Source: Patescibacteria group bacterium (GTDB taxonomy: Bacteria; Patescibacteriota; Patescibacteriia; JBAZBY01). From it: 64,000 nucleotides of DNA. Each line of letters starts with the position of its first letter. Positions within the stretch are counted from its first letter, which is position 1. The position numbers and the translations under genes were made by a program. A model generated the notes under the pieces. That model saw nothing but the letters and a program-made list of their open reading frames with translations. It was not told the DNA's origin and searched no databases. The stretch is taken from the NCBI GenBank assembly GCA_041671225.1, contig JBAZBY010000001.1:174940-238939 (forward strand), given 5' to 3'. This document shows, one piece after another, positions 1 through 64,000 of this stretch.

Positions 1-1140
<1,140 letters not shown>

Positions 1141-1152
1141 TCAGTGTGTTAC

Positions 1153-1443
1153 TTATTGGATCTTTGCGAGAATGTCTTCTTCAGAGAGAATGAGATATTC
1201 TTCTCCGTCGATCTTCACTTCGTCCGGGCCGTACTTCTTAAAGACGACCTTTTCTCCCACGGCAACGCTCAGCGGAGCGCGCTGGCCGTTTTCGAGGAGC
1301 TTGCCTGAGCCAACGGCGATAACTTCGCCCTGTTCCGGCTTTTCTTTCTCTGCGGTGTCCGGAAGTACGATACCGGACTTCGTGACCTCTTCTTTTGAGA
1401 GGCCTTTTACGACGATACGATCGCCTAATGGTTCAAGCTTCAT
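1153..1443 (-). CDS. groS: Co-chaperonin GroES (Cpn10)
   Basis: 96 aa, [13 protein letters not shown]...[24 protein letters not shown], the typical GroES signature, immediately upstream of groEL. Confidence 0.95.
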
Positions 1444-1501
1444 AGCGAGACTTTACGTCAATAATACTAGGAAATAAATTGATTTTCCCTCCTTCGCGAG
1501 T

Positions 1502-1528
1502 CTAGCACTCAAAGGGTCTGAGTGCTAA
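1502..1528 (-). promoter_or_regulatory. CIRCE operator (HrcA binding site) in the groES leader
   Basis: Sequence CTAGCACTC-N9-GAGTGCTAA matches the CIRCE consensus TTAGCACTC-N9-GAGTGCTAA, located between the predicted promoter and groES. Confidence 0.8.
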
Positions 1529-1539
1529 GCGCAGAGAAC

Positions 1540-1567
1540 ACTGTACCATACGCAGAAGGCTTGTCAA
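1540..1567 (-). promoter_or_regulatory. Putative sigma70-type promoter of groES-groEL
   Basis: Minus-strand TTGACA (complement of 1562-1567), 16 nt spacer, TACAGT (complement of 1540-1545), directly upstream of CIRCE. Confidence 0.5.
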
Positions 1568-1601
1568 CCCAAACAGACCCCTGGTGTAAAGGGGGGGGTG
1601 T

Positions 1602-1637
1602 GGGAGGGGTCCGTGCGGGTTGGCATGGACCCCTCCC
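1602..1637 (-). terminator. Perfect 11-bp inverted repeat (GGGAGGGGTCC..GGACCCCTCCC) just downstream of the lipoprotein gene; likely terminator and island boundary
   Basis: Stem-loop visible directly in the sequence next to a G8 run. There is no clean U-tract. It sits at the GC-content transition. Confidence 0.4.
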
Positions 1638-1654
1638 TGGTGAAGAAACGGGCG

Positions 1655-2569
1655 CTACGAGCCGCCCATCTCGTTGATCGCCTGCGCGTAGAAGGCGTGG
1701 AGGAAATGGATGTCCGTCTTCATCGCCGCGTCAGGATCCGTGATGCGATCCTCAATGGCCAGCATGTTGGCGTCCACCGTGAGCTGGGTGAGCATCGCAT
1801 TCATGTTGTTCAGATCCATGGTGCCAAGCAGCGTGTTGATGAGCTGCACATCACCCGGCACCTCGCCGAGGATGTATGAGGTGGGATCCTGCCCGTCCTC
1901 TTTGGCAACGCGCTTGCGTGCCGCGATGCTCTCCTGAACGAGCGTCAACCATCCACCCTTCGTGTACTCGTTGAGGACGCGGCTGGTGATGGAGTGGGCA
2001 CGGTACTCGCCGTAGAGCCATTCCGGTGTCAGCGGTTCGCTCAACGGCTCATTGCCGGAAAGCCAGTCCGCTGCGTGCACCAGCTCGTGCGCGAAGTACA
2101 AACCCTTCACCAGCGGGCTGAAGCGCGTCTCATGCAACAGCATCCGGCTGCTATCCATATCAAACGACACCGCGACGTATGTCTCATTGGCGCCGTGTTC
2201 CCGGGGTTGGGGCTCGGCGACAATGAAGAAGGGCGTGCTGGACGTGGGCACCTCCATCACCGAGAACGTCTGGTTGTCGATGAAGTGAGCCTTCATGGCG
2301 TTCTGCTGATAGAATTCCAGCAGGCCCTTTGCCGTAGGGCTCTTGGTTGCGAGCTGCGCCAGCGCGTCCTCCATGGACGTGATGATACGCAGCTCCTCGG
2401 ATGTGATGGACGTGGAGGTGTCCGGTTCCACCGGGCCGGCCTTCTGGAGCTCGCTCAAGATATTGTCGGACAGGGGCTGCGCCTTGGCAGTGGTGTCCGC
2501 CTTATGGCAGCCGACGAAACAGGCGGCGACGAACAGCGCGAGAACGAGAATCGTGCGCGGGAGTTTCAC
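1655..2569 (-). CDS. Hypothetical lipoprotein with HExxH (FAHELVHAADW) zinc-metallopeptidase-like motif; high-GC gene
   Basis: 304-aa ORF with N-terminal signal peptide and lipobox (LALFVAACFVGC). GTG start at 2569 preceded by AGGAGGG at 7 nt. HELVH motif present. GC clearly higher than neighbouring groESL. Confidence 0.65.
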   Translation of the reverse strand: MKLPRTILVLALFVAACFVGCHKADTTAKAQPLSDNILSELQKAGPVEPDTSTSITSEELRIITSMEDALAQLATKSPTAKGLLEFYQQNAMKAHFIDNQTFSVMEVPTSSTPFFIVAEPQPREHGANETYVAVSFDMDSSRMLLHETRFSPLVKGLYFAHELVHAADWLSGNEPLSEPLTPEWLYGEYRAHSITSRVLNEYTKGGWLTLVQESIAARKRVAKEDGQDPTSYILGEVPGDVQLINTLLGTMDLNNMNAMLTQLTVDANMLAIEDRITDPDAAMKTDIHFLHAFYAQAINEMGGS

Positions 2570-2699
2570 GGGAATGCCCTCCTGTGGGTATGTGAAGGTG
2601 CAGCGCTCGCAACTGCAACCTTCAGAAATGAATGCAGGATGGTTGTTATGCGAGACTAGCCACCCTAATGCAAAATTGCCTTTTTGTCAATAGAAAGGC

Positions 2700-2728
2700 T
2701 TGTCAAGAAGCCCGGGGGATGCTATAAG
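2700..2728 (+). promoter_or_regulatory. Promoter of the GNAT gene (TTGTCA-17-TATAAG)
   Basis: TTGTCA at 2700-2705, 17-nt spacer, TATAAG at 2723-2728. GGAGGG Shine-Dalgarno precedes the ATG at 2790. Confidence 0.5.
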
Positions 2729-2789
2729 TGCTTCAACCACACTCGGTGGTTGGTCTTTTAGGATCTTTCATGCACAGGAGGGTACACGC

Positions 2790-3320
2790 ATGATTGAGCA
2801 CGCTCCGGAAGCACCAGTTGTACTGGATTACACCGCATTCGCGGAGTTTGCCCGCAGCAACGGCTGCGGCGTCACGCTGCTGGGCGACCTTATCGTGGAG
2901 GTCTTTGGCCTCAAGGATGTGCCGGGCACCTGCCGGGCAATCCGCCAGAAGATCCACCGGGGTCACCGCTACCTCGTAAGTGTCTCGCCGGAGGGTCGGC
3001 CTACGGGCTATGCCAGCTGGCATCCGCACATCACCCGTCGGGAGAACTTCTGCATGGAAGTCGCCGAAATCGGCGTGCATCCGGACTTCCGGAACGCGGG
3101 CCTCGGCGCTTTGCTCCTCCAAGCGGCGGAAAACGAAGCGCTCGCCCAAGCGAAGGCAGACGGTAAAGGCAAACCCATCGTGGTCTACGCCTACGTCCGT
3201 GAGGACAACCCCGATGCTCTGCGCTTCTGGAAGAGGCATGGCTTCGCCATCGCAGGGACGGAACCCTTCCCGCTCATTCCTGAGGTCAACATCAGTATGT
3301 GCGTCAAGACGCTCTTCTAG
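2790..3320 (+). CDS. GNAT-family N-acetyltransferase (high-GC)
   Basis: Motif A-like EIGVHPDFRNAGLGALLLQAAE and C-terminal RFWKRHGF. Start chosen at the internal ATG (2790) with an SD; the track ORF begins at 2700. Confidence 0.75.
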   Translation: MIEHAPEAPVVLDYTAFAEFARSNGCGVTLLGDLIVEVFGLKDVPGTCRAIRQKIHRGHRYLVSVSPEGRPTGYASWHPHITRRENFCMEVAEIGVHPDFRNAGLGALLLQAAENEALAQAKADGKGKPIVVYAYVREDNPDALRFWKRHGFAIAGTEPFPLIPEVNISMCVKTLF

Positions 3321-3384
3321 GCATCGCCGCCTACATGTTTTCCTTAACCCGGGGGTCGTCCACGACGATCTCCGGCTTCCCTTT

Positions 3385-4338
3385 TTATTCCACAAACTCC
3401 CGCAAGCGCGAAAGATGCCGCTCACGGAATTCATCTCTGCGATCCGTCTCGTGAAACTTCAATATCGTATCAGAAATAACAACGGCACTTCCCTCTTCTT
3501 GTGAACGGGATTGCGTGTTTTGGTCAAAACGCTGCATCTGCTGCTTCTGTGCATGTGCCTCAAGCACATGGCCAAACCACGTCTTGCCAAAAAGTTTTTC
3601 CAGCAAGCGCTTCTTCAACGTCATAAGGCCCCCGAGCTCCATAAGCCGAACGCGCTTATCTTCTGTGAACGCATTGGGCAGGTGATGCTTCACCCAACGG
3701 TTCGCAAAATAAAAAAGTTCCAGTGTTTGATGGTCGCTGTAGAGCGGCGTGAGCCATTCATGCCAATACGTGAGATATGGGTCTTCACCGGGAATCTTCA
3801 AATGCTCAAGTGAAAGCTGTTTATCGCTGATGTAAAAAGAGAGACAGGCACGGTCTTGCACATGGATACCATGCCGACGAAGATGAAAAAGGTCGAGGAT
3901 CATCGTAATGAACCAGCGCGCGAGAAACATGCGTCCATGCTCAATAACAATAAAGAGGTCAATGTCACTGTCCTCTTTCGCGTTGTGGTAACTCACCGTG
4001 TTCACCACGGCAACCATGCGCACGAATGGCAGCCACGAAATAAGCCTCGTGGCTTTTTCCGCGATCATCCACTTGGGCGAGGTAACCGCAAAACGATGAC
4101 GGCGGGTCGCGACGATATCTTCTCTTCCCCGAACATGCCAGAACACATCGGTCTTCACGATATGTGGCGCAAGTGTACCGCTCATCAGCACGCGTTCAAT
4201 ATCCTGCACGGTAGCATCCTGCTGCAACGGCTCCCGCACATATAAAAAACGGCTAATTTCCCGCGGTGTGAGCGGGTAACTTACCACATCAAACCATGCG
4301 ATGGTGTTCACAATTGCCTGTTCAAGTGGGGTTCTCAT
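3385..4338 (-). CDS. Hypothetical protein with minimal nucleotidyltransferase-like motif (VSYHNAKEDSDIDLFIV) and a possible Rx4H (HEPN-like) motif
   Basis: 317-aa ORF of backbone GC. A GS..DxD-like segment resembles Pol-beta superfamily NTases; RWVKHH occurs later. Assignment is tentative. Confidence 0.5.
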   Translation of the reverse strand: MRTPLEQAIVNTIAWFDVVSYPLTPREISRFLYVREPLQQDATVQDIERVLMSGTLAPHIVKTDVFWHVRGREDIVATRRHRFAVTSPKWMIAEKATRLISWLPFVRMVAVVNTVSYHNAKEDSDIDLFIVIEHGRMFLARWFITMILDLFHLRRHGIHVQDRACLSFYISDKQLSLEHLKIPGEDPYLTYWHEWLTPLYSDHQTLELFYFANRWVKHHLPNAFTEDKRVRLMELGGLMTLKKRLLEKLFGKTWFGHVLEAHAQKQQMQRFDQNTQSRSQEEGSAVVISDTILKFHETDRRDEFRERHLSRLREFVE

Positions 4339-4443
4339 AGCACGTTACTGTAGCAGGAGTGTGCAAAACAGGGCAAGTGTTTTACCCTTCGAGACCCTTC
4401 AACTTGTCACTCCGCTCCTCGCTCAGGACACCTCAGCGTGACA

Positions 4444-7407
4444 TCACTTCATCAGCGGCTTCAAATACTGCCCGGTATAGCTTTCCTTCACCTTCGCAAT
4501 ATCACGCGGGGTGCCCTTTGCAACCACGGTTCCGCCAGCATTGCCGCCCTCTGGACCCATGTCGATGATCCAATCTGCGGACTTAATCACGTCCAAGTTG
4601 TGCTCAATAATGAGCAGCGTGTTGCCTTTATCTACGAGCTGATTGATGACATGCAACAAACGCTTCACATCATCAAAGTGCAAACCAGTGGTGGGTTCAT
4701 CCAATATATAGAGCGTCTTGCCGGTTGCGCGGCGGGAGAGTTCCGTTGCCAGCTTCACGCGCTGCGCCTCACCGCCAGAAAGCGTCGTTGCGGATTGGCC
4801 AAGATGGATATACCCAAGACCAACATCGTTCAGTGTTTTAAGTTTTTGCTTGACCGGAGGAATGTGCGAAAAAAAATGCAATGCTTCTTCTACGGTCATG
4901 TCCAAAACATCAGCGATGGTCTTCCCTTTATAATGGATCTCCAAGGCCTGCGGGTTATAGCGTCGGCCCTTGCACTCCTCGCATTCCACATACACATCGG
5001 GCAAGAAGTGCATCTCGATCTTCACGAGGCCATCGCCTTCACAGGTTTCACAGCGTCCGCCTTTGACGTTAAAGGAGAAGCGCCCGGGGCCATAGCCGCG
5101 CATCTTCGCTTCCGGCACCCGCGCGAACAGATCCCGGATATACGTGAACACGCCGGTGTACGTTGCCGGATTTGAACGCGGCGTGCGCCCTATGGGAGAC
5201 TGATCGATCGTGATGACTTTATCAAGATGTTCCAATCCTTTAATTTCTTCGTGCTTGCCTGGCGCGTCTTTTGCGTTATGAAAGTGCTGCGCGAGCGCCT
5301 TCGCAAGGATGTCGGTCATGAGTGTTGATTTTCCGGAACCGGAAACGCCGGTGATGCAGTTAAAAAGGCCGAGCGGAATATCCACGTCTACTTTTTTAAG
5401 ATTGAACTCTTCCGCACCTTTGATGGTAAGCATCTTGCCATTCCCCTTGCGGTACTGCTTGGGCGTTGGAATGGATTTTCTGCCAGAAAGATACTGTCCG
5501 GTGATGGAATCCTTCACCTTTGCAATTTCCTCCGCAGTGCCCTGCGCCACAACGCAGCCGCCGTGTTCCCCAGCACCAGGGCCGATATCAATAACCTGAT
5601 CAGCGGCATGCATGGTATTTTCATCATGCTCAACCACCAACACCGTGTTGCCGAGGTCCCGGAGATTCTCAAGCGTCTTGATGAGCTTGTCGTTATCGCG
5701 CTGGTGCAGGCCGATGGACGGTTCATCAAGAATATACACAACGCCCACAAGCGAGGAGCCGATCTGCGTGGCCAAACGGATACGCTGCGCTTCCCCGCCG
5801 GCAAGCGTGGAGGCGGTACGATCCAGCGTCAGATAATCCAAACCGACGTTGTGCAAAAATTCCAGGCGCGCGCGGATCTCCTTCAAAATCTGCTCGGCGA
5901 TCTTGTGTTCTGTCTTCGTCAGTTTTTTCTCACCCTTACCTTCAGAGAGTTCTGCGAAGAAAACGCGTGCATTATCAATGCTGAAGTTGGCAACATCCGC
6001 AATATTCTTGCCCGCAACGGTCACGCCCAGCGCTTCTGGCTTGAGGCGTCGTCCTGCGCAGGTCGGGCACGGCTTCACGCGCATATAGCGCTCGATCTCC
6101 GCGCGGACGTAATCTGATTCCGTTTCATTATAGCGACGGAGAAGATTGGGAAGCACGCCTTCATACTTTGCCGTGTAATCGCCGGAAAATCGCTCACCGT
6201 CCATCGACATGGTGTATTCATTCTCAGATCCGTTCAGCACGATATCCAACTGCGCCTTGGTGTACTCCTTCACGGGGGTATTCAAATCAAAACCCTCAGA
6301 CGCGCCAACCGCTTCCAGCATCCGCATATACCACGATTGGTTTGAAGAAGAACGGCTCCAGGGACGGATGGCGCCTTCTGCAATAGTGAGCTTCCTATTG
6401 GGAATCACTAATGCATCATCCACCTCGAGCTTGGTGCCAATTCCCGTACAGTCAGGGCATGCTCCATGCGGCGTATTAAAAGAAAAATTGCGGGGCTCGA
6501 TATCCTCCAATGAAACACCATCAACCGGGCAAGAAAACTTCTCAGAAAAAAGATGGTCTTTCTTGTTGTCTGTCTCGGTGATGATAACGAGGCCGTCGCC
6601 ATAATCCAACGCGGTCTCAAGTGAATCAATAATGCGCGGCTTGTCGTTCTCGCTCTTTTCCTGATCGTCCACACCGATAGTGACGCGGTCAACCACTACT
6701 TCAATATTGTGCTTCCGCTTTTTGTCGAGCTCCTTATCGAGCGCTTCCTCGATGGAAATGATATCTTCATCAATGCGCACGCGCACATAACCGGCCTTTT
6801 GCGCTTCTTCCAAGAGCTTGCGATGCTCCCCTTTTTTGTCCCGGATCATTGGAGACAAAATGGCGACGCGCGTTTTTGCGGGAAGCTTCAAGATATGCCC
6901 AGCCATCTGCTGGACGCTCTGTTTTTCTACTGACCGACCGCACACGGGGCAATGCGGCGTGCCAACGCGTGCAAATAACAGACGGAGATAATCATAAATC
7001 TCCGTGACCGTGCCCACTGTTGAACGCGGGTTATGTGAAGTGGACTTCTGGTCGATGGAAATAGCCGGGGAAAGCCCGTCGATCTGGTCCACGTCCGGCT
7101 TGTCCATGAGACCCAAAAACTGCCGCGCGTATGCGGAGAGCGATTCTACATATCGACGCTGGCCTTCTGCATAAATGGTGTCGAAGGCGAGCGAAGACTT
7201 GCCGGAACCGGAAAGGCCGGTAAGCACCACCAATTTATCCCGCGGAATATCAATGTTGATGTTCTTCAGATTGTGTACGCGCGCACCGCGAACCGAGATC
7301 ACGTTTGCGGGGGCCACGCCCGCAACGCCATGCAAACCCGGCTTGCGTAGCGGGCGGGTGGCCAGGGCATTTTTATGAGAAGATGGGGAAATTTTTTTCT
7401 TTGACAT
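4444..7407 (-). CDS. uvrA: Excinuclease ABC subunit A
   Basis: 987 aa with tandem ABC ATPase signatures ([36 protein letters not shown]; [10 protein letters not shown]) and zinc-finger Cys clusters. Confidence 0.97.
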
Positions 7408-7584
7408 CAGATTTTATATACTCCACCAAAGGCGGATTGCCTTAAAAAATAGTAGGTGGGCAAAAAGGCCGAACCAGTCTATCACGCGTGTCAAGATGCG
7501 TCAATGCGTAAGGCACGGAAAGGGAAGTTCGGGCGGCATCTCGCAGGAGACGCCGCCCGAAGGAACTTGGCCAGAACGGACATA

Positions 7585-7707
7585 TCACGCCGACGGCATG
7601 TCGTTTTCCATCCGTCGACGCTCCGCCAGACACATGAGTCGCAGGGCAAGTGCCGACAGCAGCATGCCAAGGGCAATGCCGATGAGCTCACAGGTCTCTT
7701 TGTTCAT
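7585..7707 (-). CDS. Small hydrophobic peptide (40 aa, MNKETCELIGIALGMLLSALALRLMCLAERRRMENDMPSA), below the ORF-track length cutoff
   Basis: ATG preceded by GAGGAGGTAGT (strong SD), 28 nt downstream of the stop of the 7735-8252 gene, with a single predicted TM helix. High GC. Confidence 0.3.
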   Translation of the reverse strand: MNKETCELIGIALGMLLSALALRLMCLAERRRMENDMPSA

Positions 7708-7734
7708 ACTACCTCCTCACGTGATCTCGAGGCT

Positions 7735-8252
7735 CTACGCCTTGACGTGCTCAGGGAGCGCGAAGACGGTGACCACCCCTACGGCATCCACCGCGCACTC
7801 GTGCGTGATGGGGTGTTTGCCCACCTGGTGAGCCCCCATGAGGGTCACCGCCGAGGTGAACGCTGCATCGTCGCCGCTGTCGGTGACGATGTAGCCCAGG
7901 CCGGTGAGCCCGCTGATGAGGCTCAGGGCCTGCTCGAGGTTCTCCGGCGGAAGTCCCACGGGAACGCCACCCTGCTCGAAGTGTACGAAGATCTGCGGAT
8001 AGGAACCGCAAGCGGTATCATGATCGTTGCGCCACGCCTCCGTCACCGCATACCCGCTGTGCAGAAGCTGGCTGATCACCTGGGAAATCCCCAGGCCGTA
8101 CACCGGCTCGTTCCTCTGGAGGCTCGGCCGCTCCTGAGGCGACTTGGCTGAGGTGTGCGTGTGCTTGGGAAGCAAAGCGAAGAGACCCGGCGGGACAGCC
8201 CCCATTGAGGCGAACAGAGCGCGCAGGTCCACGGACACGGGGAGTTGAGGCA
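7735..8252 (-). CDS. Hypothetical protein (172 aa, high-GC); possible Cys/His hydrolase but no confident family
   Basis: ORF 7735-8274; start chosen at MPQLPV (8252) with AAGGAGGG upstream. The antisense ORF 7456-8151 is rejected as a high-GC artefact. Confidence 0.5.
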
Positions 8253-8363
8253 TAAAGCCCTCCTTCTGTCGCACGCGTGCGACGGCTGTTCTGGCAACTT
8301 GGGGAAGAACGATTGAACTACACTCTCCTTACCGGATATCCCTCATGGTGTCAATAAGCGCGC

Positions 8364-8407
8364 TATACCCAGAACCGCTTTTGTATGAATAAGTGGCGCT
8401 GGGTATA
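8364..8407 (+). promoter_or_regulatory. uvrC promoter (TTGTAT-17-TATACT, leaderless geometry) bracketed by the palindrome TATACCCAG-N26-CTGGGTATA
   Basis: TATACT ends 6 nt before the uvrC ATG (8416). A perfect 9-bp inverted repeat spans the -35/-10 region, making it a candidate repressor operator. Confidence 0.45.
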
Positions 8408-8415
8408 CTGCACGT

Positions 8416-10194
8416 ATGGAAATCCTCCAGAAAGACCATAAAACTCTGCCCACCACCCCCGGCGTCTACCTAATGAAGGATGACAAACAGAAAATCCTCT
8501 ACGTGGGCAAGGCGATCAACCTCCGGTCGCGCATTTCTTCATATTTCCAAAAACGCGCAAGCCTTGATCCAGCAAAGGCGATGATGGTGGGTCTCGTGAA
8601 GTACATTGAAGTGATGCTTGTATCAACAGAACAAGAAGCCTTGCTCCTAGAGGCAACGTTGATAAAAAAATATCTGCCGCCATACAACGTGGTGATGCGG
8701 GACGACAAATACTACCTATACATCGCGATCGACGAGCGCGAGGAATTCCCCACGCTTCAAGAAGTACGGCGGCTGCCAAAGCACCGCATGACGGTCTATG
8801 GCCCATATGCTTCTGCTGGCGTGGTGCACCAAACACTGAAGCTGCTCAAGAATATCTTTGGCTACCGCACCTGCGAGCCGAACCAAAGCAAGGCCTGTTT
8901 TGATTATCACCTTGGGCGCTGCCGCGGCGTCTGCATCGGAAAGATCACCCCCGCGCAGTACCGCGCAGAAGTGATTCAGCCCATCAAGCGTTTTCTCTCC
9001 GGCAGGCTCTCATGGATAGAAAAGAAATTGGAAAACGACATGGCGGAGGCGGCGCACGCAAAAGAATACGAGCGTGCAGGGATGCTCCGCGACCAGCTTC
9101 ACTCCGTGCAAAAGCTTACCTCCCGCCAGGTCGCCGTGAGCGCGCAGCATATTGACGTTGATGTACTCTCGCTCGCACGTGATAAATACTGGACGGTGCT
9201 GCATCTCTTCCGCGTCCGTGAGGGCAAGATGATCGATCAAAAAGCGTTTCTCCTGAAAAACCCGGCAGAAACAGCAAGTGAAGAGATCTTTGCCGCATTC
9301 ATGGAACAATATTATGCCGGCACCGCAGACCGCCCGAAGCGCGTGCTCATGCCTGTGCTGCCAGCGAGCGCAAAAGAACTTGAAAAACTCCTTGGCATGA
9401 AGCTTACCTCTCCGCGACGCGGTGCGCTCAAACGCTTACTTGAGCAAGGCACGCTCAATGCAGACGCAGAACTTGCCCGTCGCAAATTGAACTGGGCTGG
9501 CGATGCAGAAAAGGCGCGCAAGGCGCTTGAAGAGATCTCCCGCGCGCTGAAGCTCGTCAAGCATCCCAAGCGCATTGAGACATATGATATCTCCAACAAC
9601 CAGGGGGCGCACCCCGTGGGTTCAATGATCGTCTTTGAGGACGGGCAGGCGAAGAAGGACGCATACAAAAAATTCACCATCAAAACCATCAAGGGCCCGA
9701 ACGACCCGCACATGATGGCGGAGATGCTGAGGAGACGACTCCAGCATCTTCCTGCACACGATTCCAATGCGCCGTGGCCTGCGCCGGACCTCATCATTCT
9801 TGACGGCGGCAAGAGCCAACTCGGCGTGGTGGGACCGGTCATAAAAAAACTCGCACCAAATATCCCATACGTCGGCCTCGCAAAAAAAGAAGAGGAATTG
9901 ATCGTGCCGGGACGAAGGGGAAGCATCCGCCTGCCAGAAACAAGCGAGGGGCTGTATCTCCTGCAGCGCATGCGCGATGAAGCGCATCGCTTTGCCATCA
10001 CCTTTTACCGCGGCAAGCACCGCAAGGCTGAAGAAAGGAGCATATTGGATGACATTCCCGGCATCGGGCCAAAACTCAAGAAGGGATTGCTGTTGGCGTT
10101 CGGGTCAGTGGATGGCATTCGCAAGGCGAGTTTTGCAGAGCGCGTGCGGGTTGTTGGCAAGGCAAAAGCAGAACTGCTGGAAAAGCATCTATAA
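8416..10194 (+). CDS. uvrC: Excinuclease ABC subunit C
   Basis: N-terminal GIY-YIG motif (GVYLMKDDKQKILYVGKAINLRSR), UvrBC-interaction region, and C-terminal RNaseH-like/HhH region. Confidence 0.95.
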   Translation: MEILQKDHKTLPTTPGVYLMKDDKQKILYVGKAINLRSRISSYFQKRASLDPAKAMMVGLVKYIEVMLVSTEQEALLLEATLIKKYLPPYNVVMRDDKYYLYIAIDEREEFPTLQEVRRLPKHRMTVYGPYASAGVVHQTLKLLKNIFGYRTCEPNQSKACFDYHLGRCRGVCIGKITPAQYRAEVIQPIKRFLSGRLSWIEKKLENDMAEAAHAKEYERAGMLRDQLHSVQKLTSRQVAVSAQHIDVDVLSLARDKYWTVLHLFRVREGKMIDQKAFLLKNPAETASEEIFAAFMEQYYAGTADRPKRVLMPVLPASAKELEKLLGMKLTSPRRGALKRLLEQGTLNADAELARRKLNWAGDAEKARKALEEISRALKLVKHPKRIETYDISNNQGAHPVGSMIVFEDGQAKKDAYKKFTIKTIKGPNDPHMMAEMLRRRLQHLPAHDSNAPWPAPDLIILDGGKSQLGVVGPVIKKLAPNIPYVGLAKKEEELIVPGRRGSIRLPETSEGLYLLQRMRDEAHRFAITFYRGKHRKAEERSILDDIPGIGPKLKKGLLLAFGSVDGIRKASFAERVRVVGKAKAELLEKHL

Positions 10195-10199
10195 AAAAT

Positions 10200-10235
10200 G
10201 GACGACAGCGCGGGGGAAGGATTGCGCTGTCGTCC
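10200..10235. terminator. Bidirectional terminator hairpin (12-bp perfect stem GGACGACAGCGC/GCGCTGTCGTCC) between convergent uvrC and the 10302-10889 gene
   Basis: Perfect stem; A6 run immediately upstream on plus strand, which gives a U-tract on the minus strand. Confidence 0.6.
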
Positions 10236-10301
10236 GGGGAACACCGCGGGCTTTCCGCGGAATTCATTGCGGGCTGGCCAGTGACGGCCAAGGGACAAGA
10301 A

Positions 10302-10889
10302 TCACATCTGGCACGTGGTGTCCGCGTCCTCCGCCCAGCCGAACCACGTCGTTCCCCTGTCGTCCTCAATGGGGATGAGCTCGGGGAATGCCTCTTCCTG
10401 AGGTCTGGGGATGATGAGGCTATCCACAACCGGAACGCTAAAGTACGTTCTAGTGGCGCGGTCGAGAAGAGTGACCCTCCTCATGTTGAGGCCCTGAGCA
10501 ACCTCAATGACCTGAAACGGCCTCTTGGGCAGGAGGATCCAGAACACCTCCCTTTCCCCATTTGCGTCGTGGTCATGGCAGAGCATGGGACGCTCCACAT
10601 CCCACGGTCGAACGCAAACGAGCGAATCAGGGATAACCGACGAGTGCATCTCCTCGCCCAGAGCCAGGTGGTACGTCCCACTTGGGACGCCATGCTCCCT
10701 GAACTCCTGGATGATGACGTAGTCCTCCCCGAACGGAAGTTCGCTCCCGGGCCGGCTGGGCCCGAACGAGCTCTGCCCGTCCATGATGGAACCACCCCGA
10801 GGATTGAAGGCCTGCGCCCCGATGAGGCACAGGACGATGGCCACGAGAGACAAGGTGCCTACGTGCGACTGCAAACGTGACTTTCTCAA
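10302..10889 (-). CDS. Hypothetical secreted protein (195 aa, high-GC)
   Basis: N-terminal signal peptide (LSLVAIVLCLIGAQA); no recognisable domain. The GC-rich codon composition contrasts with uvrC and secG. Confidence 0.55.
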   Translation of the reverse strand: MRKSRLQSHVGTLSLVAIVLCLIGAQAFNPRGGSIMDGQSSFGPSRPGSELPFGEDYVIIQEFREHGVPSGTYHLALGEEMHSSVIPDSLVCVRPWDVERPMLCHDHDANGEREVFWILLPKRPFQVIEVAQGLNMRRVTLLDRATRTYFSVPVVDSLIIPRPQEEAFPELIPIEDDRGTTWFGWAEDADTTCQM

Positions 10890-10977
10890 AGGTACTCCCT
10901 CCGTTTACCGTATGCCCTCCATGAGACAAACGGTCGCAACAAGCTACCGCAAAATCGCCCTTTTGTCAAGTCTTGTG

Positions 10978-11006
10978 TTGACGAAAAGCCCTATGAATGG
11001 TAGAGT
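10978..11006 (+). promoter_or_regulatory. secG promoter (TTGACG-17-TAGAGT)
   Basis: Hexamers at 10978-10983 and 11001-11006. Confidence 0.45.
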
Positions 11007-11038
11007 TGCTTCCGCAAGTTTTTACCGATTACAACGCT

Positions 11039-11260
11039 ATGGAACTTCTCATCAGTATCTCACTCATTATTGTTTCAGCATTGCTCGTAACGACCATCTT
11101 GCTCCAGCAACGGGGCTCAGGTCTTGGCGGTGCTTTTGGCGGTGACAGCTCTGCATACCACACCAAGCGTGGACCAGAAAAGGTCATTTACATTGCAAGT
11201 ATCATACTCTCAGTTGTCTTTATGCTTCTGGGTGTTGCAAACATTCTGCTCAACGGCTAA
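11039..11260 (+). CDS. secG: Preprotein translocase subunit SecG
   Basis: LLQQRGSGLGGAFGG matches the SecG LLQxGKGxGlgxxFGG signature, flanked by two TM helices. Start taken at MELLISI. Confidence 0.8.
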   Translation: MELLISISLIIVSALLVTTILLQQRGSGLGGAFGGDSSAYHTKRGPEKVIYIASIILSVVFMLLGVANILLNG

Positions 11261-11266
11261 TCCTCA

Positions 11267-13093
11267 ATGTCCGCATTCCGCGATCGGTTCTCAAAAATAT
11301 TCAAACGCACCTCCCATTCAAGGAAGGACGCGGATTTTCATGAACTCCAGCAAGAGCGCGAAGACCGCCACAAGGAACTCATGAGCCGTCTTGGTGCCGC
11401 AAGGACGATTCCCACTCCTGCGCAGATCAGTATGGTTGGCCGTGTACTCTCTCCGCGTGAACTCACAATCATTCGCTTCCTTGTGGGACTTTTTTTTGTT
11501 TCCATCATCGTCCTTGGCGTGCGCTTTGTTGGACGTCATATTGAAACCGTTCCGAAGCCAGGCGGCAGCTACACCGAAGCTTTGGTCGGAATCCCGCAAT
11601 ACATCAACCCTATCTTCTCCCCGGCAAATGATGTTGATGAAGATTTGGAAACACTCATCTATTCCAGCCTCTTCACCTTTGATGAAAACTTCGGGCTTAT
11701 CTCAGACCTCGTGAGCACATGGGAGGTTTCTGAGGATCAAAAAACATACACCATCAACCTTCGTGAAGATGTTCGCTTCCATGACGGTGAGCAGCTCACA
11801 GCCGACGATGTTATCTTCACATTAGAAATGATCCAGGATGAACAGGTGAACTCCCCGCTCCATACGACCTTCCGCGGACTCAACATTGAGCGACTCGGCG
11901 ACTTCCAAATTCGTATCACGTTGAATGAAGTCTTTGCGCCATTCCTCTCTTCACTGACTTTTGGAATTTTGCCGGAACATCTTTGGGTACAAGTTCCTAT
12001 CTCAAACCTCACCTTGGTAGAATTCAACCTGAAGCCGATCGGCTCTGGCCCGTATCAATTTGATCAACTCACGCGCGATCAGCAAGGAAACGTTCTTTCC
12101 TATGGCCTCATCCGCAATGAAGATTACCACGGCATGTCGCCATATATTGAAAAACTGACATTCCGTTTTTACCCAGACTTTACAACGGCCATTGAAGCGG
12201 CAAGGCAAAAAAAAGTGCAGGGCATATCCTTTATTCCAAGCGATCTCCGCAATGAAGTGGAAGATATTGACCGCATGCGCGTTGAATCGCTGCATTTACC
12301 CCAATACACCGCACTCTTTTTCAACCAAAAGAAACAGTCAATACTTGCAGATGATACCGTTCGTATTGCGTTAGCGTTGGGTATTGATCGCGAAAGACTT
12401 ATCCGCGAGGTGGTCGGTGGCGATGGTGAGATCATTGACTCTCCGATCCTACCAGGATTTCTCGGGTATAATCCTGAAATCAAAAAACGTCTCTACGAAC
12501 CAGATGAAGCGCGGCGCATTCTCACTGACACTGGCTGGCTCCCAGACCCAGAAACGGACATCCGCTTCAAGGGAGACAAAGAACTCAAATTGGTCATCAC
12601 GACAGTTGACCAATCATCAACAATGCTCGCCGCGGAGATTGTTGCAGAAAACTGGCGCAACATTGGAGTGAATGTTGAGATCCGAAAAGTAGAGACGCGA
12701 CGCATCCAAAAAGATGCTATTGAGAGCCGCGACTACGAGGTGCTGCTTTTTGGAGAAATTATCGGCGCGGATCCGGACCCCTATGCCTTTTGGCACTCAT
12801 CACAACAGACGCACCCGGGCCTGAACCTCGCTATCTCCTTTAATAAACAGATTGATAAAGTTATTGAACAGGCGCGCACCACGACCAGTGCGGATGAGAG
12901 AAACCTGAAATATCTTGAATTCCAGAACTTGCTCGCGGAAGATCTGCCTGCTATCTTCCTCTATTCACCAAACTATCTTTATGGGATATCCAAGAGCGTT
13001 CATGGATTCCCGTTACAGAGTATTATCGTGCCGCAGGATCGCTTCCGCGGTATCGAAGAATGGTACGTGAAGACCCAATTAGAGTGGGTCTAA
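11267..13093 (+). CDS. ABC transporter substrate-binding protein, family 5 (OppA/DppA-like), N-terminally membrane-anchored
   Basis: 608 aa; an N-terminal cytoplasmic segment plus TM (LVGLFFVSIIVLGV), then SBP_bac_5-like length and composition. Confidence 0.8.
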   Translation: MSAFRDRFSKIFKRTSHSRKDADFHELQQEREDRHKELMSRLGAARTIPTPAQISMVGRVLSPRELTIIRFLVGLFFVSIIVLGVRFVGRHIETVPKPGGSYTEALVGIPQYINPIFSPANDVDEDLETLIYSSLFTFDENFGLISDLVSTWEVSEDQKTYTINLREDVRFHDGEQLTADDVIFTLEMIQDEQVNSPLHTTFRGLNIERLGDFQIRITLNEVFAPFLSSLTFGILPEHLWVQVPISNLTLVEFNLKPIGSGPYQFDQLTRDQQGNVLSYGLIRNEDYHGMSPYIEKLTFRFYPDFTTAIEAARQKKVQGISFIPSDLRNEVEDIDRMRVESLHLPQYTALFFNQKKQSILADDTVRIALALGIDRERLIREVVGGDGEIIDSPILPGFLGYNPEIKKRLYEPDEARRILTDTGWLPDPETDIRFKGDKELKLVITTVDQSSTMLAAEIVAENWRNIGVNVEIRKVETRRIQKDAIESRDYEVLLFGEIIGADPDPYAFWHSSQQTHPGLNLAISFNKQIDKVIEQARTTTSADERNLKYLEFQNLLAEDLPAIFLYSPNYLYGISKSVHGFPLQSIIVPQDRFRGIEEWYVKTQLEWV

Positions 13094-13152
13094 AAGCACG
13101 GCCATCGTTCATTCTTAATCACGAACACAAATAACAGCGACCCCCAAGTGAG

Positions 13153-13239
13153 GGGCGAGTGGCGGAATTGGTATACGCGCACGGTTCAGAGCCGTGTTCC
13201 CTCACGGGATTGGAGGTTCGAGTCCTCTCTCGCCCACCA
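13153..13239 (+). tRNA. tRNA-Leu (anticodon CAG), class II with long variable arm, CCA encoded
   Basis: Cloverleaf folded by hand: acceptor GGGCGAG/CTCGCCC, anticodon stem CACGG/CCGTG with loop TTCAGAG, T-arm GGAGG-TTCGAGT-CCTCT, discriminator A plus CCA. Confidence 0.85.
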
Positions 13240-13268
13240 CATGTGGGTCGCACAAAGGAAAAAAATAC

Positions 13269-15116
13269 ATGACCCAACAAAAACAATCCCGCGAACCGGG
13301 ATCCCGCCCTGTGGGACAACCACATCGAGGACCGCGACATCATGGCTCTGCGCAACAAGGCGGCCGTCATCGCGGACGACACGGCCAAAAACCATCCTAC
13401 GCACCACGAGGATTCAAGCCTACATCACAAAAAAATACCCCCGCACAGAATGCAGGAAAGCTTCGTATTATCCCGCTCGGTGGTATGGAAGAAGTCGGGC
13501 GCAACAGCATCTTACTGGAATACGGCAACGACATCATCATGATTGACTGCGGATTGCAGTTCCCTGAAGAAGACATGCCGGGCATTGATTATGTTATCCC
13601 AAACATCTCGTATCTAAAGGGCAAGGAAAAAAATGTACGCGGGGTATTGATCACGCATGGCCACTATGACCACATCGGCGGCATCCCGCACATTGTTCCA
13701 AAAATCGGCAACCCTATTGTCTACGGAACAGACCTCACGCTCGGCATCATTAAAAAGCGCCAGGATGACTTCCAGGCGCTCGGCACGCCGCGTCTTCAGA
13801 TCGTCACCAACAAGACCAAACTCAAGCTTGGCGTGTTTAAGGTTGAATTCTTCGGCGTCTCACACAACATCCCCGGCTCACTCGGTATCATCATCGACAC
13901 GCCAGTTGGCAAAATTGTACACACCGGCGATTTCAAGCTCGACCGCAACCCGGTTGGTGACCGCCCAATGGACTTTGCACGCATCAATCAACTTGGCAAC
14001 GAAAACGTCGTCTTCTGCATGGCAGACTCAACCAACGCATCCCGGCCCGGCCGACAATTCAGCGAGCAGGAAATTCAAGGAAATCTCGAAGACCTCTTTA
14101 AGCAGGCAAAAGGGCGCATGATCATCGGTACGTTTGCTTCGCTCATTGCGCGTTTGCAACAGATCATCTGGTTTGCAGAGAAGTACAACCGCAAGGTGGT
14201 GGTAGAGGGCTATTCCATGAAAACGAATATTGAGATCGCCAAAGAACTCGGCTACATCAAAGCGAAGAAGGATACGCTCATTGACGTCAAAGCAATGAAG
14301 AACTACCCGGCAAACCGTATCACCATTATCTGTACCGGTGCGCAGGGTGAAGGCCGTGCCGTGCTCATGCGTATCGCGAACCGCGAACATAAATTCATCA
14401 AGATCGAAAAGGGCGATACCGTCATCTTCTCGTCATCCGTCGTGCCAGGTAATGAGCGCTCCGTACAGCGACTCACTGACTCGCTGTATCGTGAAGGCGC
14501 AGAAGTGATCAATTACCGCTTGATGGACATTCATGCCGGCGGACACGCGTTGCAAGAGGACCTCATAGAATTCAACAAGATGGTACGGCCAAAATGGCTC
14601 ATGCCTGTTGAGGGAAATCATTCATTCCACCATCATCACAAAAAAGCAGTCGTACAAGCAGGATTCCCCGAAAAAAATGTTCTCATTGTTGATAACGGGC
14701 AAGTGGTCACTCTCGACAAAGGCGGCAACGCGCTCATCACCAAAGAACGCGTGGACGCAGACTACGTCTTTATTGACGGGCTCGGCATAGAGAATCTTGA
14801 TGCGGTGGTCGTTCGTGACCGTCGCGAACTGGCAGACGAAGGTATGGTCGTTATCATCGTGCGTATCCAGGGGAAGACCGGAAAACTCATCGGCCGCCCA
14901 GACATCATCACGCGTGGATTCATCTATGTAAAAGAAAGTCGCAAGCTCATGGATGAAACCATCAAAGAAGTGAAAAGGATTACGAGCGACCGCGAACCGC
15001 GATCCAGTGCCAATGACCGCTATATCCGCGACAATCTTCGCGACGAACTTGGCAAATTCTTCTTCAAAAAGACCGAACGCCGGCCAATGATACTTCCGGT
15101 GGTAATTGAGGTATAA
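13269..15116 (+). CDS. rnj: Ribonuclease J (metallo-beta-lactamase/beta-CASP family) with an Arg/Gly/Pro-rich ~60-aa N-terminal extension
   Basis: HGHYDHIGG motif and beta-CASP and C-terminal domains. ATG 13269 is preceded by AAGGA; the upstream part of the track ORF overlaps the tRNA and is rejected. Confidence 0.9.
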   Translation: MTQQKQSREPGSRPVGQPHRGPRHHGSAQQGGRHRGRHGQKPSYAPRGFKPTSQKNTPAQNAGKLRIIPLGGMEEVGRNSILLEYGNDIIMIDCGLQFPEEDMPGIDYVIPNISYLKGKEKNVRGVLITHGHYDHIGGIPHIVPKIGNPIVYGTDLTLGIIKKRQDDFQALGTPRLQIVTNKTKLKLGVFKVEFFGVSHNIPGSLGIIIDTPVGKIVHTGDFKLDRNPVGDRPMDFARINQLGNENVVFCMADSTNASRPGRQFSEQEIQGNLEDLFKQAKGRMIIGTFASLIARLQQIIWFAEKYNRKVVVEGYSMKTNIEIAKELGYIKAKKDTLIDVKAMKNYPANRITIICTGAQGEGRAVLMRIANREHKFIKIEKGDTVIFSSSVVPGNERSVQRLTDSLYREGAEVINYRLMDIHAGGHALQEDLIEFNKMVRPKWLMPVEGNHSFHHHHKKAVVQAGFPEKNVLIVDNGQVVTLDKGGNALITKERVDADYVFIDGLGIENLDAVVVRDRRELADEGMVVIIVRIQGKTGKLIGRPDIITRGFIYVKESRKLMDETIKEVKRITSDREPRSSANDRYIRDNLRDELGKFFFKKTERRPMILPVVIEV

Positions 15117-15123
15117 TAGACAT

Positions 15124-16104
15124 ATGGCAAAAGTATTCTCCGGCGTACAGCCCAGCGGCAAGCTCCATCTCGGTAATTACCTTGGCGCCTTCCGTCAATG
15201 GATTGATCTGCAAAGTACCCATGAGGCGATGTATTGCATCGTGGATCTGCATGCGGTCACCGTGCCCTATGATCCCAAAACACTGCCGCAGCGAACCTTT
15301 GAAACCGCCGTGGATCTTCTTTCAATCGGCCTGGATCCAAAAAAGATAACGCTCTTCGTGCAATCACAGGTACACGAGCACGCGGAGCTGGCATGGCTTC
15401 TTGGGACCATCACGCCGCTGGGGGAACTGGAACGCATGACGCAATTCAAAGACAAAAGCCATGGTAAAGCGAAAGGAACGGCACTCACCGGCCTGCTCAC
15501 ATACCCTGTGCTGATGGCGGCAGATATCTTGCTCTACAAAGCGGATGTGGTGCCTGTAGGCGAAGACCAACTCCAGCACATTGAGCTCGCCCGCAAGATC
15601 GCGCGAAAGTTCAACAATCAATTTGGGATGACCTTCCCTGAGCCACGGCCGCACCTCATGAAGCCATTGCGCATCATGTCATTGGAGGATCCTGAAAAGA
15701 AAATGTCGAAGAGCGACAGCGAAAAGGGCTACATTGCGCTCTCTGATGAACCGAGCATGATCGAAAAAAAGATCAAGGCGATGCCATCAGCAACGGCTGG
15801 CGGCGGAAGCGTTATGACGCCGGGCGTAGAGAATATTTTTGCGCTTATGCGAGAGTTTATTGATGTCGCGACTGTTGAACAATATATTGAACAAGAAAGA
15901 AAAGGCACTATTCAATACGGCGAAGTCAAACGTGTGCTTGCAGAAGCGATCGCCGATTCACTTGCGCCATTCCGCGAAAAACGCGCAAAGCTGCTTAAGA
16001 GAAAAGGTACAGTTGCGGACATCCTTGGTGACGGTGCAAAAAAAGCACGCAAGCAGGCGGAAGAAACACTTGCCGAGGTAAAGGAAAAAATGGGGATTGT
16101 ATAG
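15124..16104 (+). CDS. trpS: Tryptophan--tRNA ligase
   Basis: Class I aaRS; HLGN (HIGH-type) near the N-terminus and KMSKS present (KKMSKSD). Confidence 0.93.
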   Translation: MAKVFSGVQPSGKLHLGNYLGAFRQWIDLQSTHEAMYCIVDLHAVTVPYDPKTLPQRTFETAVDLLSIGLDPKKITLFVQSQVHEHAELAWLLGTITPLGELERMTQFKDKSHGKAKGTALTGLLTYPVLMAADILLYKADVVPVGEDQLQHIELARKIARKFNNQFGMTFPEPRPHLMKPLRIMSLEDPEKKMSKSDSEKGYIALSDEPSMIEKKIKAMPSATAGGGSVMTPGVENIFALMREFIDVATVEQYIEQERKGTIQYGEVKRVLAEAIADSLAPFREKRAKLLKRKGTVADILGDGAKKARKQAEETLAEVKEKMGIV

Positions 16105-16125
16105 GAAAGTTCGTAGTTCGTAGGA

Positions 16126-16160
16126 AGAGCGCAGGGAACCGTGGGGGTTTAAGTTCTCTG
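16126..16160. terminator. Hairpin (9-bp stem with one G-U) between convergent trpS and the small ORF; weak terminator candidate
   Basis: GCAGGGAAC..GTTCTCTGC; no strong U-tract on either strand. Confidence 0.3.
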
Positions 16161-16167
16161 CTCGCCT

Positions 16168-16359
16168 CTATGCCTGCTCTATCATGAAGATGTTTCTCTT
16201 GTTGAAGAGAATGGTTTTTGTATCCCCTTCTTCCTGCGCCTCAAGCATCAGATTTCTTTCATTCACATCTGTAACGATTCCCTTTCTGTGCGTACCCGTG
16301 CTTGAATAGACCTTCACCTTCTGTCCGATGAAGCTCTGCATATTTTCTATCTCACTCAT
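16168..16359 (-). CDS. Small protein (63 aa), possibly Sm/KOW-like beta-barrel
   Basis: GQKVKVYSSTGTHRKGIVTDVNERNLML resembles an SH3-like barrel; it has its own strong promoter. Confidence 0.5.
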   Translation of the reverse strand: MSEIENMQSFIGQKVKVYSSTGTHRKGIVTDVNERNLMLEAQEEGDTKTILFNKRNIFMIEQA

Positions 16360-16389
16360 GTTTTTTTGTTTTACTTTTTATCGCAAAAA

Positions 16390-16418
16390 AGTATAGCACC
16401 AAAATCGGCCATCGTCAA
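16390..16418 (-). promoter_or_regulatory. Promoter of the 63-aa ORF (TTGACG-17-TATACT)
   Basis: Complement of 16413-16418 and 16390-16395; A-rich leader with no SD. Confidence 0.5.
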
Positions 16419-16423
16419 TCTCC

Positions 16424-17215
16424 TTACACTCTCTCGCTGCTCGCCTCTTCAAAATTCACCTTCTGCCCCAAAAACCGCGCGGCGGTTTCTTTTGCGTGTG
16501 GTGTGATATCTGAAAGGAAGAAACGTGACGCACCTTTGCACTTCTGCGCATGTTCCGGGTGCGCTTTGAAATGCTCCGCAACAACACGCGCAGTCTCAAC
16601 GGCTGGATCAACGAGCTGCACGCGCTTGCCTGCCTTCTGTTGAATCACATCATGCAATAATGGGTAATGCGTGCAACCGAGAATCATGGTATCCACTTGC
16701 TCCTGTTGAAAGGGTAATAAATACTTCTTCACAATCTGCTTGGTCTCTGGCTTGCCCGCCCAGCCTTCTTCAACGAGAGAAACCAAAAGCGGTGTTGCTT
16801 TTGTCTGCACAAAAAGCTTCTTATCTTCTTGCTTTAAAAGGCGCTCATAAATTCCGCTTCCAATGGTCGTACGCGTACCAATCACGCCGATTTTTTTGTT
16901 CTGCGATGTTGCGGCTGCCGCGTGAATCACTGGCGTGATCACGTCAAAGATGGGCACAGCAGGAAATTCCTTCTTTAAGGCATCCACCGCGATAGACGAA
17001 GCAGTATTACAACCAATCACAATCACTGTGGCACCATGCTCCAACAAAAAATGCGTGTTTTCGATTGCATACCGCGTCACTGTCTCTGCACTTTTGTCGC
17101 CGTATGGGTATCGCGCTGTATCGCCAAAATACACAATGCCAAAATCCGGCAATTCACGCATCAACTGCTTCACCACGGTGAACCCCCCAATGCCTGAATC
17201 AAAGACGCCGATCAT
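16424..17215 (-). CDS. murI: Glutamate racemase
   Basis: MIGVFDSGIGGFTV...GCTHYPLL are the typical MurI motifs. ATGA overlap with pgm indicates translational coupling. Confidence 0.93.
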   Translation of the reverse strand: MIGVFDSGIGGFTVVKQLMRELPDFGIVYFGDTARYPYGDKSAETVTRYAIENTHFLLEHGATVIVIGCNTASSIAVDALKKEFPAVPIFDVITPVIHAAAATSQNKKIGVIGTRTTIGSGIYERLLKQEDKKLFVQTKATPLLVSLVEEGWAGKPETKQIVKKYLLPFQQEQVDTMILGCTHYPLLHDVIQQKAGKRVQLVDPAVETARVVAEHFKAHPEHAQKCKGASRFFLSDITPHAKETAARFLGQKVNFEEASSERV

Positions 17216-18999
17216 GCTTCTCCTTGTGCGTTGTTATATGCGAGTATCTCTTTTACCATCCGATCTACCTCGGCGTCAATTCGCGCACGCGTTTCCTCCA
17301 ATGTTCCCTCAATAGAAGAAAAATACTGGAAGTAACATTTGACCATAGGCTCTGTACCGGAAGGTCGGACCGTTACGCGATTCCGTCCATCCTCACTCAA
17401 AACAAAAGCAATTTGATCGCCAGTGCGCCCCACATTATATTTCTCTTTGGTACGTTGTTCTTCTGGCAGACGATCCACAATCTTCAATACCGGGTATCCT
17501 GCAATCTTTTTGGGAGGATTTGCACGCAGGCCAAGCATAATTTTCTCCTTGCGCTTGAATCCCTCTTTCCCCTTCATTTCCATATACTTCAAAACTGTTT
17601 TGTAATATCCATATTCCTGATAAATCTCATCCAAATATTGTGCGAGTGTTTTGCCCTGATCCCGTAATACCGAGACGAGTTCACAAAGCAACAGCGCGGC
17701 GATAGATGCGTCTTTATCTCGCACAAACGTCCCCACCAAATACCCGAGGCTTTCCTCTGCACCAATGACAAACGTATCCTTGTTCTCCAACTTCTCAATA
17801 ATCTCCCCGATAAATTTAAAACCAACAAGCAAGTCATCCTCTATACGCACGTTAAATGCCTTTGCAATATCACTAATCAGCGTTGAGGTGACATTGGTCT
17901 CCACTACGAGATGTGCAGGCGTAAGCATTCCCTTCTGCTTCAACTCCGTAAGAAGATAATGGACCAACGCGGTGCCGACTTCATTACCATTGAGGTGCAG
18001 CATAGCAGTGCCATCCATCGTCATCTTCGTGGCAACGCCTAACCGGTCGGCATCCGGGTCTGAGACAATCGCAATATCTGAGCCTTGCTGCTCTGCCTGC
18101 TGCAATGCCATGGCAATCACTTCATCAAACTCCGGGTTAATGAGATCACTTGTAGCAGTAGAAAAGTTTTCATCCGGCTCGCGCTGTGCTTCAACAACAG
18201 AAAGGTGAAAACCCTCTTGCGTCAACACCGGGAGTACATTTGTGGAACCAGCGCCATGCATCGGACTATAGACGATATGCGCTGAGCGGCTGGAATTCAT
18301 GGAAAGTCCCCGTACTGCAACGATGTAAGCTTCATCAGTCTCCGTAGAGACGTCGTGCAAAAGCCCCTTATCTCGCGCATCTGCGGCCGTCATATGAGTG
18401 ATACGTTCCACGTTATTCACCAAATCCATGAACTTCAAATCCAGTGGCGGAACAACCTGGCCACCGTCCGCCCAATAAAATTTGAAGCCGTTGTCTGTGC
18501 GTGGATTATGCGACGCGGTAATCATTACGCCAGCTGTTGTGCTGAGATGACGAATAGCAAATGATACTTCCGGTGTAGAACACAAATGAGGAAAGAGATA
18601 TGCTCGAATGCCATTTGCAGCAAAAACTTCAGCACTGAGCTCGGCAAACTCCCGTGCTTGCCTGCGGACTTCATATCCGATCACGACTCCCTTCGCCACC
18701 GCATCCTCTCCAAAATCATGAATAAACTGCGAGAGGCCCTGTGCCGCCTCACTAATAGTGCGGCGGTTCATGCGGTTCGGACCAACACCAAGCGTTCCGC
18801 GGATTCCACCCGTACCAACCATAATATGCATATAGAAATGATCCTCAATCGCTTTCCAGTCACCCTCAGCAATAAGCTCCTTAATAGCAGGAACAAACTC
18901 TGCAAATGCAGGATCCGTAAGCCAGCGCTCTAAATTTACAAGCGCTTCAGAAGAGAGGTGCTCGCGAGCTCCCCCTAAAATTTGTAGTTCTTCTGCCAT
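17212..18999 (-). CDS. pgm: Phosphoglucomutase/phosphomannomutase (alpha-D-phosphohexomutase family, PgcA-like)
   Basis: GTGGIRG and active-site TASHNPRTDNGFKFY. Start taken at MAEELQ (18999), overlapping TAATG with the upstream gene. Confidence 0.88.
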   Translation of the reverse strand: MAEELQILGGAREHLSSEALVNLERWLTDPAFAEFVPAIKELIAEGDWKAIEDHFYMHIMVGTGGIRGTLGVGPNRMNRRTISEAAQGLSQFIHDFGEDAVAKGVVIGYEVRRQAREFAELSAEVFAANGIRAYLFPHLCSTPEVSFAIRHLSTTAGVMITASHNPRTDNGFKFYWADGGQVVPPLDLKFMDLVNNVERITHMTAADARDKGLLHDVSTETDEAYIVAVRGLSMNSSRSAHIVYSPMHGAGSTNVLPVLTQEGFHLSVVEAQREPDENFSTATSDLINPEFDEVIAMALQQAEQQGSDIAIVSDPDADRLGVATKMTMDGTAMLHLNGNEVGTALVHYLLTELKQKGMLTPAHLVVETNVTSTLISDIAKAFNVRIEDDLLVGFKFIGEIIEKLENKDTFVIGAEESLGYLVGTFVRDKDASIAALLLCELVSVLRDQGKTLAQYLDEIYQEYGYYKTVLKYMEMKGKEGFKRKEKIMLGLRANPPKKIAGYPVLKIVDRLPEEQRTKEKYNVGRTGDQIAFVLSEDGRNRVTVRPSGTEPMVKCYFQYFSSIEGTLEETRARIDAEVDRMVKEILAYNNAQGEA

Positions 19000-19661
19000 T
19001 ATACGTACCCCTTTCTCATTGCTTCCTGCTTCACGCGCAACACTGCGCCTGCGGCCCAGAGCACAAAGAAAATCTTCACGAGAAGCGTGAGGCCAAGAAC
19101 AACAGCATGCACGTTGCCAGTAAAAAAATCCGGGAGCCAATCAAGGGTAACAACCCAAAGCGTCCCGCCAATGACGAGTTGCCAGAACTGCGGAATATTC
19201 TTATTGGGAAGAAGACGCTCATTGAGTGCGCGGCCGACCCACAATGCTGCAAAAACCAGTGAACTGAGCAACAGCATCCCCCATGCGGCACCGAGAAACA
19301 ATGCCAATGGAATGCCAATGAATGTCAGGCCAATCGCAACCAAACCAAAGGGTGCCAGGAAGACGCCAAGAAGCCCCCAAGAAAAATTGCGGAGCACGTC
19401 AGTATCCATTGCTGCGATTGTTTTCTGTGAAAAACCGGACGTGAAGAAAAAGAGCACTGCACCAAGCGCAAACAACCCAAAGAGTTCAATCACCCGTTCC
19501 AGCCAAATACCAGAAACCGTTTCGCTGAATAGGCGGTCAAAATCTTGTAAGCTTGCATCAACTCCGCCGTCAAAAAGACTATCAGGGAGAGACGCGCCCG
19601 CTGGAGTTGCGATAGAAAAGGTTAGTATTACTGCGAAAATGAAGATAGTGAGTGCCTTCAT
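18999..19661 (-). CDS. Hypothetical integral membrane protein (signal peptide plus ~4 TM), first gene of the membrane protein-pgm-murI operon
   Basis: Start MKALTIFIFAV at 19661 with GGAG SD and an upstream TTGAAA-16-TATACT promoter; strongly hydrophobic segments. Confidence 0.6.
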   Translation of the reverse strand: MKALTIFIFAVILTFSIATPAGASLPDSLFDGGVDASLQDFDRLFSETVSGIWLERVIELFGLFALGAVLFFFTSGFSQKTIAAMDTDVLRNFSWGLLGVFLAPFGLVAIGLTFIGIPLALFLGAAWGMLLLSSLVFAALWVGRALNERLLPNKNIPQFWQLVIGGTLWVVTLDWLPDFFTGNVHAVVLGLTLLVKIFFVLWAAGAVLRVKQEAMRKGYV

Positions 19662-19731
19662 ACGCTCCAGTATACCCGAGAAATCCCTTTTTTCAAAGGT
19701 GAAAAGCGCGTGGTACACTAAGGAGCGCCTT

Positions 19732-20577
19732 ATGACATTTCTTGCAACTGCAACGCCGCCTGAGGTTCTCTTAACCCTCGGCGGGCTCACTATTCATTGG
19801 TATGCCTTCTGGATCACCCTCGGTGCGATTGCTGGTTTTTTGCTCCTCAAAAATCGTGCACGTGTGGCCGGCATCACAAACGAACAAACACTTGATATCA
19901 CACTCCTCGTCCTCATCTTTGGATTCATTGGTGCACGACTGTATCATGTATTCAATGAACCAATATACTATCTTGAACATCTCAGCGAAATTCCGGCCAT
20001 ATGGAACGGCGGCATGGCCATCCACGGCGGCATACTTGCCGGCGCGGTCGCGCTGTGGTGGTATGCACGCAAAAAAGGCCATGCCCTGAACCCGACGAGC
20101 TCCGTGAGGAGTGGTGCGGGGTTGTCATTCCTCTCACTCCTTGATACCGTAGCTCCAGCATTACTCCTCGGCCAGGCCATCGGCCGCTGGGGAAATTACT
20201 TCAACCAGGAACTTTTTGGTGGCCCCACTGAACTCCCGTGGAAGCTTTTCATCGCCGCGGAACATCGACCCGAGGGCTATGAAAACACATTGTTCTTTCA
20301 CCCAACATTTCTCTATGAATCACTTGGCCTGTTCGTGATTGCTGCTGCGCTTCTCTTCTTCTGGAAGCGCTTCCGTGCACCTGGCATGATGGCCTTCAGT
20401 GCGCTGGCGGCATCGCAAATTCTCCGTTTTGGCACAGAAACGCTCCGCATCGACCGAACGCCTGAGATTCTTGGGGCACGGCTACCGCTGCTCATGAGCA
20501 TCATCCTCTTCATTGTTTCACTTATCGCGCTATTATACATTCATCGCCATGCAACACCTTCAACAAACAGATCCTGA
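19732..20577 (+). CDS. lgt: Prolipoprotein diacylglyceryl transferase
   Basis: Lgt signature GRWGNYFNQELFG and multiple TM segments. AAGGAG SD lies 7 nt before the ATG at 19732. The upstream part of track ORF 19087-20577 is antisense to the neighbouring operon and rejected. Confidence 0.9.
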   Translation: MTFLATATPPEVLLTLGGLTIHWYAFWITLGAIAGFLLLKNRARVAGITNEQTLDITLLVLIFGFIGARLYHVFNEPIYYLEHLSEIPAIWNGGMAIHGGILAGAVALWWYARKKGHALNPTSSVRSGAGLSFLSLLDTVAPALLLGQAIGRWGNYFNQELFGGPTELPWKLFIAAEHRPEGYENTLFFHPTFLYESLGLFVIAAALLFFWKRFRAPGMMAFSALAASQILRFGTETLRIDRTPEILGARLPLLMSIILFIVSLIALLYIHRHATPSTNRS

Positions 20578-21832
20578 ACTCTACACATCATTAGAGAAAG
20601 AACTCTCCCGCCAGCGGGATGGTTTAGAGATGATCCCGTCTGAAAACTTCGTTTCTCCGGCAGTATTGGAAGCGCTCGGCTCTACGCTCACGAATAAATA
20701 TTCCGAAGGATTCCCCGGTAAACGATACTATGGCGGAAACGAGTTCATTGATGAGGTGGAAACGCTTGCGCAAGAACGCGCAAAAAAACTTTTTGGATTC
20801 AGCCATGCAAACGTGCAGCCATATTCTGGCTCGCCTGCAAACCAGGCGATCTGTTTTGCGCTGCTGGAACCTGGCGAGAAGCTCATGGGAATGAACTTGC
20901 TCTATGGCGGCCACCTCACGCACGGCTGGAAGGTGAACTTCTCGGGCGTATATTACAACGCGGTGCAATACCCCACGGGTAAGGATGGGTACCTTGATTA
21001 TGATGTCATAGAAAAAATGGCACTCGCGGAAAAGCCAAAATTACTTTTTGTGGGCGCAACGGCATACCCGCGTCTCTTTGATTTTGAGCGGCTTAGTAAA
21101 ATCGCAAAAAAAGTTGATGCCTTCCTCGTTGCCGATGTCTCGCACATCTCCGGGCTCATTGTTGCCGGTGCGCATCCCTCGCCAGCCGGTTATGCCGACG
21201 TGATGATGACCACCACGCACAAGACACTCCGCGGACCGCGCGGCGCCATCATCCTCACCAACGGCAATCCATCAACGCCACTGAAAGCTGTGGAACGCAC
21301 ACGGGAAAATCTGCCGACCCTTATTGACCGCGCCGTATTCCCGGGGCTGCAGGGCGGGCCGCACAACCACCAAACCGCCGCCATCGCCGTAGCACTCAAA
21401 GAAGCAGCAACGGAAGAATTCAAAGCATACGGAAAGCAGATCGTGAAGAATACGAAAGTACTTGAAGGCATCTTTGCGGAGAATGATATCGCCATGGTCA
21501 CGGGCGGTTCTGATAATCATCTGCTACTACTCGACCTCACAAATCTTGGCATCGGTGGTAAGGACGCAGAGAAGGCTTTGGAACGCGCAGGTATCACGGT
21601 GAATAAGAATGCAATTCCTTTTGACACGCGTAAACCGTATGACCCGTCCGGCATCCGGCTCGGCACGCCTGCGCTCACCACGCGCGGATTCACGGAAGCG
21701 GACATGCAAACCGTTGGTGAAATCTTTGTGCAGGTGCTTAAAAACCCGGAAGATGAAATCACTATCACAGAGGTGAAAAAGAAAGTCGCAGAACTCACAG
21801 CACAACATCCACTCTATTCTGATCTCGCATGA
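20549..21832 (+). CDS. glyA: Serine hydroxymethyltransferase
   Basis: PLP-binding TTTHKTLRGPRGA motif and overall SHMT similarity. Start at MQHLQQTDPELY. Confidence 0.95.
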   Translation: MQHLQQTDPELYTSLEKELSRQRDGLEMIPSENFVSPAVLEALGSTLTNKYSEGFPGKRYYGGNEFIDEVETLAQERAKKLFGFSHANVQPYSGSPANQAICFALLEPGEKLMGMNLLYGGHLTHGWKVNFSGVYYNAVQYPTGKDGYLDYDVIEKMALAEKPKLLFVGATAYPRLFDFERLSKIAKKVDAFLVADVSHISGLIVAGAHPSPAGYADVMMTTTHKTLRGPRGAIILTNGNPSTPLKAVERTRENLPTLIDRAVFPGLQGGPHNHQTAAIAVALKEAATEEFKAYGKQIVKNTKVLEGIFAENDIAMVTGGSDNHLLLLDLTNLGIGGKDAEKALERAGITVNKNAIPFDTRKPYDPSGIRLGTPALTTRGFTEADMQTVGEIFVQVLKNPEDEITITEVKKKVAELTAQHPLYSDLA

Positions 21833-22665
21833 ATCTTATTGATGGCAAAACACTTGCCGAAGAAATCCAACAGGATGTCAGAAAACGCATAGAAAAAGCT
21901 GGCATCACGCCCGGCCTTGCAATTATTCTGGTGGGCGATAATGAAGCGAGCAAACTCTACGTGCGCCTCAAGGAACGCGCGGCACATGCCGTGGGTATTG
22001 CCTGTCATACGTATCGCTTCAATGAAAACACCGCCGCGAATGAAATACTGACGGCAATTGATTTTTTGAACAAAGATGAAGATGTTCATGGCATTATCGT
22101 GCAGCTGCCACTTCCGCGCCATCTTTCTGAAGATGCCATTATCAAAGCAATGGACTTCCGCAAAGATGTTGATGGATTTCATCCCAAGAATGTCGAAGCG
22201 ATGCTGAAGGGGCTGAAGGTCCCGGAACCAACACTCATCAAAGCCATCTTGCGGTTACTCAAAAACGTGAAGGTGAATATCAAAGGAAAAAAAGTGGTTG
22301 TGCTGGCAAACTCACCGGTATTCCTGAATCCATTCATTCATCTGCTCACAAAAAAAGGTGCGGACGCAAGAGCATTCCGCAAAGGCGAACGCTTTGAGGC
22401 GGCACTCGCGGAGGCGGATATTCTTATTACCGCGTACGGCAAACCTGAAAGCATCACCGGACGTATGCTCAAAGAAGGCGTGACCATTATTGATGTGGGC
22501 ATTACAAAACTGGAAGACGGCAGCGTTGTTGGCGATGTGGATGTAGAAAGCCTCAAAGATAAAGCTGAGTGGATCACTCCTGTTCCCGGCGGCGTGGGGC
22601 CAGTGACGGTTGCCACGCTGCTGGAAAATACGCTGGAGAGTGCACTAAGGTTCAAAAATGAATAA
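21829..22665 (+). CDS. folD: Bifunctional methylenetetrahydrofolate dehydrogenase/cyclohydrolase
   Basis: MNLIDGKTLAEEIQ...ILVGDNEASKLYVRLK are the typical FolD N-terminal motifs; 4-nt overlap with glyA. Confidence 0.95.
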   Translation: MNLIDGKTLAEEIQQDVRKRIEKAGITPGLAIILVGDNEASKLYVRLKERAAHAVGIACHTYRFNENTAANEILTAIDFLNKDEDVHGIIVQLPLPRHLSEDAIIKAMDFRKDVDGFHPKNVEAMLKGLKVPEPTLIKAILRLLKNVKVNIKGKKVVVLANSPVFLNPFIHLLTKKGADARAFRKGERFEAALAEADILITAYGKPESITGRMLKEGVTIIDVGITKLEDGSVVGDVDVESLKDKAEWITPVPGGVGPVTVATLLENTLESALRFKNE

Positions 22666-23185
22666 ACATCCCAACGACTTCTACAAATTTTGCCCGAAGT
22701 GCGGGGGAGCGCTCAAAAAGATGCAGCACGACAGGCTGGAACGCCTCGTCTGTGGTACGTGTAATTTTATCTTCTATCAGAACCCCAAAGCGGCGGTCTG
22801 CGCGATCATTGAGAATGACCGGGGCGAGGTTCTCCTTGTAAAACGCGCCGAGGAACCACATAAGGGCATGTTGGATATTCCCGGCGGATTTGTGAACTTT
22901 GGCGAGGAGCCCCGTACTGCGCTGATACGAGAAATGGCAGAAGAACTGCACGTTGCGTTTACGCCACAACAATGCACCGGAACATATCATTGTTGGTATG
23001 AAGCGCAGGGCCTGAAAGAATCCATCGCCAATATCTACTATACCGGAACCATCATCGGCGAGCTGCGGCCGGACGATGACATTACCGATGCGCAATGGTT
23101 TCCGCTCACTTCGCTGCCAGATGATATTGCTGATGACCACATCCGCCGCGCACTGGAAGATTATAAAAAAGAGGAAAACCTATGA
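22658..23185 (+). CDS. NUDIX hydrolase with N-terminal CxxC..CxxC zinc ribbon
   Basis: CPKCGG...CGTC zinc ribbon followed by Nudix box GGFVNFGEEPRTALIREMAEELHV. Confidence 0.85.
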   Translation: MNKHPNDFYKFCPKCGGALKKMQHDRLERLVCGTCNFIFYQNPKAAVCAIIENDRGEVLLVKRAEEPHKGMLDIPGGFVNFGEEPRTALIREMAEELHVAFTPQQCTGTYHCWYEAQGLKESIANIYYTGTIIGELRPDDDITDAQWFPLTSLPDDIADDHIRRALEDYKKEENL

Positions 23186-24246
23186 GCTTCATGCTCGGCA
23201 TCGTCGGCCTTCCGAACGTGGGCAAATCCACGCTGTTTACCGCGCTCACAAAAAAGCAGGTGGACGTGGCGAATTATCCTTTTGCGACCATTGATCCGAA
23301 CGTGGGTGTGGTTTCCGTACCGGACGAACGGCTGAATGTGCTCACCCAGCTTTCCAAATCCAAAGAGACCATCCCTACGACAATAGAGTTCCGGGATATC
23401 GCAGGTCTGGTGAAAGGCGCGGCGCAGGGCGAGGGGCTTGGAAACAAATTCCTCTCGCACATCCGGGAAGTGGATGCCATTGTGCATGTAGTGCGGCACT
23501 TTGCAGACGACGACATCATCCACGTTGCAAACAAAGTGGATCCGGAAAGCGACAAAAGCATCATTGAAGCGGAACTCGCGCTGGCAGACCTGGAAACCGC
23601 CACGCAGCGGCTCAAGAAACTGCGCGGCGATGCAAAGGGCGGGCTTTCCAAGGACGACGAGAAGCTCCTGCCGCTGCTGGAAATGGTTGAGAAAGCTTTG
23701 GCGGCCGGCAGCCCTGCGCGCACGCTTGAGCTCACCGATGAAGAACATGCACTCATCCGCCCCTTAATGCTCCTCACCATGAAACCGGAACTCATTGTGG
23801 CGAATGTGGATGAAGACATGCTTGCAAAGGGCGCGTCCGTCCCCAACGCCATCACGCTTAATGCAAAGCTAGAAATGGAAATTGCTGCATTGCCACCGGA
23901 GGAGGCGCAAACATTCCTTGCAGAATACCACCTCAAACAATCTGGACTCGAACGGCTTATCGTAGAAAGTTATGCGCTTTTGAAACTTATCACCTTTTTT
24001 ACGACCGGAGAGAAAGAAACTCGCGCATGGACGGTGGAAGAAGGCGCAACCGCTCCACGGGCTGCCGGCCGCATCCATACGGACTTTGAAGAAGGCTTCA
24101 TCCGCGCGGAAGTCATCAGTTACGATGATTTTGTCACCTATAAAGGCGAGCTCGGCTGCCGTGAAGCGGGCAAGATGCGCATGGAAGGCAAAGAATACAT
24201 CATGCAAGACGGCGATATTGTGCATTTCCACTTCCAGACGCATTGA
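23182..24246 (+). CDS. ychF: Ribosome-binding ATPase YchF (Obg-family GTPase)
   Basis: GIVGLPNVGKSTLF P-loop, a central coiled-coil insert, and a C-terminal TGS domain (FIRAEVISYDDFV). Confidence 0.95.
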   Translation: MSFMLGIVGLPNVGKSTLFTALTKKQVDVANYPFATIDPNVGVVSVPDERLNVLTQLSKSKETIPTTIEFRDIAGLVKGAAQGEGLGNKFLSHIREVDAIVHVVRHFADDDIIHVANKVDPESDKSIIEAELALADLETATQRLKKLRGDAKGGLSKDDEKLLPLLEMVEKALAAGSPARTLELTDEEHALIRPLMLLTMKPELIVANVDEDMLAKGASVPNAITLNAKLEMEIAALPPEEAQTFLAEYHLKQSGLERLIVESYALLKLITFFTTGEKETRAWTVEEGATAPRAAGRIHTDFEEGFIRAEVISYDDFVTYKGELGCREAGKMRMEGKEYIMQDGDIVHFHFQTH

Positions 24247-24278
24247 CATCCAAAAGCGTCCGCAGCACGCGAGGGAAC

Positions 24279-25481
24279 CTACGACGGCACACTCTCAAGA
24301 ATGAGGATCTCCCGCGCAATGCGCTGCCCAGGCCGGGCATAAAGCAGACTGTTGCGCTTTGAAAGTACGGGGCGATATGTTGCCACCGCCTCTTTTGACA
24401 ATGGCTGATGAATGCGAAAACCATTCTCGAGCAGCAACTCATCAAGAAATGGATACAGCGCCGTATCACCCTTACCCTGAATCGCTGGAAAAACGAATAC
24501 AACGCGTCCGCCAGTCGGGAGGAGCTGTGCGAATGTTGTAAAAGCATTTCGATAAAGCTGCTGCAGCTTGTTAAAGAAATTCTCCTGCGCCCGCTCACCA
24601 AGCGCTTGGCGTTGCGGAGAACCAAGAAATGGCTCGGTGACGATCGCGTCAACCGTTGCGGGAAGATTCTTGCGCAAAAACGCCACATCAGATCGCATGA
24701 GACGCCACCGCATGGAACTCTCTTGCGCCTCAAGATTCTTCTCCGCGTCGCTGATTGCCTTCGCGCTGTTATCAGAACCAATGACATGAAGATTCATGTC
24801 CCGTGCTTCCGTGAGGACGGTTCCCGAACCGCAAAACGGATCAAGGATCGTGCTCCCCTCGCGCACACCAGCAAGATTCACCATAAGACGCGCAAGTTGC
24901 GGTGGCAGCATTCCTGACTTTGCATCAAGATGTGTACGTGCGCGATCGCGAGACGCAAATGCTTCAAAATGCTGCACGGTCTTGGTAACGGCAATCGTGT
25001 ACCCCTTGGGACCTTTAAGCACCATGAACTCCGTGCCGCTACCCAAAAGATCATTCTTGACCACTGCGGCACTTGAAAGCGCGGCATCCTTTGAGACGAC
25101 ATAACGAGCCTTGTAGCCATCTGCAATGAGCTCCTTCTTGCGCTGCATGCCGAGCTTGCGGAGCGTGGTGCCGAATGCTTTCTCCTCAGGATACCCAGAA
25201 AAAGCAAACTCCATGCGCGGGTCTGCTTCGACGTGCGCATAGATCAACGCCAGCGAGAGTACCTGCTCAAGGTCTGCACCTTCGGCAATGACCTGCCCTA
25301 TCTTCACGGTGCCGGCAAGCTGGCGCTGTAAGGCACCGATCTGTTGTTCTGGTATATCAGCTTCTACCCAGCCCGGAGCATACACAAACGCGTCGGTCGG
25401 CAGGTGCTGCGTCTCCGCAACAGCAACAAGCTCTGCGGCGGAAAGTGCGGGCATTCGCCCAAAAAGGAATATGTATCGCAT
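24279..25481 (-). CDS. Putative RNA methyltransferase (class I SAM MTase, N2-guanine/N6-adenine type; Trm11/TrmN- or RlmL-like)
   Basis: SAM motif I DPFCGSGT and motif IV-like TEPFLG, preceded by a ~180-aa N-terminal (THUMP-like?) domain. Confidence 0.65.
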   Translation of the reverse strand: MRYIFLFGRMPALSAAELVAVAETQHLPTDAFVYAPGWVEADIPEQQIGALQRQLAGTVKIGQVIAEGADLEQVLSLALIYAHVEADPRMEFAFSGYPEEKAFGTTLRKLGMQRKKELIADGYKARYVVSKDAALSSAAVVKNDLLGSGTEFMVLKGPKGYTIAVTKTVQHFEAFASRDRARTHLDAKSGMLPPQLARLMVNLAGVREGSTILDPFCGSGTVLTEARDMNLHVIGSDNSAKAISDAEKNLEAQESSMRWRLMRSDVAFLRKNLPATVDAIVTEPFLGSPQRQALGERAQENFFNKLQQLYRNAFTTFAQLLPTGGRVVFVFPAIQGKGDTALYPFLDELLLENGFRIHQPLSKEAVATYRPVLSKRNSLLYARPGQRIAREILILESVPS

Positions 25482-25555
25482 AGAGTATCCATCCTAGCAT
25501 AGCCCTTGCATAAAAGAGAACCCTGTGATAACCTCTGTGAGCTTAATAACTTATC

Positions 25556-25686
25556 TGCATCGCTACTCCCCCGCCAAAGGCGGGCAGAGAGTAGCGCTTC
25601 CCGCCAGTCGGGACTGTCCAGCTGCAGCGCATTTCCCCGCTTTTTGTGGGTAGACGACGCAGCTGGAAACAGCTGTTTTTTCTTCT
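25556..25686 (+). promoter_or_regulatory. Structured rpsF leader ending in a CAGCTG-GAAA-CAGCTG hairpin plus T7 directly before the SD-less rpsF ATG; candidate S6:S18-binding leader/attenuator
   Basis: Nested helices (GCTACTC..GAGTAGC enclosing CCCGCC-AAA-GGCGGG; CCAGCTGC..GCAGCTGG) and the terminator-like hairpin plus U-tract, all read from the sequence. Confidence 0.35.
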
Positions 25687-26181
25687 ATGACCCAAACATA
25701 CGAAATGCTCTATATCATCCCTCAAGATATTACCGAGGAGAAAGTCCCCGAGGTAACAAATAAGATGGGTGAATTACTCCAGCGTCACGGCGCGCATATT
25801 ACCCGCGAAGAAACCTGGGGGCGACGCAAATTTGCGTACGCAATCAAAAATCAGAAGTACGGCACCTACCAGCTTCTCTACTTCACGCTGGAAAGTGAAA
25901 AACTCCCAAAACTTGAAAAAGAGCTCCAGTTGCAGCAGGAAGTGTTGCGCTCTCTTATTGTGAAGTACCGCGAACGCACCGCAAAGGAAATTGAAGACCA
26001 CGAGCAGCATCTTGCAAAAATGTCAGAGAAGAACAAGCAACGCGAAGCAGAAAAAGAGGCTATAGCACATCCAGAAAAAAGCGCACAACCTGCGTTGGAA
26101 GAAGTATCCGGACCTGTTGATGCGGCTGAGCTCGAGAAAAAACTCAACGAACTTCTCGACGATAAAGTATCTGATCAATAA
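25687..26181 (+). CDS. rpsF: 30S ribosomal protein S6 (with charged C-terminal extension)
   Basis: MLYIIPQDITEEKV...WGRRKFAYAIKNQKYGTYQLLYF matches the S6 fold; the operon is rpsF-ssb-rpsR. Confidence 0.93.
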   Translation: MTQTYEMLYIIPQDITEEKVPEVTNKMGELLQRHGAHITREETWGRRKFAYAIKNQKYGTYQLLYFTLESEKLPKLEKELQLQQEVLRSLIVKYRERTAKEIEDHEQHLAKMSEKNKQREAEKEAIAHPEKSAQPALEEVSGPVDAAELEKKLNELLDDKVSDQ

Positions 26182-26192
26182 CACCCATACAT

Positions 26193-26648
26193 ATGGATCT
26201 CAACAAAGCAATGATCATCGGGAATGTGACCCGCGACCCAGAATCCCGCAACACGCCAAGCGGCCAAACTGTCTGTTCATTCAGTATCGCAACGAACCGC
26301 AAATGGCGCGACAAACAGACAAACGAATTACAATCTCAGCCTGAATTCCATAATATCGTCGCATGGGCGCGTCTCGCTGAGACCTGTTCACAATACCTCA
26401 AAAAGGGCAGCCGCGTGTACCTGGAAGGTCGTCTGCAGACTCGCTCATGGGAAGACCAAACCGGGGTAAAAAAATATCGTACAGAAATTGTTGCTGACAA
26501 TATGATCATGTTGGATCGCAAAGGCGATGCGCCCGCAACCGGCGGCATAGCAAAGAACCCTGCCCCAGACTCTGATTCAGGGGACGGCGCACAACCTGAA
26601 CCGCCAAAGGAAGAAGAGGAAATCCAAGTTGAAGATATCCCATTCTAA
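26193..26648 (+). CDS. ssb: Single-stranded DNA-binding protein
   Basis: OB-fold N-terminus (MIIGNVTRDPE...) and acidic C-terminal tail ending DIPF. Confidence 0.93.
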   Translation: MDLNKAMIIGNVTRDPESRNTPSGQTVCSFSIATNRKWRDKQTNELQSQPEFHNIVAWARLAETCSQYLKKGSRVYLEGRLQTRSWEDQTGVKKYRTEIVADNMIMLDRKGDAPATGGIAKNPAPDSDSGDGAQPEPPKEEEEIQVEDIPF

Positions 26649-26650
26649 TT

Positions 26651-26929
26651 ATGAAACCCACATCGAATCGTCCATACAATAAAACGTCCCAGCGTAATAA
26701 TCCGCGCAATCCTCAGAAAACAACGCAGAGCGTCAATCTGCAATCCCTTATCGAATCGCAGATCGACATCGACTACAAAAATATCGATCTTTTGCGTCGC
26801 TTTACAACGGGCTACGCAAAGGTCGTCCCGCGTCGCCGCAGTGGCATCCAAATGCACCAACAACGCAAAATTGCTCAGGCAATCAAACGCGCGCGTTACA
26901 TGGGACTTCTTCCCTACGAAAACCGCTAG
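26651..26929 (+). CDS. rpsR: 30S ribosomal protein S18
   Basis: IDYKNIDLLRRFTTGYAKVVPRRRSGIQMHQQRKIAQAIKRARYMGLLPY matches S18. Confidence 0.93.
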   Translation: MKPTSNRPYNKTSQRNNPRNPQKTTQSVNLQSLIESQIDIDYKNIDLLRRFTTGYAKVVPRRRSGIQMHQQRKIAQAIKRARYMGLLPYENR

Positions 26930-26935
26930 ACCAAT

Positions 26936-27502
26936 ATGTCATCAATGAATGATCTCAAAATAGGGAGCGTGCTTCTGTATGAAGATGAACCCTATACCGT
27001 ACTCTCGACGCAACACGTACAGATGGGACGCGGAAGCGCCATTCTTCGTACAAAAATGAAGAACCTCATCACTGGTAATGTGCTCGAACGCACGTTTAAG
27101 CATGGCGATAAATTCGGCGACGCTGAACTGCTTCACGTCAAAGCGACCTACCTCTACAGTGACGACAGCAACGCATACTTCATGGACAGCGAAACATTCG
27201 ACCAGTTCCCTATTGGTATCGATGTCATCGGTGATCGTACCAACTTTCTCAAAGAAGGACAGGAAGTGGACTCGCTACAGTTCAATGGCAAGGCGGTGAA
27301 TATAGAACTTGCGGCAAAGGTGGAGCTTATTGTGACGGAGACGGTTGACGCCGTCCGCGGGGACAGCGCGCAGGGTAAGGTGACGAAGGATGCAACGCTA
27401 GAAAATGGCCACACTATTCGTGTGCCATTGTTCATCAAACAAGGTGACAAAATTCGCATCAACACCGACACAGGCGAATATGTCGAACGGGTAACTGAGT
27501 AA
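26936..27502 (+). CDS. efp: Elongation factor P
   Basis: 188 aa; KIGSVLLYEDEPYTVL and GRGSAILRTKMKNLITG are typical EF-P domain I motifs. Confidence 0.93.
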   Translation: MSSMNDLKIGSVLLYEDEPYTVLSTQHVQMGRGSAILRTKMKNLITGNVLERTFKHGDKFGDAELLHVKATYLYSDDSNAYFMDSETFDQFPIGIDVIGDRTNFLKEGQEVDSLQFNGKAVNIELAAKVELIVTETVDAVRGDSAQGKVTKDATLENGHTIRVPLFIKQGDKIRINTDTGEYVERVTE

Positions 27503-27525
27503 TACGCGTAAGGCGCTTACGACAT

Positions 27526-28128
27526 ATGCATAGCGCAATCAATTACAAAAGAACCATCTTCCACGTCTGCGGGGGCATGTTTGGTATGTTGGTTGCGCTG
27601 ACGTTTCCCTTCCCGGAAATCCTTGTCATTTCAAGCACCTTTTTTGGAATTGCGTTGATCATTGAAGTGATGCGCAATCGCAGCCTTTCTTTTCATGATG
27701 AATTCGTGAGTAAGTTCGGGATGCTCATGAAGCCGACCGAGCGGGGTACCGTACTCGGATTCACCTGGACCGTCGGCGCGACGTTGCTCCTCTCATTCTT
27801 GCAGGACTTCCGCCCAATGGCCGTTGGTATGCTTGTGTGGACCTTTGCAGACCCTATGGCGATGCTTGCAGGACGTTTGCTCCCGAACACAAGGCGTCTT
27901 GCCGAGGGAAAAACGCTTGAGGGAACGATTGCCTTCTTCCTCACTGCAACACTCGTTGCGGCATTATTCCTGATCACCGTAACAACAAAACATCCTGTCT
28001 ACGTCATGGCGCCGGTCATTGGCGCTGCAGGAGCCTTTGTAGAACTCATCTCACGTCAAATCAAGATCGATGATAACTTCTCGATCCCACTTGTGGCAGG
28101 GCTTGTCACCTACTTCTTGGTGATCTAG
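27526..28128 (+). CDS. CTP-transferase family membrane protein (CdsA/dolichol-kinase-like)
   Basis: About 6 TM segments; C-terminal motif [15 protein letters not shown] is characteristic of the CdsA/DolK family. Confidence 0.6.
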
Positions 28129-29174
28129 CCTTCCTTCGGTTCGTCGGCCTTCGGGTTATCTTCCTTGGCGATGCTTTCTTTTACGGCGATGAGTACTCCC
28201 GCCCGAAGATTCTTCAATAACTCCTTGTTACCGCGCAAGGTATCTTTTGCTGCCTCGCGGCCAACGCCGAGCCGTTGTTCACCAAAGGAATAGGTATTCC
28301 CGTTCTTCTGAATCACGCCATACTGCACGCCTGTATCAAGCATATCGCCGGCAATGGAAATACCTTCATTATACATGATGTCGAATTCCGTACGCTTGAA
28401 TGGTGCGGCAACTTTGTTCTTCACGACCTTTGCTTTCACGCGGTTCCCAATGATGCGTTCACCTTGCTTGATCTGTGCGGCGCGACGAACCTCGATACGA
28501 ACAGAAGCATAGAACTTCAGTGCGGTACCGCCGGTGGTTGTTTCTGGATTCCCATAAAACACCCCTATCTTGAGACGTATTTGATTGATGAAAATCACAA
28601 CAGTGCGCGATTTTGCAACAACACCTGCAAGTTTGCGCAGCGCCTGACTCATGAGTCGTGCTTGCAAACCGACATGATGATCTCCCATCTCGCCTTCGAT
28701 CTCCGCCTTGGGCGTGAGTGCGGCAACAGAATCAACCACAATGACATCAAATGAATTCGAGCGTACGAGCGTTTCCAAAATCTCCAATGCCTGCTCCCCA
28801 TTATCCGGCTGAGAGATATAGAGTGAATTGATATCCACGCCGATCTTCTTCGCATACTCTGGGTCCAGGGCATGTTCGGCATCAATGAATGCCGCGGTGC
28901 CTCCCAATTGCTGTGCGGACGAAACGATATGCTGCGCAAGGGTTGTCTTGCCTGATGCCTCTGGGCCATAAATCTCGGCAATGCGCCCGCGTGGCATCCC
29001 CATCACCCCAAGGGCAATATCAAGCGAGAGGCATTGTGTGGGGATAGTTTCCACCTCCATCTGTTTTGCCTCCCCCATTCGCATAATGGAACCTTCGCCA
29101 AAACGCTCCTGAATCTGCTGGATTGCAGCGAGTGCTTCGCTTTTTTCTTTGTTTACTTTCGATTTTGCAGTCAT
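28125..29174 (-). CDS. recA: Recombinase A
   Basis: [16 protein letters not shown] Walker A and overall RecA sequence. Start taken at MTAKSK (29174). Confidence 0.95.
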
Positions 29175-29248
29175 AAAATTCCTTTCGACCGCCACGTATA
29201 TATGGGTCTTGCCTGAGTAGCTTACTATAGGCACTAGACCTATGCAAG

Positions 29249-29938
29249 TTAGGGCGCTAGCGCCTCCTCCACAAACACCAAACGCTGATCAACGGCAGTG
29301 GTGCTCCGCCCACGTTTTGCGGTAATGCGTATGGTATTCAATCCCTCACGAAGGTTTACGCGCTCACGGAATACCCCTTCGCGATCGACCGGAATCTCTT
29401 GGTCATTCACCCGAACCTCTGCCTCTGGTTCGCTTTTGCCTTCAACTAAGATACTCCGTTCCGTTGTTGTGATGTTATTTTGTGGACTACTCACCAGCAA
29501 TTCCGGTGCCTGAAATACCTGCTGTAACTGCCAGACAAGATATGCCGCAACGGCTAATGTTGCAATGCTAAAAAGGACAATGCGCACAATGCGCGGGGAA
29601 AGAGAAAAACCTTCGCGCACTGCTTGTGGTGGAATGACCTCCCCCATGCCGCCTTCACGCGTACCCGCAACAATACTTCGTTCACGCTCGTACCATGTAA
29701 GAACGCGTTGTGTATCAACATGCAACGCTGGCGCAATTTTTCTAAGAAAATTTTTCACATACACATCCCCAGGAAGTGACGCATAATCACCAGCTTCGAG
29801 TGCTTTAAGGTGCTTCGCGGAAATGACAAGAGACGCCGCAAGCTGTTCCAGCGTTATTCCTTCTTCCTCTCGTAATTCACGAAGCCGTTCACCGAGTAAC
29901 TTGCTCCCTTCTAATTTCCTCCGAGAGAATGTACTCAT
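29249..29938 (-). CDS. HTH (XRE-type) domain membrane protein, RodZ-like
   Basis: N-terminal Cro/C1-type HTH ([26 protein letters not shown]), one TM ([17 protein letters not shown]) and a C-terminal extracytoplasmic domain. Confidence 0.55.
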
Positions 29939-30005
29939 AGAATATTAGAGGTTCGCATGAGCCTGCCCGACGAAGCCCTGAGGCTGCTGAAGGGCAAAGG
30001 CGGGG

Positions 30006-32462
30006 TCATGATCGTGTCCAGTTCTCATACCGTTCTTTTTCATCCTCAACATCATCCTCAACTTCTTCTGTTGCTTCATTATCAACGGGCTCTTCTTCGC
30101 CATCATCTCCTTGGACATCTTCATTGTGGGTATCATCCTTTTCTACATCCTCATCATCTTCAGGTTCTTCTTCCTCAAAAGATTCACCAAACTCCTCATC
30201 TTCTAAATCACGCAAAACCTCTCTGGGCTTTGCACCATCGGCAGGACCAATAAACCCTTGCTCCTCAAGAATATCCAGAATGCGCGCAGCGCGCGCATAG
30301 CCGATAGAAAGCCTGCGCTGGAGCAGGGACGCAGACCCCTTGCCTGCCCGCAAAATCACCTGCTTTGCGTCTGCCAACATCGGATCTTCATCTTCATCAT
30401 CACCAGAACCCATCACGCCATTCTTCATCATCGTATGCGGAGCCTGCGCTTTTTCAATAACATCCATGTCATAATCTGCATCTGCACCCTTGCGCAACGC
30501 TGCCGTCACGCGCTCAATTTCTTCTTCAGTCACCAATGCTCCCTGCAAGCGTTTTGGTTTTGAAAGCTCTGCAGTGACAAGAAGAAAATCACCCTTGCCC
30601 AGCAACTTCTCTGCGCCGGACATATCAAGAATGGTGCGCGAATCTATGCTTGAAGCAACATTAAAGGCCATACGCGCCGTAATATTCGCCTTGATAAGGC
30701 CTGTAATAACATTGACGCTTGGCCGCTGTGTGGCAACCACCAAATGAATGCCGACCGCACGCGCCATCTGCGCAAGACGGACGATCGCGCCTTCCACTTC
30801 GTTAGCGGCAACTACCATAAGATCAGCAAGCTCATCAATCACGACAACAATATACGGCATGTCATATCCCGCGGCACGAAAGCCGGCAATATTGCGCTTC
30901 TTTGCTTCAGAAAGATGAATATACCGACGATCCATTTCTGAAACCACCCAACGCAATGCATTAATTGTCTTGTTGCTTTCTGTAATGACCGGTGTGAGTA
31001 AATGAGGAACATTATTATAAAGAGAAAGCTCCACGCGCTTCGGATCCACCAGAATAAGTTTCAGATCATCGGGCGAATTGCGCTGTAAGAGATTGAGAAT
31101 AACGGTATTAATCATGACGCTCTTTCCAGAACCTGTTGCGCCGGCAATCAAGAGATGCGGCAAAGAATCCAAATCGAGAACCCACGGGCTCCCTGCAACA
31201 TCGCGGCCAACGGCCAGCGCGAGCTGTGATTTGTGCTTCCGTGATTCGTCAGTCTCCAATACGTCGCGCAAGGTAACCAATGCGCTTTGTTTATTTGGCA
31301 CTTCAATACCAACCAGCGAACGTCCTGGAATAGGTGCCTCAATACGAATAGGATGCGCGGCCAAAGCAAGAGCGAGATCATTGGAAAGCGTTGTGATCTG
31401 CGAAACCTTCACGCCGACTGACGGCTTCAATGTATATTGTGTGACTGTCGGCCCTATAGAGACCTCGCCCAACTCTACCTCGATACCAAAATTCTGCAGT
31501 GTGTCCAAAATGATTGTCTTGTTGCGTTCAACATTGCCTGCCGCCGGCTGTTCAGTCGTACGATTCAAAAGATTCAATGGAAAAGCAATATGGCTGCTCG
31601 CCTTGCGCTTCTTAAGTGTGAGCGCCATGCGTCCTTGTTCTGGCTCATCATCTTCATGTTCTTCTACCGCAGCATCGGGTTCCGCATCATCAGGTTCATT
31701 TTCCTCGCCATCTTCCTCTTCCGTATCTTCAGCATCTTCATCGTCATCGCCTTGAAGATCACTCGGGTCTATGCGACGACGTTTAAAATCTGCTTCCTGC
31801 TCTTTGTCCATTACGCGTCGCGTACGGTAATCCTGCATCCGAATCTTCAGTTCACTCACTGCATCAGAAACAGATGCAAAAATACCCCACACGCGAGAAC
31901 CATGCCCTGCAAGCTCGCGAAGCGTCGTATTAAAAAAGAGAAGAAGTGCAATCAAAAAGACAGCAACAAGCACCACCAATGAAGCCCAGGAGCCAAAAAG
32001 TGTCACTAATGGCCAAGCAAGAATATATCCTACTGCGCCACCGCCCTCTCCGCTTGCAATATCACCAAGAAGGTCAGCATCGAGAAAAATGGAAAGAAGC
32101 GCTGTAGAAGACAAAATGAAAAAAACCAGCCCGAGCCATGCGCGAACCGTCCATGGAAACTGCTCCTCCTTGTATACTGCGTACGCAATAAAAACCACAA
32201 CAACGGGGAGTGCATACTGCCACCAACCAAAAGTTAACGAGGTAAAACCCTCAATGGCTTCGCCGATGTCGCCAGCAATGCCAAAAAAACTTAATATTGT
32301 GAGAACTGCAACGAGACCGAGTATCACGATGATGATGCCACGCCGGCTCTCCGGTGAAAGTTCCGGGCTGGCTTCCTCGCGTTCTTCCTCCTCGTCACGT
32401 CGTCTTCGAAGCGTGCGTCGTGCTGCCATACTCGTTCTATGGTACCACACGTAACGGTGCAC
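30006..32462 (-). CDS. ftsK: DNA translocase FtsK/SpoIIIE with acidic linker and unusual ~70-aa acidic C-terminal tail after the gamma domain
   Basis: N-terminal TMs, P-loop IAGATGSGKSVMIN, gamma-like winged helix, then a DEDE-rich C-terminus (EEEEPEDDEDVEKDDTHNEDVQGDDGEEEPVDNEATEEVEDDVEDE). Confidence 0.93.
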   Translation of the reverse strand: MHRYVWYHRTSMAARRTLRRRRDEEEEREEASPELSPESRRGIIIVILGLVAVLTILSFFGIAGDIGEAIEGFTSLTFGWWQYALPVVVVFIAYAVYKEEQFPWTVRAWLGLVFFILSSTALLSIFLDADLLGDIASGEGGGAVGYILAWPLVTLFGSWASLVVLVAVFLIALLLFFNTTLRELAGHGSRVWGIFASVSDAVSELKIRMQDYRTRRVMDKEQEADFKRRRIDPSDLQGDDDEDAEDTEEEDGEENEPDDAEPDAAVEEHEDDEPEQGRMALTLKKRKASSHIAFPLNLLNRTTEQPAAGNVERNKTIILDTLQNFGIEVELGEVSIGPTVTQYTLKPSVGVKVSQITTLSNDLALALAAHPIRIEAPIPGRSLVGIEVPNKQSALVTLRDVLETDESRKHKSQLALAVGRDVAGSPWVLDLDSLPHLLIAGATGSGKSVMINTVILNLLQRNSPDDLKLILVDPKRVELSLYNNVPHLLTPVITESNKTINALRWVVSEMDRRYIHLSEAKKRNIAGFRAAGYDMPYIVVVIDELADLMVVAANEVEGAIVRLAQMARAVGIHLVVATQRPSVNVITGLIKANITARMAFNVASSIDSRTILDMSGAEKLLGKGDFLLVTAELSKPKRLQGALVTEEEIERVTAALRKGADADYDMDVIEKAQAPHTMMKNGVMGSGDDEDEDPMLADAKQVILRAGKGSASLLQRRLSIGYARAARILDILEEQGFIGPADGAKPREVLRDLEDEEFGESFEEEEPEDDEDVEKDDTHNEDVQGDDGEEEPVDNEATEEVEDDVEDEKERYENWTRS

Positions 32463-32497
32463 TGGAATGCACCGTGGTGTGTATATTTTTATATCTC

Positions 32498-35400
32498 TTA
32501 CGCCTTTTCAGGTGTGGAATCAGCTGCCTTTTCTGTTGCCTCTTCTGCTAGGGGTACAAGCTTTTCATCTTCAGCCATCATTTTTTGCGCCTTCTCCGCT
32601 TGCTCTGCTTGAAGAAGTGCTTCCTGAACGTGCGGGGCAAGAGGTTCATCTTCAATGACACGTTCTGGAAGAATGATTCTTTCAGGGTGAAGACCTGTAC
32701 CGGCTGGAATCAACTTACCAATAATGACATTTTCCTTAAGGCCACGGAGGTCATCAACACGACCAGAGACCGCAGCATCAATGAGCACGCGTGCTGTTTC
32801 TTGGAATGATGCGGCAGAGAGGAAGCTTTCAACGGACAGCGATGATTTGGTGATACCAAGCAAAAGCTGCGTAAAGACGATCTCCTTCTTGCCTTCCTTC
32901 TTCAGGCGCTTGTTTTCTTCAATAACGCGAGCCTTCTCAAGCACTTCACCAGCAAGGAACGTTGAATCACCCGGATCTTCAACGCTGATACGTGAGAACA
33001 TTTGACGCACAATGATCTCCAAATGCTTTGCATTCACTTTTTGACCCTGTGATGAATAGATGTAATGAATTTCCTTAATAATGTAGCGCGCAACAGCTTC
33101 TTGGCCTTTCAAACGATAGAGATCAAAAAGATTCACAGAACCCTCGGTGAGAAGATCGCCCGCATTGACGAGATCTCCGTTCTTTACGTAGAGCGAAAGC
33201 CCTGATGCTACTTCATATTCCTTGCCCATTCCTTCGGGATTGAGAATGATCATCTGTGGCTTGATTTCAATCGTGCCTGGTTCTTCAGAACGGAGCTTTT
33301 CAGTACCGCGGGCAGCCAAAACCTGCTTGGCCTTCACGGATTGTCCTGTTTCAACCTTCACCACCCATGCACCTTTTCCGGCAGAGCCGGATCCGGCTTC
33401 GCCGGATTTCTTGCCATCAGTAAGTGGATATTCCAATGGCTTCACCATAGGATCAAAAACGCGAAGCGTGTAACCATGCGGCTTTTCTTCTACAGTGACG
33501 CGGCCATTATTTTCTGCAAGGATTGCTGCGCGCTTCACTGGACGTGCTTCAAAGAGTTCTTCAACGCGTGGGAGACCCTGTGTAATATCCTGCCCAGCAA
33601 CACCACCCGTGTGGAAGGTGCGCATGGTCAGCTGTGTTCCCGGTTCTCCGATAGATTGTGCCGCCATAATACCGATTGCAACACCACTCTCAACAAGACG
33701 ATTGTTGGAAAGGTCTGCTCCATAACACGTGGCGCAAATACCACGTACGGCCTGACAGGTGAGTGTGGAGCGAATACGAAGTTCATCAAGATCAAGGTCT
33801 TCGATAATCGCCTCTTTTTCATCATCAATAAGTTCACCAGCCTTGATCAATGTCTTGCTGCCCTTTTTAATATCTTCCATAATCACGCGGCCCCAAGCGC
33901 GGGTCGCAACAGTTTCATCCATCCCTTGACTTTCTTCCTTTGTAAGCAAGAAACCGTCTTTATTCTTGCAATCCGCCTCGCGAACAACAACATCCTGAGC
34001 AACATCAATCAAACGACGGGTAAGGTACCCGGCACTTGCCGTACGGAGCGCGGTATCGGAAAGACCTTTACGGGCACCATGTGTTGAAATGAAATACTCC
34101 AATACATCAAAACCTTCTTTGAAGCTTCCTTTTACTGGAAGTTCAATGGTATCACCGCCTGGGTTCGTCACGAGTCCCTTCATACCCATCATCTGTGTGA
34201 TCTGTCCCCATGAACCACGGGCACCAGAACCGATCATTGCATACACCGGACCATAACGATCAAGTGCCTTCTTGCTTGATTCTGTGACATCATCTTTTAC
34301 CTTTGCCCAAATCTCAATGGTCTTTACATGGCGCTCTTCATCAGTGAGCAAACCCGCTTCATAATGATTACGCACTTCATCTACCTTCTTTTCTCCTTCA
34401 GCAAGTAATGCATCTTTATCTGCAGGAACAGGAAGATCCGCCATGCCCCACGATATGCCAGAAATAGTGAGGTAACGGAACGCGCGATTTTTGATGTTAT
34501 CCAAGAGAAGAACGGTCTCTTCAAGACCATCGTTATTCAAACTGTCTGCAATAATCTGTGCGAGTGCTTTTTTATCAAGCGTCTTATTAAGAAATGCCGC
34601 CTTCTTTGGCATCAATTCCTGAAAAAGCAAACGGCCAGCGCATGTTTCAACGATCTTTCCTTTTAAGCGCACATTAATCTTGTCTTGCACGCCAATATGG
34701 CCGAGGCGATACGACATGACGGCTTCATCCGCATCAATAAATGATGCCCGCGGTTCCATGTTTTCTCGCATGTTTGTGAGATAGAAACAACCGAGCACAA
34801 TATCCTGCGTTGGGGTTGCTACTGGCTTACCTGTTGCAGGCTTCAAAATATTTCGGCTTGAAACCATCAGGTTCTCCGCTTCCCATTTTGCCTGCTCGGT
34901 GAGCGGAACATGCACGGCCATCTGGTCACCATCAAAGTCTGCATTGAATGCTGCACATACCATTGGGTGAACCTGAATAGCCTTACCTTCAATCAGTACT
35001 GGCTGGAAAGCTTGAATACCGAGACGATGCAACGTTGGGGCGCGGTTCAAGAGAACGTGTGAGCCCTTGGTTACTTCTTCAAGAATATCCCACACGACAT
35101 CATGACTTGCTTCAATAAAACGGCTTGCAGAACGAACGTTATGGACGTATTCGCGCTTGATGAGCTTGGAAATAACAAACGGACGGAAGAGCTCGAGCGC
35201 CATCTGCTTTGGCAAACCACACTGGTTCAATTTCAGGTGAGGTCCAATGACAATAACTGAGCGGCCACTGTAATCAACGCGCTTTCCAAGAAGATTCTGA
35301 CGGAAGCGTCCCTGCTTCCCCTTCAGCATGTCGGCGATAGATTTGAGCATGCGCTTCTGGCCTGTACTCGCAGTAACCGTCTTGCCGTGTCGAGCACTAT

Positions 35401-36562
35401 TATCAATAAGCGCGTCGACTGCTTCCTGCAACATGCGCTTTTCGTTACGCTGAATGACTTCCGGCGCATTCAGTTCAATAAGCCGCTTCAAGCGATTGTT
35501 GCGGTTGATGACGCGACGGTAAAGGTCATTAAGGTCAGATGTTGCAAAACGACCACCATCAAGCTGCACCATCGGGCGCAAATCTGGTGGAATCACCGGA
35601 ACCGCAGTGGTGATCATCCATTCAGGACTGATCTTGTTGCGCAAAAGATTTTCCAAAAGTCGAATGCGGCGGTTCAGGCGCTTCTTCTTGTTCTCTGTGC
35701 TTTCTGCGGCCTCTTCGCGCAGCGCCTGCACGGTCTTTTCCATATCAACCTGCGCAAGTAATGCACGGATCGCTTCCGCGCCAATACTTGCCTCAAAGAC
35801 ATGACCATACTTGAGTGAAAGGTCTTGATACTGATTCTCAGTAAGAATAGAAAGTGGCGCCAAATCTTTGAGCTCACGCTTTGCTTCTGTTACCGCTTCC
35901 TCCAGTGTTGTAAGTTTTTCTTCCTTCAATCGCTCAAGACTTGCCAGCTCATCAATGAGTTGCTTCTCGAGTTTCTTCAATGTCACTTCACCATTTGTCT
36001 TCTGCTTCTCCGCCTCGTTGTGTTGGCGAAGTTCATTCGCCTCGCGCTGAAATTCATGCTGGAGCTGTTGATGCTTTTGCTCTGCTTCAGAATCAATTTG
36101 TGAAAGCGTATCTTTTCGGAGATTGTCATCAACCTTCGTAACAATAAAATTCGCAAAATAAATGACTTTTTCTAATTCTCCAACAGAGAGATCAAGTACC
36201 AAACCAATCTTTGACGGTACGCCGCGAAGGAACCAAATATGTGAAACCGGCGCAGAAAGGTCAATGTGACCCATGCGTTCACGACGAACAGATGCGCGCG
36301 TTACTTCAACGCCGCACTTATCACAAACGATCCCTTTATAACGGATGCGTTTGTACTTCCCGCAATAACATTCCCAATCCTTCGTTGGCCCAAAAATCTC
36401 TTCTGCAAAGAGGCCGCCTTTTTCTGGCTTCTGTGTTCGATAATTAATGGTCTCCGGTTTGGTGATCTCGCCGTGTGACCATTCGTGAATATCATCCGGA
36501 GAAGCAATCTTTAAACGAATTGCTTGAAAATCTGCCGGCTGTTGTTCCTGATGATTGTTCAT
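32498..36562 (-). CDS. rpoC: DNA-directed RNA polymerase subunit beta'
   Basis: 1354 aa; zinc-finger Cys cluster ([20 protein letters not shown]) and NADFDGD catalytic motif. Confidence 0.97.
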
Positions 36563-39500
36563 GCTTTTCCCTCTCCGGCCTTACCGGACTTATCTTCCTT
36601 CTCGTCCCTTTTTGTTGGCTTCCGATGCATGGCATCTCTGCCTGGTCGATCATGTTTATCCTTCTTCTCTTTTGGTGCACCAATAAGCTCCACATCAAGC
36701 CCGAGTCCCTGCAATTCACGAACGAGAACGTAAAATGATTCCGGAATATTGAGACGCGTAATAGGTTCACCCTTAATGACGGCTTCATACGCCTTTGAAC
36801 GGCCAATCACGTCGTCAGATTTAATGGTGAGAATTTCCTGCAATGTGTGTGCGGCGCCATAAGCCTCCAATGCCCACACTTCCATTTCTCCAAAACGCTG
36901 TCCGCCAAACTGTGCCTTACCTCCAAGCGGCTGCTGCGTGACCAAGGAATATGGGCCGATGGAGCGCTGATGGATCTTGTCTTCCACCATGTGATTGAGC
37001 TTCAGCATGTAGACCACGCCGACATTCACCTTCTGATCAAATGGCTCACCGGTGCGCCCATCAAGAAGAAGGGTCTTACCATCTTCTGAAAATCCTGCCT
37101 TCTTTAATTCCCGACGGATGATATCCTCATCCACGCCATCCAATGCCGGAGATGCTACCGTGTACCCAAGTGAATGCGCGGCCAAGCCAAGATGCGTTTC
37201 AAGAATCTGACCAAGGTTCATGCGGGATGCCACGCCAAGAGGATTCAAAATGATATCCACCGGCGTACCATCGGGGAGGAACGGGAGATCTTCTTGCGCG
37301 ACGATGCGGGAAATAACGCCTTTGTTTCCATGCCGACCGGCCATCTTGTCACCAACCTGAATCTTACGCAGCTGCGCAATAGAAACCTGAATGGACTTCG
37401 TCACACCAGATGGGAGTTTATCACCGTTCTGGCGTGAGAAGATCTTAATATCCACGACCTTACCGTGTTCGCCATGTTCAAGATACAGCGAGCTATCCTT
37501 CACGTCTTTTGCCTTCTCGCCAAAAATCGCGCGGAGGAGCTTTTCTTCTGCTGAGAGTTCGGTTTCACCTTTTGGCGTGATCTTTCCGACGAGAATATCG
37601 CCGGACTTCACGCTGGCGCCAATACGAACAACGCCTTCTTCATCAAGATCTTTCAGTTTCTCTTCAGAAACATTCGGGATATCCCTGGTGACGGTCTCAG
37701 GACCAAGTTTGGTGTCTCGTACGTCGATCGTATATTCATCGATGTGGACGGAAGAGTAGCGGTCTTCTTTAACGAGATTCTCAGAAATGAGAATAGCGTC
37801 TTCGAAGTTTCCACCCTCCCAAGGCAAGAAGGCCACAAGAATGTTTTGACCGAGAGCGAGTTCACCGTTATCAGTCGCGGGACCGTCGGCAAGGACATCA
37901 CCCTTTTTAACTTTTTGATTAATATCAACAATTGGTTGCTGGTTGATCGCGGTTGATGCGTTGGAACGAACGAACTTGCGCAACACATGCTTCTCTATTT
38001 TTCCGTCTGACCCAGTAATATGAATCTCTTGCCCATCCACGCGAGTAATCTCACCGTCCTGGCCGGCAATGGCGACGGCGCCGGAATCATATGCCGCACG
38101 ACGTTCAACGCCCGTACCAACAACTGGCGCCTGCGGCTTCACGAGCGCCACGGCCTGACGTTGCATATTTGTTCCCATTAATGCGCGAACAGCATCATCA
38201 TGTTCAAGGAAGGGAATAAGCGACGTTGTCACAGAAACAATCTGCTTTGGTGAAACGTCAATATAATCAACTTCCGTCACATCTGCCGTTGTTGGTTCGC
38301 CATGGCGTCGCACTTCAACGCGCTCTTTCAGTATGTAACCCTTTTCATCAACGGGCGTGGTTGCCGCAGTGGTAACAAATTTCTCTTCTGTAAATGCATC
38401 AAGGAATTCAATTTGGCCAGAAACGCGCGGCTTGATCTTTACCGTCTCAATGCGTGATGCGGCGATTTTCTTTGCAGCATCCGCCGTAATCTCTTCACCA
38501 TCTTTAACGAGAACCGTCTCGCCATCCTTCACATCACCGCGTGCGATTTCGCCAATGAGATGCTCATCATTCTTTTTCAGCTCTCGAATGATTTTTACAA
38601 ACGGCGTTTCAATGAAGCCATAGTCATTGATCTGCGCGTAGGAAGCCAAATGACCAACAAGCCCGATGTTCGGACCTTCTGGCGTGGCGATCGGGCAGAT
38701 GCGTCCATAATGCGTGCGGTGCACATCGCGAACATCAAATCCTGCACGCTCACGAGAAAGACCACCGGGACCCATGGCGGAGAGGCGACGCTTGTGTTCG
38801 AGTTCTGCGAGCGGATTGGTCTGATCCATGAACTGTGAAAGTTGCGAGCTCATGAAGAACTCCTTGATTGAGCCAATGACCGGACGCGCGTTAATCAGCT
38901 GGTTCGGAGTAATCGTTGCAATATCTTGCGTGGACATGCGATCGCGCACAATGCGCTCCATGCGAGCAAGGCCAACACGGAACTTATTCTGCACGAGTTC
39001 GCCAATTGCTCTCACGCGACGGTTGCCAAGATGATCAATATCATCTGCGTCTGCCTGGCTGTTGTTGAGCTTGATGATCTCTTTCACAATCATCACCAAG
39101 TCTTCCTTCTGGAATACGCGGTGTTCTTTGTTGTTTGGCTTGTTGGTATTAAAACGAGAATTCAGCTTGTAGCGACCAACGCGTCCAAAATCATAACGGT
39201 CAAAACTGAAGAACATCTTATGAATGAGTTCGCGTGCATTCTCAGTTGTTGCGAGATCGCCTGGACGAATACGCTTGTATACTTCTTTTAATCCCTCTGC
39301 TTCAGAACGAGAAGGATCCTTTTCTATCGTCGCTTCGATATGACGTCGTTCTGGGTGGTTGTCAGTATCCTGAAAAAGTCCAAGGATCTCTTCATCACTC
39401 GTGTATCCAAATGCACGCATGAGTGCGGTCACAGGCACTTTACGTTTGCGATCGATCTTAACAGAGATCACATTATTCGCGTCGGTCTCCAGCTCAAGCC

Positions 39501-40005
39501 ATGCACCGCGGTTTGGGATGATCTTTGCGCCATAGTATTTGCGGCCGCGTACGAATTCTGAAGTGAAGAATACACCGCTTGAACGGATCAATTGAGAAAC
39601 AACGACGCGTTCAATACCATTAACAATAAACGTCCCGCGATCGGTCATCAGCGGGAAGTCTCCAAGATAAATTTCCTGTTCCTTGATTTCTCCGGTCTTC
39701 TTGTTCACCAAGCGAACCTGCACGCGCAATGGCGCTTCAAACGTTACGTTCTTTTCCTTCGCGGTAACCTCGTCAAACTTCGGATCGTCGAGATAGTAAT
39801 CAACAAAATACAATTCAAGGTCGCGACCAATGAAGTCCTGAATGGGGGAAATCTCATCAAAAAGTTCCTTGAGGCCATCGCGGAAAAACCAGTCATATGA
39901 CCGTTTCTGTATCTCTATAAGGTCCGGCAATGGGACCGCTTCATTGATAGTCGTAAAGAAACGACGTTCAGTCTTGTGTTCAGGCATACAAAGACACAGA
40001 GCCAC
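36559..40005 (-). CDS. rpoB: DNA-directed RNA polymerase subunit beta
   Basis: 1148 aa; conserved rifampicin-cluster region and overall RpoB sequence; 4-nt overlap with rpoC. Confidence 0.97.
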
Positions 40006-40128
40006 CCTTCCCCGCGTTGGGCTGCTCGGGGTTACTTCTGTTTACTTGTGTACGAATGTAATAAAATTCGCTCGAAACCTCAATAAATGCAAGGAGGCGA
40101 ATATGAATAGTTGCGGAAGCTACAAAAC

Positions 40129-40158
40129 ACTATACCTTCGTCAAGCCCTATGTGTCAA
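40129..40158 (-). promoter_or_regulatory. rpoB promoter (TTGACA-18-TATAGT) with ~120-nt leader
   Basis: Minus-strand hexamers: complement of 40153-40158 and 40129-40134. Confidence 0.5.
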
Positions 40159-40284
40159 GTCAAGAACACTAAATCGAAATTTGGCAAGTATAGCCCAAAA
40201 AATAGCTTATATCAGCAAAATTACTAAAAGGACAAAAAGTGTGCCCTCACGCTTGCTGAAATCTTGTCCTCATGTTTTCCACAC

Positions 40285-43200
40285 CTACGGCGCAAAATGC
40301 CCCATGGTGATAGAAAGACCGCCACGAAAACTTGGCGCATACGCATAATAAGAAAGAATGCGTTGCAGTGTTGTCTCATTTTTCTTCACAAACACAAACA
40401 CGCCAGGTGCGCCATCTTTATACGTGCTGGTGAGTATTTCTGCCGTGTTATCAAAGCCATAAAGATCCCCTGCGGTAACGTTCGCGCCACCACGGAATCC
40501 CTCAGATGCGGCAAAGAAATTGCGTAAAAAAGTTCCTGTGGGGCTAAAGATCTTTACTTCTGCCGGGTAACCGCCTGTCGTGGGGCTCAAAATAATCTCT
40601 GGAATACCATCATCACCTATAATGTCTCCTGTAGTGATGGACATACCGCCGCGTCGTGTGGATGAATACGCAAAGAACTGCGCAGAAACACGTGCACCAG
40701 AACGAGAAAGGGTAAACACGCGTATGTGAGGGCCGCCACGATCCGCAGGCGCGACCACCACGGAATCACGTCCATCGTTATCAAAGTCTGCTGTAGTGAG
40801 ATTCACGCCACCTCGAAAACCCTCATCATACGCCCAAAACTGGGCTTCCAACTTTCCGCGTCCATTAAACACCCGCACAACCGGTCCCCCGCCACTTGCG
40901 GGCGTCACAAGAATTTCATCCTTGCCATCACCATCCACATCACCTGTTGCAACGTTCACTCCGCCACGAAAAGTTTCTGGAAGCGCGAAGAATTGACCGA
41001 GCACAACGCCGCGTCTATTAAAAATGCGAATATGAGGACCGCCGCCGCGTCCCGGTGCAGTAATAATCTCATCATAGCCGTCACCATCCACATCACCTGT
41101 TGCAACGCTTACTCCGCCACGGAAGTTTGGATTGTATGCAAAGAACTGACCCGTGAGATTCCCAAGATAATCAAAGATGCGGACATGAGGGCCGCCACCA
41201 GCTCCGGCGCCAGCAACAACCTGTAATACTTTTTTCATGGTGAATGTTGTTGTTGCGGGAACAGGGTCGTCATTGCCAGCCTCATCAACAGCGCTCACGG
41301 CAAATGTATGTTCTCCGTTCGTAAGATCAGAAAAAATATGCTCCGTACGATTTGTATACAGCGTCCAGTTCCCATCATCAATCTTATAACGAAAACGAAT
41401 ATCCTTCTTGGCGGTGATATCATCGTTTCCTGACCATTGCATCACAACATTCCCTGTATAAAAAATGGAGACGTGTGAAGCGATGGCTGTATCCGGCGGA
41501 TTGGGATCCTCAGGCCCTCCAACGGGATCCGCATTGATTTTTGGTGGCGGCACGCTATCGCACTGGCGCGCAATGAGTGATGACGGCGGGTTCACGTCAC
41601 AAGATTTTGTGTCTGTACAAGTACGTATCTGTTCATTATTGAGACATTCAGACCAGTCGCCACAATTCCATTTTGGCGAACAAGAAATTTGTGGTGGAGT
41701 ACAAACCTGTGCAAGCGCAGGCCGATTCATGATGGTCCCGCAATCATGAGCATCGGTGCAGGTGCGGGACTGCACTCCTGCAGTACTACACGTGCTCCAT
41801 GTGCCACAACCCCAATCTTCCACGCATACCGTTGGCACGTCTGGCGCCACGGGGATCAACACTGCCGCCTCATTATTCTCAAGTGCAATGCTGGTAAGAA
41901 TCGTACTATCCAATATTCCGTCCGCGCCCAAACGGCGATACTCCCCGCCAAGATCGTGAGTGGTACGCGAAGCAACTCCAAGATAACCCCCATATTCCCG
42001 ATACTTCACCAGTACCAATGCATTGGAATATTGCCGAGCAAAAAGATGATAATTTCTTGTGGTGCCGCTGGTAATCTGACTTGGCGTGCTGGGATCAATG
42101 CCCGTTGCAAGTTCAAAGTGTTCTATGGTACCGCTATTGCCAAAGACATCCTGCTTCCCGAACGTATTGGCGATCGGCGTTCCGATGTCATAATCGATCG
42201 CTGGGATCCAAAGATAATCCTCAACCGGCCCTGTCGGCCAAAAATTCCCATCCTTGTTCCATCCCGTAAAATCGAGATAGGCAAAGGAGAGGTTCTTGTT
42301 GTTCACAAGATAAAAGTTCGCGAGAACGAACATCTGCGCCTTTGATGTGTTGACGGTAGATTCATTGACCCCTTTCAGATAGAACTTCTGCCCGGCAAGT
42401 GAATCACTCAACATCTTCTTGGTGTCTTGATAATCCGAATTATACGTCAGCGCGCGCGGAACGCCGCCGCTCGGCTGGTTCAAGTCATTCCATGTGAGCC
42501 ATGCTTCAATTTCAACCGGGTTGTTCAGGCTCTGATACCCGGCATAAAAATATGGATGAAAATACCAGTAGAGTGCGCGGGCATTCGGGATGACCTGCTT
42601 TTCTTTTCCAAAATAATTCGAGACGTACGTTGCCATGTTCCGCTGCGCATCGAATGCCTCCTGAATGCGGGGGTGATTGCCATCCAATGGAATGCCGTAA
42701 TACTCGACTGATTTGTCGAACGCCGAACCGCCCGGATAAAAATCCCCGTTGTCTGAAAGCACATTATCCGCCTCTGCGCCGCCAGACTCCATTGTGGTCG
42801 CAACTGCCTCATTGTTAAATGCGACCCAGTTCTGATTGCTGAATTTCACGTCTGACCATATCAATAACCAAGCATTCGGCGCTCTGGATTCTGCGCGGCT
42901 TGCTGCCGTTGCGGCAGGCGTACAGTTCGGTGAACACGATGCATTCCACCCCTTAAATGACTGACAGTTCCTAAAGTAATCGCATCGCGTACCGACATCA
43001 TCACGAAAATGAATGATCAGATCCTGCGGATCACATGCCGGCGACTGCGCCGCACACCAACTCGTGACACTCCCTGCAAATTCGCTATCGGTAAATGCGC
43101 TATAATTCCGATAATTTCCCAGCGTCACCTGGGGATTCAAAGCCTTATATGCCGCCTTGAATGCAGTGTGAGAAAATACTTGGTCAAAATGAAGTGCTTT

Positions 43201-43653
43201 GAATGTGGTATCAACAAGCCCCGCATCATCATACCGAAGGTCATGCGTGTGTGTTTTGATATGCGGACGGAGCGTACAGGAACCATCGCCCCATACATAA
43301 TACCCCGTAGGGCAGCCGCAGGAAGCACTGTCTTTGATAAGTATTCCATCTTCGCAATACCACGGACGATCTGCGGAATCGCCGGTGCGTTGCACAACGC
43401 ATTGCCCATGAGCGGTACCATCACTGCACCCGACCGTTGCCGCTGCAAATGATGCCCCAAGTTCATCAACACTCAGCCCATCTGGCTGCAAATCAATAAT
43501 TCCAGCAACAGAAAAAAGTGCTCCAAAAAATACAATAAAAAGAAGCACTCCCGTCGAAATCTGAACACCAAAACCAAGCCGCGCGGCAGTACTGGTCTGC
43601 TGCGCAATCCCGATGTGTACCTGTAATCTCTTATGTAGTGACTTTTTGATCAT
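40285..43653 (-). CDS. Giant cell-surface protein: N-terminal membrane anchor, Cys-rich tandem module (WxCGxWSxC...RTCTD), C-terminal FG-GAP/VCBS beta-propeller repeats
   Basis: 1122 aa; six ~50-aa repeats of the form GGGPHIRIF...FRGGVNVATGDVDGDGKDEI at the C-terminus; hydrophobic N-terminal segment. Confidence 0.8.
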   Translation of the reverse strand: MIKKSLHKRLQVHIGIAQQTSTAARLGFGVQISTGVLLFIVFFGALFSVAGIIDLQPDGLSVDELGASFAAATVGCSDGTAHGQCVVQRTGDSADRPWYCEDGILIKDSASCGCPTGYYVWGDGSCTLRPHIKTHTHDLRYDDAGLVDTTFKALHFDQVFSHTAFKAAYKALNPQVTLGNYRNYSAFTDSEFAGSVTSWCAAQSPACDPQDLIIHFRDDVGTRCDYFRNCQSFKGWNASCSPNCTPAATAASRAESRAPNAWLLIWSDVKFSNQNWVAFNNEAVATTMESGGAEADNVLSDNGDFYPGGSAFDKSVEYYGIPLDGNHPRIQEAFDAQRNMATYVSNYFGKEKQVIPNARALYWYFHPYFYAGYQSLNNPVEIEAWLTWNDLNQPSGGVPRALTYNSDYQDTKKMLSDSLAGQKFYLKGVNESTVNTSKAQMFVLANFYLVNNKNLSFAYLDFTGWNKDGNFWPTGPVEDYLWIPAIDYDIGTPIANTFGKQDVFGNSGTIEHFELATGIDPSTPSQITSGTTRNYHLFARQYSNALVLVKYREYGGYLGVASRTTHDLGGEYRRLGADGILDSTILTSIALENNEAAVLIPVAPDVPTVCVEDWGCGTWSTCSTAGVQSRTCTDAHDCGTIMNRPALAQVCTPPQISCSPKWNCGDWSECLNNEQIRTCTDTKSCDVNPPSSLIARQCDSVPPPKINADPVGGPEDPNPPDTAIASHVSIFYTGNVVMQWSGNDDITAKKDIRFRYKIDDGNWTLYTNRTEHIFSDLTNGEHTFAVSAVDEAGNDDPVPATTTFTMKKVLQVVAGAGAGGGPHVRIFDYLGNLTGQFFAYNPNFRGGVSVATGDVDGDGYDEIITAPGRGGGPHIRIFNRRGVVLGQFFALPETFRGGVNVATGDVDGDGKDEILVTPASGGGPVVRVFNGRGKLEAQFWAYDEGFRGGVNLTTADFDNDGRDSVVVAPADRGGPHIRVFTLSRSGARVSAQFFAYSSTRRGGMSITTGDIIGDDGIPEIILSPTTGGYPAEVKIFSPTGTFLRNFFAASEGFRGGANVTAGDLYGFDNTAEILTSTYKDGAPGVFVFVKKNETTLQRILSYYAYAPSFRGGLSITMGHFAP
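40300..41250 (-). repeat. Intragenic tandem DNA repeats (~150 nt units) encoding the FG-GAP blades
   Basis: Recurring ...ccgccacg... and gatgg/ggtgatgg blocks at ~150-nt spacing in the sequence. Confidence 0.55.
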
Positions 43654-45013
43654 GAAGTAGTTCGCGGATCACGGTACGGTCATCCCACGGAACCTTTCTC
43701 CCTCCAGCAACAACCATTGCCTGCTCTGAACCCTTGCCGGTTACCAGAACAAGATCACCCAGCGCGGCCAATGAAAGTGCTTTGGCAATGCCTTCACGTC
43801 TATCAAGAATCAGGAAAAGATCCTTCCCTTCTATCTTACCAGCTTCCTGCGCTCCCTGCGATACGTCCTTGATAATCTGCATCGGATCATCATCATACGG
43901 ATCCTCATTCGTCACAATGACCATTGCGGCATTCTCTGCTGCAAGCTTTCCCAAAATTGGCCGCCGAGATATATCGCGACCGCCGCCCGTTGAACCCAGC
44001 ACATGCACAATACGCTTATAGGGAAGCTTCTTTAAGAAGACATACAGTTGTGTGAGTGATGCGGGTTCTGGGGCATAATCTACCATCACGGCAAAAGGCT
44101 TTTTCTGTACAAACTCAAAACGTCCGGGCACGCCTTCTATCTTTGCAATTGCGCGTATTCCTGTTTCAAGAGAAATGCCGAGTGGCTCAACTGCTGCGAG
44201 AGCCGCAAGTGCATTTTGCACGTTCACCTCACCAAGGAGTTTTAACGACGCGCGCTGTCCATTCACGGTGAACCTGCTCCCCTCAGCGAGCACAGCAACA
44301 TCTTTTGCCGCAAACACAGCATCAAAACGCTCCCGCCCAAAAGCACCATGCCGTGTCTCATCAACAAAGCCAACATAATGCTCTGCCATAAAAGTACGGA
44401 AGAATGTTGCCTCAGGGTCGCCAATATTCACTACGCTCGTTTTTAAAATCTTTTTGCCGTTCAGCCTTTTCTTTTTTGTGTGCTTCAATGTGGCAAAGAG
44501 TTCTCCCTTCGCAGACCGATACGCCGCGTAAGATCCATGGGACTGAATATGCTCCGGCGTGAGATTCGTAAACACCGCGACATCGTATGCGATATGCGTA
44601 TGACGATACTGCATGATGCCCTCTGATGATGTTTCAATCACGGCAATCTCACACATACGACGCACCATGTTATGCAACATCCGCTGCAAACCAAAACGGC
44701 CGAGCATTGTCATTTTGGTGTTGTTGAGCTTCTGCTCTTTGCCAACCTGAAACTCCACTGTTGACGTTACGCCGACGGTATAGCCCGCTTCCTCGCAAAT
44801 ACGCGCGATCAAATGCACAACCGTCGACTTGCCGTTTGTTCCTGTTACGCCAATCACAATGAGTCGGTCACCGGGAAATCGAAAAAGAAGCGCGGCCATC
44901 CACGCCATGATGCGGTGATACAGCTGCAACAACACGTGCGGCAGAAAACCTCTGAGCAGAGAACGCATACTAATAATTTTTAATGTCTTCTGTGTCGTCG
45001 TCCTCAATGACAT
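43631..45013 (-). CDS. murE: Mur ligase family protein, MurE-like (UDP-MurNAc-L-Ala-D-Glu:diamino acid ligase)
   Basis: VIGVTGTNGKSTV P-loop, a central Mur ligase domain and a C-terminal domain. The true start may be the internal M at 44968. Confidence 0.75.
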   Translation of the reverse strand: MSLRTTTQKTLKIISMRSLLRGFLPHVLLQLYHRIMAWMAALLFRFPGDRLIVIGVTGTNGKSTVVHLIARICEEAGYTVGVTSTVEFQVGKEQKLNNTKMTMLGRFGLQRMLHNMVRRMCEIAVIETSSEGIMQYRHTHIAYDVAVFTNLTPEHIQSHGSYAAYRSAKGELFATLKHTKKKRLNGKKILKTSVVNIGDPEATFFRTFMAEHYVGFVDETRHGAFGRERFDAVFAAKDVAVLAEGSRFTVNGQRASLKLLGEVNVQNALAALAAVEPLGISLETGIRAIAKIEGVPGRFEFVQKKPFAVMVDYAPEPASLTQLYVFLKKLPYKRIVHVLGSTGGGRDISRRPILGKLAAENAAMVIVTNEDPYDDDPMQIIKDVSQGAQEAGKIEGKDLFLILDRREGIAKALSLAALGDLVLVTGKGSEQAMVVAGGRKVPWDDRTVIRELLHDQKVTT

Positions 45014-45215
45014 TCACAGAATATGTCAGATTCTTGTTACGAACCAATTCGTGTTTACGATCCTTGAACTCAAACGGCGCAACGCCAAACATCTTTGCCT
45101 GAAAAAATAATCCTTCAACAAATTCTTTATCCGCATTGCGAAGGAACTCAATGGCATCTTCATCACCAACAACCTGGTGGACATTAATAAGAACGGGTCT
45201 TTTGATTGGTTTCAT
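44970..45215 (-). CDS. Hypothetical small protein (81 aa)
   Basis: ORF translationally coupled (TAATG) to the upstream small ORF; no recognisable domain. Confidence 0.4.
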   Translation of the reverse strand: MKPIKRPVLINVHQVVGDEDAIEFLRNADKEFVEGLFFQAKMFGVAPFEFKDRKHELVRNKNLTYSVNVIEDDDTEDIKNY

Positions 45216-45487
45216 TAGTGAAATGTCCCCTCTGATTCCCCCACAAGTACCTGAAATGTATAATCCGGATTCGCTCGCAAACGATACGGCTCATCTTTAT
45301 TGCCATGAAAAACAATTTCGCCAGCTTCGGCGGCTTGCGTAAACAACATACGGGAAACCATTTCATCTTTGTGCTTCAAAACTGCAATGCCTTCTGCGTC
45401 GCCTTCTGCTTTAAATCCATTGATATTCACAGGATGTGACATAGTATTGCGCTGTTGGATTGTACCAGAGCAGTCATGCTTTTTCAA
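45215..45487 (-). CDS. Hypothetical small protein (75-90 aa; TTG or internal ATG start)
   Basis: ORF directly downstream of the MTAP terminator; the start codon is ambiguous. Confidence 0.35.
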   Translation of the reverse strand: MKKHDCSGTIQQRNTMSHPVNINGFKAEGDAEGIAVLKHKDEMVSRMLFTQAAEAGEIVFHGNKDEPYRLRANPDYTFQVLVGESEGTFH

Positions 45488-45495
45488 TAAGAAAC

Positions 45496-45527
45496 GTGCC
45501 CGATCCTCCTCCTGGGGGATCGGGCAC
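45496..45527 (-). terminator. Rho-independent terminator of the phosphorylase gene (11-bp perfect stem GTGCCCGATCC/GGATCGGGCAC)
   Basis: On the minus strand the hairpin is followed by GTTTCTTATTG. Confidence 0.6.
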
Positions 45528-45603
45528 TGTGAACGAATCCGTTGGGCACGCCAGACTCAAAGTCCGGGAACGAACAAGGAAACGAGATCCCGATGCAGAG
45601 CGC

Positions 45604-46431
45604 TCAGAGACCCGGCACCATGCTGAACACGGAAGGCCGCCCGGTGCAGGCGCAGGTCCACTGAGAGGCATCATGCCCCTGCAGCGAGCCCATCACGCGC
45701 AGGAACGAGCGTGCAAGCGGTTCCTGGCGCGTTGCCATCACCGCAGCGACCTCATCGCCGCTCACCGCCTTCTGCCTTTCGGGGATGTCCGTGACCACGC
45801 AGACGCTCTGGTAGTGCACGTCCTCACCCTGACGGCAGAGCACGGCCTCAGGCGCCGTAGTCGGCATGCCGAGCAGATCCGCCCCAAAGACCCTGTCCAG
45901 TATGCGGACCTCGGCAGGCGTCTCGTAGCGATCCCGAACCGCAACGGCGAGCAGTCCGCCGTCCGTGATCCCCGGGTCCACTGCGAGCAGATGCCGGAGA
46001 TGCGGACAGAAGAAATCGTTGCAGGGACGGAAGTACGCCAACGGATCATGATGCCCCGGCCGATCGAACGTCCACTTCCCCGCGGTGAGGTCGAAGAAGT
46101 CGTGCGGAGCGATGAGCGACCCGAGCTCCATGCCCGGGATTCGGGTGGCGATGCCGCCCGTTGCGGACGTCGCGAGAACGAAGTTCACACCCATCGTATC
46201 CAGCAGAGGGCGCATGTAGCGCTCGTGCTCGAGATCGGGCGGCGGGCAGTACGCACCGAATGCGTAATGCCGCTTCAGAAACACGAACTCAATGTCCCCG
46301 CACTGAACGATGCTGTAGCGCAGGACGTCATGGTACCTGGTGTCCATGGTGTGGTCGGTGACCTCACCAAACTCCCGGAACACGTCCTCCATCCCGGTAC
46401 CTGCGATGACGGCGATCTTGGGAAAGGGCAT
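45604..46431 (-). CDS. Purine nucleoside / 5'-methylthioadenosine phosphorylase family protein (PNP_UDP_1), high-GC
   Basis: N-terminal KIAVIAGTGMED and DLLGMPTTAPEAVLCRQ, MTAP/PNP-like. GAGGAGG SD 7 nt before the ATG at 46431. A TTGACA-containing, AT-rich promoter lies around 46505-46540. Confidence 0.75.
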   Translation of the reverse strand: MPFPKIAVIAGTGMEDVFREFGEVTDHTMDTRYHDVLRYSIVQCGDIEFVFLKRHYAFGAYCPPPDLEHERYMRPLLDTMGVNFVLATSATGGIATRIPGMELGSLIAPHDFFDLTAGKWTFDRPGHHDPLAYFRPCNDFFCPHLRHLLAVDPGITDGGLLAVAVRDRYETPAEVRILDRVFGADLLGMPTTAPEAVLCRQGEDVHYQSVCVVTDIPERQKAVSGDEVAAVMATRQEPLARSFLRVMGSLQGHDASQWTCACTGRPSVFSMVPGL

Positions 46432-46600
46432 GCGTATCCTCCTCAGTTGCGTCGCGCAATGCACGACAAAGAAAGAGCCTTCCTCCTCAAAAAGACGCCG
46501 TGAGCTTACGTATAATAGTGGTTGTTGTCAATACAAAAATGCCGAATAGTGTACGGCGTAGCGTCCCTCGACCACTGACCAGAGGCCAGCTAGTGGCTGA

Positions 46601-46675
46601 TGGTGTCCCCAAGAGGAGTCGAACCTCTGTCTTAGCCTCCGGAGGGCTACGCTCTATCCACTGAGCTATGGGGAC
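46601..46675 (-). tRNA. tRNA-Arg (anticodon CCG)
   Basis: Hand-folded cloverleaf: acceptor GTCCCCA/TGGGGAC, D-arm GCTC-AGTGGATA-GAGC, anticodon stem TAGCC/GGCTA with loop CTCCGGA, T-arm AGAGG-TTCGACT-CCTCT, CCA encoded. Confidence 0.85.
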
Positions 46676-47435
46676 GCACCTTGTTGTCTCCATTCTGCAC
46701 GAACTCACGGGCAGTATTCATGTCATCAGGATTCGAAAGATGAAGGCACGGTTCTGCAAGCTCCATAACCTTCACTTTCTTTTTTCCTGCAAGTATAGTA
46801 ATGGCATCCGTAAGCTCGTATTCTCCGCGCTCGGATTCTTTTACCTGTTTGATTGTATCAAAAATTTCGGGGAGAAAACGATATAAACTCATATTCGCCA
46901 AATTCCCCGGAGGATTTTCTGATTTTTCCGCTATCTCCTGCAGCATATTGTTCTCTCCAAGAACCGCAATACCAAAATCCTTCGGGTGATCACTTGAAAT
47001 GACACTCATAACATGTAACTCCTCATCAAAGTGTCGTATGCGCTGAAGATCAGATAAAGAATAGAGCTGGTCGCCTGCAAGTGCGATGAACGTCTCTCCT
47101 TTGGTTGCTGCTTCTGCCGCAAGAATTGCCATTGCCGTTCCATAATGATTCTCTGGTGTCACTGCATACTGATTAACCGTCTGTACCTCCAGCCCTGACG
47201 GTGTCTGCTGCAGCACGACATCAAACTGCTCGCGCATGTGTCCCGTTACTACCACCACGCGAGTGAATCCTGCGGCTGCAAGTCGTTCAAGTGCATACAG
47301 TAAAAAGGGCCTCCCTTCAACAGGGAGAAGTGGCTTTGGTGTTGTTGCCGTGAGCTCCTTCATCCGCGTGCCTCGTCCCGCAGCCATAATGACTGCGGTA
47401 TCCACGGGAACGCCCTGCGTATTGTGCTGTTCCAT
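46647..47435 (-). CDS. Sugar-phosphate nucleotidyltransferase (NTP_transferase family)
   Basis: N-terminal VIMAAGRGTRM motif; the 3' end of the CDS overlaps the 5' 29 nt of tRNA-Arg. Confidence 0.8.
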   Translation of the reverse strand: MEQHNTQGVPVDTAVIMAAGRGTRMKELTATTPKPLLPVEGRPFLLYALERLAAAGFTRVVVVTGHMREQFDVVLQQTPSGLEVQTVNQYAVTPENHYGTAMAILAAEAATKGETFIALAGDQLYSLSDLQRIRHFDEELHVMSVISSDHPKDFGIAVLGENNMLQEIAEKSENPPGNLANMSLYRFLPEIFDTIKQVKESERGEYELTDAITILAGKKKVKVMELAEPCLHLSNPDDMNTAREFVQNGDNKVRPHSSVDRA

Positions 47436-47504
47436 ACTTCAGATACAAATGTGGTGAACGTGGCGCCATATGATCCGCGCCTGACGCATCTTTCGGGCTA
47501 GAGT

Positions 47505-48491
47505 CTACCAGACCCGATGGTGTTTGAGAAGCGCACCGATCCGATATGCTGGATACAACAGATACCGGTACGGAAAATCCGAGCTGCGCGGCCAGGCAAC
47601 GCGCGCACCGCCAAATCCTTCCTTAAAACGTGTAATGCCGGCCCAAGGGTGAACAGCACCTGCATCTGCTGGGGCGACACCGCGAAAATCATACCGCCGG
47701 TATCCATGTGCCTTTGCATACTGCAGCCCCTCCCAATGGAGAAGAAATGGCGCCATAACATTCTTATGCTCATCAGATGATGCGCCATGGGCATACGTCA
47801 TGGTCGTACCAAAAAAAAGAGCAAGGCTAATTGCGACGGGCGTGCCTTCATAGCGGGCAACAAAAATCTTTAGGCTGCACTTTTCTGGTATGGGAGTGCC
47901 TGATTCCGCGAGAACAACGAACATCTTCTTAAAGTACTCCAATGGTTCACTCTGAATCTCATGCCGCGTGGCTGTTCGTTCAGTAAGGTCAAGAAAGGCT
48001 GCCAAGCCTTTATCGTTCGTCTCGTCAGCAACAACAACGCCCTTCTTTTGCGCGAGGCGAATGTTGTATCGCGTCTTCTGATGCATTGCCGCGAGTAATT
48101 CCTCTTCATTCTGCGTGACATCGACAACAACGGTATCCTGTGGTTGTGTTGCGGAAACAGGAAAGCCAGGTTCGATCATGTGTACCGGATCAACGCGAAC
48201 AAAAAGACGTCCATCAGCGCGCTGTTGGAGTTCTTTGCGAAAATCCTGCCACTGCGCCATCTTCGCATCATCATGAAAAAGCGGGCCACGGGGAATATAA
48301 AAGTAACCCATACCGCGCGGCAGTGGCATGGTGATGATCTGTGCCTGAACGTTGCCGTTCGTAAGCCGTACGACGCTACGGCCAGTTGCTTCTTGAAATG
48401 TTCCCCATTCCCATGACTGCGTAAAAGGATCATGCGCTCCTGTAAGGAGTGCGCGATTCCATTCTTCTGCTGTGCCTTCCAAGAAACTCAT
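47505..48491 (-). CDS. FemAB-family peptidoglycan peptide-branch (aminoacyl-tRNA-dependent) transferase
   Basis: KTRYNIRLAQKKG motif and overall FemX/MurM-like length and layout. Confidence 0.8.
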   Translation of the reverse strand: MSFLEGTAEEWNRALLTGAHDPFTQSWEWGTFQEATGRSVVRLTNGNVQAQIITMPLPRGMGYFYIPRGPLFHDDAKMAQWQDFRKELQQRADGRLFVRVDPVHMIEPGFPVSATQPQDTVVVDVTQNEEELLAAMHQKTRYNIRLAQKKGVVVADETNDKGLAAFLDLTERTATRHEIQSEPLEYFKKMFVVLAESGTPIPEKCSLKIFVARYEGTPVAISLALFFGTTMTYAHGASSDEHKNVMAPFLLHWEGLQYAKAHGYRRYDFRGVAPADAGAVHPWAGITRFKEGFGGARVAWPRSSDFPYRYLLYPAYRIGALLKHHRVW

Positions 48492-49051
48492 GCAAGTTGT
48501 CGCAACGCTTCACGAATCTGCTCTGTGGTGTCTGCAACTTCATCAGGGACCTTGGCGAGTGCTTCGCGCGCTTCCTGTGCCCGGTACCCCAAGCCGATCA
48601 ATGCTTCAAATGCGTCCGTGCGTTCCGGCGTCAAACTTTGTGCAAGTTCTTTGCCGCCGAACTTCTCCTTGAGTTCAACGATAATCCGCTCCGCAGTCTT
48701 CTTCCCGATGCCAGAAACTTTTGTGAGCATGCCTGTATCCGCAGAACGAACGGATTTTTGGATATCCTGCGCAGATGCCAATGACAGAATGCCAAGCGCC
48801 GTTTTTGGGCCAACGCCGCTCACGGTAATTAATGCAAGAAAAATTTCGCGTTCAAAAAGAGAAGCAAAGCCATAAAGCTCCATCGCGTTCTCACGGAGAT
48901 GCGTATGCACAAAAAGGGCAATTGCTGCGCCTTTCCTCTTTCCCTGCTTCACGCGGGCACTCACTGCGAGTTCATAGCCAACGCCCTGCACATTCAGAAT
49001 AAGAGTGCGTTCGGTAACTTCCTGCAGTGTGCCTTCAAGATAGCCAATCAT
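48488..49051 (-). CDS. ruvA: Holliday junction DNA helicase RuvA
   Basis: MIGYLEGTL..GVGYEL N-terminal OB domain and HhH motifs (GVGPKTAL, GIGKKTAERI). Confidence 0.93.
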   Translation of the reverse strand: MIGYLEGTLQEVTERTLILNVQGVGYELAVSARVKQGKRKGAAIALFVHTHLRENAMELYGFASLFEREIFLALITVSGVGPKTALGILSLASAQDIQKSVRSADTGMLTKVSGIGKKTAERIIVELKEKFGGKELAQSLTPERTDAFEALIGLGYRAQEAREALAKVPDEVADTTEQIREALRQLA

Positions 49052-49089
49052 CGTGCCTCCACCCTACCAATGTCAGAGAAAATTGAAAA

Positions 49090-49120
49090 GGCCTGCCCCC
49101 ATTCTCCAGGTGGGGGTAGG
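49090..49120 (-). terminator. Terminator of the high-GC operon (11-bp stem with one G-U, followed by CTTTTCAATTTTC on the minus strand)
   Basis: Hairpin GCCTGCCCCCA..TGGGGGTAGGC downstream of the cupin gene. Confidence 0.55.
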
Positions 49121-49155
49121 CCTCGCTTGGCAAGATGATGCGCTATACCACGCAT

Positions 49156-49575
49156 CTAGATTCGACCGAAGTCATCTTCGAAACGAACGACGTCGGCGAG
49201 CTGGGGCGTTGAAACCTCCAGCAAGATAGCGACGCCATCTCGCGCATGGACGCGGTGCACCGTTCCCGGCGCCAGAATGAACACATCGTCCTTGTAAAGA
49301 GTCATCTCCGTGAGTTCCTCCGGAGAGGGCCCCACGAAAACCTGCACGGGACCATTCAGCACCACCCAGGCCTCCTCCTTCTCGTCGTGGCGCTGAAGAG
49401 AAAACCGTGCTCCTCGGTTGATGACGAGGGTCTTGAGGGCGAATCCCTGTCCGAACACGATCCATTCCTCGCGACCCCAAGGCTTGATCACCCGGACGGT
49501 CTCCACTCGCCCAGTGAACCCCTCCGGAACCTGCAGCGCCATCGGATTGAACTGACCATCACGAACGACCCTCAT
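49156..49575 (-). CDS. Cupin-domain protein (mannose-6-phosphate isomerase type II-like cupin_2), high-GC
   Basis: PWGREEW...SLQRHDEKEEAWVVLNG...GTVHRV cupin motifs. Start at MRVVRDG with AAGGAAGGAGGG SD. Confidence 0.7.
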   Translation of the reverse strand: MRVVRDGQFNPMALQVPEGFTGRVETVRVIKPWGREEWIVFGQGFALKTLVINRGARFSLQRHDEKEEAWVVLNGPVQVFVGPSPEELTEMTLYKDDVFILAPGTVHRVHARDGVAILLEVSTPQLADVVRFEDDFGRI

Positions 49576-49764
49576 ACCGCGTACCCTCCTTCCTTGTGTT
49601 TGCGGTGCGCCCCACTTTACCAAAAAGAAGATTTTCGTCAATGGAAAATCCGACAGCACTCCTCCCTATGTACTGTTGGATTCGAGGGGGATGCCCCCTG
49701 TTGTACGAATGGACGGACGGACGACTCTTGATACGATCCGGTAGAGGGGGCATGGCAGCGGCTC

Positions 49765-50178
49765 CTAAAAGCCTGACCGCTCGCCGATATCGGCCGGCGA
49801 CTTCATGGGGGACCCCGGCGAATCAAGTCCCGCGAGCTCCGGAACGTCGCGACAACTCTCTCGTTGTTCAAACAGATCCGCAAGCTCAAGAGAGGCGAGC
49901 AACATCGAGATCTTGGTCCCGATGATCCACACTACCCGAGGCGCGGGATTGCGTTTTTCGAGCTCGTCCATCAACGCGCCCATGCCGTCCACGATGCTAT
50001 GGGTGGCAACCCGCAGGCCGCTCAGGTCGACGATGACGAGAGTGGCCTCCAGAGCAATGACCCCAGTCGCTCCGGACAGAACGGCGCTATCGCGAGAGGT
50101 GATACATATCCCTTCAGCCGTCACAAGATGGCCGCTCTGGCCTTCTCCGTAACCGAAGGGTTGGTGTTTCAGCTTCAT
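49765..50178 (-). CDS. STAS-domain protein (anti-sigma-factor antagonist-like) 1, high-GC
   Basis: LVIVDLSGLRVATHSIVDGMGALMDEL...VVWIIGTKISMLLASLELADLFE has SpoIIAA-like topology. AAGGAG SD at 5 nt. Confidence 0.65.
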   Translation of the reverse strand: MKLKHQPFGYGEGQSGHLVTAEGICITSRDSAVLSGATGVIALEATLVIVDLSGLRVATHSIVDGMGALMDELEKRNPAPRVVWIIGTKISMLLASLELADLFEQRESCRDVPELAGLDSPGSPMKSPADIGERSGF

Positions 50179-50221
50179 GAATGCTCCTTCTTGTACGACG
50201 AGTACCACGCCTCAAACAAAG

Positions 50222-50602
50222 TCACGCATCGCACTCTCCCGTACGCTGCTCACGCGACTGCCACGTGAGGGCGACCGCCTCGTCCTCAACAATCTCGAAG
50301 ACCTCGTCGAGGCCGAGAGTATGCAGCATGTGCATGAACCGACGCGATACACCGCAGAAGATGAGTGGCGTGTTCCGGTTCATGCAGTGCGCGTGGAGTG
50401 TGACGAGCTTGCCGACGAAGATCGAGTTGATAAGTGTGAGCTCGGCACAGTCCACGATGACGCGGTTCACGTCCCGTGTCACGTCCTTCACGCTACATAC
50501 GAAGTCCTCGTGATCGCCATCGGACACAAAGGGTCCGAAAAGCTGCACAACGCGTGCGTGGACCCCGCCCGGTATGGGAAGGGTTCTGACGATGATGGTC
50601 AT
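50222..50602 (-). CDS. STAS-domain protein (anti-sigma-factor antagonist-like) 2, high-GC
   Basis: VIVDCAELTLINSIFVGKLVTLHAHCMNRNTPLIFCGVSRRFMHMLHTLGLDEVFEI; GGAGG SD at 6 nt. Confidence 0.65.
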   Translation of the reverse strand: MTIIVRTLPIPGGVHARVVQLFGPFVSDGDHEDFVCSVKDVTRDVNRVIVDCAELTLINSIFVGKLVTLHAHCMNRNTPLIFCGVSRRFMHMLHTLGLDEVFEIVEDEAVALTWQSREQRTGECDA

Positions 50603-50669
50603 CGCAAACCTCCATGATCCCTTGCGGAATCGATGAGTGGCACGTTCCGCCCTTTGGATTTCAAAGAGC

Positions 50670-50703
50670 CAATCACCGTAACGTAAAGACTGGTGATTGT
50701 CAA
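50670..50703 (-). promoter_or_regulatory. Putative promoter/operator of the STAS-STAS-cupin operon: palindrome CAATCACC-N14-GGTGATTG overlapping a TTGACA -35
   Basis: Perfect 8-bp inverted repeat at 50670-50677 and 50692-50699; minus-strand TTGACA at 50698-50703. Confidence 0.4.
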
Positions 50704-50782
50704 CGCGTTGTGCACTTTATGATGAAGCACTTGCCGGCCACGCATAAGTCCGCGAGGGACGAAGGCGAATCAATGAAAAGAG

Positions 50783-50811
50783 GGGGCCGTCCGGCTTTGC
50801 CGGACGGCCCC
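50783..50811 (-). terminator. Rho-independent terminator of the lipoprotein gene (13-bp GC stem plus CTCTTTTCATT)
   Basis: GGGGCCGTCCGGC-ttt-GCCGGACGGCCCC followed on the minus strand by a U-rich tract. Confidence 0.7.
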
Positions 50812-50823
50812 ACACAGCATCAC

Positions 50824-51456
50824 CTACTCCGCAACGCAGAGAAAGAGCTGTTGCGCTTCACGGGCAATCGCCCGCGTAGTCTCCTCCTCGCTCGAATGCA
50901 GGAAGATACGCGGCGTCACGAACGTAAGCGGCGAACTGGTCACAAGAGCAAGGCAAGAGAAACGCCCGCCGTCTGCGAGCAGATCCATAGGCAGCGCATT
51001 CACGGGTATCGTTGCGCGGTGATCGCGCGTTTGCCCGCCTTCGTAGTACGCCGCGATCCGGCGGTCGCCTTCGCCAAGGTCATACGCAAAGAACCAGCCC
51101 TCGTATGTTGCAAGCGTTTCCGCTCGTGAGCGCGAGAACCATGTGGTCTCTGCAAACCCCAGAACCGTCGCCGTCTTGAGTGCCCCGTTCCGGAACAGGG
51201 CAACGAGCATGCGAATCTCGTCCTCCGCTTCCACGGGAATCAGCAACGCTTCCGTGCCGTCACCATACGCCACGTGCCATGCGCGGTCGTACTCTACCAA
51301 TCCCAGATTCTCGGAAAGTGGAAGCTGCCTCACGTCCGAGAGCAACGCGTGCTCGGCTCCCACAACAGAAGCCTCCAACAACATAGACTCCGGCGCAACA
51401 ATATCCTCGGCGCATCCGCACATCACGAATACGCACGCCAGCATCAGCAGTTTCAT
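50824..51456 (-). CDS. Hypothetical lipoprotein (high-GC)
   Basis: MKLLMLACVFVMCGC lipobox signal. GGAGG SD 8 nt upstream of the ATG at 51456; no recognisable domain. Confidence 0.6.
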   Translation of the reverse strand: MKLLMLACVFVMCGCAEDIVAPESMLLEASVVGAEHALLSDVRQLPLSENLGLVEYDRAWHVAYGDGTEALLIPVEAEDEIRMLVALFRNGALKTATVLGFAETTWFSRSRAETLATYEGWFFAYDLGEGDRRIAAYYEGGQTRDHRATIPVNALPMDLLADGGRFSCLALVTSSPLTFVTPRIFLHSSEEETTRAIAREAQQLFLCVAE

Positions 51457-51686
51457 CGTCTTTTCCTCCATACGAAAAAAAGCCCGCGCCACTGCACGAG
51501 CCACCAGAATTAAAAAAGGGCGGTACTTCCGCCACTGCACACAGGATACTCCGGAACGAAAAATGTGTCAAAAAAATGGAAACCCGAGAACAACCCTCTC
51601 TCTGTATTGAGATCAACAGTCGGGAAAACTCATTTCTTCATTCTTCTCTACTCCCAACAACCTACAACCTACCACCTATTTCCTGC

Positions 51687-51692
51687 TACAAT
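51687..51692 (+). promoter_or_regulatory. uvrB -10 element TACAAT abutting the start codon (leaderless-type); upstream C/A-rich direct repeats ACAACCTAC x2
   Basis: TACAAT lies 2 nt before ATG 51695 and 8 nt before ATG 51701. There is no SD. Confidence 0.35.
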
Positions 51693-51694
51693 GA

Positions 51695-53725
51695 ATGAAT
51701 ATGGATTTCAAACTACACGCCGACTTCAAACCAACAGGTGACCAACCGCAGGCAATCCGCGGTTTGATTAATGGTGTAAAAAAGGGGGCGCGCGACCAAA
51801 CGCTTCTCGGTGTGACCGGCTCAGGAAAAACCTTCACCATGGCGAACGTCATTGCAGAACTACAGCGTCCCACACTTATCATCTCCCACAACAAGACCCT
51901 CGCCGCGCAGCTTGCGAGCGAATTCCGGGAATTCTTCCCCAAAAGCGCCGTACACTACTTTGTCTCATACTACGACTACTACCAACCAGAAGCGTACGTC
52001 GCACGCAGTGACACCTTCATTGAAAAAGAAACGGACATCAATGAAGAGATCGAGCGTCTGCGCCATGCGGCAACACAGGCACTGCTGACGCGCAAAGATG
52101 TCATCATCGTTGCCTCTGTCTCCTGCATTTATGGTTTGGGTTCGCCAGCAAAGTATGGTGCACAACGGCTCACACTGCATGCGGGCCAGCGCGTTTCCCT
52201 GCGCGATGTGTTGAAGGACCTCACGCAAATACAATTCACACGCAATGACATTGATTTCACTCGCGGTTCCTTCCGCGTGAAAGGCGATGTACTCGATATC
52301 TTCCCGACCTTCGCGGACGAAGAAGTAATCCGCGTTGAATTCTACGGAGATGAAATCGACACCATCAGCACCATCAACGCCATCACGGGAAAAACCGTGC
52401 GTAAAGAAAAAGACGTGCAGGTCTTTCCCGCTTCGCTTTATATTGCAGAACAGAATGACATCCCAGACATGGTGAAAACGATCCGCAAGGAAATGGCCGC
52501 GCGCGTTGCCTGGTTCAAAAAAGCGGGCAAACTCATTGAGGCGCAACGCATTGAGGAACGCGTGAACTTTGATACGGAAATGCTCCTAGCAACAGGCTTC
52601 ACCTCTGGCATTGAGAACTATTCGCGATACATGGATGGCCGCAAGCCAGGCGAAGCATCATACACGCTCATTAATTACTTCCAAGAAGCGGCAAAGGCAG
52701 CAACGGGTAACCCAAAAGATTTTCTCCTCTTTATTGATGAATCACACATGACCGTTCCGCAAATTGGTGCGATGCATGAGGGGGACAAAAGCCGTAAAGT
52801 AACTCTTGTAGATTATGGATTCCGCCTGCCCTCTGCGCTTGATAATCGTCCGCTGACCTTCAAAGAATTTCGCGAGCGCACCGGCCAGACGATCTATGTC
52901 TCGGCCACGCCGGGTCCATATGAAAAAAAAGTCTCCACAAAGACCGTGCAGCAACTCATTCGTCCTACGGGTCTTCTGGACCCCTCTATTGAGGTGAAGC
53001 CAACGGAACATCAGGTTGATGACTTAGTCGAACAGATTCAGGCGCGGCTCAAAAAGAAACAACGCGTGCTCGTCACCACACTCACAAAAAAGATGTCCGA
53101 GGATTTATCTGAATACATCGCCAATCTTGGAATCAAGGTCACATATCTTCATTCTGATATTGACACGCTTGATCGCATCGACATTTTGCGTGACCTGCGG
53201 CTTGGGAAGGTCGATGTTCTCATTGGCATCAACCTCCTGCGCGAGGGGCTCGACCTGCCGGAGGTTTCCCTTGTTGCGATCCTTGATGCCGATAAAGAAG
53301 GCTTCCTCCGTTCTGAGACGTCACTCGTGCAAACAATCGGTCGCGTGGCGCGCCATAGAGAAGGTCATGCTATTCTCTATGCAGACCGAATCACCGGAAG
53401 TATGAAACGCGCAATCGATGAGACAGAACGCCGGAGGGCATCACAACAAGCATATAATGATCAACACGGTATCACTCCCGCATCGATCAAGAAGGCAGTA
53501 CGCGATGACCGCTTTGCCGGCAAAAAACATGAAGAAGCGGATGTGCTGCTTCCGAAGATAAAAGACATACCTCCGGAAGAACTCCCGCATATCACACATC
53601 AACTGGAAGAAAAAATGGAACTTGCCGCACAGAACCTGGATTTTGAAGAAGCCGCCAGATTGCGCGATCTTATCGCAAAACTTTCTCCAAAAAAAACCAT
53701 ACGCAGTAAACGAGGCAAGCGATGA
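51695..53725 (+). CDS. uvrB: Excinuclease ABC subunit B
   Basis: FKPTGDQPQAIRGL, GVTGSGKTFTMANVI helicase motif I and C-terminal UVR domain (EEAARLRDLI). Translation may actually start at ATG 51701. Confidence 0.96.
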   Translation: MNMDFKLHADFKPTGDQPQAIRGLINGVKKGARDQTLLGVTGSGKTFTMANVIAELQRPTLIISHNKTLAAQLASEFREFFPKSAVHYFVSYYDYYQPEAYVARSDTFIEKETDINEEIERLRHAATQALLTRKDVIIVASVSCIYGLGSPAKYGAQRLTLHAGQRVSLRDVLKDLTQIQFTRNDIDFTRGSFRVKGDVLDIFPTFADEEVIRVEFYGDEIDTISTINAITGKTVRKEKDVQVFPASLYIAEQNDIPDMVKTIRKEMAARVAWFKKAGKLIEAQRIEERVNFDTEMLLATGFTSGIENYSRYMDGRKPGEASYTLINYFQEAAKAATGNPKDFLLFIDESHMTVPQIGAMHEGDKSRKVTLVDYGFRLPSALDNRPLTFKEFRERTGQTIYVSATPGPYEKKVSTKTVQQLIRPTGLLDPSIEVKPTEHQVDDLVEQIQARLKKKQRVLVTTLTKKMSEDLSEYIANLGIKVTYLHSDIDTLDRIDILRDLRLGKVDVLIGINLLREGLDLPEVSLVAILDADKEGFLRSETSLVQTIGRVARHREGHAILYADRITGSMKRAIDETERRRASQQAYNDQHGITPASIKKAVRDDRFAGKKHEEADVLLPKIKDIPPEELPHITHQLEEKMELAAQNLDFEEAARLRDLIAKLSPKKTIRSKRGKR

Positions 53726-54144
53726 AAACCGTACTCACCTTTGGCACCTTCGACCTCTTTCATGAAGGGCATAAAAAATATCTTGAACAAGCACGCGCAT
53801 ATGGCGACAAGCTTGTTGTTGTTGTGGCACGAGACGAAACGGTATTCGTTATGAAAGGTCATTATCCTGACGAACGCGAAGAGCAACGCATCAAGCGCGT
53901 TCTTGCCTCAGGGCTCGCTGATGAGGTGGTACTTGGCTCAAACCATGAATACTTCCAAATACTCGACCTCTACCCGCCGAATGTCGTGGTCCTGGGGTAT
54001 GATCAATCAAATGAACTGACCGAGCAGCTTGAAGATGAACTTCAAAAACGCGGCATTGAAGCTGAGATTTTGCGCGCTGAACCATACAAGCCAGAACAAT
54101 TCCATAGCTCCCTGCTACGAAAAAAGCCCCGGGAAAAATCCTAG
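53722..54144 (+). CDS. Cytidylyltransferase-like nucleotidyltransferase (TagD/RibL family)
   Basis: TFGTFDLFHEGH (HxGH motif) and ~140-aa size; 4-nt overlap with uvrB. Confidence 0.7.
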   Translation: MKTVLTFGTFDLFHEGHKKYLEQARAYGDKLVVVVARDETVFVMKGHYPDEREEQRIKRVLASGLADEVVLGSNHEYFQILDLYPPNVVVLGYDQSNELTEQLEDELQKRGIEAEILRAEPYKPEQFHSSLLRKKPREKS

Positions 54145-54185
54145 GGCTTGCCTACACAGATCCTTAGTCTGTGAGGCGGAAAGAG

Positions 54186-55607
54186 CTAGCGGCGCTCTGC
54201 CGCAACCAGGTCGTCGTACATGCGCTGCCCGGCAGGCGTCGGATACCGGCCGGTGATGCAGCCTTCGCAGAAGCTTCTCGGATTCACACCGAGCTTCTTC
54301 AGCACGGCACGCTGCATTGCGACAGTTCCGTAGAACACGTCGTTCACGCCAAGATCTCGTGCCATCGCAGCCGTATCCACATGAACGCCCTGTTTGAGAT
54401 ATCGTCGTGCAGCGAGCTTGTCAAAGCTCTTGAGATCGATGCCGTAGTAGCAGGAGCCGATGACCGGCGGATAACCGAACACCAGACTCAAACCCGAAGG
54501 CACACCGTCTCTCTTGAGCATGGCCACAAGCTCCCTCATGGTCAGGCCGCGTACCTTGGAGTCATCCACGATGGTGGCATGCTTCCCGCGCATCCGCATC
54601 CTGCTGACCGCGTACTTCTCGCCTGCACTGCGCTTGCGGCGCCCGACGGACGTGATGAACGTTCTGCCGGTATGCATGCGCCGGATGCCGAACACAACAG
54701 GCACACCCAGCCCCTCTGCCACCCCTTCCGCAAGCGGAATGGATGAGTCGGGTACTGGGACGACCATCTCTGTGGCATACCCCTGCAATGCAAGCATGCT
54801 ACCGATGCGCTCACCAAGGTAGAACCGAAACTCCTCCACGGAAACACCGAAGATTGTGGAAGAGACTCCGGCGAAGTAGTGGAGTTCAAACCCACACTGT
54901 GCAAGACGCACTGCCGGCTTCCCTGCAACCGTCAAGGCACCGCGGTCAGAAAGCTCCACGATCTCACCGGGACCGATCTCGCGCATGGTGTGAACGCCGA
55001 TCTTCTCCAGAGCCCAGCTCTCACTGGCAACGGCATAGAAGACCTTTGCGTCTTCTCCGATGCCTTCACCCACCCATAGCGGACGGAAGCCGAACCGATC
55101 CCGGAACGCAAACAACCGCTTGCCGTCCATGATGATGGCAGAACAAGCGCCGTCATACGTCTCCAGGAATCGTTCAATGGCTCGCACCGGGAGCGACCCT
55201 TCGTTGGTACCGACGATGTGTTTGAGAATGGCCTCTGCTTCCGTACTGGAACGCCGGTACGGCACCCCTTCCTGCAGTTCCGCGAGTGACGGCGTATCAC
55301 CGTTCTCAACGATCCACAGTCGGCGGCCGGGACGATCCGCATACGTCGGCTGCGCATCTTCATTGCCGTTGCCGCCGCTCGTCTGGTACCGTCCGTGCGC
55401 AATACAGCAGAACCCTTCCAGTTTCCGAACCACCTCGGGGTGATCCAGTGGCAAGCGCCCTTCTCCCTCGATGTAGGGATAGGTCCGGATGCCATTCCAC
55501 ACAACGGCTCCACGCGTATCGTCGCCTCGATTGCGGACCGCGCGCAGGGCGCGGATCGCAAGCCTCGCGGCCTCCACATGGCCCTGAACGCCAACGATTC
55601 CGCACAT
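54186..55607 (-). CDS. purF: Amidophosphoribosyltransferase (class II glutamine amidotransferase plus PRTase), high-GC
   Basis: Starts MCGIVGV (N-terminal nucleophile Cys) and has the PRTase motif HATIVDDSKVRGLTM. Promoter TTGACG plus a GAGAAAGGAAAG SD sit in an AT-rich leader. Confidence 0.85.
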   Translation of the reverse strand: MCGIVGVQGHVEAARLAIRALRAVRNRGDDTRGAVVWNGIRTYPYIEGEGRLPLDHPEVVRKLEGFCCIAHGRYQTSGGNGNEDAQPTYADRPGRRLWIVENGDTPSLAELQEGVPYRRSSTEAEAILKHIVGTNEGSLPVRAIERFLETYDGACSAIIMDGKRLFAFRDRFGFRPLWVGEGIGEDAKVFYAVASESWALEKIGVHTMREIGPGEIVELSDRGALTVAGKPAVRLAQCGFELHYFAGVSSTIFGVSVEEFRFYLGERIGSMLALQGYATEMVVPVPDSSIPLAEGVAEGLGVPVVFGIRRMHTGRTFITSVGRRKRSAGEKYAVSRMRMRGKHATIVDDSKVRGLTMRELVAMLKRDGVPSGLSLVFGYPPVIGSCYYGIDLKSFDKLAARRYLKQGVHVDTAAMARDLGVNDVFYGTVAMQRAVLKKLGVNPRSFCEGCITGRYPTPAGQRMYDDLVAAERR

Positions 55608-55770
55608 AGGCGTGCTTTCCTTTCTCCGCAAACGCGGAAATCCCCTGGACCGTATTGTCCAAAGAGCAACGCTCTCCCCACGATTGAGGAGTGCTTTACC
55701 TTATCACTCAGGTACCGGCAGCGTCAAAGTCTTGCGTGGATTTAAAGCTTGTGGTACCGTCTGTTTTGCT

Positions 55771-56040
55771 ATGCCAATCAAAAAAGCATCAATCAAAGAC
55801 CTCAAACAGTCAAAAGCACGACAGGATAAAAACCGTCGTGTGAAGACGAGTATCCGCCGCCAGATCAAGGAACTGCGCAGTGCGGCAAAAGAGCAGGACA
55901 AAAAAAAGGCCAGCGATATTCTTGCCAAAACAATTAAGGCAATGGATACGGCTGTGAGTAACGGTGTGCTTAAAAAAAACACCGCCGCGCGCAACATATC
56001 GCGCCTGACCAAACTCGTGAACGGTCTCAAAAAAATCTAA
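55771..56040 (+). CDS. rpsT: 30S ribosomal protein S20
   Basis: MPIKKASIKDLKQSKARQDKNRRVKTSIRRQIKEL is typical S20; start at the internal ATG of the track ORF. Confidence 0.9.
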   Translation: MPIKKASIKDLKQSKARQDKNRRVKTSIRRQIKELRSAAKEQDKKKASDILAKTIKAMDTAVSNGVLKKNTAARNISRLTKLVNGLKKI

Positions 56041-57014
56041 ATAGCGAGTGGGATAAGGAGTCGTTCGAGTAATATCCGGGGATCCACCCGGCTGGTTTTC
56101 ATTGTGTATTCAGCACCGAGAAGATTGTGATGGAGTGTAATGAGCGCCGCAAGTGAAAAACGGCTGCTTTGTTCTAATACCTTCCGCGCAACAAAAGGGT
56201 GCACGCCAAGATCGCGCACAAGGACATCGGCCGTGGGCCGCTCCATTGCCTTTGCGCCAAGTAACAGCCGAACATGCCGGCCGAGCATCGCAAAGAGATA
56301 TGCAGGCGTCTCCCCGTTCGCAAAATGATCTTCAAGAATCGCAAGCGCGCGCTTGCCCCTTCCTTCGCCCAGTGCATCGGTAAGCGCAAATATGTTGACG
56401 TCAAGCTGCCCAACAGTCATCTCACCAACCATCTCTTCTGTAATGGGCGCCCCGGCAGCCCGGGCGGCAAGTTTATCAAGCTCATGTGCGAGCATCCACG
56501 TGTCATCTCCGCATGCTGCAAGTAAGCGTATCATCGCAGCTTCTTCACAGCTCGCATCGGCATCATCAAGGCGGCGCTTTGCCCAGATTTTACGTTCTCG
56601 CGGCGTGAAAGGGGGAAACGGTTCATGCTTCACGCTTTTGTTTTTGGTAAGCGCGGCAAGATATTTTGTGATACCTACGGGAATGCGGTCCTTTGTTTTT
56701 TCTGTCGTCAATTCCGGCTCAACAAGAAGCAACACGACTTCTTCTGGTAATGTCACATGCGCAAAAAATTCCGTAAGCTGCTTGAGCACTGCAGCCTTTG
56801 CCTTACTCGCGCGATCCAATACGATCATTCGGTTAGACGTAAAAAGCCCTGCCGTGCGCGTCTGGCCGATCACTTCATCTATTGTCGCTTCTGAACCAGA
56901 AAGCACGGCAATGTTATTCCCATGCTCGTCGTATTTTTTACGAAAGGCCTCAATAAGTTGGCGCTTTCTTTCAAAAACGCGGTAACTATCCGGACCGGTA
57001 AGTAACAGTATCAT
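56037..57014 (-). CDS. holA: DNA polymerase III subunit delta
   Basis: 325 aa; MILLLTGPDSYRV...AGLFTSNRMIVL matches the HolA N-terminal pattern; conserved rpsT-holA adjacency. Confidence 0.85.
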   Translation of the reverse strand: MILLLTGPDSYRVFERKRQLIEAFRKKYDEHGNNIAVLSGSEATIDEVIGQTRTAGLFTSNRMIVLDRASKAKAAVLKQLTEFFAHVTLPEEVVLLLVEPELTTEKTKDRIPVGITKYLAALTKNKSVKHEPFPPFTPRERKIWAKRRLDDADASCEEAAMIRLLAACGDDTWMLAHELDKLAARAAGAPITEEMVGEMTVGQLDVNIFALTDALGEGRGKRALAILEDHFANGETPAYLFAMLGRHVRLLLGAKAMERPTADVLVRDLGVHPFVARKVLEQSSRFSLAALITLHHNLLGAEYTMKTSRVDPRILLERLLIPLAI

Positions 57015-57105
57015 AGGGCTTGTATCTTGACATGCTGGCGTGCGTCTGTAAATGTTGCGGTAGATTCACCCGATCTTTCCACCCTGCGAGCTGGAGGGCT
57101 CTGCA

Positions 57106-57372
57106 ATGCGCTACTGTCCATCATGTCAGCAGCCGCTCCCGGAAAGCGGCACATGCCAGACCCTAAAATGCCAACAGGCCACAGCCCTTGGCAAGGGTCA
57201 ATGCTCTCTTTGCGACTCCGCACTCCACGAAGGCCACTGTCCCGCATGCGAACACGTATCGGCAGTAACAACGTCGCGCGTGTGCGCCACACACCACGTC
57301 CAGCTCGCGCCGGACGGAACCTGCCCCCACTGCGAAGGGGTCTGCCTCAGCGCACTGCTGGGGACAGCCTGA
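57106..57372 (+). CDS. Cys-rich small protein (88 aa; 12 Cys as 4 CxxC pairs plus others): double zinc-ribbon-like, high-GC
   Basis: MRYCPSCQ...CSLC...CPAC...CPHC; GGAGGG SD 7 nt upstream; divergent from holA. Confidence 0.55.
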   Translation: MRYCPSCQQPLPESGTCQTLKCQQATALGKGQCSLCDSALHEGHCPACEHVSAVTTSRVCATHHVQLAPDGTCPHCEGVCLSALLGTA

Positions 57373-57377
57373 AAGGA

Positions 57378-57635
57378 ATGACGATGGATTCTTTGCTCTT
57401 CTACCGCGGACGGCTTCTGTGCATCGAAGTGGACGAAAGTGGCATGCCGGAAGCGATCCCAATGGGATTCAACCCCGGTCAGCGCCTCCTCCGGCGTCGG
57501 AGGGCATCACGGCACCTCAAACCCTCTCGACTCGAGGAAGGACTCGCCATATCCACATTGGATGAGGAAACAACCGGACTCCTGGATCTCGCAGAAGGTC
57601 CGCCGATTGCTACGCCTCCTCCTCGCATGAAGTGA
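57378..57635 (+). CDS. Hypothetical protein (85 aa) immediately downstream of the Cys-rich gene; same high-GC cassette
   Basis: AAAGGAA SD; Arg-rich centre (LLRRRRASRHLKPSR) and Pro-rich end; the cassette terminator follows. Confidence 0.4.
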   Translation: MTMDSLLFYRGRLLCIEVDESGMPEAIPMGFNPGQRLLRRRRASRHLKPSRLEEGLAISTLDEETTGLLDLAEGPPIATPPPRMK

Positions 57636-57665
57636 CAGATCACAACCTCGTTCTCTCCGCACTCC

Positions 57666-57710
57666 GCGCCGACCCCTGGGCTTCTCCCTTGGGTCGGCGC
57701 TTCTTTTAAT
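57666..57710 (+). terminator. Rho-independent terminator of the Cys-rich cassette (10-bp stem GCGCCGACCC/GGGTCGGCGC plus TTCTTTTAATCCTCTTCTTT)
   Basis: Perfect inverted repeat followed by a T-rich tract. Confidence 0.65.
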
Positions 57711-57765
57711 CCTCTTCTTTACTGAAAATGATGATCCGCCGAAGTCTACACTGTGAATAAACAGA

Positions 57766-60495
57766 TTACAGTGGGCTCATCTCACCCCAATTCTTCCCCA
57801 CCTCTGCATCCACAATGATCGGCACAGGGAGCTTCATCGCCTTCTCCATTTTTTCTTCAACAAAAGCCGCGACCTTCTTCACATCACCTTCTGGCACTTC
57901 AAGAACAAGTTCGTCATGCACCTGCAAAATCATGCGCGCCTTCTGAGAAACATTATGAAGCTCTGCATACACATCCACCATCGCCTTCTTCATGAGATCC
58001 GCAGCCGTACCCTGGAGCGGCATATTCACCGCCATGCGCTCTGCGGCGGAGCGGAGCATGCCATTGGAACTATCAATTTCCGGCAACGGCCTGCGACGCC
58101 CAAAAAGCGTCTCTGCATACTTGTTCCGCTTCGCGAATCGTTTTGCATCCTCCAGCCACTTTGCAAGCCCCGTGTACACGGCAAAGTACTGCTCAATGAA
58201 ATCCCGCGCCTCATTCAGCGGAATACCCGCGCCCTTTGCGAGGCCGAACATTCCCTGTCCATAGAGCACGCCGAAGTTCACCGCCTTGGCAGCATAGCGC
58301 TGCTCTTTTGTGACCTCATCAAGCGGAACGTTCCACACGCGCGCTGCGGTTGCCGCATGAATATCTTCGCCCTTCTTAAAACTTTCCAACATCGCTGCAT
58401 CCTGAGAAACCGCGGCCGCAAGACGCAATTCAATTTGTGAATAATCACAAGAAAGAAGGCGCATACCTTGCGGAGCAATAAAGGCATTACGAATCTCACG
58501 CCCAAGTTCCGTGCGCACCGGAATATTCTGCAAGTTTGGATTCTGGGAAGAAAGCCGCCCCGTTGCTGCCACGACCTGATTATAACTGGTGTGAATGCGT
58601 TTTGTTCGTTTGTGCACCAACTCGGGCAAGGCATCAAGATACGTGGAAACGAGCTTTGAAAGCTCCCGAAACTCCATGATCATATCAATGATCGGGTGCT
58701 TGCCTTGAAGCTTTTCAAGTTCACTTGCTCGCGTCGAAATGCCGGTCTTTGTATGCCCTAAACCGCTGATAGGAATCTGCATCTTTTGAAAAAGCACTTC
58801 CTGAAGCTGTGACGGCGAATTGATATTGAATTCCACGCCTGCTGCCGTATAAATATCCTGCTCAATCGCCTTGAGGCGCTTTGTGTGTTTTGCGGAGAGT
58901 TTTTTTAAAAAAGTTACATCAACATCCACACCGTTCCGTTCCATATGCGCAAGAACCAGAATCAGCGGCATTTCTATCTCATGAAAAAGTTTCATGAGTC
59001 CTTTTTCTTCCAGTTGCGGCGCGAACTTCTGATACAAACGGAAGGTGTAATCCGCATCTTCCGCCGCATACGGTCCAACCTTCTCAAGTGGCACATCTAG
59101 CATCGTGAGCTGATCCTTCCCCTTCTTGCCGATCAGATCTTCTATCGGTTGCATCTCATATCCGAATTCGCCGAAGACAAGAGTATCCAGCTTGTGCGAC
59201 CGCGAACCGGGATTCAAAAGATATGAAGCGACCATGGTATCAAACGCAACGCCTTTCATGCTGCTGCAGTATCCGTACAGCACTTTAATATCAAACTTGA
59301 GGTTATGTCCGACCTTTTGGATTCGCTCATTCTCAAAAAATGCTTGCAATAATTTAAGCCAATTCGGGTGCTTACGCACGTGCACAAAATATGCTTCCCC
59401 GGCCTTCCATGCGAGGCTAATGCCGATAAGGTCTGCATCGATCGTTTCAAGGCTGTCTGTTTCGGTATCAATCGCCACGACCTTCTGCTTCATGAGCTCG
59501 CCATACATCTTCTGGAACGTTGCATCATCATCGACAAGAATGTAGTTGTGCGTGCCCGTACCCGGCTTTGCGCGCGGTGTCGCTGCTATTGCCGCTGCGT
59601 CACCGTTTGAACCGGGAAGCTGGCCAACCAAACTGCGGAACTCAAGCTCTTGCAAAAGGCTCACTACCTTCGCGCGGTCATATTCTGCAAGCTCCGCATC
59701 CTGCAGCGTGAAATCGATCTTCATGTCCGTAATGATCGTCGCGAGTTTGTATGACTCGAATGCATCCTTCTTGGAGTCAAGAAGCAGGCGCTGAACGCGC
59801 TCGGGGAACGATGCAAATTTTTTTGATTTTTTCTCAAGTGCATCATACATCTTCTCCACTGTGCCAAATGCGGCAAGCAGCTCCGTTGCTGTTTTATCAC
59901 CAATACCTTTTACGCCCGGAATGTTATCTGAGCTATCACCCTTGAGCGCCTTATAATCAATGACCTGCTCAGGCTTAAAACCATATTTTTCAATGAACGC
60001 CTTGCCATCCATCACGGATGACTCCGTTGGGTGGCGACGTGCTTTAAAGATCGTGATCTTGGGATCAATCAACTGAAATGCATCCATGTCCGATGTGACG
60101 ATAACCGTCTCGTCTGCAAGATGTCTCTTTGCTATCGTGCCGATGATGTCATCTGCCTCAAAGCCCTTCTGTTCAAGAATAGGAATATTGAGTGCCTCCA
60201 CAAGTTCGCGTACGCGAGGGATCTGCTCAAACATATCGTCTGGCATCTTCTCGCGCGTGGATTTGTAATCCGCTGAAATAGCATCACGGAACGTCTCTCC
60301 CTCCACATCAAACGCCACCATAAGATACTGCGGTTTCAGTTCACGAATGACGCGGAACAGGATAGCGGCAAAACCATACACCGCATTCACCTGCTCGCCT
60401 TTTTTTGTGGTGAGCGGCGGAATAGCGTGGAATGCCTGATACATCAGGGCATGGCCGTCGATGATCGCAAGACGGGTCTTGGTTTTTTTTGCCAT
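57766..60495 (-). CDS. polA: DNA polymerase I (5'-3' exonuclease plus 3'-5' exo-like plus polymerase domains)
   Basis: N-terminal MAKKTKTRLAIIDGHALMYQAFHA (FEN motif) and polymerase motifs (RRAAKAVNFGVLYG, VHDELVLE). Start at 60495. Confidence 0.96.
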   Translation of the reverse strand: MAKKTKTRLAIIDGHALMYQAFHAIPPLTTKKGEQVNAVYGFAAILFRVIRELKPQYLMVAFDVEGETFRDAISADYKSTREKMPDDMFEQIPRVRELVEALNIPILEQKGFEADDIIGTIAKRHLADETVIVTSDMDAFQLIDPKITIFKARRHPTESSVMDGKAFIEKYGFKPEQVIDYKALKGDSSDNIPGVKGIGDKTATELLAAFGTVEKMYDALEKKSKKFASFPERVQRLLLDSKKDAFESYKLATIITDMKIDFTLQDAELAEYDRAKVVSLLQELEFRSLVGQLPGSNGDAAAIAATPRAKPGTGTHNYILVDDDATFQKMYGELMKQKVVAIDTETDSLETIDADLIGISLAWKAGEAYFVHVRKHPNWLKLLQAFFENERIQKVGHNLKFDIKVLYGYCSSMKGVAFDTMVASYLLNPGSRSHKLDTLVFGEFGYEMQPIEDLIGKKGKDQLTMLDVPLEKVGPYAAEDADYTFRLYQKFAPQLEEKGLMKLFHEIEMPLILVLAHMERNGVDVDVTFLKKLSAKHTKRLKAIEQDIYTAAGVEFNINSPSQLQEVLFQKMQIPISGLGHTKTGISTRASELEKLQGKHPIIDMIMEFRELSKLVSTYLDALPELVHKRTKRIHTSYNQVVAATGRLSSQNPNLQNIPVRTELGREIRNAFIAPQGMRLLSCDYSQIELRLAAAVSQDAAMLESFKKGEDIHAATAARVWNVPLDEVTKEQRYAAKAVNFGVLYGQGMFGLAKGAGIPLNEARDFIEQYFAVYTGLAKWLEDAKRFAKRNKYAETLFGRRRPLPEIDSSNGMLRSAAERMAVNMPLQGTAADLMKKAMVDVYAELHNVSQKARMILQVHDELVLEVPEGDVKKVAAFVEEKMEKAMKLPVPIIVDAEVGKNWGEMSPL

Positions 60496-60532
60496 GACCT
60501 TATTGTACACGCACACGCGTGTCGACGGAAAT

Positions 60533-62629
60533 CTATGCGGAGATGTTGCGCGCTCCGCGGCGGTGCAGCACAAAAAAGACGCCGCCGATGGCGAGCATGA
60601 GCGCGGAAAGCACCAATGCGAGCATGGTCGTTGGTTTAATGGTAAAGGGCTCCTCTGCATGGAGTTCTGTTGTCGTTGCGGCAACGGGTGCCGTCTCAGC
60701 AGGAGACGCCTCATCAGTTGCGGCAAGCACCGCGCCCTTCTGCTCTACGATGTCATCAATGCTGCGCGGAAGAAATTCGTCGTCCAGAAAGAATCCGGTC
60801 ACGGTGATGCCATCCCCGACAAGAAGCGACGCGAGATCGATCCCCGTGCCGCTCTTCACGCGCACGGCAATTGGCCCGGCATCTGTGGCGAGCGTCATGA
60901 GCGTCCGCTGCTTCTTCTCCACCGTACCGCTCACGGTCTCCACGACAGACTCAGACGCCACTGCGTCACTCACCTCAACGCCGCCATCCCGCCCGAGATT
61001 CACCTTCACGCCACTCTGGTCCATGCCGATGACGCCGCGAACGGTCACCACATCATCAAGCGCAAGCTCCGGGAAACGATCCGTGCTGGAGTACACGCGC
61101 ACCAATGCATCGCCCTCGGCAATGTACAGCGTGTGGCTTGCGATCTGGCCCGGCAAAGCAATCACCACGCCAGAAACGGCGACCTTCTCGTTACGGTCCA
61201 GAGATGCAAGGTCAGCAATGCGGCGTGAGGCAAAGCCGTCAGTCTCCGGCGTGATGGCAGCATCCTCCGTTTCCGCATCGATTTTCTCAGACTCCTCATT
61301 TTCTTCGCCGCTCCATTGCCAATGCGTGGATGCTCCATCGCGGAGAAATATCTGATCCTCCGGGGCCGTGCCGAACTCCACGCCGTTCACCTTCTTCCCG
61401 AAGGGATCAATGAGATGGACAACATCCCCGGTATTGTTGAGCATGATGCGGCTCTCTGTGCGCATGATGCGCAGCGTTGCGCCGGACTTCAGCGGGGTAC
61501 TTGCTGCGAGCGTGAACGTCCTACTTCCATCACTCACGGACCATCCATAAAGGTCCACGGTCTTTGCGGCGAAATTCGTTATCTCAACATACTCGCCGGC
61601 AGTATCATCCCCCGGCGGATTCGGAAGCACGGCCGTCAACAGAACATGCGCTGACGTCATCGGTTCTTGGTTTTGGGATTGGGGTGCGGAGTCTTTTGGT
61701 GTTTTGTCGCTTGGTGAGGTATTCGTATTGCTGTTCGTGTTATCAGGCGGAGTTTCGCCGGACGGCGTCTCTCCATCATCTTGCGTAACCGGCGCATTGT
61801 TTTGCACAAAAACCTGAAGCGTCTGCGTTGCAGATGCGCGACCATCACTCACGGTGCAGGAAAGCAAAAATTCGCCTTCTCGTGCGAAGGTCCGTACAAA
61901 CGTTGCTCCGGTGCCGGATGCAGAACCATCCACACTCCAGGAAATAGCCAGCACATCGTTATCCGCATCTGTGGCTTCTGCAGTAAAAGTTGCTGATGTG
62001 CCGACGATCACCTCATCCGGACCCACGCACGCCACATCCGGCGCTTGGTTGGAATTCTCTACCTTTGGCGTTGCAAAAAACCCTTCCACGTCCGCATTGG
62101 CGCTTGCTGTATGCCATGCCTCCGCCGTATCCCCCGGCAGGTCAACGCGATGCCTCTCCATGGATGCCCAATTGCTTCCGCTTGCATACTCACCGGCGAA
62201 CGGAATGCCGATGCCTTCATCCGCAACATCCACCACTGCTCCACCCGCATCGTATAAGTGAAGCAGGAGCTTGGAATTTACGAGCGAGACGGCAGGATCC
62301 ACCACATCCGGCTCCACCATAAGCGCGCTGTTTGCATCCCCGTTCGCATAATTCGCGATAAGGAAGAAGCCGTGCGCCGGAATGGTCTTTCCCGGCAATA
62401 CGAGCATCTCCGTCTCCACGTCGTTGGAGAGCTTGGTGATGCGCCAACCGGAAAGATCGATGTCACTGTCCGTTGTATTGAGGAGCTCTATCCATTCATC
62501 CTGCGCGCTCGCAGGTGAACCCATCCACAGGAGTTCATTGATAATGACGTGAGAAGTTGTTGCCTGCGCAGGCAAAATCCAGACCAATAAAAACACCATC
62601 GCCACGAGAACAAGAATACGTACGTACAT
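60533..62629 (-). CDS. Cell-surface protein with two lamin-tail domains (LTD), a PKD-like domain and a C-terminal TM anchor
   Basis: LTD motifs HVIINELLWMGS..EWIELLNTTDSDIDLSGWRI and VLLTAVLPNP..EYVEITNF..VDLYGWSVSDG; PKD-like VACVGPDEVIVGTSATFTAEATD; C-terminal hydrophobic helix plus HRRGAR. Confidence 0.8.
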   Translation of the reverse strand: MYVRILVLVAMVFLLVWILPAQATTSHVIINELLWMGSPASAQDEWIELLNTTDSDIDLSGWRITKLSNDVETEMLVLPGKTIPAHGFFLIANYANGDANSALMVEPDVVDPAVSLVNSKLLLHLYDAGGAVVDVADEGIGIPFAGEYASGSNWASMERHRVDLPGDTAEAWHTASANADVEGFFATPKVENSNQAPDVACVGPDEVIVGTSATFTAEATDADNDVLAISWSVDGSASGTGATFVRTFAREGEFLLSCTVSDGRASATQTLQVFVQNNAPVTQDDGETPSGETPPDNTNSNTNTSPSDKTPKDSAPQSQNQEPMTSAHVLLTAVLPNPPGDDTAGEYVEITNFAAKTVDLYGWSVSDGSRTFTLAASTPLKSGATLRIMRTESRIMLNNTGDVVHLIDPFGKKVNGVEFGTAPEDQIFLRDGASTHWQWSGEENEESEKIDAETEDAAITPETDGFASRRIADLASLDRNEKVAVSGVVIALPGQIASHTLYIAEGDALVRVYSSTDRFPELALDDVVTVRGVIGMDQSGVKVNLGRDGGVEVSDAVASESVVETVSGTVEKKQRTLMTLATDAGPIAVRVKSGTGIDLASLLVGDGITVTGFFLDDEFLPRSIDDIVEQKGAVLAATDEASPAETAPVAATTTELHAEEPFTIKPTTMLALVLSALMLAIGGVFFVLHRRGARNISA

Positions 62630-62700
62630 AAAACGATGGCCACCAGTGCCACCGTATGTTCCCCGTTTCGCCGGGAAGGGTCTCTCTTTATAAAGTTTTA

Positions 62701-62720
62701 GTGGCCCCCGAAAGGGCCAC
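62701..62720. other. GC hairpin GTGGCCC-CCGAAA-GGGCCAC between prs and the LTD gene (no clear U-tract)
   Basis: Perfect 7-bp stem read from the sequence. Confidence 0.3.
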
Positions 62721-62859
62721 CAAAACAGGTCTCTACAGGCCAGTATAAAAAAACACCCTCGCGGTGTCAAGGGGGGAGTGAAGGCAGGTCAAGAGGAGTA
62801 TTGGGGGCCCGCCAGAAATGGGGGCCCCGCAGGGGTATGAAGAAATGGCCACCGAGTCG

Positions 62860-63864
62860 CTAGGCGTTCAACGAACCGCACATCGCGAGGTAGGAATCCT
62901 CCTCGAACAGCGCCGAGATGGAATCCTCGTCACCGCGAATCGCCCGGATAGCAAGTGCAAGGAGCTTGGCGACGGTACAGACCTTGAACTTCTCAGGAAG
63001 TTCCTCCGGACGATGGAGATAGATGGTATCCGTCACCAGAATCTCGGTCAGTGCCGCACACTCGTCCAGACGCTTCACGGCATCGCCGATGAGCTTCGCA
63101 TGCGTGACAACGACACGCACAGACAGCGCGCCGCGCTCAATCAACGCTTCAGCAGCCTTGATCAGCGAGCTTCCCGTAGCCGACTCGTCCTCCACGATGA
63201 AGCAGTGCCTGCCCTTCGGATCTCCCAGAACGCCACTGCTCGTGAGCGTGTCGCCTTCCCGTGCCTTGTGCACGATGATGAGCGGCGCGTCAAGACGCTT
63301 GGAGTACGAATTGATGATCTTGCCGCCGCCGATGTCCGCAGACGCGACCGAAAGCATGGGGAGTCCACGATTCCGAATCTCGCCAAGGAACACCGGACGA
63401 ACGTAGAGGTGATCACAGCGCACTCCCGGGCCTGGGAAAGACTGCTCCTGGGCAGCGTGCAGATCGAGGAACACGAGACGGTCAACGCCAGCCGTTGCGG
63501 CGAGATCGATCATCAGTTTCGAGGTAACCGCGACGCGTGACGTGTCCTTGCGATCCATCCGTGTCCCGAGCAGGTACGGAATGACCGCAATGACGCTGCT
63601 CGCCGAAGCATCACGTGCCGCACGCGCGAGCATGAACAGCTCGCCAGCGTTATCCCAACTGGACTTCGGCGTCGCGTTCGTTGGTTGAATGAGTACCACA
63701 TCGCGACCACGGACATTGTCCTCGAGCCGTGCGTATGGCTCGTTGTCCTTGAACGGCCTTACGTTTGCCGCGCCAAGCGTAACGCCGAGGTACCGACACA
63801 CCTCTAACGCAAGTGGCCTGTTCGCAGTTCCCGTGAAGATGCGCAGATCTGCATGGTTTTTCAA
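62860..63864 (-). CDS. prs: Ribose-phosphate pyrophosphokinase (PRPP synthetase), high-GC
   Basis: MKNHADLRIFTGTANRPLALEV...NVRGRDVVLIQPT and the PRPP-binding loop. The high-GC stretch continues to the window end. Confidence 0.93.
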   Translation of the reverse strand: MKNHADLRIFTGTANRPLALEVCRYLGVTLGAANVRPFKDNEPYARLEDNVRGRDVVLIQPTNATPKSSWDNAGELFMLARAARDASASSVIAVIPYLLGTRMDRKDTSRVAVTSKLMIDLAATAGVDRLVFLDLHAAQEQSFPGPGVRCDHLYVRPVFLGEIRNRGLPMLSVASADIGGGKIINSYSKRLDAPLIIVHKAREGDTLTSSGVLGDPKGRHCFIVEDESATGSSLIKAAEALIERGALSVRVVVTHAKLIGDAVKRLDECAALTEILVTDTIYLHRPEELPEKFKVCTVAKLLALAIRAIRGDEDSISALFEEDSYLAMCGSLNA

Positions 63865-64000
63865 GAGCGTCCCTCCTATGGAAACGAAACACCGGTACTA
63901 GAGCGCCCCCACCTTAACAGATACGCATGCATCGTCAACCGCCGCACCAATCGGAATGGTGATGGGCAGAAAAAATTGACCAAAAAGAGAAGGGTCCGTA

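Follow-up and report, generated by a model that had tools for sequence, protein, structure and literature searches.

The window, a 64,000-nucleotide stretch of a roughly 1-Mb Patescibacteria (CPR) genome, carries GC-rich, gene-sized patches within a backbone of moderate GC content, which raises the question of how one small genome comes to hold two compositions. An earlier note on this DNA had attributed the patches to many independent acquisitions from high-GC donors, possibly the actinobacterial host of an epibiont, with a chimeric assembly as the alternative. The patches are real: they are gene-sized, compositionally distinct and set in a backbone of conserved synteny. We read them best as an ordinary genome mosaic, one more case of processes already known, and not as gene theft from an actinobacterial host.

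The mean GC content of the window is 51.9%. In a 500-nt profile the background lies at 0.42–0.55, with peaks of 0.60–0.61 (1.5–2.5 kb), 0.65 (7.75–8.25 kb), 0.60 (10.25–10.75 kb), 0.66 (45.5–46.25 kb), 0.57–0.61 (49.0–51.5 kb), 0.58–0.61 (54.25–55.75 kb), 0.59 (57.0–57.75 kb), 0.59–0.61 (60.5–61.5 kb) and 0.60–0.61 (62.75–63.75 kb). By per-gene count, core genes have GC 0.46–0.54 and GC3 0.44–0.64; the backbone is thus of moderate GC, as had been claimed, over a measured range of about 46–54% instead of 45–50%. The cargo, eleven accessory genes in eight patches (~16% of the window by the sum of part coordinates), has GC 0.59–0.65 and GC3 0.67–0.83. GC2 is raised too in most patch genes, and the patch ORFs show the periodicity GC3 > GC1 > GC2. 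GC3 is strongly heterogeneous among genes (n = 50, χ2 = 676, 49 df, p = 3e-111), with a broad, not cleanly bimodal spread; a two-component mixture is marginally better by BIC, and uvrC (GC3 0.64) and the LTD/PKD gene (0.63) link the two classes. Patches and core also differ in codon usage (TTC 0.79 vs 0.41; GAG 0.74 vs 0.37) and in amino acids (Lys 2.8% vs 6.6%; Cys 1.8% vs 0.6%). Sliding-window GC, GC3 and tetranucleotide counts agree that the signature is not uniform, with a tetranucleotide correlation of r = 0.67 between patches and core, compared to 0.97 between core halves and 0.89 between patch halves.

In a 120-nt profile, GC changes at gene ends, with at least 16 switches, which bears out the placement of the boundaries in intergenic DNA. 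The AT-rich dip marks the promoter side, and the GC-rich sequence mostly continues through the 3′ flank; the GC boundaries match the ends of transcription units, while AT-rich sequence persists in the promoters. Both promoters quoted previously, TTGTCA-17-TATAAG of the GNAT gene (2700–2728, where a ribosome-binding site can also be read) and TTGACA in front of the MTAP-like gene, are present.

Table 1. Patches and associated features of the window.
Feature	Positions	Strand	Description
Patch 1a	1500–2569	−	Orphan 304-aa gene, CDS 1655–2569
Patch 1b	2700–3320	+	GNAT acetyltransferase, Pfam Acetyltransf_1 E = 1.9e-13
Patch 2	7408–8274	−	uvrA/uvrC gap; orphan 179-aa gene, 7735–8274
Patch 3	10195–10889	−	uvrC/secG gap; orphan 195-aa gene, 10302–10889
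Patch 4	45604–46431	−	Divergent MTAP-like nucleoside phosphorylase, 275 aa; directly downstream of tRNA-Arg(CCG)
tRNA-Arg(CCG)	46601–46675	−	ARAGORN and Rfam; anchors variable region
Patch 5a	49156–49575	−	ruvA/uvrB gap; cupin / mannose-6-phosphate-isomerase-like (ManPiso-like), 139 aa; Pfam MannoseP_isomer E = 2.4e-11
Patch 5b	49765–50602	−	ruvA/uvrB gap; 147-aa orphan, 49765–50208, and 126-aa STAS-domain protein, 50222–50602
Patch 5c	50824–51423	−	ruvA/uvrB gap; HG5d, clade-specific 199-aa orphan adjoining uvrB
Patch 6	54186–55607	−	coaD/rpsT gap; lone divergent PurF-like glutamine amidophosphoribosyltransferase, 473 aa
Patch 7	57015–57765	+	holA/polA spacer; 88-aa ORF, 57106–57372, four CxxC motifs
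polA internal tract	58003–58377	−	Raised GC, unusually high identity to sister lineage
LTD/PKD surface protein	60533–62629	−	698 aa; LTD (E = 8.5e-28) and PKD matches
Patch 8	62700–63864	−	prs, ribose-phosphate diphosphokinase, 334 aa; CDS 62860–63864; GC-rich 3′ flank

The genes of patches 1a, 2 and 3 have no family match in Pfam, NCBIfam or PHROG. The first (GC 0.607; GC1/2/3 0.58/0.40/0.83), whose GC-rich 3′ flank spans 1500–1654, encodes a protein with an N-terminal lipoprotein-like signal and a HELVH (HExxH) motif. The second (GC 0.646, GC3 0.82) lies beside a further 327 nt of GC-rich sequence (7408–7734), and the product of the third (GC 0.604, GC3 0.77) has an N-terminal hydrophobic segment. 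The GNAT gene (GC 0.60, GC3 0.71) likely starts at ATG 2790, giving a protein of 176 residues. The MTAP-like gene (GC 0.64, GC3 0.80) matches NCBIfam TIGR01694 MTAP with E = 2.7e-21, at 76 bits against a cutoff of 275, and the closest solved structures bear the name 5′-methylthioadenosine phosphorylase. Only two non-self relatives of its product, with 48% and 29% identity, were found in 5.8 billion proteins; the former, from L087, is likewise GC-rich and likewise follows a tRNA-Arg.

Patch 5 combines the ManPiso-like gene (GC3 0.71), the two genes of patch 5b (GC3 0.67 and 0.76; STAS domain E = 4.8e-8) and HG5d, which is followed by a 29-nt perfect hairpin terminator (50783–50811) and for which a single-sequence AlphaFold2 model gave no usable fold (pLDDT 35). 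The PurF-like protein has GATase_6/7 and Pribosyltran matches, and its best PDB matches are amidophosphoribosyltransferases (181 bits); its best non-self matches, at 35–36%, are scattered over many phyla, and one that was examined sits in a pur operon. Patch 7 had been listed among the GC-rich patches, and the GC rise is there (0.59–0.67 in the 120-nt profile), with a gene content that reduces to the 88-aa zinc-ribbon-like ORF: its double-zinc-ribbon match is weak (E = 0.0034, below cutoff), and the rest of the patch contains no convincing gene and no Rfam match. The prs gene (GC 0.595, GC3 0.70) is well assigned (TIGR01251, 222 bits vs a cutoff of 113), and no non-self match among 1.84 billion representatives exceeds 43% identity. 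The LTD/PKD gene is intermediate (GC 0.568, GC3 0.63), and the GC rise at 60.5–61.3 kb falls within it, in the C-terminal third.

As noted earlier, neither integrases nor transposases flank the patches; no such Pfam domain occurs in any called gene of the whole window. A tRNA-derived or other convincing flanking repeat was not found at any patch, an exact 12-mer pair bracketing the patch 1a gene being within the range of chance, and no phage or plasmid signal was found. Patch 4 alone among the patches adjoins a tRNA. A classical integrase-mediated island was therefore rejected, with no integrase, recombinase or transposase at the edges and no tRNA 3′-end repeat. GC-rich structured RNA genes were also rejected, since Rfam matches comprise two tRNAs even at E up to 0.5 and the patch ORFs are codon-periodic.

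Graded relatives were located via UvrB at 87%, 77%, 71% and 66% identity, and the UvrB tree is (L171,(L170,(L173,(window,L169)))). The organism groups with Kerfeldbacteria-like and unclassified Patescibacteria, and not with anything named Saccharibacteria. The comparison with close relatives covers the right-hand 11 kb; patches 1–3 and prs were compared with distant relatives or none. The closest relatives are GC-rich throughout, at 56–58% (56.6%, 57.8% and 56.5% in three loci, core GC3 0.60–0.77). Distant Patescibacteria share the gene order of the backbone, whose variable gaps are where the GC-rich genes lie. The order groESL-hyp317-uvrA-uvrC-secG-SBP5-rnj is found in L110, L107, L112 and L089, rpoB-murligase-femAB-ruvA-uvrB-rpsT-holA-polA in a single-cell genome of 44% GC (SAG L008), and uvrB-coaD-holA-polA in Kerfeldbacteria L007.

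The gaps scored as varying were ruvA/uvrB, coaD/rpsT, holA/polA, uvrA/uvrC and the tRNA-Arg flank, and their contents vary among the window, L169, L173, L170, L171, L008, L007, L110, L107, L112 and L094. The ruvA/uvrB gap holds four genes in the window, three in L169, one in L170 and an FG-GAP protein in L171, and is empty in L008; in L173 an unrelated GC-rich ORF adjoins uvrB. Compared to 1008 nt in the window, the uvrA/uvrC gap of L110 spans 14 nt and that of L107 about 95 nt; the genes of patches 1–3 have no homologue in the distant relatives L110, L107, L112 and L089, nor has patch 1a in distant syntenic loci. In L169 the holA/polA spacer carries a different Cys-rich ORF, whereas in L170 an LTD/PKD orthologue with 49% identity adjoins polA. 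The tRNA-Arg homologue of L171 adjoins other cargo (a 41% GC giant protein and an HTH gene), and the tRNA of L087 is as distant as those of L170 and L171. Each genome thus has its own content between shared core neighbours, as in a core-genome hot spot.

Some cargo is nevertheless shared in place. The ManPiso-like orthologue of L169 is 72% identical and lies in the same gap, as does a 333-aa STAS protein (36% identical over 101 aa). HG5d occupies the same position in L169 and L170, with amino acid identities of 83% and 53%. Its identity to L169 by codon position (0.90/0.91/0.69) indicates a coding gene under purifying selection. In contrast, the purF-like gene is present only in the window among the relatives compared, being absent between coaD and rpsT in L169, L173, L170 and L171 and between coaD and holA in L007. 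As it is missing from five relatives at its site, it is a lineage-specific insertion and hence a gain; the rpsT promoter is conserved on its far side.

The core itself has changed. Third-position changes, polarised with L170 as outgroup, comprise 257 GC>AT vs 55 AT>GC in the core on the branch to the window (4.7:1), compared to a balanced 123 vs 135 on the L169 branch. The core therefore underwent a strong derived AT-ward shift at synonymous sites after the split from its sister, and the shift is recent, since the sister lineage is at equilibrium. Third positions of core genes that differ in GC class between the window and L169 are A/T in the window in 548 cases and G/C in 261, whereas cargo sites are A/T in 66 and G/C in 59 (Fisher p = 0.0016); the ManPiso-like gene alone is even (23 vs 23). 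Gap genes shared with L169 did not undergo the AT-ward shift of the core, and the contrast between core and cargo was largely produced by the derived drop in core GC.

Two segments are also unusually close to L169. HG5d has a nucleotide identity of 80–88% vs about 70–78% in the flanking core; its third-position identity of 0.69 is far above the 0.39–0.51 of the core, and its four-fold-site identity is likewise 0.69 vs 0.34–0.46 in most core genes. Inferred third-position changes in HG5d are fewer on both branches (10–11% vs 17–19%). The 375-nt tract within polA has 86–93% nucleotide identity to L169 vs 71–81% on either side, with a third-position identity of 0.72–0.77 and a window GC of 0.55–0.59 vs 0.47–0.49 nearby. 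Block-wise third-position identity correlates with GC3 of the window (r = 0.67, p = 9e-6). The best reading of HG5d, the polA tract and this correlation is that some GC-rich segments share a younger ancestry with L169.

We propose, with a probability of roughly one half (0.52), that lateral exchange of gap cargo, mostly within a GC-richer clade, and an AT-ward drift of the core have jointly produced the mosaic. The gaps between core genes would be hot spots of gain, loss and replacement. Lateral movement of cargo would mainly link the GC-richer members of this poorly sampled clade, with some cargo perhaps from other GC-rich donors. Laterally exchanged cargo would therefore have spent less time under the AT-ward pressure of this genome and may keep the composition of its gene pool (about 60% GC, GC3 about 0.7–0.8), so that the mosaic would arise from drift in the core together with young, GC-rich accessory genes. 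The ManPiso-like gene speaks against this proposal: its third-position identity to L169 (0.51 vs 0.39–0.49 in the core) amounts to near-core divergence without the AT-ward shift, and its donor would have to be another, unsampled GC-rich relative.

The evidence on exchange is of several kinds. The patches are atypical in composition and codon usage, as expected of laterally acquired genes. At orthologous sites, absence was observed for the purF-like gene in five relatives and for patches 1–3 with respect to distant relatives only, whereas the ManPiso-like, STAS and HG5d genes are present in L169 and the tRNA-Arg/MTAP pair in L087. Close homologues occur only in relatives within the clade, at the same loci, and not in a foreign lineage; no donor sequence was identified for any patch. 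Further observations count against this reading. Replacement by recombination anchored in the flanks predicts GC boundaries that enter the core, but, apart from polA, they end at gene ends and do not enter it. The tetranucleotide signature of the patches, moreover, fits the clade relatives (0.74–0.77) no better than unrelated high-GC genomes (about 0.8).

The alternative that survives best, although we regard it as the less likely account, is that the cargo was inherited vertically like the core and stood outside the AT-ward shift. Such exemption could arise through a lower mutation rate of cargo (e.g. rare transcription), through GC-biased gene conversion at often-recombining gaps, or through selection (codon adaptation, nutrient economy) that shapes the expressed core but leaves weakly expressed cargo untouched. 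It accords with the cargo shared with L169, which shows balanced S/W differences in the same gap where every flanking core gene is skewed, with the match of GC boundaries to transcription-unit ends and AT-rich promoters, and with the fewer changes of HG5d on both branches, as expected of a low-rate gene. HG5d, which L169 and L170 carry at the same position, and the tRNA-Arg/MTAP pair, which recurs in the distant L087, look from their positions like long-term gap residents, which vertical inheritance with exemption from drift would fit at least as well as exchange. However, the purF-like gene is a gain, and each relative examined has its own gap content, so that residence is short on average. 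C>T-type and G>A-type codon pairs are shifted alike, against simple transcription-associated deamination, and core GC3 bears no relation to expected expression (groEL 0.58 and efp 0.57 vs ftsK 0.44 and an HTH gene 0.44). Retention of ancestral GC also seems unlikely for cargo of 62% GC in the 44% GC locus of L007. A related and doubtful idea is that two gene classes have different compositional equilibria within one ~1-Mb genome, gap cargo having long been held GC-rich or shielded; GC-biased gene conversion, or transcription- or replication-linked mutation sparing rarely expressed genes, are possible mechanisms. A 60% GC gap gene in L173 (core 52%) and two of 62% GC in L007 hint that GC-rich orphan gap cargo is perhaps a general feature of Patescibacteria.

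Many independent, recent gene-sized gains from unrelated high-GC organisms, such as an actinobacterial host, are improbable. In composition and codon usage the patches depart strongly from the norm and agree with one another, they fill gaps in a conserved backbone, and their tetranucleotide signature correlates at about 0.8 with several unrelated high-GC genomes, compared to 0.74–0.77 with clade relatives. The lineage-specific purF-like insertion fits such a gain; the ManPiso-like, HG5d and STAS genes and the tRNA-Arg/MTAP pair, found in relatives at the same positions, do not, and the patches are thus not all independent recent gains. By eye, the 62% GC cargo of L007 includes a putative protein of outer-membrane type, with a signal peptide and a C-terminal Phe; such a protein would be foreign in a monoderm. 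Nevertheless, exhaustive or near-exhaustive searches returned nothing above 36% (purF-like), 43% (prs) and 48% (MTAP-like), whereas recent transfer from a sampled phylum should give far closer matches, and divergence after transfer would have ameliorated synonymous sites. Good homologues are confined to relatives from this CPR clade, where they occupy matching positions. With best non-self identities of 35–48% and Collinsella loci giving the weakest tetranucleotide match (0.47–0.52), an actinobacterial host as donor finds no support, and the contrast comes largely from the derived drop in core GC. An assembly or binning chimera of organisms of ~50% and ~60% GC, for which compositional alternation is the only argument, is effectively excluded, although the three assemblies compared seem to derive from a single set of reads (Logan run SRR18595301). 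The NCBI MAG contig (1.03 Mb), the ENA megahit contig (602 kb) and the Logan contigs encode the same proteins, over patches 2–8 the ENA and Logan DNA matches the window at 100% identity, the 16 or more switches fall exactly at gene ends, and L169, from a different run (SRR22388171), has ruvA, orthologous cargo and uvrB contiguous.

Lateral transfer in bacterial chromosomes is reportedly concentrated in hot spots between core genes. The gaps described here are similar in that the same core pairs hold different small, often orphan cargo, mostly without mobility genes, but the genome is only about 1 Mb and most units of cargo consist of one gene. The cargo here is GC-richer than the core, whereas acquired genes in most bacteria are the AT-richer fraction. 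Transferred genes are said to ameliorate in composition, and genes newer to a genome retain foreign composition and codon usage. The difference here is, likewise, largest at third codon positions; unlike amelioration, it was the recipient that moved, its core shifting AT-ward after the sister split, so “atypical” genes may simply carry the older composition of the clade. Mutation is reportedly biased universally from GC to AT, and reduced, host-dependent bacterial genomes drift AT-ward by mutation. The 4.7:1 excess at synonymous sites in one small-genome lineage resembles such drift, although the change is a modest one, reaching about 50% GC, and accessory genes are visibly spared. Host-to-epibiont gene transfer is described for Saccharibacteria living on Actinobacteria; the CPR recipient and the nucleotide-salvage and surface-type cargo are comparable, but actinobacterial-like best matches are lacking.

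In groundwater Patescibacteria, a survey based on donor-recipient pairs describes transfers of up to 13% of genome length, 83% of those detected being intra-phylum, as single genes and small islands (PMC12455944, mSystems 2025). The share of GC-rich cargo in the window and its exclusively intra-clade close homologues are similar; a GC split between core and cargo and a polarised core shift do not feature in the parts of that survey considered here.

These results call for caution in composition-based calls of lateral transfer, since it is mainly the movement of the core that makes genes conspicuous here. The recent, polarised shift, with a sister at equilibrium, could be used to ask for its cause (repair genes, lifestyle). 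Even tiny CPR genomes retain defined turnover gaps between conserved core genes, and the genes in these gaps include those for nucleotide salvage (prs, purF-like, MTAP-like), which determine what must be drawn from a host. The long antisense ORFs reported for the GC-rich patches are present and have misled public gene calls, such that several GC-rich genes are annotated on the wrong strand. The public call at patch 1a is on the antisense strand, and for patches 2 and 3 the ENA and Logan annotations disagree on the strand. Despite their family matches, GNAT, STAS and prs are lacking from the ENA annotation, which has antisense ORFs at prs and, at 2733–3434, in place of GNAT.

Against a window mean of 51.9% GC, every GC-rich patch listed in the earlier note was recovered in sliding and 120-nt GC profiles, which also reveal a further rise within a surface-protein gene, and per-gene GC3 confirms that these stretches are real. 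In a gene set curated by family hits and the rule GC3 > GC1 > GC2, the core (housekeeping) genes have a GC of 0.46–0.54 and a GC3 of 0.44–0.64, compared to 0.59–0.65 and 0.67–0.83 for the patch genes (n = 11). GC2 is also raised in most patch genes relative to the core, and lysine makes up 2.8% of the patch proteins versus 6.6% of the core. Heterogeneity of GC3 among genes is overwhelming (χ2 = 676, 49 df); the distribution is broad and continuous, has a heavy upper tail and does not split cleanly into two modes. The patch genes have a common tetranucleotide signature (r = 0.89 between split halves) that differs from that of the core (r = 0.67, versus 0.97 between core halves). Over all patch genes, cysteine is threefold commoner than in the core (1.8% vs 0.6%). 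The sharpest compositional step of the window lies between the MTAP-like gene (64% GC) and the two small ORFs that directly follow it downstream.

The patch contents and other features are collected in the table. The MTAP-like protein has no Pfam match; NCBIfam and PDB searches do recognise it. HG5d, a 199-aa orphan adjoining uvrB, gave a pLDDT of 35 when modeled by AlphaFold2 without an alignment; its identity to the sister lineage L169 by codon position (0.90/0.91/0.69) indicates a real gene under purifying selection. In the holA-polA spacer, L169 has a different Cys-rich ORF on the same strand as the 88-aa ORF of the window, with no BLAST-detectable similarity; the two look like a fast-evolving small zinc-ribbon gene. 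No restriction partner was seen near the stand-alone DNA methyltransferase.

Features of the window and of the compared loci (L-numbers), with positions in each locus's own coordinates
Feature	Position	Strand	Remark
Patch 1			lipoprotein-like HExxH orphan; GNAT
12-nt repeat	1556-1567, 2695-2706		at edges of patch 1a orphan
ENA call antisense to GNAT	2733-3434	-	
Patch 2			one orphan
Patch 2 ORF	7456-8151	+	ENA/Logan strand conflict
Patch 3			one orphan
Patch 3 ORF	10281-10880	+	ENA/Logan strand conflict
N6/N4 DNA methyltransferase	24279-25481	-	400 aa; between ychF and rpsF; GC slightly raised (0.544)
Two small ORFs	44970-45442	-	81, 75 aa; GC 0.39, 0.44
Patch 4			divergent MTAP-like phosphorylase; tRNA-Arg(CCG) lies immediately upstream
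Patch 5			cupin/mannose-6-phosphate-isomerase-like (ManPiso-like) protein; small orphan; STAS protein; HG5d (clade-specific)
ENA call antisense to STAS	50177-50617	+	
Hairpin downstream of HG5d	50783-50811	-	L169: 3407-3435
Patch 6			lone PurF-like amidotransferase
Patch 7 ORF	57106-57372	+	88-aa protein, four CxxC motifs; holA-polA spacer; weak double-zinc-ribbon match
polA-internal tract	58003-58377		375 nt
GC rise in surface-protein gene	60.5-61.3 kb		
Patch 8			bona fide prs
ENA call antisense to prs	62818-63540	+	
L169 gap cargo			ManPiso-like (72% aa identity to window); STAS protein; HG5d (83%)
L169 holA-polA spacer	8268-8777		Cys-rich ORF
L170 gap cargo			HG5d only (53%)
L171 gap cargo			FG-GAP protein
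L171 41% GC region	1-4430		
L171 tRNA-Arg	4733-4806		
L173 gap cargo			unrelated 134-aa ORF adjoining uvrB
L007 holA-polA gap	17073-18310		two 62% GC genes

A UvrB scan of genome contigs mostly returned unrelated phyla (78 of 80 loci), the protein being too conserved, and left two useful loci, L007 (a Kerfeldbacteria MAG, 46% GC) and L008 (a Patescibacteria SAG, 44% GC); a UvrC scan of metagenome contigs (best identity 44%) served for distant synteny only. A UvrB protein search yielded graded closer relatives at 87%, 77%, 71% and 66% identity, whose contigs were compared. These close relatives cover ∼46.6–62.8 kb of the window; for patches 1–3 and prs, any comparison was with distant genomes only. 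L008 has the order rpoB-murligase-femAB-ruvA-uvrB-rpsT-holA-polA, L007 uvrB-coaD-holA-polA, and distant low-GC metagenome loci groESL-hyp317-uvrA-uvrC-secG-SBP5-rnj, an order of backbone genes that is ancient. None of these three sets contains a homologue of a patch gene, and uvrA and uvrC lie 14 nt apart in one distant locus (L110) versus 1008 nt in the window. The close relatives L169, L173, L170 and L171 all retain femAB-ruvA-[gap]-uvrB-coaD-rpsT-holA-[gap]-polA, with a different gap content in each. In all four, coaD and rpsT have no gene between them, whereas the window carries the purF-like gene there, and the rpsT promoter on its far side is conserved; the purF-like gene has thus demonstrably been gained. 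A tRNA-Arg likewise precedes the MTAP-like gene in L087, a locus carrying a 48% relative of it.

GC-rich orphan cargo also occupies gaps of L173 (core 52%) and L007 (∼44% GC locus), cases which show that the core/cargo pattern is not unique to the window genome. Retained ancestral GC seems an unlikely source of the 62% GC cargo of L007. One L007 gap protein (216 aa) has a signal peptide, a C-terminal Phe and, by eye, an outer-membrane-type β-barrel look, which would be odd for a monoderm CPR bacterium. L171 presents a reverse mosaic: a 41% GC region in this ∼60% GC relative, encoding a small HTH protein alongside one of >2,000 aa, adjoins a tRNA-Arg, the same tRNA flank as at the MTAP-like site of the window.

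The closest relatives are GC-rich everywhere (loci 56–58% GC, core GC3 0.60–0.77), and the cargo of L169 is compositionally indistinguishable from its core. On the UvrB tree, (L171,(L170,(L173,(window,L169)))), third-position changes were polarised by parsimony with L170, a fairly distant outgroup. Core genes show 257 GC>AT against 55 AT>GC changes on the window branch, versus 123 and 135 on the L169 branch; thus, the low GC of the window core is derived. Without an outgroup, core sites with A/T in the window and G/C in L169 number 548 versus 261 for the reverse, a skew found in every core gene, whereas the three shared cargo genes are balanced (66 vs 59; Fisher p = 0.0016 against the core). 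The core/cargo contrast is largely an effect of core drift. Divergence from L169 is also lower in the GC-rich segments. HG5d has a four-fold-site identity to L169 of 0.69, compared to 0.34–0.46 for most core genes. Third-position identity, taken in 36 blocks of 60 codons, rises with window GC3 (r = 0.67), while its correlation with L169 GC3 is weak and not significant (r = 0.27, p = 0.12). A tract inside polA is 86–93% identical to L169, versus 71–81% on either side, and its GC is raised locally. Either recombination or unusually constrained synonymous sites of the polymerase active-site region could account for this tract.

The mosaic combines a core recently shifted AT-ward with gap cargo that did not undergo such a shift, and we suggest that the cargo turns over in the gaps, with the rest of the GC-rich clade as its likely gene pool. 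Turnover, which we put at about 50%, is the simplest account of the cargo, based on gap content that changes between all relatives, the purF-like gain, the more recent ancestry of some GC-rich segments with the GC-rich sister, the GC-rich clade pool, and a published survey, which reports other Patescibacteria as the source of most detectable transfers into the group (PMC12455944). The main rival is that cargo is inherited vertically but escapes the drift, whether by mutating less, by biased gene conversion or because selection acts on core genes only. This would suit the GC boundaries that end at gene ends, a ManPiso-like gene whose divergence nearly matches that of the core although it shows no shift, and HG5d and the tRNA-Arg/MTAP pair, which look like old gap residents. 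We nevertheless consider it less likely than turnover, given that the purF-like gene is a gain, that GC3 in the core is unrelated to the expression levels expected of its genes, and that C>T-type and G>A-type codons have both shifted, and alike, in the core. The processes invoked by turnover and core drift are already known, and the window genome is a new instance; its main value lies in how cleanly this CPR genome illustrates a polarised compositional shift together with a core/cargo split.

Accessory insertions from outside had been proposed as independent acquisitions from high-GC donors, perhaps an actinobacterial host. Insertions into a conserved backbone stand; a host origin does not, nor are all of them recent or independent, as ManPiso-like, STAS and HG5d genes also lie in L169 gaps. 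No donor sequence for the patch genes was identified in protein searches. Relatives of the purF-like protein among 5.8 billion clustered proteins stay at or below 36%, with best hits spread over many phyla, and the MTAP-like protein has two detectable relatives only (48% and 29%); prs reaches 43% at best among 1.84 billion representatives, read exhaustively. The best purF hit examined (ordinary pur operon) and the 29% MTAP relative (a spore-former, methionine-salvage cluster) belong to ordinary non-CPR bacteria and were ruled out as donors. Recent transfer from Actinobacteria or a sampled high-GC phylum should have left much closer relatives, and divergence after transfer would have overwritten synonymous sites many times, so that donor GC3 could not persist; together these points leave the host idea unsupported. 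Tetranucleotide matching did not discriminate, many unrelated high-GC loci and the clade relative L170 all scoring 0.77–0.80. Introgression of the core from an AT-richer relative is ruled out, since it is L169, itself GC-rich, that consistently has the closest core proteins. Chimeric assembly, the alternative originally raised, is very unlikely, because a 602-kb ENA megahit contig (ERZ27249449) and Logan contigs of run SRR18595301, single ones spanning patches 2–3 and patches 6–8, are 100% identical to the window, and in L169, another organism sequenced in a separate run (SRR22388171), orthologous cargo is likewise contiguous with ruvA and uvrB. Two hypothetical MAG proteins on a 1,028,488-bp contig, WCV86_01160 and WCV86_01105 [Patescibacteria group bacterium], are identical to the purF-like and MTAP-like proteins, respectively.

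The window is free of integrases and transposases, as reported. Phage or plasmid origin left no sign: a PHROGs search of the patch proteins matched only generic acetyltransferase and cupin families, and plasmid tblastn with six patch proteins joined gave no match. Structured RNA was ruled out as patch content, with no Rfam match in any patch at the gathering cutoff or at E up to 0.5. Flanking direct repeats around the patches nowhere exceed chance. The exact 12-nt repeat AAGGCTTGTCAA, bracketing the patch 1a orphan exactly at the patch edges, is within the chance range for GC-rich DNA; its second copy includes the GNAT promoter's -35 hexamer.

The promoters quoted in the earlier note for GNAT and MTAP were found in the sequence, and the position of the former moved the GNAT start to ATG 2790. 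The long antisense ORFs noted in the patches are also present, long enough that the ENA and Logan annotations conflict on strand; GNAT, STAS and prs are each absent from one or other public record. At the five sites in the table, ORFs with family hits or GC3 > GC1 > GC2 periodicity occupy the opposite strand. Downstream of HG5d lies a 29-nt perfect GC hairpin (GGGGCCGTCCGGC-AAA-GCCGGACGGCCCC) with a T-rich run after it. L169 has the hairpin at 100% identity, whereas the surrounding DNA is only ∼80% identical.

Follow-up and report, generated by a model that had tools for sequence, protein, structure and literature searches.

A divergent purF in a conserved gene block and a GC-rich MTAP/PNP-like gene and prs in variable slots of a Patescibacteria genome

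Three GC-rich genes, for a PurF-type amidophosphoribosyltransferase, a MTAP/PNP-like nucleoside phosphorylase and a ribose-phosphate diphosphokinase (Prs), were analysed in a Patescibacteria (CPR) genome. The purF gene has long resided in a conserved gene block, and its recent acquisition is contradicted by its position in three other genomes. Taken as a whole, the reading that purF was inherited vertically and became divergent, and that the MTAP-like gene and prs are older gains or relocations, is in our judgement a fairly probable one. The GC excess of the genes is real, but with purF as an old resident the finding is mostly ordinary.

Composition and gene content

The window, i.e. the whole 64,000-nucleotide stretch analysed, lies on a 1,028,488-bp contig of a metagenome-assembled genome of about 1 Mb, for which proteins are on record. 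The three open reading frames are located where a previous, sequence-only reading had placed them, all on the minus strand (Table 1), and its family calls were confirmed by matches to TIGR01134 (PurF-type), TIGR01251 (prs) and TIGR01694 (MTAP/PNP-like). They are also GC-rich as reported (GC 0.595–0.640, GC3 0.69–0.80). The MTAP-like gene had the highest GC of the three (0.640, GC3 0.80); the values were 0.605 and 0.69 for purF and 0.595 and 0.70 for prs, and the median gene of the window had a GC of approximately 0.51 and a GC3 of 0.555. Composition fell into two classes. The ordinary genes (n = 40) had a GC3 of 0.525 ± 0.061 and did not exceed 0.641; the GC3 of purF is 2.7 standard deviations above theirs. 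The high-GC class comprised 10 of the 50 genes, about 20% of the window; its seven other members encode a GNAT protein, a cupin, a STAS protein, a lipoprotein and three hypothetical proteins.

All three genes were among the top 10 of 50 by both GC and GC3 (P = 0.006, post hoc test), an enrichment that disappeared when a wider set of nucleotide genes was added (P ~0.2). It had been claimed that all nucleotide-metabolism genes of the window are GC-rich. This was not the case: two nucleotidyltransferases and the PGM/PMM-family mutase were at background GC, and since the genes for FolD and the NUDIX hydrolase had ordinary GC as well, the pattern is not general to nucleotide-related genes. The description of each gene as an island of its own was accurate for the MTAP-like gene and purF, which showed sharp GC steps at the gene borders (interior 0.64 and 0.605, respectively, against 0.49–0.53 in flanks of 300 nt), but not for prs, which forms the end of a stretch of raised GC at 60.5–64 kb.

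Table 1. Features of the window discussed in the text.
Feature	Position	Strand	Basis and remarks
PGM/PMM-family phosphohexo/pentomutase, 642 aa	17212..19140	-	All four PGM_PMM domains; top NCBIfam match archaeal GlmM-like; ordinary GC
FolD	21829-22665	+	Pfam; one-carbon-related; FolD/NUDIX pair GC 0.48–0.51
NUDIX hydrolase	22658-23185	+	Pfam; nucleotide-related; FolD/NUDIX pair GC 0.48–0.51
GC-rich hairpin and T-rich run downstream of the MTAP-like stop	45496..45527	-	Inverted repeat of 14 nt, 4-nt loop; sequence read directly
MTAP/PNP-family nucleoside phosphorylase-like, 275 aa, WCV86_01105	45604..46431	-	TIGR01694; archaeal MTAP structures
tRNA-Arg(CCG)	46601..46675	-	ARAGORN; 3' end faces the MTAP-like gene; marks variable site
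Conserved syntenic block: NTP_transferase, FemAB, ruvA, variable slot, uvrB, CTPt, purF, rpsT, holA, polA, LTD/PKD protein	46647..62629		Gene order shared with relatives
Variable uvrB–ruvA slot: cupin, STAS protein, hyp199b	49156..51423	-	Pfam; GC 0.59–0.60
CTPt, small cytidylyl/adenylyltransferase-like	53722..54144	+	PF01467, TIGR00125; RfaE-domain-II-like; overlaps uvrB stop by 4 nt
Divergent PurF-type glutamine-PRPP amidophosphoribosyltransferase, 473 aa, WCV86_01160 (NCBI: 'hypothetical protein')	54186..55607	-	TIGR01134; PDB matches; synteny
Divergent class I ribose-phosphate diphosphokinase (prs), 334 aa	62860..63864	-	TIGR01251; PF13793, PF00156, PF14572

Sequence features of the PurF-type protein

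The PurF-type protein matched TIGR01134 with 209.6 bits (E 1e-61), below the equivalog cutoff of 350. For comparison, three relatives were used, all deeply diverged Patescibacteria: L074 (GCA_018817785.1), L072 (JGI 3300063017) and L003 (GCA_043800725.1). Members of the same PurF clade scored likewise below the cutoff (L003: 210.5 bits, P0244: 199 bits), and the positional orthologue in L072 passed it with 373.2 bits and is a canonical PurF. The window protein aligned over its full length, with the same two-domain architecture, to the Bacillus subtilis-type [4Fe-4S] PurF structures 1ao0, 1gph and 6lbp.

The sequence-only reading had proposed a check for intact catalytic residues. In a set of 251 canonical PurF sequences, 59 columns were at least 90% conserved, of which 44 are kept in all four clade members, the window protein among them. 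These include Cys1 (after the initiator Met), R26/G27, R73/Y74 and N101/G102; T76 is present as well. The phosphoribosyltransferase motifs IVDDSKVRGLT (the DDSxVRGxT PRPP loop), VPDSS and GRTFI, corresponding to DDSxVRG-T, PDSS and RTFI of the B. subtilis type, occur without variation in the clade, and C238, C386, C447 and C450 align with the canonical [4Fe-4S] cysteines in all sequences. The nucleophile, the PRPP loop and the four cluster ligands are in place. The exception among the amidotransferase residues is D127 of the glutamine site (E. coli numbering), where 100% of the 251 canonical sequences have Asp and the four clade members have Glu; all four also have a replacement of Gln24. Further differences from the B. 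subtilis type are VENGDT in place of AHNGN, no RPDS motif behind the first cluster cysteine, seven residues inserted close to the C-terminus, the score below the cutoff and the lack of pur genes nearby. Its most likely activity is still the formation of phosphoribosylamine from PRPP and glutamine.

Genomic position of purF

The gene order of the conserved block was the same in L074 and L072 and was partly shared by L003, and all three relatives carry a positional orthologue of purF. CTPt adjoins purF in all four genomes, on the opposite side of purF in L003. The window PurF shared 34–44% identity with the copies of the relatives, which lies inside the range of the flanking core genes (26–61%), and outside the lineage no homologue above 44% identity was found. 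The same block position in four genomes and the flank-like divergence indicate that purF was vertically inherited. The proposed horizontal acquisition thus fails for purF as a recent import; inheritance within the same lineage, which the sequence-only reading had itself named as speaking against its proposal, is what synteny and divergence point to.

In pairwise comparisons, PurF identity was 42–47% within the clade and 32–34% to L072. Only three representatives of the clade were found among 1.84 billion representative sequences, with the L072 protein next at 306 bits, followed by one at 276 bits. A neighbour-joining tree recovered the clade with 100/100 bootstrap support, near L072 and another Patescibacteria PurF; an exclusive grouping with L072 received 10% bootstrap support. 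The flanking genes diverge in a star-like manner (polA 51–55%, uvrB 59–65% identity) and do not group the three divergent-clade genomes against L072, so that one PurF type could have been swapped for another in situ. In the reading we prefer, purF would be a positional orthologue of canonical PurF that has stayed in the order polA-holA-rpsT-purF-CTPt-uvrB since before the split of the four lineages, and in one sub-lineage (the window genome, L003, L074 and P0002) it would have evolved fast enough to drop below the PurF equivalog threshold.

Origin of the GC excess

As a control, the GC of purF was compared with that of its flanks at 44 unrelated loci. The control genes exceeded their flanks by +0.040 ± 0.027, and by up to +0.14. 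Against these, the excess of the window purF (+0.071; z = 1.1) is unexceptional, which weakens its atypical composition as a sign of an island. In L074, purF forms a flat plateau of 0.55 in a background of 0.35 (excess +0.167, z = 4.7), for which simple vertical descent and genome-wide mutation pressure are insufficient.

These data bear on the strongest alternative, namely that high GC belongs to the coding sequence itself, is kept up in place, with amino-acid composition together with codon-level selection or GC-biased gene conversion as candidate causes, and says nothing about origin. The generality of the purF excess agrees with this, as do the GC1 (0.61–0.66) and GC2 (0.42–0.47) of purF, which are near-constant across four genomes with background GC between 0.36 and 0.55. 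In L074 the rise is limited to the coding sequence (upstream intergenic GC 0.37), and G/C-ending codons are more frequent than in the core neighbours for 16 of 17 amino acids. However, the GC3 of the L003 purF is not raised, and no known mechanism would hold one enzyme gene of low expression at a GC3 0.2 higher than that of its neighbours. For the rest of the high-GC class, made up of unrelated accessory genes at variable places in the window, foreign origin is the better fit. We regard this alternative as possible, though not probable. Under the preferred reading of old residence, part of the purF excess would be usual for purF genes, and the rest would come from membership in the high-GC gene class.

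Is purF an orphan?

The sequence-only reading had described purF as an apparent orphan, and its observation that no further pur gene lies nearby was upheld in the window and an extension of approximately 7 kb. A repurposed PurF could result if purD–purH had been lost, constraint had relaxed and the protein had evolved fast towards another role, for example a reaction outside purine synthesis that transfers an amide or consumes PRPP, or the use of a different amide donor. The scores of the clade on TIGR01134 (199–210 bits, against 373 in L072) are in line with such a history, and the D127E and Gln24 changes lend it mild support. However, an exchange of Asp for Glu is conservative, and the 44 of 59 columns retained in all four members, among them nucleophile, oxyanion hole, PRPP loop and Fe-S ligands, are expected from an unchanged reaction. 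Phosphoribosylamine is chemically unstable and has no known use without PurD.

The genomic context speaks in part for repurposing. A PurB-like gene lies in the uvrB–ruvA slot of L072, and none is found in this slot in the window or L074, the divergent-clade genomes in which the slot is covered. In L072, this gene (229 bits on purB) is 5 kb from purF and not in an operon with it. Because pur genes are dispersed in L072, a lack of pur neighbours says little about an orphan state. Within the phylum, 93% of genomes were reported to lack de novo nucleotide synthesis (preprint, bioRxiv 10.64898/2026.06.21.733656), which speaks for an orphan, whereas complete de novo purine modules were found in 32% of CPR MAGs (PMC11608272). 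On balance, repurposing appears unlikely to us; under the preferred reading, the other pur genes would be present in the genome.

The MTAP-like gene and prs

With 75.8 bits (E 3e-21), the top family match of the MTAP-like protein, TIGR01694, fell well short of its cutoff of 274.85, and all PNP and MTIP models were likewise missed by far. Our own Pfam scan gave no match at E ≤ 0.05; a precomputed PF01048 match is on record. The nearest solved structures were the archaeal MTAPs 1v4n, 2a8y and 1wta (E 1e-14 to 1e-12), and the alignment with 1v4n (E 3e-14, residues 7–262) and the retained phosphate site place the protein in the PNP/MTAP superfamily. It aligned end to end with archaeal-type MTAP of the trimeric/hexameric PNP family and shares the phosphate-site elements G-T-G, R-H, S-A-T-G and G-M-(P)-T, the catalytic Asp of the TD motif and a C-terminal Cys-x-Cys. 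The roles of the phosphate site and catalytic Asp are presumably those of human and archaeal MTAP, from which we assigned them. In contrast to these catalytic elements, base-binding residues are altered. In human numbering, we take Ser178, Asp220 and Asp222 to form the adenine-specific base site and His65 to line the methylthio pocket. Compared with MTAP (1cb0 and archaeal), the window protein keeps Asp220 but has lost Asp222 (the second Asp of TDYD), has a residue other than His at position 65, and carries Glu in place of Ser178, as in 6-oxopurine PNPs. Unlike the Firmicute MTAP gene P0123, the window gene has no mtnA neighbour. With the score below the cutoff, the altered base site and the missing mtnA, substrate specificity is not assignable.

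A GAGGAGG Shine-Dalgarno sequence precedes the ATG of the MTAP-like gene at 46431. The hairpin downstream of its stop is probably an intrinsic terminator, judging from its structure, in which case the gene would be a single-gene unit.

Prs passed TIGR01251 with 222.3 bits (cutoff 113) and remained below the cutoffs of narrower models (e.g. NF002320, 245 against 297). It resembles class I Prs in its three Pfam Prs domains, the DLHA and RxDRK motifs and the flexible-loop Lys, and differs by a C-terminal extension (334 against ~315 aa) and by lying outside the prs-rplY-pth-ychF context of its best match. The residue check was again divided: 43 of the 61 near-invariant columns (at least 95% conserved) are kept, but 18 are changed, among the changes a D81R/R85D charge swap, Q103M, G41N and D225E (ribose-5-phosphate loop). 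At four of the altered columns, the class I sequences used for comparison show no variation (100%).

Variable slots

Both genes occupy slots near tRNA genes, in which other genes or none are found in L072 and L074. In L072, the same tRNA-Arg(CCG) follows the NTP_transferase gene, and a DUF2378 gene then takes the place of the MTAP-like gene. prs and Vut_1 lie between tRNA-Leu and the LTD gene in the window but not in L072, which has no prs at the corresponding place. The slot between uvrB and ruvA varies as well: it holds a hypothetical gene and the PurB-like gene in L072 and, in L074, four different genes that include three GC-rich hypotheticals, and tblastx between the slots of these genomes revealed no homology.

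The MTAP-like gene resembles a tRNA-adjacent genomic island: it is GC-rich and lies immediately 3' of tRNA-Arg(CCG), where relatives carry different content. It differs from such islands in comprising one gene only, and in lacking an integrase, a direct repeat of the tRNA end and an identifiable donor. No integrase or att repeat was found in the window, including any second copy of the tRNA-Arg 3' end. Only two homologues of the MTAP-like protein (48% and 29% identity) were found among 5.8 billion proteins, a search in which none of the three genes had a homologue above 48% identity. The best homologues of prs (43–46% identity) were from ordinary Gram-negative bacteria. No donor lineage can be named, as the best outside homologues are 29–48% identical and taxonomically mixed. 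Given this divergence, the MTAP-like gene and prs are not recent imports from a well-sampled group.

The sequence-only reading had proposed that a reduced genome gained PRPP synthesis and purine salvage through three GC-rich islands, each acquired horizontally on its own. The sharp borders, the high GC ranks of all three genes, the classic island site at the tRNA-Arg(CCG) 3' end and the interposed prs and Vut_1 agree with this proposal, as do the scattered phylogenetic distributions that a preprint reports for nucleotide-biosynthesis genes in the phylum (bioRxiv 10.64898/2026.06.21.733656). We nevertheless find it improbable for the three genes together, because purF is present at the same position in the relatives, diverges like its flanks and is generically GC-richer than they are, no integrase, att repeat or close homologue accompanies the genes, and each of the three proteins is unusually divergent within its family, which recent imports would not be. 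For the MTAP-like gene and prs, which are compositional outliers and absent from these positions in the relatives, old lateral acquisition is plausible; in the preferred reading they would be older lineage-specific gains or relocations into variable slots near tRNA genes.

Proposed route

The three genes would encode divergent enzymes of ribose-phosphate and purine metabolism with largely retained catalytic residues, the activities of Prs and of the phosphorylase being uncertain. In a putative route, the phosphorylase would convert a nucleoside and phosphate to the base and ribose-1-phosphate. A mutase would convert ribose-1-phosphate to ribose-5-phosphate, from which Prs would form PRPP. Any flux through these steps may then lead from PRPP to base salvage or, via PurF, to phosphoribosylamine. 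The PGM/PMM-family mutase is a possible candidate for the link between ribose-1-phosphate and ribose-5-phosphate, acting as a putative phosphopentomutase.

Gene identity and rarity

The sequence-only reading had named three nucleotide-metabolism genes in the window, and all three open reading frames were present on the minus strand and belonged to the families assigned to them (Table). The PurF-like protein also matched the [4Fe-4S]-type PurF structures 1ao0, 1gph and 6lbp, and the nearest solved structures to the MTAP-like protein were archaeal MTAPs. Identical copies of the three proteins were on record from a metagenome-assembled genome (MAG) labelled 'Patescibacteria group bacterium' (WCV86_01105, WCV86_01160 and a neighbour), the longest contig of which is 1,028,488 bp; the protein accessions are MFA6511712.1, MFA6511722.1 and MFA6511728.1. 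The remaining genes of the window were housekeeping genes (groESL, uvrABC, rpoBC, recA, ftsK, polA, holA, ruvA, ribosomal protein genes, murein genes and FemAB), in keeping with a reduced CPR genome. Among 5.8 billion proteins searched, close homologues were nearly lacking: the PurF-like protein had two matches at 44% identity and none further above 35%, the MTAP-like protein had one match at 48% and one at 29%, and Prs had no match above 46%. Each is a new, divergent member of an enzyme family already known.

Features of the window and of related loci, with the evidence for their assignment
Feature	Locus	Coordinates	Strand	Remarks
MTAP-like, distant MTAP/PNP phosphorylase family member	window	45604-46431	-	TIGR01694, 75.8 bits, E 3e-21
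PurF-like	window	54186-55607	-	N-terminus MCGIVGV; TIGR01134 end to end, 209.6 bits, E 1e-61
prs, ribose-phosphate diphosphokinase	window	62860-63864	-	TIGR01251, 222 bits (cutoff 113)
PGM/PMM-family mutase	window	17212-19140	-	642 aa, unusually long; N-terminal extension of ~100 aa
Predicted lipoprotein	window	1655-2569	-	304 aa; signal peptide with VAAC lipobox
GNAT acetyltransferase	window	2700-3320	+	Pfam E 2e-13
Antisense call masking the GNAT gene	window	2733-3434	-	
Called ORFs	window	7456-8151; 10281-10880	+	Arg-rich, GC1 0.76
ORFs opposite these	window	7735-8274; 10302-10889	-	GC3 0.77-0.82
tRNA-Arg(CCG)	window	46601-46675		
Lamin-tail/PKD protein (LTD)	window	60533-62629	-	698 aa, secreted type; two lamin-tail domains and PKD
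Region of an ENA call	window	62818-63540		Antisense 240-aa ORF in place of prs
tRNA-Leu(TAG)	L001 (record of the window's own locus)	724-810		Just past window end
purF and CTPt	L003	9197-11440		Order swapped
purF	L074	9268-10710		
Argininosuccinate synthase and PurB-like lyase	L072	10615-16026		In or near the uvrB-ruvA slot

Synteny and descent of purF

Horizontal acquisition, which the sequence-only reading had suggested from the GC pattern, was contradicted for purF by a syntenic slot shared with three relatives and by a divergence like that of its flanks. The gene of one 44% homologue (P0003; GCA_043800725.1, locus L003) lay in the context polA-holA-rpsT-CTPt-purF-uvrB, where CTPt is a small CTP_transf_like gene. 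In a profile search against 1.84 billion cluster representatives, one further representative of the same divergent PurF clade appeared (P0244, 557 bits), followed by P0245 at 306 bits and a continuum of ordinary PurFs from 276 bits downward; the clade had three representatives among these clustered proteins. A protein 99.8% identical to P0244 (P0395; GCA_018817785.1, locus L074) was encoded in the order LTD-…-polA-holA-rpsT-purF-CTPt-uvrB-[4 genes]-ruvA-FemAB-NTP_transferase. P0245 (JGI 3300063017, contig Ga0604635_0001668, locus L072), a canonical PurF scoring 373 bits, above the PurF equivalog cutoff, was encoded in the order LTD-polA-holA-rpsT-purF-CTPt-…-uvrB-…-ruvA-FemAB-NTP_transferase-tRNA-Arg. 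The order at both loci was that of the window across 16 kb. In L003 the order of purF and CTPt was swapped relative to the window, L074 and L072, with adjacency and orientations kept. The LTD protein adjoined polA in L072 and L074 too, at 27-37% identity.

Flanking-gene identities were roughly similar for all pairs of the four genomes (polA 51-55%, uvrB 59-65%, others 26-50%), and PurF identity within the clade (42-47%) fell inside this range. In a neighbour-joining tree the four divergent PurFs (window, L003, L074 and P0002) formed a clade with 100/100 bootstrap support and a long stem, placed beside the L072 PurF and another Patescibacteria PurF and beside no GC-rich phylum; the exclusive grouping of the clade with L072 was weak (10/100). 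On the simplest reading, purF has occupied its present slot since before the four lineages diverged, and one sub-lineage evolved quickly.

No pur genes were seen in flanks reaching up to 10 kb beyond the window genes. A PurB-like lyase (purB 229 bits, below the cutoff of 326; argH 28) was encoded 5 kb from the L072 purF amid unrelated genes. The simplest reading is that pur genes are dispersed in this group, so the absence of pur neighbours, from which purF had been called an orphan, says little about orphan status. The purF genes of three other Patescibacteria loci (L041, L050 and L079) were likewise stand-alone genes without pur neighbours, which does not bear on pathway completeness. The uvrB-ruvA region was a variable slot: that of L072 contained or adjoined the argininosuccinate synthase and PurB-like lyase genes, and that of the window contained three other genes, for a cupin, a STAS protein and a hypothetical protein.

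A metagenome scan with clade-specific PurF motifs added no member to the clade and returned a single PurF, of the ordinary kind. A scan of a genome collection (species representatives, the window's genome not among them) returned mostly unrelated archaeal PurFs, with chance matches to short motifs, and clade members at L003/L010 only. The literature searched yielded no specific account of purF or amidophosphoribosyltransferase in CPR/Patescibacteria. A functional link between purF and CTPt was considered and rejected; CTPt encodes a generic RfaE-II/TagD-like nucleotidyltransferase, its end overlaps uvrB, and the adjacency is explained by the synteny of the block.

Base composition of purF

Across 44 purF loci from other organisms, purF exceeded its ±10 kb flanks in GC by 0.040 ± 0.027, so the purF 'island' is partly generic. 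The excess was +0.071 in the window (z = 1.1 against these controls), +0.046 in L003 (z = 0.2), +0.060 in L072 (z = 0.7) and +0.167 in L074 (z = 4.7). GC1 (0.61-0.66) and GC2 (0.42-0.47) of PurF were near constant over the four genomes, and clade purF genes had a GC of 0.50-0.60 regardless of genome background. In L074, a genome of GC 0.35, purF formed a flat plateau of GC 0.55 (GC3 0.52) among neighbours of 0.33-0.38 (GC3 0.25-0.34). The rise was limited to the coding sequence and extended to 16 of 17 amino acids. GC was high as well (0.47-0.52) in three hypothetical genes of the L074 uvrB-ruvA slot. In both L074 and the window, purF resembled nearby accessory genes of the variable slots, not its core neighbours.

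The persistence of a GC-rich purF over genomes of very different base composition is the one real oddity. Candidate explanations for the L074 plateau are a replacement in place drawn from a GC-richer pool, biased conversion specific to this gene, and composition under selection. Whatever the role of the protein, models of how base composition evolves have here a minor but concrete case to explain.

Function of the PurF-like protein

A set of 251 canonical PurFs defined 59 alignment columns with conservation of 90% or more, and 44 of these were kept in all four clade members. Among the residues kept were Cys1, R26/G27, R73/Y74/T76, N101/G102, the PDSS, RTFI and DDSxVRG-T motifs and the four cluster cysteines. 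Changes common to the whole clade were confined to two columns, the equivalents of Gln24 and D127. The latter (E. coli numbering), which corresponds to E123 of the window protein, was Asp in 251/251 canonical PurFs and in L072, and Glu in 4/4 clade members, all of which read VENGDT where canonical PurF has AHNGN. D127 of E. coli PurF anchors the glutamine alpha-amino group, which makes D127E conservative but at a key site.

Judged by its residues, the PurF-like protein most likely retains the canonical PurF reaction. We consider it unlikely that the clade lost the purine pathway and put its amidotransferase to a new use, with another amide donor or with PRPP channelled into another product, the composition of the gene being maintained by a gene-specific force not yet recognised or by recurrent replacement in place. 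Weak hints of such a non-canonical orphan are the accelerated evolution, D127E and the PurB-like gene adjoining the canonical copy only. If this were true, these nucleotide-scavenging episymbionts would have conserved an orphan derivative of PurF, which would point to a new use of PRPP or phosphoribosylamine and have consequences for our picture of nucleotide acquisition in Patescibacteria. Two surveys disagree on how frequent complete purine synthesis is in the phylum, one reporting de novo nucleotide synthesis in 7% of genomes (bioRxiv 10.64898/2026.06.21.733656) and the other a complete purine module in 32% (PMC11608272).

GC pattern in the window

GC was tabulated for 50 curated genes, three public calls that were probably on the wrong strand having been corrected beforehand; the GC of the whole window was 0.519. 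A high-GC class comprised ten genes (GC 0.59-0.65, GC3 0.685-0.83), and in the other 40 GC3 was 0.525 ± 0.061 and did not exceed 0.641. All three nucleotide genes were GC-rich and among the ten (post hoc P = 0.006), together with GNAT, cupin, STAS protein and lipoprotein genes and three hypotheticals. GC borders were sharp for MTAP-like and purF; prs lay at the end of a 3.5-kb raised-GC stretch and was not the separate island it had been taken for. Nor did high GC extend to all nucleotide-metabolism genes of the window, as had been claimed: NUDIX, FolD, two nucleotidyltransferase genes and the PGM/PMM mutase had background GC, and the enrichment was gone once the wider nucleotide-related set was counted (P about 0.2). 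When the remaining high-GC segments of the window were compared with the loci of the relatives by tblastx, no homology emerged, so the high-GC genes do not form a cassette common to these genomes.

MTAP-like and prs loci

The MTAP-like gene lay directly 3' of tRNA-Arg(CCG). In L072, NTP_transferase was followed by tRNA-Arg(CCG) and then by a DUF2378 gene where the window has MTAP-like; in L074, NTP_transferase was followed by a CofD gene. MTAP-like exceeded purF and prs in GC3 (0.80) and had a strong Shine-Dalgarno sequence and a predicted hairpin terminator downstream. In the window genome, prs and Vut_1 (just past the window end) lay between tRNA-Leu(TAG) and LTD, and in L072 the same tRNA abutted LTD directly. 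Both tRNAs were landmarks common to the window and L072. Since the content of these sites differed between the window and its relatives, MTAP-like and prs occupy variable slots near tRNA genes.

Horizontal acquisition of these two genes is plausible but unproven. Neither integrase nor att repeats were found at either gene, and a search for island boundaries found no repeat of the tRNA-Arg 3' end; direct repeats around prs were short and looked like chance matches. No donor could be named, and the top prs matches (43% identity) came from ordinary Gram-negative bacteria, where they stood in the usual prs-rplY-pth-ychF context. The lack of integrase, att repeats and donor, together with the unusual divergence, argues against recent import, and the pattern fits an old gain or relocation. 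The sequence-only observation was confirmed in part. On the ordinary reading of these results, a GC island around a metabolic gene in a small CPR genome is not in itself a sign of recent transfer, for which synteny with distant relatives gives the better test.

Prs, the phosphorylase and a possible salvage route

Prs kept 43 of 61 near-invariant columns. At columns 81 and 85, where Asp and Arg were invariant in 117 class I Prs, the two residues were exchanged (D81R/R85D), apparently as a compensating swap of charge, and D225E affected the first Asp of the ribose-5-phosphate loop. The phosphorylase kept the phosphate site and the catalytic Asp; Glu stood at MTAP Ser178 and the second Asp of TDYD was gone, so no substrate could be assigned.

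In the route that these genes suggest, scavenged nucleosides would yield ribose-1-phosphate by phosphorolysis, ribose-1-phosphate would be converted to ribose-5-phosphate, and Prs would form PRPP. PRPP would then serve base salvage, or give phosphoribosylamine via PurF, the use of which depends on purD-purH. The PGM/PMM-family mutase may be the phosphopentomutase of this route; its nearest match was of the archaeal GlmM type (129 bits, cutoff 439).

Gene calling in high-GC patches

Automated annotation was weak in the high-GC patches: NCBI labels both the PurF-like and the MTAP-like protein 'hypothetical protein', and in one ENA call prs was replaced by an antisense ORF. Wrong-strand public calls were frequent in these patches. 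At two sites, Arg-rich called ORFs faced minus-strand ORFs that look more like real genes. The predicted lipoprotein, which had the highest GC3 in the window (0.83), matched no family besides a very weak Peptidase_M91/effector hit (E 0.014).

Follow-up and report, generated by a model that had tools for sequence, protein, structure and literature searches.

Genes and features of the locus

Four genes on the minus strand (49156-51456) lie between the DNA-repair genes uvrB and ruvA in an uncultured member of the Patescibacteria with a genome of ~1 Mb (1.03 Mb). The analysis covered the 64-kb stretch of DNA that contains them (the window), together with related loci. The genes encode, in order, a lipoprotein, a STAS protein (STAS1), a second, STAS-like protein (STAS2) and a stand-alone cupin, and are followed by ruvA. 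An earlier note on this DNA had described them as one high-GC unit, and the composition agrees: the GC content of 49090-51560 is 0.584 versus 0.519 for the whole window, the highest value among all stretches of the same size. Each of the four genes has a GC content of 0.59-0.60, as compared with 0.51 for ruvA and 0.50 for uvrB. The lipoprotein, the MPI-like cupin, one bona fide STAS protein and the bounding terminators listed in that note were all present. A 64-aa ORF predicted by the automatic gene caller at 49559-49753 was discarded as its reading frame is not conserved, and a search of 48900-51800 against Rfam returned nothing meaningful.

Related loci

Only three related loci were found, designated L082, L002 and L086, and the domain architecture differs in every one. 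L082 encodes the lipoprotein, a triple-STAS fusion, the cupin and RuvA; L002 encodes the lipoprotein, a frameshifted STAS1, STAS2 and RuvA; and L086 encodes two STAS proteins (A and B), an ORF designated orf82 and RuvA. The cupin gene is thus present in L082 and missing from both L002, where STAS2 is intact, and L086. The STAS genes are 25-43% identical between loci, as compared with 72-87% for the flanking genes, and their reading frames are intact in three of the four loci. Between the window and L082, the cupins share 72% identity and the STAS sequences about 35%.

L086 was the one relative recovered when metagenomes were scanned with RuvA, and the same scan with the lipoprotein alignment found nothing. 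The lineage was not represented in a genome collection scanned with RuvA (best identity 47-49%), and the ruvA neighbourhoods of that collection included no STAS or lipoprotein homologues, save one unrelated Verrucomicrobia locus. A scan of viral contigs was negative, with no viral relative, and no PADLOC defence model was matched.

The lipoprotein gene and terminators

The lipoprotein gene (50824-51456, minus strand), preceded by a GGAGGA Shine-Dalgarno sequence, encodes a 210-aa protein that starts MKLLMLACVFVMCGC and includes a signal peptide and the lipobox VMCGC. We take this N-terminus, judged by eye, to fit the lipobox pattern. The lipobox cysteine is retained in L082, as VLCGC, and a gene for Lgt is present in the window at 19087-20577. 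The protein shares 82% identity with its relative in L082 and 52%, in the C-terminal part, with that in L002, and it has no known domain, with no match in Pfam, NCBIfam or PADLOC.

The intrinsic terminator of the lipoprotein gene (50783-50811, minus strand) consists of a 13-bp stem with 12 GC pairs and a T-run (-31.4 kcal/mol, z -5.9). It is kept in L082 and L002, where the loop changes and, in L002, there is also a compensatory change in the stem. A second intrinsic terminator, between the cupin gene and ruvA (49088-49124, minus strand), is formed by a hairpin (-23.4 kcal/mol) with a T-run after it, and L082 has an equivalent hairpin. Folding energies and T-runs hence uphold the two terminators said to bound the unit (50783-50811 and ~49090-49120). 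The lipoprotein gene is a transcription unit of its own, apart from the STAS genes.

The promoter of the STAS genes

Downstream of the terminator of the lipoprotein gene lies a σ70-type promoter (50675-50703, minus strand), made up of TTGACA (50698-50703), a 17-nt spacer and TACGGT (50675-50680). The -35 box is invariant in the window, L082 and L002, the -10 box reads TAnGGT or TAGGTT, and the 17-nt spacing is unchanged. Where the STAS mRNA is predicted to start, the promoter is followed by the hairpin GCTCTTTG-AAATC-CAAAGGGC (50649-50669, minus strand), which is nearly invariant in the same three loci (8-10 bp stem, -10 to -14 kcal/mol, z -3.3 to -4.6). The promoter and hairpin are better conserved than the DNA around them, and good Shine-Dalgarno sites precede the STAS genes. 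Together, the conserved -35/-10 boxes, the 5' hairpin and the upstream terminator define the STAS genes as a separate transcription unit.

The promoter had been proposed to bear an operator. The promoter itself is indeed found between the lipoprotein and STAS genes, and a perfect palindrome, CAATCACC-N14-GGTGATTG (50670-50699), overlaps both the -35 and -10 boxes. However, the palindrome is not conserved in the two relatives that cover the promoter, with four of the eight arm positions still complementary in L082 and two of the eight in L002, which argues against the operator role. Perfect 8-nt inverted repeats with a spacer of 4-20 nt occur 42 times in the window, and ~0.06-0.15 would be expected in the 221-nt intergenic stretch where the palindrome lies. 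The palindrome is probably fortuitous. As judged from the alignments, the conserved regulatory candidate at this promoter would be the 5' hairpin, which could serve as a stabiliser of the mRNA 5' end or as an operator.

STAS1

STAS1 (50222-50602, minus strand) has 126 aa and a single STAS domain, and is of the SpoIIAA/RsbV type. The earlier assignment was confirmed at profile level by a score of 33.2 bits against the Pfam STAS family (PF01740; cut-off 22.6), and its orthologues score 41, 39.5 and 26.7 bits. With TIGR00377, the NCBIfam model for antagonists, STAS1 reached 24.7 bits, below the cut-off of 53.45. A STAS profile built for the lineage matched antagonists of known structure (4hyl, 4e-8; TM1442, 5e-7). 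A word-index homology search with STAS1 returned the protein itself alone.

In the alignment with SpoIIAA (1th8_B), Ser60 of STAS1 matches the phosphorylated Ser58 at the start of helix 2. All four STAS1-type sequences have Ser or Thr in this column (Ser60 in the window; S, S and T in the orthologues), although the orthologues are only 25-35% identical. The retention of this residue suggests that the 1.03-Mb genome has a kinase gene at another place. STAS1 has NSIF, a degenerate form of the canonical DSSG motif. A Cys near the end of helix 2 is conserved in six STAS domains of the lineage. An MlaB-like function was considered and set aside, the PDB similarity being weak (E about 0.2) and an adjoining ABC transporter being absent.

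STAS2

The 137-aa product of the next gene, STAS2 (49765-50178, minus strand), is a near-orphan with a probably disordered C-terminal tail. It has no match in Pfam, NCBIfam (TIGR00377 included) or the sequences of the PDB, is missed by hmmsearch with the STAS profile, and was the only sequence returned by a word-index homology search with STAS2 itself. The structure model was unreliable. Likewise, the N and M domains of the L082 fusion lack a Pfam STAS match. Comparison of STAS2 with STAS1 by BLASTP gave an E value of 0.008. By hhalign, STAS2 was aligned to the lineage and PDB STAS profiles with a probability of 35-51%, E of about 2-4e-4 and a score of 29-30, whereas 100 column shuffles gave a null score of 11 ± 2 with a maximum of 19. 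STAS2 is thus probably a very diverged STAS-like domain. Of the two paralogous STAS proteins originally proposed, STAS1 stands, and the second is a putative STAS protein on weak profile-profile evidence.

An exhaustive phmmer search found one relative of STAS2 (P0003, 43% identity) among 1.84 billion cluster representatives, and the STAS-STAS-cupin triad is not a common, already annotated neighbourhood. Long motifs (FGYGEG, VDGM and LAD.F) are invariant between the two STAS2 orthologues. Both have His in place of Ser at the phospho-acceptor column (His60 in the window), which leaves no phosphorylatable Ser or Thr there.

The cupin

The cupin gene (49156-49575, minus strand) encodes a 139-aa protein of the type II phosphomannose-isomerase C-terminal family (PF01050), scoring 44.3 bits against a cut-off of 23.6. 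The AF2 model (pLDDT 83) matched cupins in Foldseek, among them CapF, KdgF and the Thermococcus PMI 7zvy, with TM 0.65-0.83. The profile and the modelled fold both bear out the designation MPI-like. All residues that are invariant in the stand-alone family are retained, and the canonical HxH is presumably replaced by H-D-E. The protein also matches the C-terminal region of the bifunctional GMP/PMI equivalog TIGR01479, far below the cut-off because the C-terminal domain alone is present. In these respects (PF01050, the C-terminal region of TIGR01479, the invariant residues and the cupin fold), and in the clustering of its homologues with genes for NTP-transferase and PGM/PMM, it resembles the C-terminal domain of ManC/AlgA and the stand-alone archaeal PMIs; unlike ManC/AlgA, it stands alone and has only 139 aa. 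A GTG-initiated N-terminal extension was rejected, as it is not conserved in L082.

The cupin gene had been thought to be co-transcribed with the STAS genes. This is unsupported, given a promoter-like site of its own, TTGACG-N16-TAAAGT (49614-49641, minus strand), found by promoter scan and conserved in L082 as TTGACG-N16-TAGAGT. The site is overlapped by a conserved element of ~30 nt, AGGAGGAGTGCTG..GGATTT.CCATT (49614-49667, minus strand), that persists in L002 though the cupin gene is missing there. No terminator was found between STAS2 and the cupin gene. More distant homologues of the cupin sit in NTP_transferase-cupin-PGM/PMM clusters without STAS genes, and this proximity to NTP-transferase and phosphomannomutase genes points to sugar-nucleotide synthesis.

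Partner genes and comparison with known systems

The claim that no kinase, phosphatase or sigma factor is encoded nearby held throughout the 64 kb. The ORFs scanned across the window included none with a Pfam kinase, PP2C or sigma domain, and a HATPase_c-type (GHKL) match was found neither among them nor in L002, L082 or L086. Likewise, no PP2C/SpoIIE-type phosphatase, no regulated sigma factor or other target, and no further STAS-like ORF was found in the window. These results describe the window and are not equivalent to a module without a kinase.

Like the single-domain antagonists SpoIIAA and RsbV, STAS1 is a small cytoplasmic protein that exceeds the Pfam STAS cut-off, can be aligned over its length with SpoIIAA and TM1442, and has Ser at the phospho-acceptor position. 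Unlike them, it has a degenerate DSSG motif, belongs to an extremely narrow, fast-evolving family, is paired with a second STAS-like protein that is not phosphorylatable, and is encoded without an adjoining GHKL kinase/anti-sigma factor, PP2C phosphatase or sigma factor. In the stressosome, RsbR and RsbS are also two different STAS proteins encoded side by side and presumably cooperating; however, the locus studied here lacks the RsbT kinase, the RsbX phosphatase and the N-terminal sensor domain, and there is no sign of large assemblies.

In the published examples considered, STAS-only proteins work alongside kinases and phosphatases, and outputs other than a sigma factor are possible (PMC8256260). 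In Anabaena, genetic evidence showed that Alr3423, one of two candidate kinases, regulates the STAS domain of the glycosyltransferase All4160 (PMC13555669). The likeness to such non-canonical modules (SypA/SypE, BtrV/BtrW/BtrU, RbaV, HmpV and Anabaena All4160-HenR) is that the STAS protein may act on a target other than a sigma factor. Several of them control polysaccharide or surface functions (PMC8256260, PMC13555669), and the neighbours of the STAS genes here are envelope and sugar-nucleotide genes. In contrast, a kinase and a phosphatase are described or proposed in all the published examples considered, and none is visible at this locus. CapS, a STAS repressor with a C-terminal winged helix-turn-helix, and the adjacent CapK, an HTH-STAS-GHKL protein, are DNA-damage-responsive regulators (PMC13373217). 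A STAS protein beside a palindrome-bearing promoter, in a locus flanked by DNA-repair genes, recalls that system, which was nevertheless rejected, as STAS1 and STAS2 lack an HTH, no GHKL or CapK-like gene is present and the palindrome is not conserved. The literature search found no paper on STAS proteins in uncultured Patescibacteria.

Interpretation

In the explanation that we prefer, taken as a whole about as probable as its negation, the region 49090-51560 holds, within a GC-rich insert specific to the lineage, three transcription units that adjoin one another but are separate, and the STAS genes encode lineage-specific, STAS-only proteins of the partner-switching type with partners encoded elsewhere, beside an unrelated sugar-metabolism gene. 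The first unit would be the lipoprotein gene, ending at its own terminator. The second would be a bicistronic STAS1-STAS2 operon with a conserved σ70-type promoter and an mRNA opening with the conserved hairpin. STAS1 would most likely act as an antagonist controlled by phosphorylation, the serine kinase, phosphatase and target being assumed to be encoded elsewhere in the genome. STAS2, a putative, highly diverged paralogue with His at the canonical position and hence not phosphorylatable there, would most likely serve as a partner or a decoy, either for STAS1 itself or for the target of STAS1. The third unit would be the cupin gene with its promoter-like site, outside the signalling module. 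Its product probably works with those of a nucleotidyltransferase gene (46647-47435) and a phosphomannomutase-family gene (17212-19140) in the synthesis of sugar nucleotides and envelope glycans. Against this explanation are the lack of partners in the 64 kb, the degenerate DSSG motif, the failure of STAS2 in every sequence-to-profile test and its unreliable structure model, and the fast evolution of the STAS genes, with one frameshifted copy.

It is unlikely, though worth weighing, that STAS1 and STAS2 form a kinase-independent hetero-oligomer that senses a ligand or redox state, with a target possibly linked to the lipoprotein, the cell surface or host interaction. The three STAS domains in a single chain in L082 imply that the domains work together, wherever a locus spans both, the lipoprotein is accompanied by two or more STAS domains, and the conserved Cys near the end of helix 2 is reminiscent of redox-regulated antagonists. 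Rapid divergence, common in host-interaction genes, may also fit. However, the lipoprotein is extracytoplasmic and a strong, conserved terminator lies between its gene and the STAS genes, the conserved Ser/Thr of STAS1 favours phosphorylation, and neither a PADLOC match nor a viral relative was found.

Two further explanations are both somewhat more doubtful. According to one, STAS1, STAS2 and the cupin form one functional cassette that operates with no kinase, phosphatase or sigma factor; the cupin enzyme would be bound or controlled by the STAS proteins, or would have a small-molecule ligand in common with them. The three genes are adjacent and alike in GC content, no terminator separates STAS2 from the cupin gene, and STAS domains can directly control polysaccharide enzymes (PMC13555669). 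The STAS-then-cupin order recurs in L082, such that the cupin gene adjoins STAS genes in two of the four loci, and survival of its upstream element in a third, L002, suggests ancestral adjacency; both observations also count against an unrelated cupin. Nevertheless, the cupin gene is missing from L002, with STAS2 intact, and from L086, has its own conserved promoter-like site, and has distant homologues in NTP-transferase/PGM-PMM contexts without STAS, while the comparison of the window with L082, at 72% identity for the cupin and about 35% for STAS, indicates very different constraints. The STAS locus and the cupin are hence probably not the single new signalling cassette that the earlier note proposed. 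What appeared from the raw sequence to be a cassette dissolves into separate units once the related loci are compared.

According to the other, doubtful to the same degree, the STAS genes belong to an ancestral partner-switching module of which, in this reduced genome, only decaying or functionally relaxed remains are left, with no current partners. The fast divergence of STAS relative to the flanks and the frameshifted STAS1 of L002 could reflect relaxed constraint and not a functioning switch, and the different architecture of every locus, the loss of Pfam matches by STAS2 and by two domains (N and M) of the fusion in L082, and the lack of partners in the window point the same way. This is opposed by the intact frames in three of four loci, the good Shine-Dalgarno sites, the promoter and 5' hairpin conserved beyond their surroundings, the phospho-acceptor Ser/Thr in all STAS1-type copies and the long motifs invariant in the two STAS2 orthologues.

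Least probable, and quite unlikely, is a fast-evolving multi-STAS module of a narrow clade of Patescibacteria, for instance a self-contained STAS-STAS switch, that would need no kinase or phosphatase, recombine its architecture (two genes, a three-domain fusion, one His-for-Ser member), respond to a ligand or to redox state and target envelope enzymes, sugar-nucleotide enzymes or the lipoprotein pathway in episymbiotic life. If the STAS pair does work without a kinase and phosphatase, it would represent a minimal form of partner switching, in a bacterial genome that is among the smallest, and provide a handle on signalling in uncultured Patescibacteria. The STAS locus is, in addition, unusually fast-evolving for its position between well-conserved repair genes.

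Gene order and base composition

The lipoprotein gene lies on the minus strand at 50824-51456, with its true start at the ATG at 51456, which is preceded by GGAGGA, and its product begins with MKLLMLACVFVMCGC. No domain was detectable in this protein using Pfam, NCBIfam or PADLOC. The uvrB gene is located upstream in divergent orientation. A terminator with a GC-rich 13-bp stem (50783-50811, minus strand) separates the lipoprotein gene from the sigma-70-type promoter of the STAS genes (minus strand; TTGACA at 50698-50703, a 17-nt spacer and TACGGT at 50675-50680). STAS1 (50222-50602, minus strand; 126 aa) is followed after 43 nt by STAS2 (49765-50178, minus strand; 137 aa; WCV86_01135 in NCBI), which has its own Shine-Dalgarno site, and, after a spacer of 189 nt, by the cupin gene (49156-49575, minus strand; 139 aa). 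A second terminator (49088-49124, minus strand) follows the cupin gene, and beyond it are ruvA, a FemAB-family gene and an NTP-transferase gene, in this order. Both terminators fold strongly, in agreement with the earlier note, which had described a high-GC unit bounded by terminators. The composition was also as described: the GC content of the interval is 0.584 vs 0.519 for the window, the maximum among all equal-sized stretches, and each of the four genes is at 0.59-0.60 vs 0.50-0.51 in uvrB and ruvA. An amidophosphoribosyltransferase-like gene with GATase and PRTase domains (54186-55631, minus strand) has a GC content of 0.604. As this gene equals the STAS island, high GC alone is not a mark of foreign DNA here.

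Comparison with related loci

Three related loci were recovered, L002 via P0003 (a relative of STAS2), L082 via the cupin (72% identity) and L086 via RuvA (78% identity), and their comparison with the window is the decisive evidence. The runs from which these relatives came are SRR22387818, SRR22388171, SRR6484324 and Ga0180007. The order in the window is lipoprotein, STAS1, STAS2, cupin, RuvA. In L082, UvrB is followed by the lipoprotein (82%), a 333-aa protein, the cupin (72%) and RuvA (86%). The 333-aa protein (6309-7310) includes three tandem STAS-like domains and replaces both STAS1 and STAS2, with a Pfam match left in the C-terminal domain only. L002 encodes the lipoprotein (52%), STAS1 (32%), STAS2 (43%) and RuvA (72%), without the cupin. 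A 1-nt frameshift at ~680-700 breaks its STAS1 orthologue, which matches Pfam STAS at 41 bits when repaired; the gene could be a true pseudogene, or the shift could stem from misassembly. L086, likewise without the cupin, includes STAS A and STAS B, which both exceed the Pfam cut-off, followed by an unrelated ORF of 82 aa and then RuvA (78%). This ORF (934-1182), located between the STAS genes and ruvA in the place of the cupin, has no detectable homology.

What the loci share is at least two STAS domains upstream of ruvA, and wherever a locus extends far enough, the lipoprotein gene precedes these domains. The cupin is not part of this shared content and is dispensable. The STAS genes are 25-43% identical vs 72-87% for the flanks, indicating much faster STAS divergence, and close relatives differ in STAS architecture. 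The STAS1-type domain is encoded by the first gene in the window and by the second in L086, and it forms the C-terminal domain of the L082 fusion. STAS2 is restricted to the window and L002 among the four loci.

Identity of the STAS and cupin proteins

STAS1 matched Pfam STAS at 33.2 bits vs a cut-off of 22.6, and Geobacillus SpoIIAA aligns with it. STAS2 had no sequence match in Pfam, NCBIfam or PDB and was missed in a plain HMM search with the STAS profile. BLASTP aligned it with STAS1 at E 0.008 across 64 residues. Profile-profile alignment of STAS2 with STAS was in register and spanned nearly the whole domain (probability 35-51%, E 2-4e-4), with a score of 29-30 as compared with 11 +/- 2 (maximum 19) for column-shuffled controls (n=100) and 10-15 for the reversed sequence. 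STAS2 is a probable, though unproven, highly diverged STAS-like protein. Thus, of the two STAS proteins named in the earlier note, STAS1 stands by its Pfam score, and STAS2 is linked to the family by profile-profile comparison only. The pair adds very divergent members to a known group, the STAS-domain-only proteins, with unusual evolutionary plasticity.

The previous assignment of the cupin as MPI-like was upheld. It passed PF01050 (the 'mannose-6-phosphate isomerase C-terminal' family) at 44.3 bits, its match to the bifunctional GMP/PMI model is limited to the C-terminal part, and all invariant residues of the stand-alone family are retained. AF2 models it as a cupin barrel (pLDDT 83), whose closest counterparts of solved structure include the CapF cupin, KdgF and Thermococcus phosphomannose isomerases. 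In bacteria and archaea alike, more distant homologues are found within NTP_transferase-cupin-phosphomannomutase clusters, the split form of the GDP-mannose-type pathway. As the window includes an NTP-transferase gene 1.7 kb downstream of the cupin on the same strand and a PGM/PMM-family gene at 17212-19140, the cupin is best explained as a predicted sugar-phosphate isomerase that would serve nucleotide-sugar or envelope-glycan synthesis rather than signalling. It is an ordinary sugar-metabolism neighbour of the STAS pair.

A promoter-like TTGACG-N16-TAAAGT is present upstream of the cupin at 49614-49641, with TTGACG-N16-TAGAGT as its counterpart in L082, suggesting that independent transcription of the cupin is possible. 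This site sits in a ~30-nt element, AGGAGGAGTGCTG..GGATTT.CCATT (49636-49667, minus strand; ~1290-1320 in L002), which is more strongly conserved than expected and persists in the cupin-less L002. The element may be a mere remnant of the cupin promoter region; its survival suggests that the cupin is ancestral and was lost from L002 by deletion.

Conservation of regulatory elements

Regulatory conservation was judged by aligning the lipoprotein-STAS spacers of the window, L082 and L002. The lipoprotein terminator is kept, despite substitutions in the loop and, in L002, one compensated change in the stem. The -35 TTGACA is identical throughout, and the -10 is TAnGGT or TAGGTT, always 17 nt from the -35; transcription is predicted to start near 50668. 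A palindrome previously proposed as an operator, CAATCACC-N14-GGTGATTG, was found exactly at 50670-50699, covering both hexamers. The palindrome is not conserved, since only 4/8 arm positions are still complementary in L082 and 2/8 in L002. Such 8-nt repeats number 42 in the window, so that ~0.06-0.15 would be expected within this spacer.

Straight after the -10, GCTCTTTGAAATCCAAAGGGC (50649-50669, minus strand) has 22/24 nt kept even in L002. It forms the hairpin GCTCTTTG-AAATC-CAAAGGGC, also found in L082 (~6255-6275) and L002 (~360-382), with an 8-10-bp stem (-10 to -14 kcal/mol). The hairpin is near-invariant and far more conserved than the rest of the spacer, and the sole stem substitution preserves a G.U pair. 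It is a better candidate regulatory element than the palindrome, and may stabilise the mRNA 5' end or serve as an operator.

CapK/CapS-type regulation, considered given the DNA-repair neighbours and the palindrome, was ruled out as no wHTH, HTH or GHKL domains were present. Ahead of the lipoprotein start codon, and after a promoter-like site at 51543-51571, the stretch 51481-51533 (minus strand) contains two hairpins that resemble terminators and are both accompanied by a T-run. Both include the direct repeat GTGCAGTGGCG, of which L082 has one copy; the pair could represent either an element that was duplicated or a leader or attenuator.

Predicted function of the STAS pair

In an alignment including SpoIIAA, TM1442 and 4hyl, Ser60 of STAS1 coincides with the serine that is phosphorylated in SpoIIAA. 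This column is occupied by S, S and T in the remaining three STAS1-type sequences, even at 25-35% identity. Second-type domains have N or C, and STAS2 has an invariant His. Conservation of the phospho-acceptor argues for a serine kinase and a phosphatase that would act on STAS1. As the earlier note had stated, neither was detectable among the ORFs scanned in the 64-kb window, where the remaining genes are housekeeping (including uvrABC, recA, rpoBC, ftsK, polA, ribosomal proteins, Mur ligase and lgt). The non-canonical STAS-only proteins SypA, BtrV, RbaV and HmpV have described or proposed kinase/phosphatase partners, and their targets are non-sigma or unknown (PMC8256260). In Anabaena, a glycosyltransferase is under direct control of a STAS domain, and genetics showed that the candidate kinase Alr3423 regulates that domain (PMC13555669). 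The phospho-acceptor and these published systems favour a role of the partner-switching type for STAS1, whose partners would be encoded elsewhere; we give this about an even chance. STAS2 would then be a non-phosphorylatable companion or decoy.

A kinase-independent STAS-STAS module is unlikely given the conserved phospho-acceptor of STAS1. A genuine STAS-cupin cassette is somewhat less probable still: the observations in the earlier note were largely correct, but its reading of a single novel STAS-STAS-cupin signalling cassette is not supported, as the cupin is gone in L002 and L086. It is similarly doubtful that the STAS genes are decaying remnants, with the split STAS1 orthologue of L002 on one side and the retained phospho-acceptor column on the other.

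Distribution of the locus

Word-index searches with STAS1 and STAS2 returned nothing beyond the proteins themselves, and among 1.84 billion cluster representatives, searched exhaustively by phmmer, STAS2 had a single relative, P0003 (43% identity). The closest RuvA among 185,579 species-representative genomes was just 47-49% identical, and the RuvA neighbourhoods of those genomes included no lineage-related STAS or lipoprotein homologues. The STAS-STAS-cupin triad, for which a context search had been proposed, is therefore not a common annotated neighbourhood, and the insert is confined to a very narrow clade. A Verrucomicrobia RuvA neighbourhood (L030, ~9284-10964) includes three STAS-like ORFs unrelated in sequence to this lineage, presumably a conventional partner-switching cluster.

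Elsewhere in the window, five ORFs at 2-4338 and three at 61316-62518 had no Pfam match at E <= 0.001. A 1122-aa protein encoded next to the Mur-ligase gene (40285-43653, minus strand) gave faint FG-GAP repeat signals only and is probably a surface protein.

Follow-up and report, generated by a model that had tools for sequence, protein, structure and literature searches.

Small CPxCG-related zinc-finger proteins form a class defined by motif, with many members in archaea and fewer in bacteria (Tarasov et al. 2008, PMC2253796). By definition its members are shorter than 100 aa and carry two Cys/His pairs – with 2-3 residues within a pair and 7-40 residues between the pairs – of which at least one reads CPxCG, CPxCx or CxxCG (PMC2253796). 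In Halobacterium salinarum a small zinc-finger protein, Brz, is co-transcribed with a small basic protein, Brb, and the two cooperate in the control of transcription (PMC2253796, PMC3184054); several such zinc-finger/basic-protein pairs have been described (PMC3184054).

The locus considered here lies in a window of 64,000 nucleotides – the whole stretch of DNA analysed – from the metagenome-assembled genome of an uncultivated member of the Patescibacteria (CPR). Read from sequence, the 751-nt spacer between holA and polA holds two tandem small ORFs on the + strand. ORF1 (57106-57372, +) specifies 88 aa, including 12 Cys and 6 His; ORF2, in a different frame, runs from 57378 or 57384 to 57635 (+) and specifies 85 or 83 aa.

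The cysteines of ORF1 invite comparison with the CPxCG class. CSLCD (residues 33-37) and CPACE (45-49) stand 8 residues apart, C60ATH63 and CPHCE (73-77) stand 9 residues apart, and CPSCQ (4-8) is followed 25 residues on by CSLC; with zinc binding predicted, ORF1 falls within the written definition of the class. The likeness extends to annotation, in that most members are 'hypothetical' or unannotated and mutually unrelated outside the motif. ORF1 differs in having three modules where the typical member has one, in lacking a CPxCG with the final Gly, and in its host, a CPR bacterium. By its sequence we judge ORF1 a further putative example of the small CPxC zinc-finger class, although membership says little about function because the class is defined by pattern and not by descent.

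By analogy of arrangement, the nearest architectural analogue of ORF1 and ORF2 is a pair of the brz-brb type, in which a zinc-finger gene is followed, at very short distance, by a gene for a tiny protein with a basic patch. The likeness is one of layout only, with no sequence similarity; moreover, ORF2 is not basic overall (pI 6.6), and Brz and Brb are archaeal and adjoin the genes they regulate.

Other described families stand further off. Residues 21-60 of ORF1 align with Pfam DZR (PF12773) as two consecutive CxxC...CxxC ribbons, but the score of 18.0 bits (E = 0.0034) is below the gathering threshold of 27.3 and ORF1 is therefore not a member by the Pfam rule; DZR_2 (PF18912) scores 11.9 bits, below its threshold of 27.0. 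Against PDB sequences ORF1 gives non-significant matches of Cys pattern only, to eL37 (E = 0.035) and to the parkin IBR domain (E = 0.11), while ORF2 gives no match. In the parkin case (PDB 6n13 and others) phmmer aligns CPSC..G.C....C...C..C....HEG.C, at E = 0.11-0.16, and the Pfam IBR model does not match; kinship with the IBR/RING2 domains of RBR ligases was rejected, the two sharing a Cys pattern and no more. No zf-HC2 or other anti-sigma model of Pfam matches ORF1 at E up to 1, nor does any of NCBIfam, and an ECF sigma-factor gene, which would be expected beside the gene of a zinc-binding anti-sigma (ZAS) factor and is usually co-transcribed with it, is absent from the listed neighbours from holA to uvrB and from polA to the Vut_1-family gene. 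Neither product has a toxin or antitoxin domain in Pfam, NCBIfam or PADLOC, and no Rfam 15 family reaches its gathering score over the cassette.

Layout and expression signals of the spacer

holA (56037-57014, -; Pfam DNA_pol3_delta and delta_C) is followed on its side of the spacer by rpsT, a GATase-domain protein, a cytidylyltransferase-like gene and uvrB. On the other side stand polA (57766-60495, -), an LTD/PKD protein and a Vut_1-family protein. In all databases polA is given as 909 aa (MAKKTK...); the mechanical ORF runs 77 codons further upstream (60496-60726, -), to 986 aa from a TTG, and this Arg- and Pro-rich extension looks non-coding. The large LTD- and PKD-domain protein directly upstream of polA (60533-62770, -) keeps its position in most of the relatives examined.

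On the + strand the spacer reads, in order, a conserved block, GGAGGG, ORF1, AAGGA, ORF2, and a hairpin with a T-run. A preliminary description of this DNA had proposed a compact two-gene unit, divergent from holA and closed by a rho-independent terminator, with Shine-Dalgarno (SD) sequences on both genes and an 85-aa, Arg- and Pro-rich second product; its ORF coordinates and residue counts (12 Cys, four CxxC) are correct, and the layout is as it stated except that the intergenic gap given as 6 nt is in fact 5 nt after the ORF1 stop. Depending on the start of ORF2, the gap is 5-11 nt. SD-like sequences precede both genes: GGAGGG (57093-57098, +) lies 7 nt before the ATG of ORF1, and AAGGA (57373-57377, +) lies directly past the ORF1 stop and 6 nt before ATG 57384. 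By comparison, a 5-mer SD core lies upstream of just 2.2% of random positions in the window. Because AAGGA abuts ATG 57378, ATG 57384 is the likelier start, and it is the one picked by one gene caller. The SD of ORF2 begins within the stop codon of ORF1, a layout that fits translational coupling, and the small ORF of the nearest relative, L004, has the same GAAAGGA context ahead of its start.

At the far end is a terminator-like hairpin (57666-57700, +) with its T-run, UUCUUUUA, directly after it; the two together span 57666-57708. The hairpin folds with a dG of -28.7 kcal/mol (z = -4.9; 0 of 200 shuffles fold as well) and is real as a structure; a simple terminator scan missed it because of its long loop. 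The sole Rfam 15 match, to CcsR1, covers this hairpin (57622-57705) with 20.3 bits where the gathering score is 65.3 (E = 0.097); it was judged a chance, sub-threshold match to a C/U-rich hairpin.

The promoter is a less settled matter. A conserved block, ATCTTGACAT-N12-CTGTAAATGTTG (57024-57057, strand ambiguous), recurs with the same spacing in two related loci, L004 and L005, and reads CTATCTTGACATGGA...CTGCAACG in two others, L010 and L011. On the + strand it offers TTGACA (57027-57032), a gap of 16 nt and TAAATG (57049-57054), that is, a perfect -35 with a -10 so weak that a sigma-70 scan did not call it. On the - strand it offers TTTACA (57052-57047), a gap of 17 nt and TGT-CAAGAT (57029-57024); 9 nt then separate its end from the holA ATG. 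No SD-like sequence precedes holA in the window (57012-57057) or in L004 (5560-5600), L005 (5970-6013) and L010 (3345-3388). Given this lack of an SD and the reading of the block on the holA strand, the block may be conserved because it serves a leaderless holA, whether alone or together with the small genes. On that view the holA mRNA may have little or no leader, its promoter and the one suggested for the small genes overlapping and facing each other. The TTGACA block can equally be read as the promoter of the small genes or of a leaderless holA, and the earlier picture of a self-contained, insulated cassette is thus left with an uncertain promoter of its own.

Two other ORFs in the spacer were considered and rejected as genes. 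A 202-aa ORF (57027-57635) that would join the whole + strand stretch into a single gene has an upstream part that scores like off-frame sequence, and its TTG start falls inside the TTGACA block. An antisense ORF of 78 or 93 aa (57011-57292, -), called by ENA, crosses the conserved block; its poor codon score and lack of conservation in the relatives mark it as probably a gene-caller artefact. In the ENA assembly, which is of the same genome, the 78-aa version overlaps the start of holA by 4 nt.

Coding evidence and family searches

Is ORF1 a gene? Its Cys pattern is far above chance. The four CxxC pairs (CPSC, CSLC, CPAC and CPHC) set it apart: the window has 648 stop-to-stop ORFs of 50 aa or more, and ORF1 is the sole short one among them with as many. 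When the DNA of ORF1 was shuffled with dinucleotides preserved, four CxxC appeared in one or another forward frame in just 2 of 20,000 shuffles. The zinc-ribbon-like pattern to which the preliminary description drew attention is supported. Three putative zinc sites can be predicted, C4/C7/C17/C22, C33/C36/C45/C48 and C60/H63-64/C73/C76 (plus C80), and the N-terminus reads M-x-x-CPxC.

When codon usage is scored as log-odds, with 29 long ORFs of the window as the training set, the answer for ORF1 is divided. Its full score of -0.20 lies at the 1st percentile of real gene chunks, with no frame distinctive, and is dominated by an odd amino-acid make-up. Its synonymous-only score, 0.056, is higher than that of either other frame and falls at the 98th percentile against off-frame segments and at the 8th against in-frame gene chunks. 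ORF2 fares better: its full score of +0.148 ranks at the 99th percentile when set against off-frame segments and at the 7th against true gene chunks, its synonymous-only score of 0.102 at the 99th and 23rd percentiles of off-frame segments and in-frame chunks respectively, and its GC1>GC3>GC2 pattern agrees with that of the genome's genes. Host-like synonymous codon use in the proposed frames indicates that both ORFs are probably translated. Three gene calls of the same sequence omit ORF1: those of NCBI and Logan hold only ORF2, annotated by NCBI as hypothetical protein WC266_01175, and that of ENA holds the antisense ORF. On balance we think that ORF2 is probably a gene and that the likelihood leans towards ORF1 being one too, in which case standard annotation has plausibly missed an 88-aa protein of a CPR genome, with metal binding predicted from its sequence.

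ORF2 contains 10 Arg and 9 Pro. It opens with a stretch that resembles a beta-hairpin, has the patch RLLRRRRASRH at its centre and ends in a tail that is acidic and rich in proline. AF2 models from single sequences are poor for both products, with a pLDDT of 52 for ORF1 and 47 for ORF2.

Searches for relatives left both products as orphans. NCBIfam, PADLOC and PHROGs give no usable match for either, and with PADLOC-DB 2.0 neither these two nor the small ORFs found at this position in related genomes match at E up to 1. The preliminary description had placed neither product in a known family and had seen no domain in ORF2; both statements hold across Pfam, NCBIfam, PADLOC, PHROGs and PDB. A word-indexed search of 5.8 billion proteins returned nothing for ORF1, not even itself, and only itself for ORF2. 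Exhaustive HMMER search of 1.84 billion representative proteins found no relative of ORF1; three matches were set aside as repetitive proteins aligned in many short stretches. Scans of viral contigs with ORF1 and ORF2 and of JGI metagenomes with ORF1 found nothing. A metagenome scan with the conserved promoter block produced two chance matches in AT-rich, unrelated contigs, and a HolA-based scan of genome contigs a single, spurious locus. Two loci, L002 and L003, do not differ from the window and offered no within-species variation.

A structured RNA in place of genes was also considered and rejected. Over the cassette no Rfam family was identified and ARAGORN found no tRNA or tmRNA; the two halves of the cassette fold with z of -0.99 and +0.59, inside the range of control gene chunks. 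The whole transcript has a fold z of -3.3, a value drawn from 20 shuffles only and given no weight here.

The polA-holA slot in related genomes

In the closest genomes available the genes follow one another as in the window: LTD/PKD protein, polA, slot, holA, rpsT. A purF-like gene stands beside rpsT in the window, L005, L006 and L007 and is absent in L004; in L013 and L014 there is no holA downstream of polA.

What lies within the slot differs from genome to genome. In L004, the nearest relative by PolA (70% identical), a slot of 414 nt holds a single small ORF, called as 83 aa and more likely 67 aa from a GTG that follows AAGGAGG; there is no equivalent of ORF1, and the promoter block is followed almost at once by the small ORF. 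In L005 (PolA 55%) the slot is 486 nt and holds a 117-aa ORF with 14 Cys that starts MDSCPGC. L010 and L011 (PolA about 55%) have slots of 310 and 298 nt with basic ORFs of 64 and 61 aa. L007 (PolA 56%, slot 609 nt) holds a FabA/ApeI-like gene, L016 (PolA 54%) a FabA/ApeI-like gene together with an MFS transporter, and L015 (PolA 53%, slot 1,067 nt) a 171-aa ORF on the opposite strand. In L006 (PolA 56%) the slot of 692 nt (8154-8845) lacks the TTGACA block and any convincing ORF. The view of the pair as an accessory unit, already put forward in the preliminary description, is borne out by its absence from the nearest relative and by the presence of other genes in others.

The Cys-rich ORF of L005 (5563-5913, - in the locus) merits separate mention. 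It appears in no gene call, has its own SD and terminator, and comprises two CxGC...C...C.C..C modules; its only Pfam match is zf-LITAF-like and sub-threshold (E = 0.065).

The borders of the slot are more constant than its contents. L004, L005, L010 and L011 all keep the TTGACA block beside holA and an SD-like sequence before the start codon, and in these four and L007 the slot ends in an equivalent hairpin with a T-run, the relatives' terminators having been compared by individual folds. The Cys-rich ORF of L005 thus sits behind the same conserved block, and ahead of an equivalent terminator, as do ORF1 and ORF2.

The proteins themselves show no such continuity. Similarity between ORF1 and the Cys-rich ORF of L005 is not significant by composition-preserving shuffles (p = 0.08), local alignment of slot proteins across lineages gives p >= 0.06 for all pairs save L010-L011, and BLASTP of ORF1 and of ORF2 against the L004 ORF is likewise not significant. 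Homology between ORF2 and the L004 ORF through LYL..D..G.PE and LE.GL..DEE, as seen by eye, is statistically indefensible and was discarded.

The most telling comparison is between L005 and the pair L010 and L011. Their PolA proteins are 89% identical and the DNA of their flanking genes 75-83% identical; the slot interiors of L005 (5528-6013) and of L010 (3079-3388) and L011 (5734-6031), by contrast, align no better than shuffled sequence and their ORFs are unrelated. Homology ends just past TTGACAYGGA and returns at the terminator stem, and the position of these breakpoints suggests replacement of the cargo and not gradual divergence. Between L010 and L011 (PolA 93% identical) the slot ORFs are 75% identical, with an in-frame indel of 3 codons and a dN/dS of 0.44, which shows that the slot encodes proteins under some constraint. 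Differing content between kept borders thus marks the slot as a site of rapid cargo turnover.

The polA neighbourhood as a whole is variable in relatives. Between the LTD/PKD gene and polA we encountered a ParE toxin with its partner, and elsewhere a GIY-YIG gene, a Tad4-family gene that is accompanied by a phage integrase on the downstream side of polA, FabA/ApeI-like genes and, in the slot, an MFS transporter; these variable regions lie at L011 2429-2976, L013 2461-2796, L014 5896-8688, L007 7667-8137 and L016 2955-4968.

Explanations of the locus and their meaning

The reading we favour, with about an even chance of being right, is that ORF1 and ORF2 form a real, lineage-specific operon of two genes – a small zinc-ribbon protein and a partner – that is accessory and occupies a fast-turnover slot between polA and holA. 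A single + strand transcription unit would then yield two small cytoplasmic proteins. ORF1 would fold as a string of three zinc knuckle pairs, binding about 3 Zn per chain, and by analogy with other such proteins its role would lie in binding, to nucleic acid or to a partner protein, and not in catalysis. ORF2, presumably made in step with ORF1 through translational coupling, would be a mostly disordered partner, with the Arg patch and the acidic tail as possible binding surfaces. The pair would be dispensable, either recently gained or recently diverged beyond recognition, and would not be part of the adjoining replication machinery.

A critical issue is whether both frames are genes. It is conceivable, if rather unlikely, that ORF2 alone is one and that the stretch of ORF1 is a 5' leader that is not translated, or newly inserted non-coding DNA, with a Cys pattern that arose by coincidence. 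The omission of ORF1 from three independent gene calls, its poor full codon score, the failure to find a homologue anywhere, and the arrangement in L004 – where promoter block is succeeded by small ORF with nothing like ORF1 between – are all what would be expected on that account. Against it must be set the rarity of four CxxC among shuffles, a GGAGGG at ideal spacing before a protein that begins M-x-x-CPxC, the synonymous score that favours this frame over the other two, and the Cys-rich counterpart at the same position in L005; a leader, moreover, would have neither a special RNA fold (z = -0.99) nor an Rfam match. More radically, neither ORF may be functional, the spacer being junk DNA, DNA in decay or a transcript that encodes no protein, within an intergenic region that varies, and its frames standing open by chance where GC is high. 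That both ORFs are orphans, that slot interiors are unalignable even among close relatives and that the slot of L006 runs to 692 nt with no convincing ORF would sit well with this, as would the fact that the frame of ORF2 is open through all of ORF1 (the 202-aa ORF), from which it follows that frames stay open easily here. We nonetheless think it distinctly improbable given the codon scores of ORF2, the SD-like sequences ahead of starts in the window and in L004, L005, L010 and L011, the in-frame indel and dN/dS between L010 and L011, and the want of any RNA family or fold signal; in addition, a genome of ~1 Mb would rarely retain 750 nt of junk.

The origin and kind of the pair raise further alternatives. 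The preliminary description had called the cassette high in GC and compositionally foreign. At 0.604 (ORF1 0.629) its GC is indeed above the window mean of 0.519 (sd 0.043) and at the 95.7th percentile of 530-nt tiles of the window, yet it remains inside the window's range, the tile maximum being 0.66; 'high in GC' is right in part only, and with synonymous codon use that is host-like, 'foreign' is not supported. Recent acquisition from a foreign source – a phage, a plasmid, or another phylum such as the high-GC Actinobacteria – could nevertheless be argued from the elevated GC, from the absence of the cassette in L004 and from the swapping of slot cargo between close relatives. We consider it improbable, since no donor emerged from viral contigs, JGI metagenomes, the 5.8 billion proteins or the 1.84 billion representatives, several host genes in the window are just as GC-rich, synonymous preferences are those of the host, and within the window no integrase, flanking repeats, cassette repeats or paralogues are linked to the cassette. 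Very improbable indeed is a toxin-antitoxin, anti-sigma/partner or anti-phage module, of which the first two had been suggested at the outset. A pair of small genes, closely coupled and accessory in position, would suit such a module, mobile genes, a ParE pair among them, do lie near polA in relatives, and H41-x3-C45-x2-C48 of ORF1 has the letter pattern of the ZAS motif; but an 88-residue protein with 12 Cys and 6 His could easily contain HxxxCxxC by chance, Pfam (including zf-HC2 and toxin and antitoxin models), NCBIfam, PADLOC and PHROGs are silent at E up to 1, and there is no sigma-factor gene among the neighbours, within about 5 kb.

A bolder interpretation extends the favoured operon reading to the whole slot. 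The polA-holA spacer would then be a dedicated expression slot, with borders – the TTGACA block and a CCGACC...GGGTCGG terminator – that persist while the orphan small genes between them, unrelated to one another, are exchanged, even at 89% PolA identity. We regard this as unlikely. Occupants of the slot include Cys-rich zinc-ribbon proteins in two lineages, basic/acidic micro-proteins and a FabA-like gene. Were the interpretation true, the slot would represent either cassette exchange that proceeds without a recombinase or a cradle for the de novo origin of small proteins in ultra-small genomes, and ORF1 would be a newly born or fast-evolving multi-zinc-ribbon protein.

The ORF1/ORF2 pair is modest taken alone, and the turnover slot is of greater interest: a site between two essential replication genes at which small genes turn over fast and the bordering signals stay. 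It could be a natural case in which to see how tiny genomes gain and lose micro-proteins.
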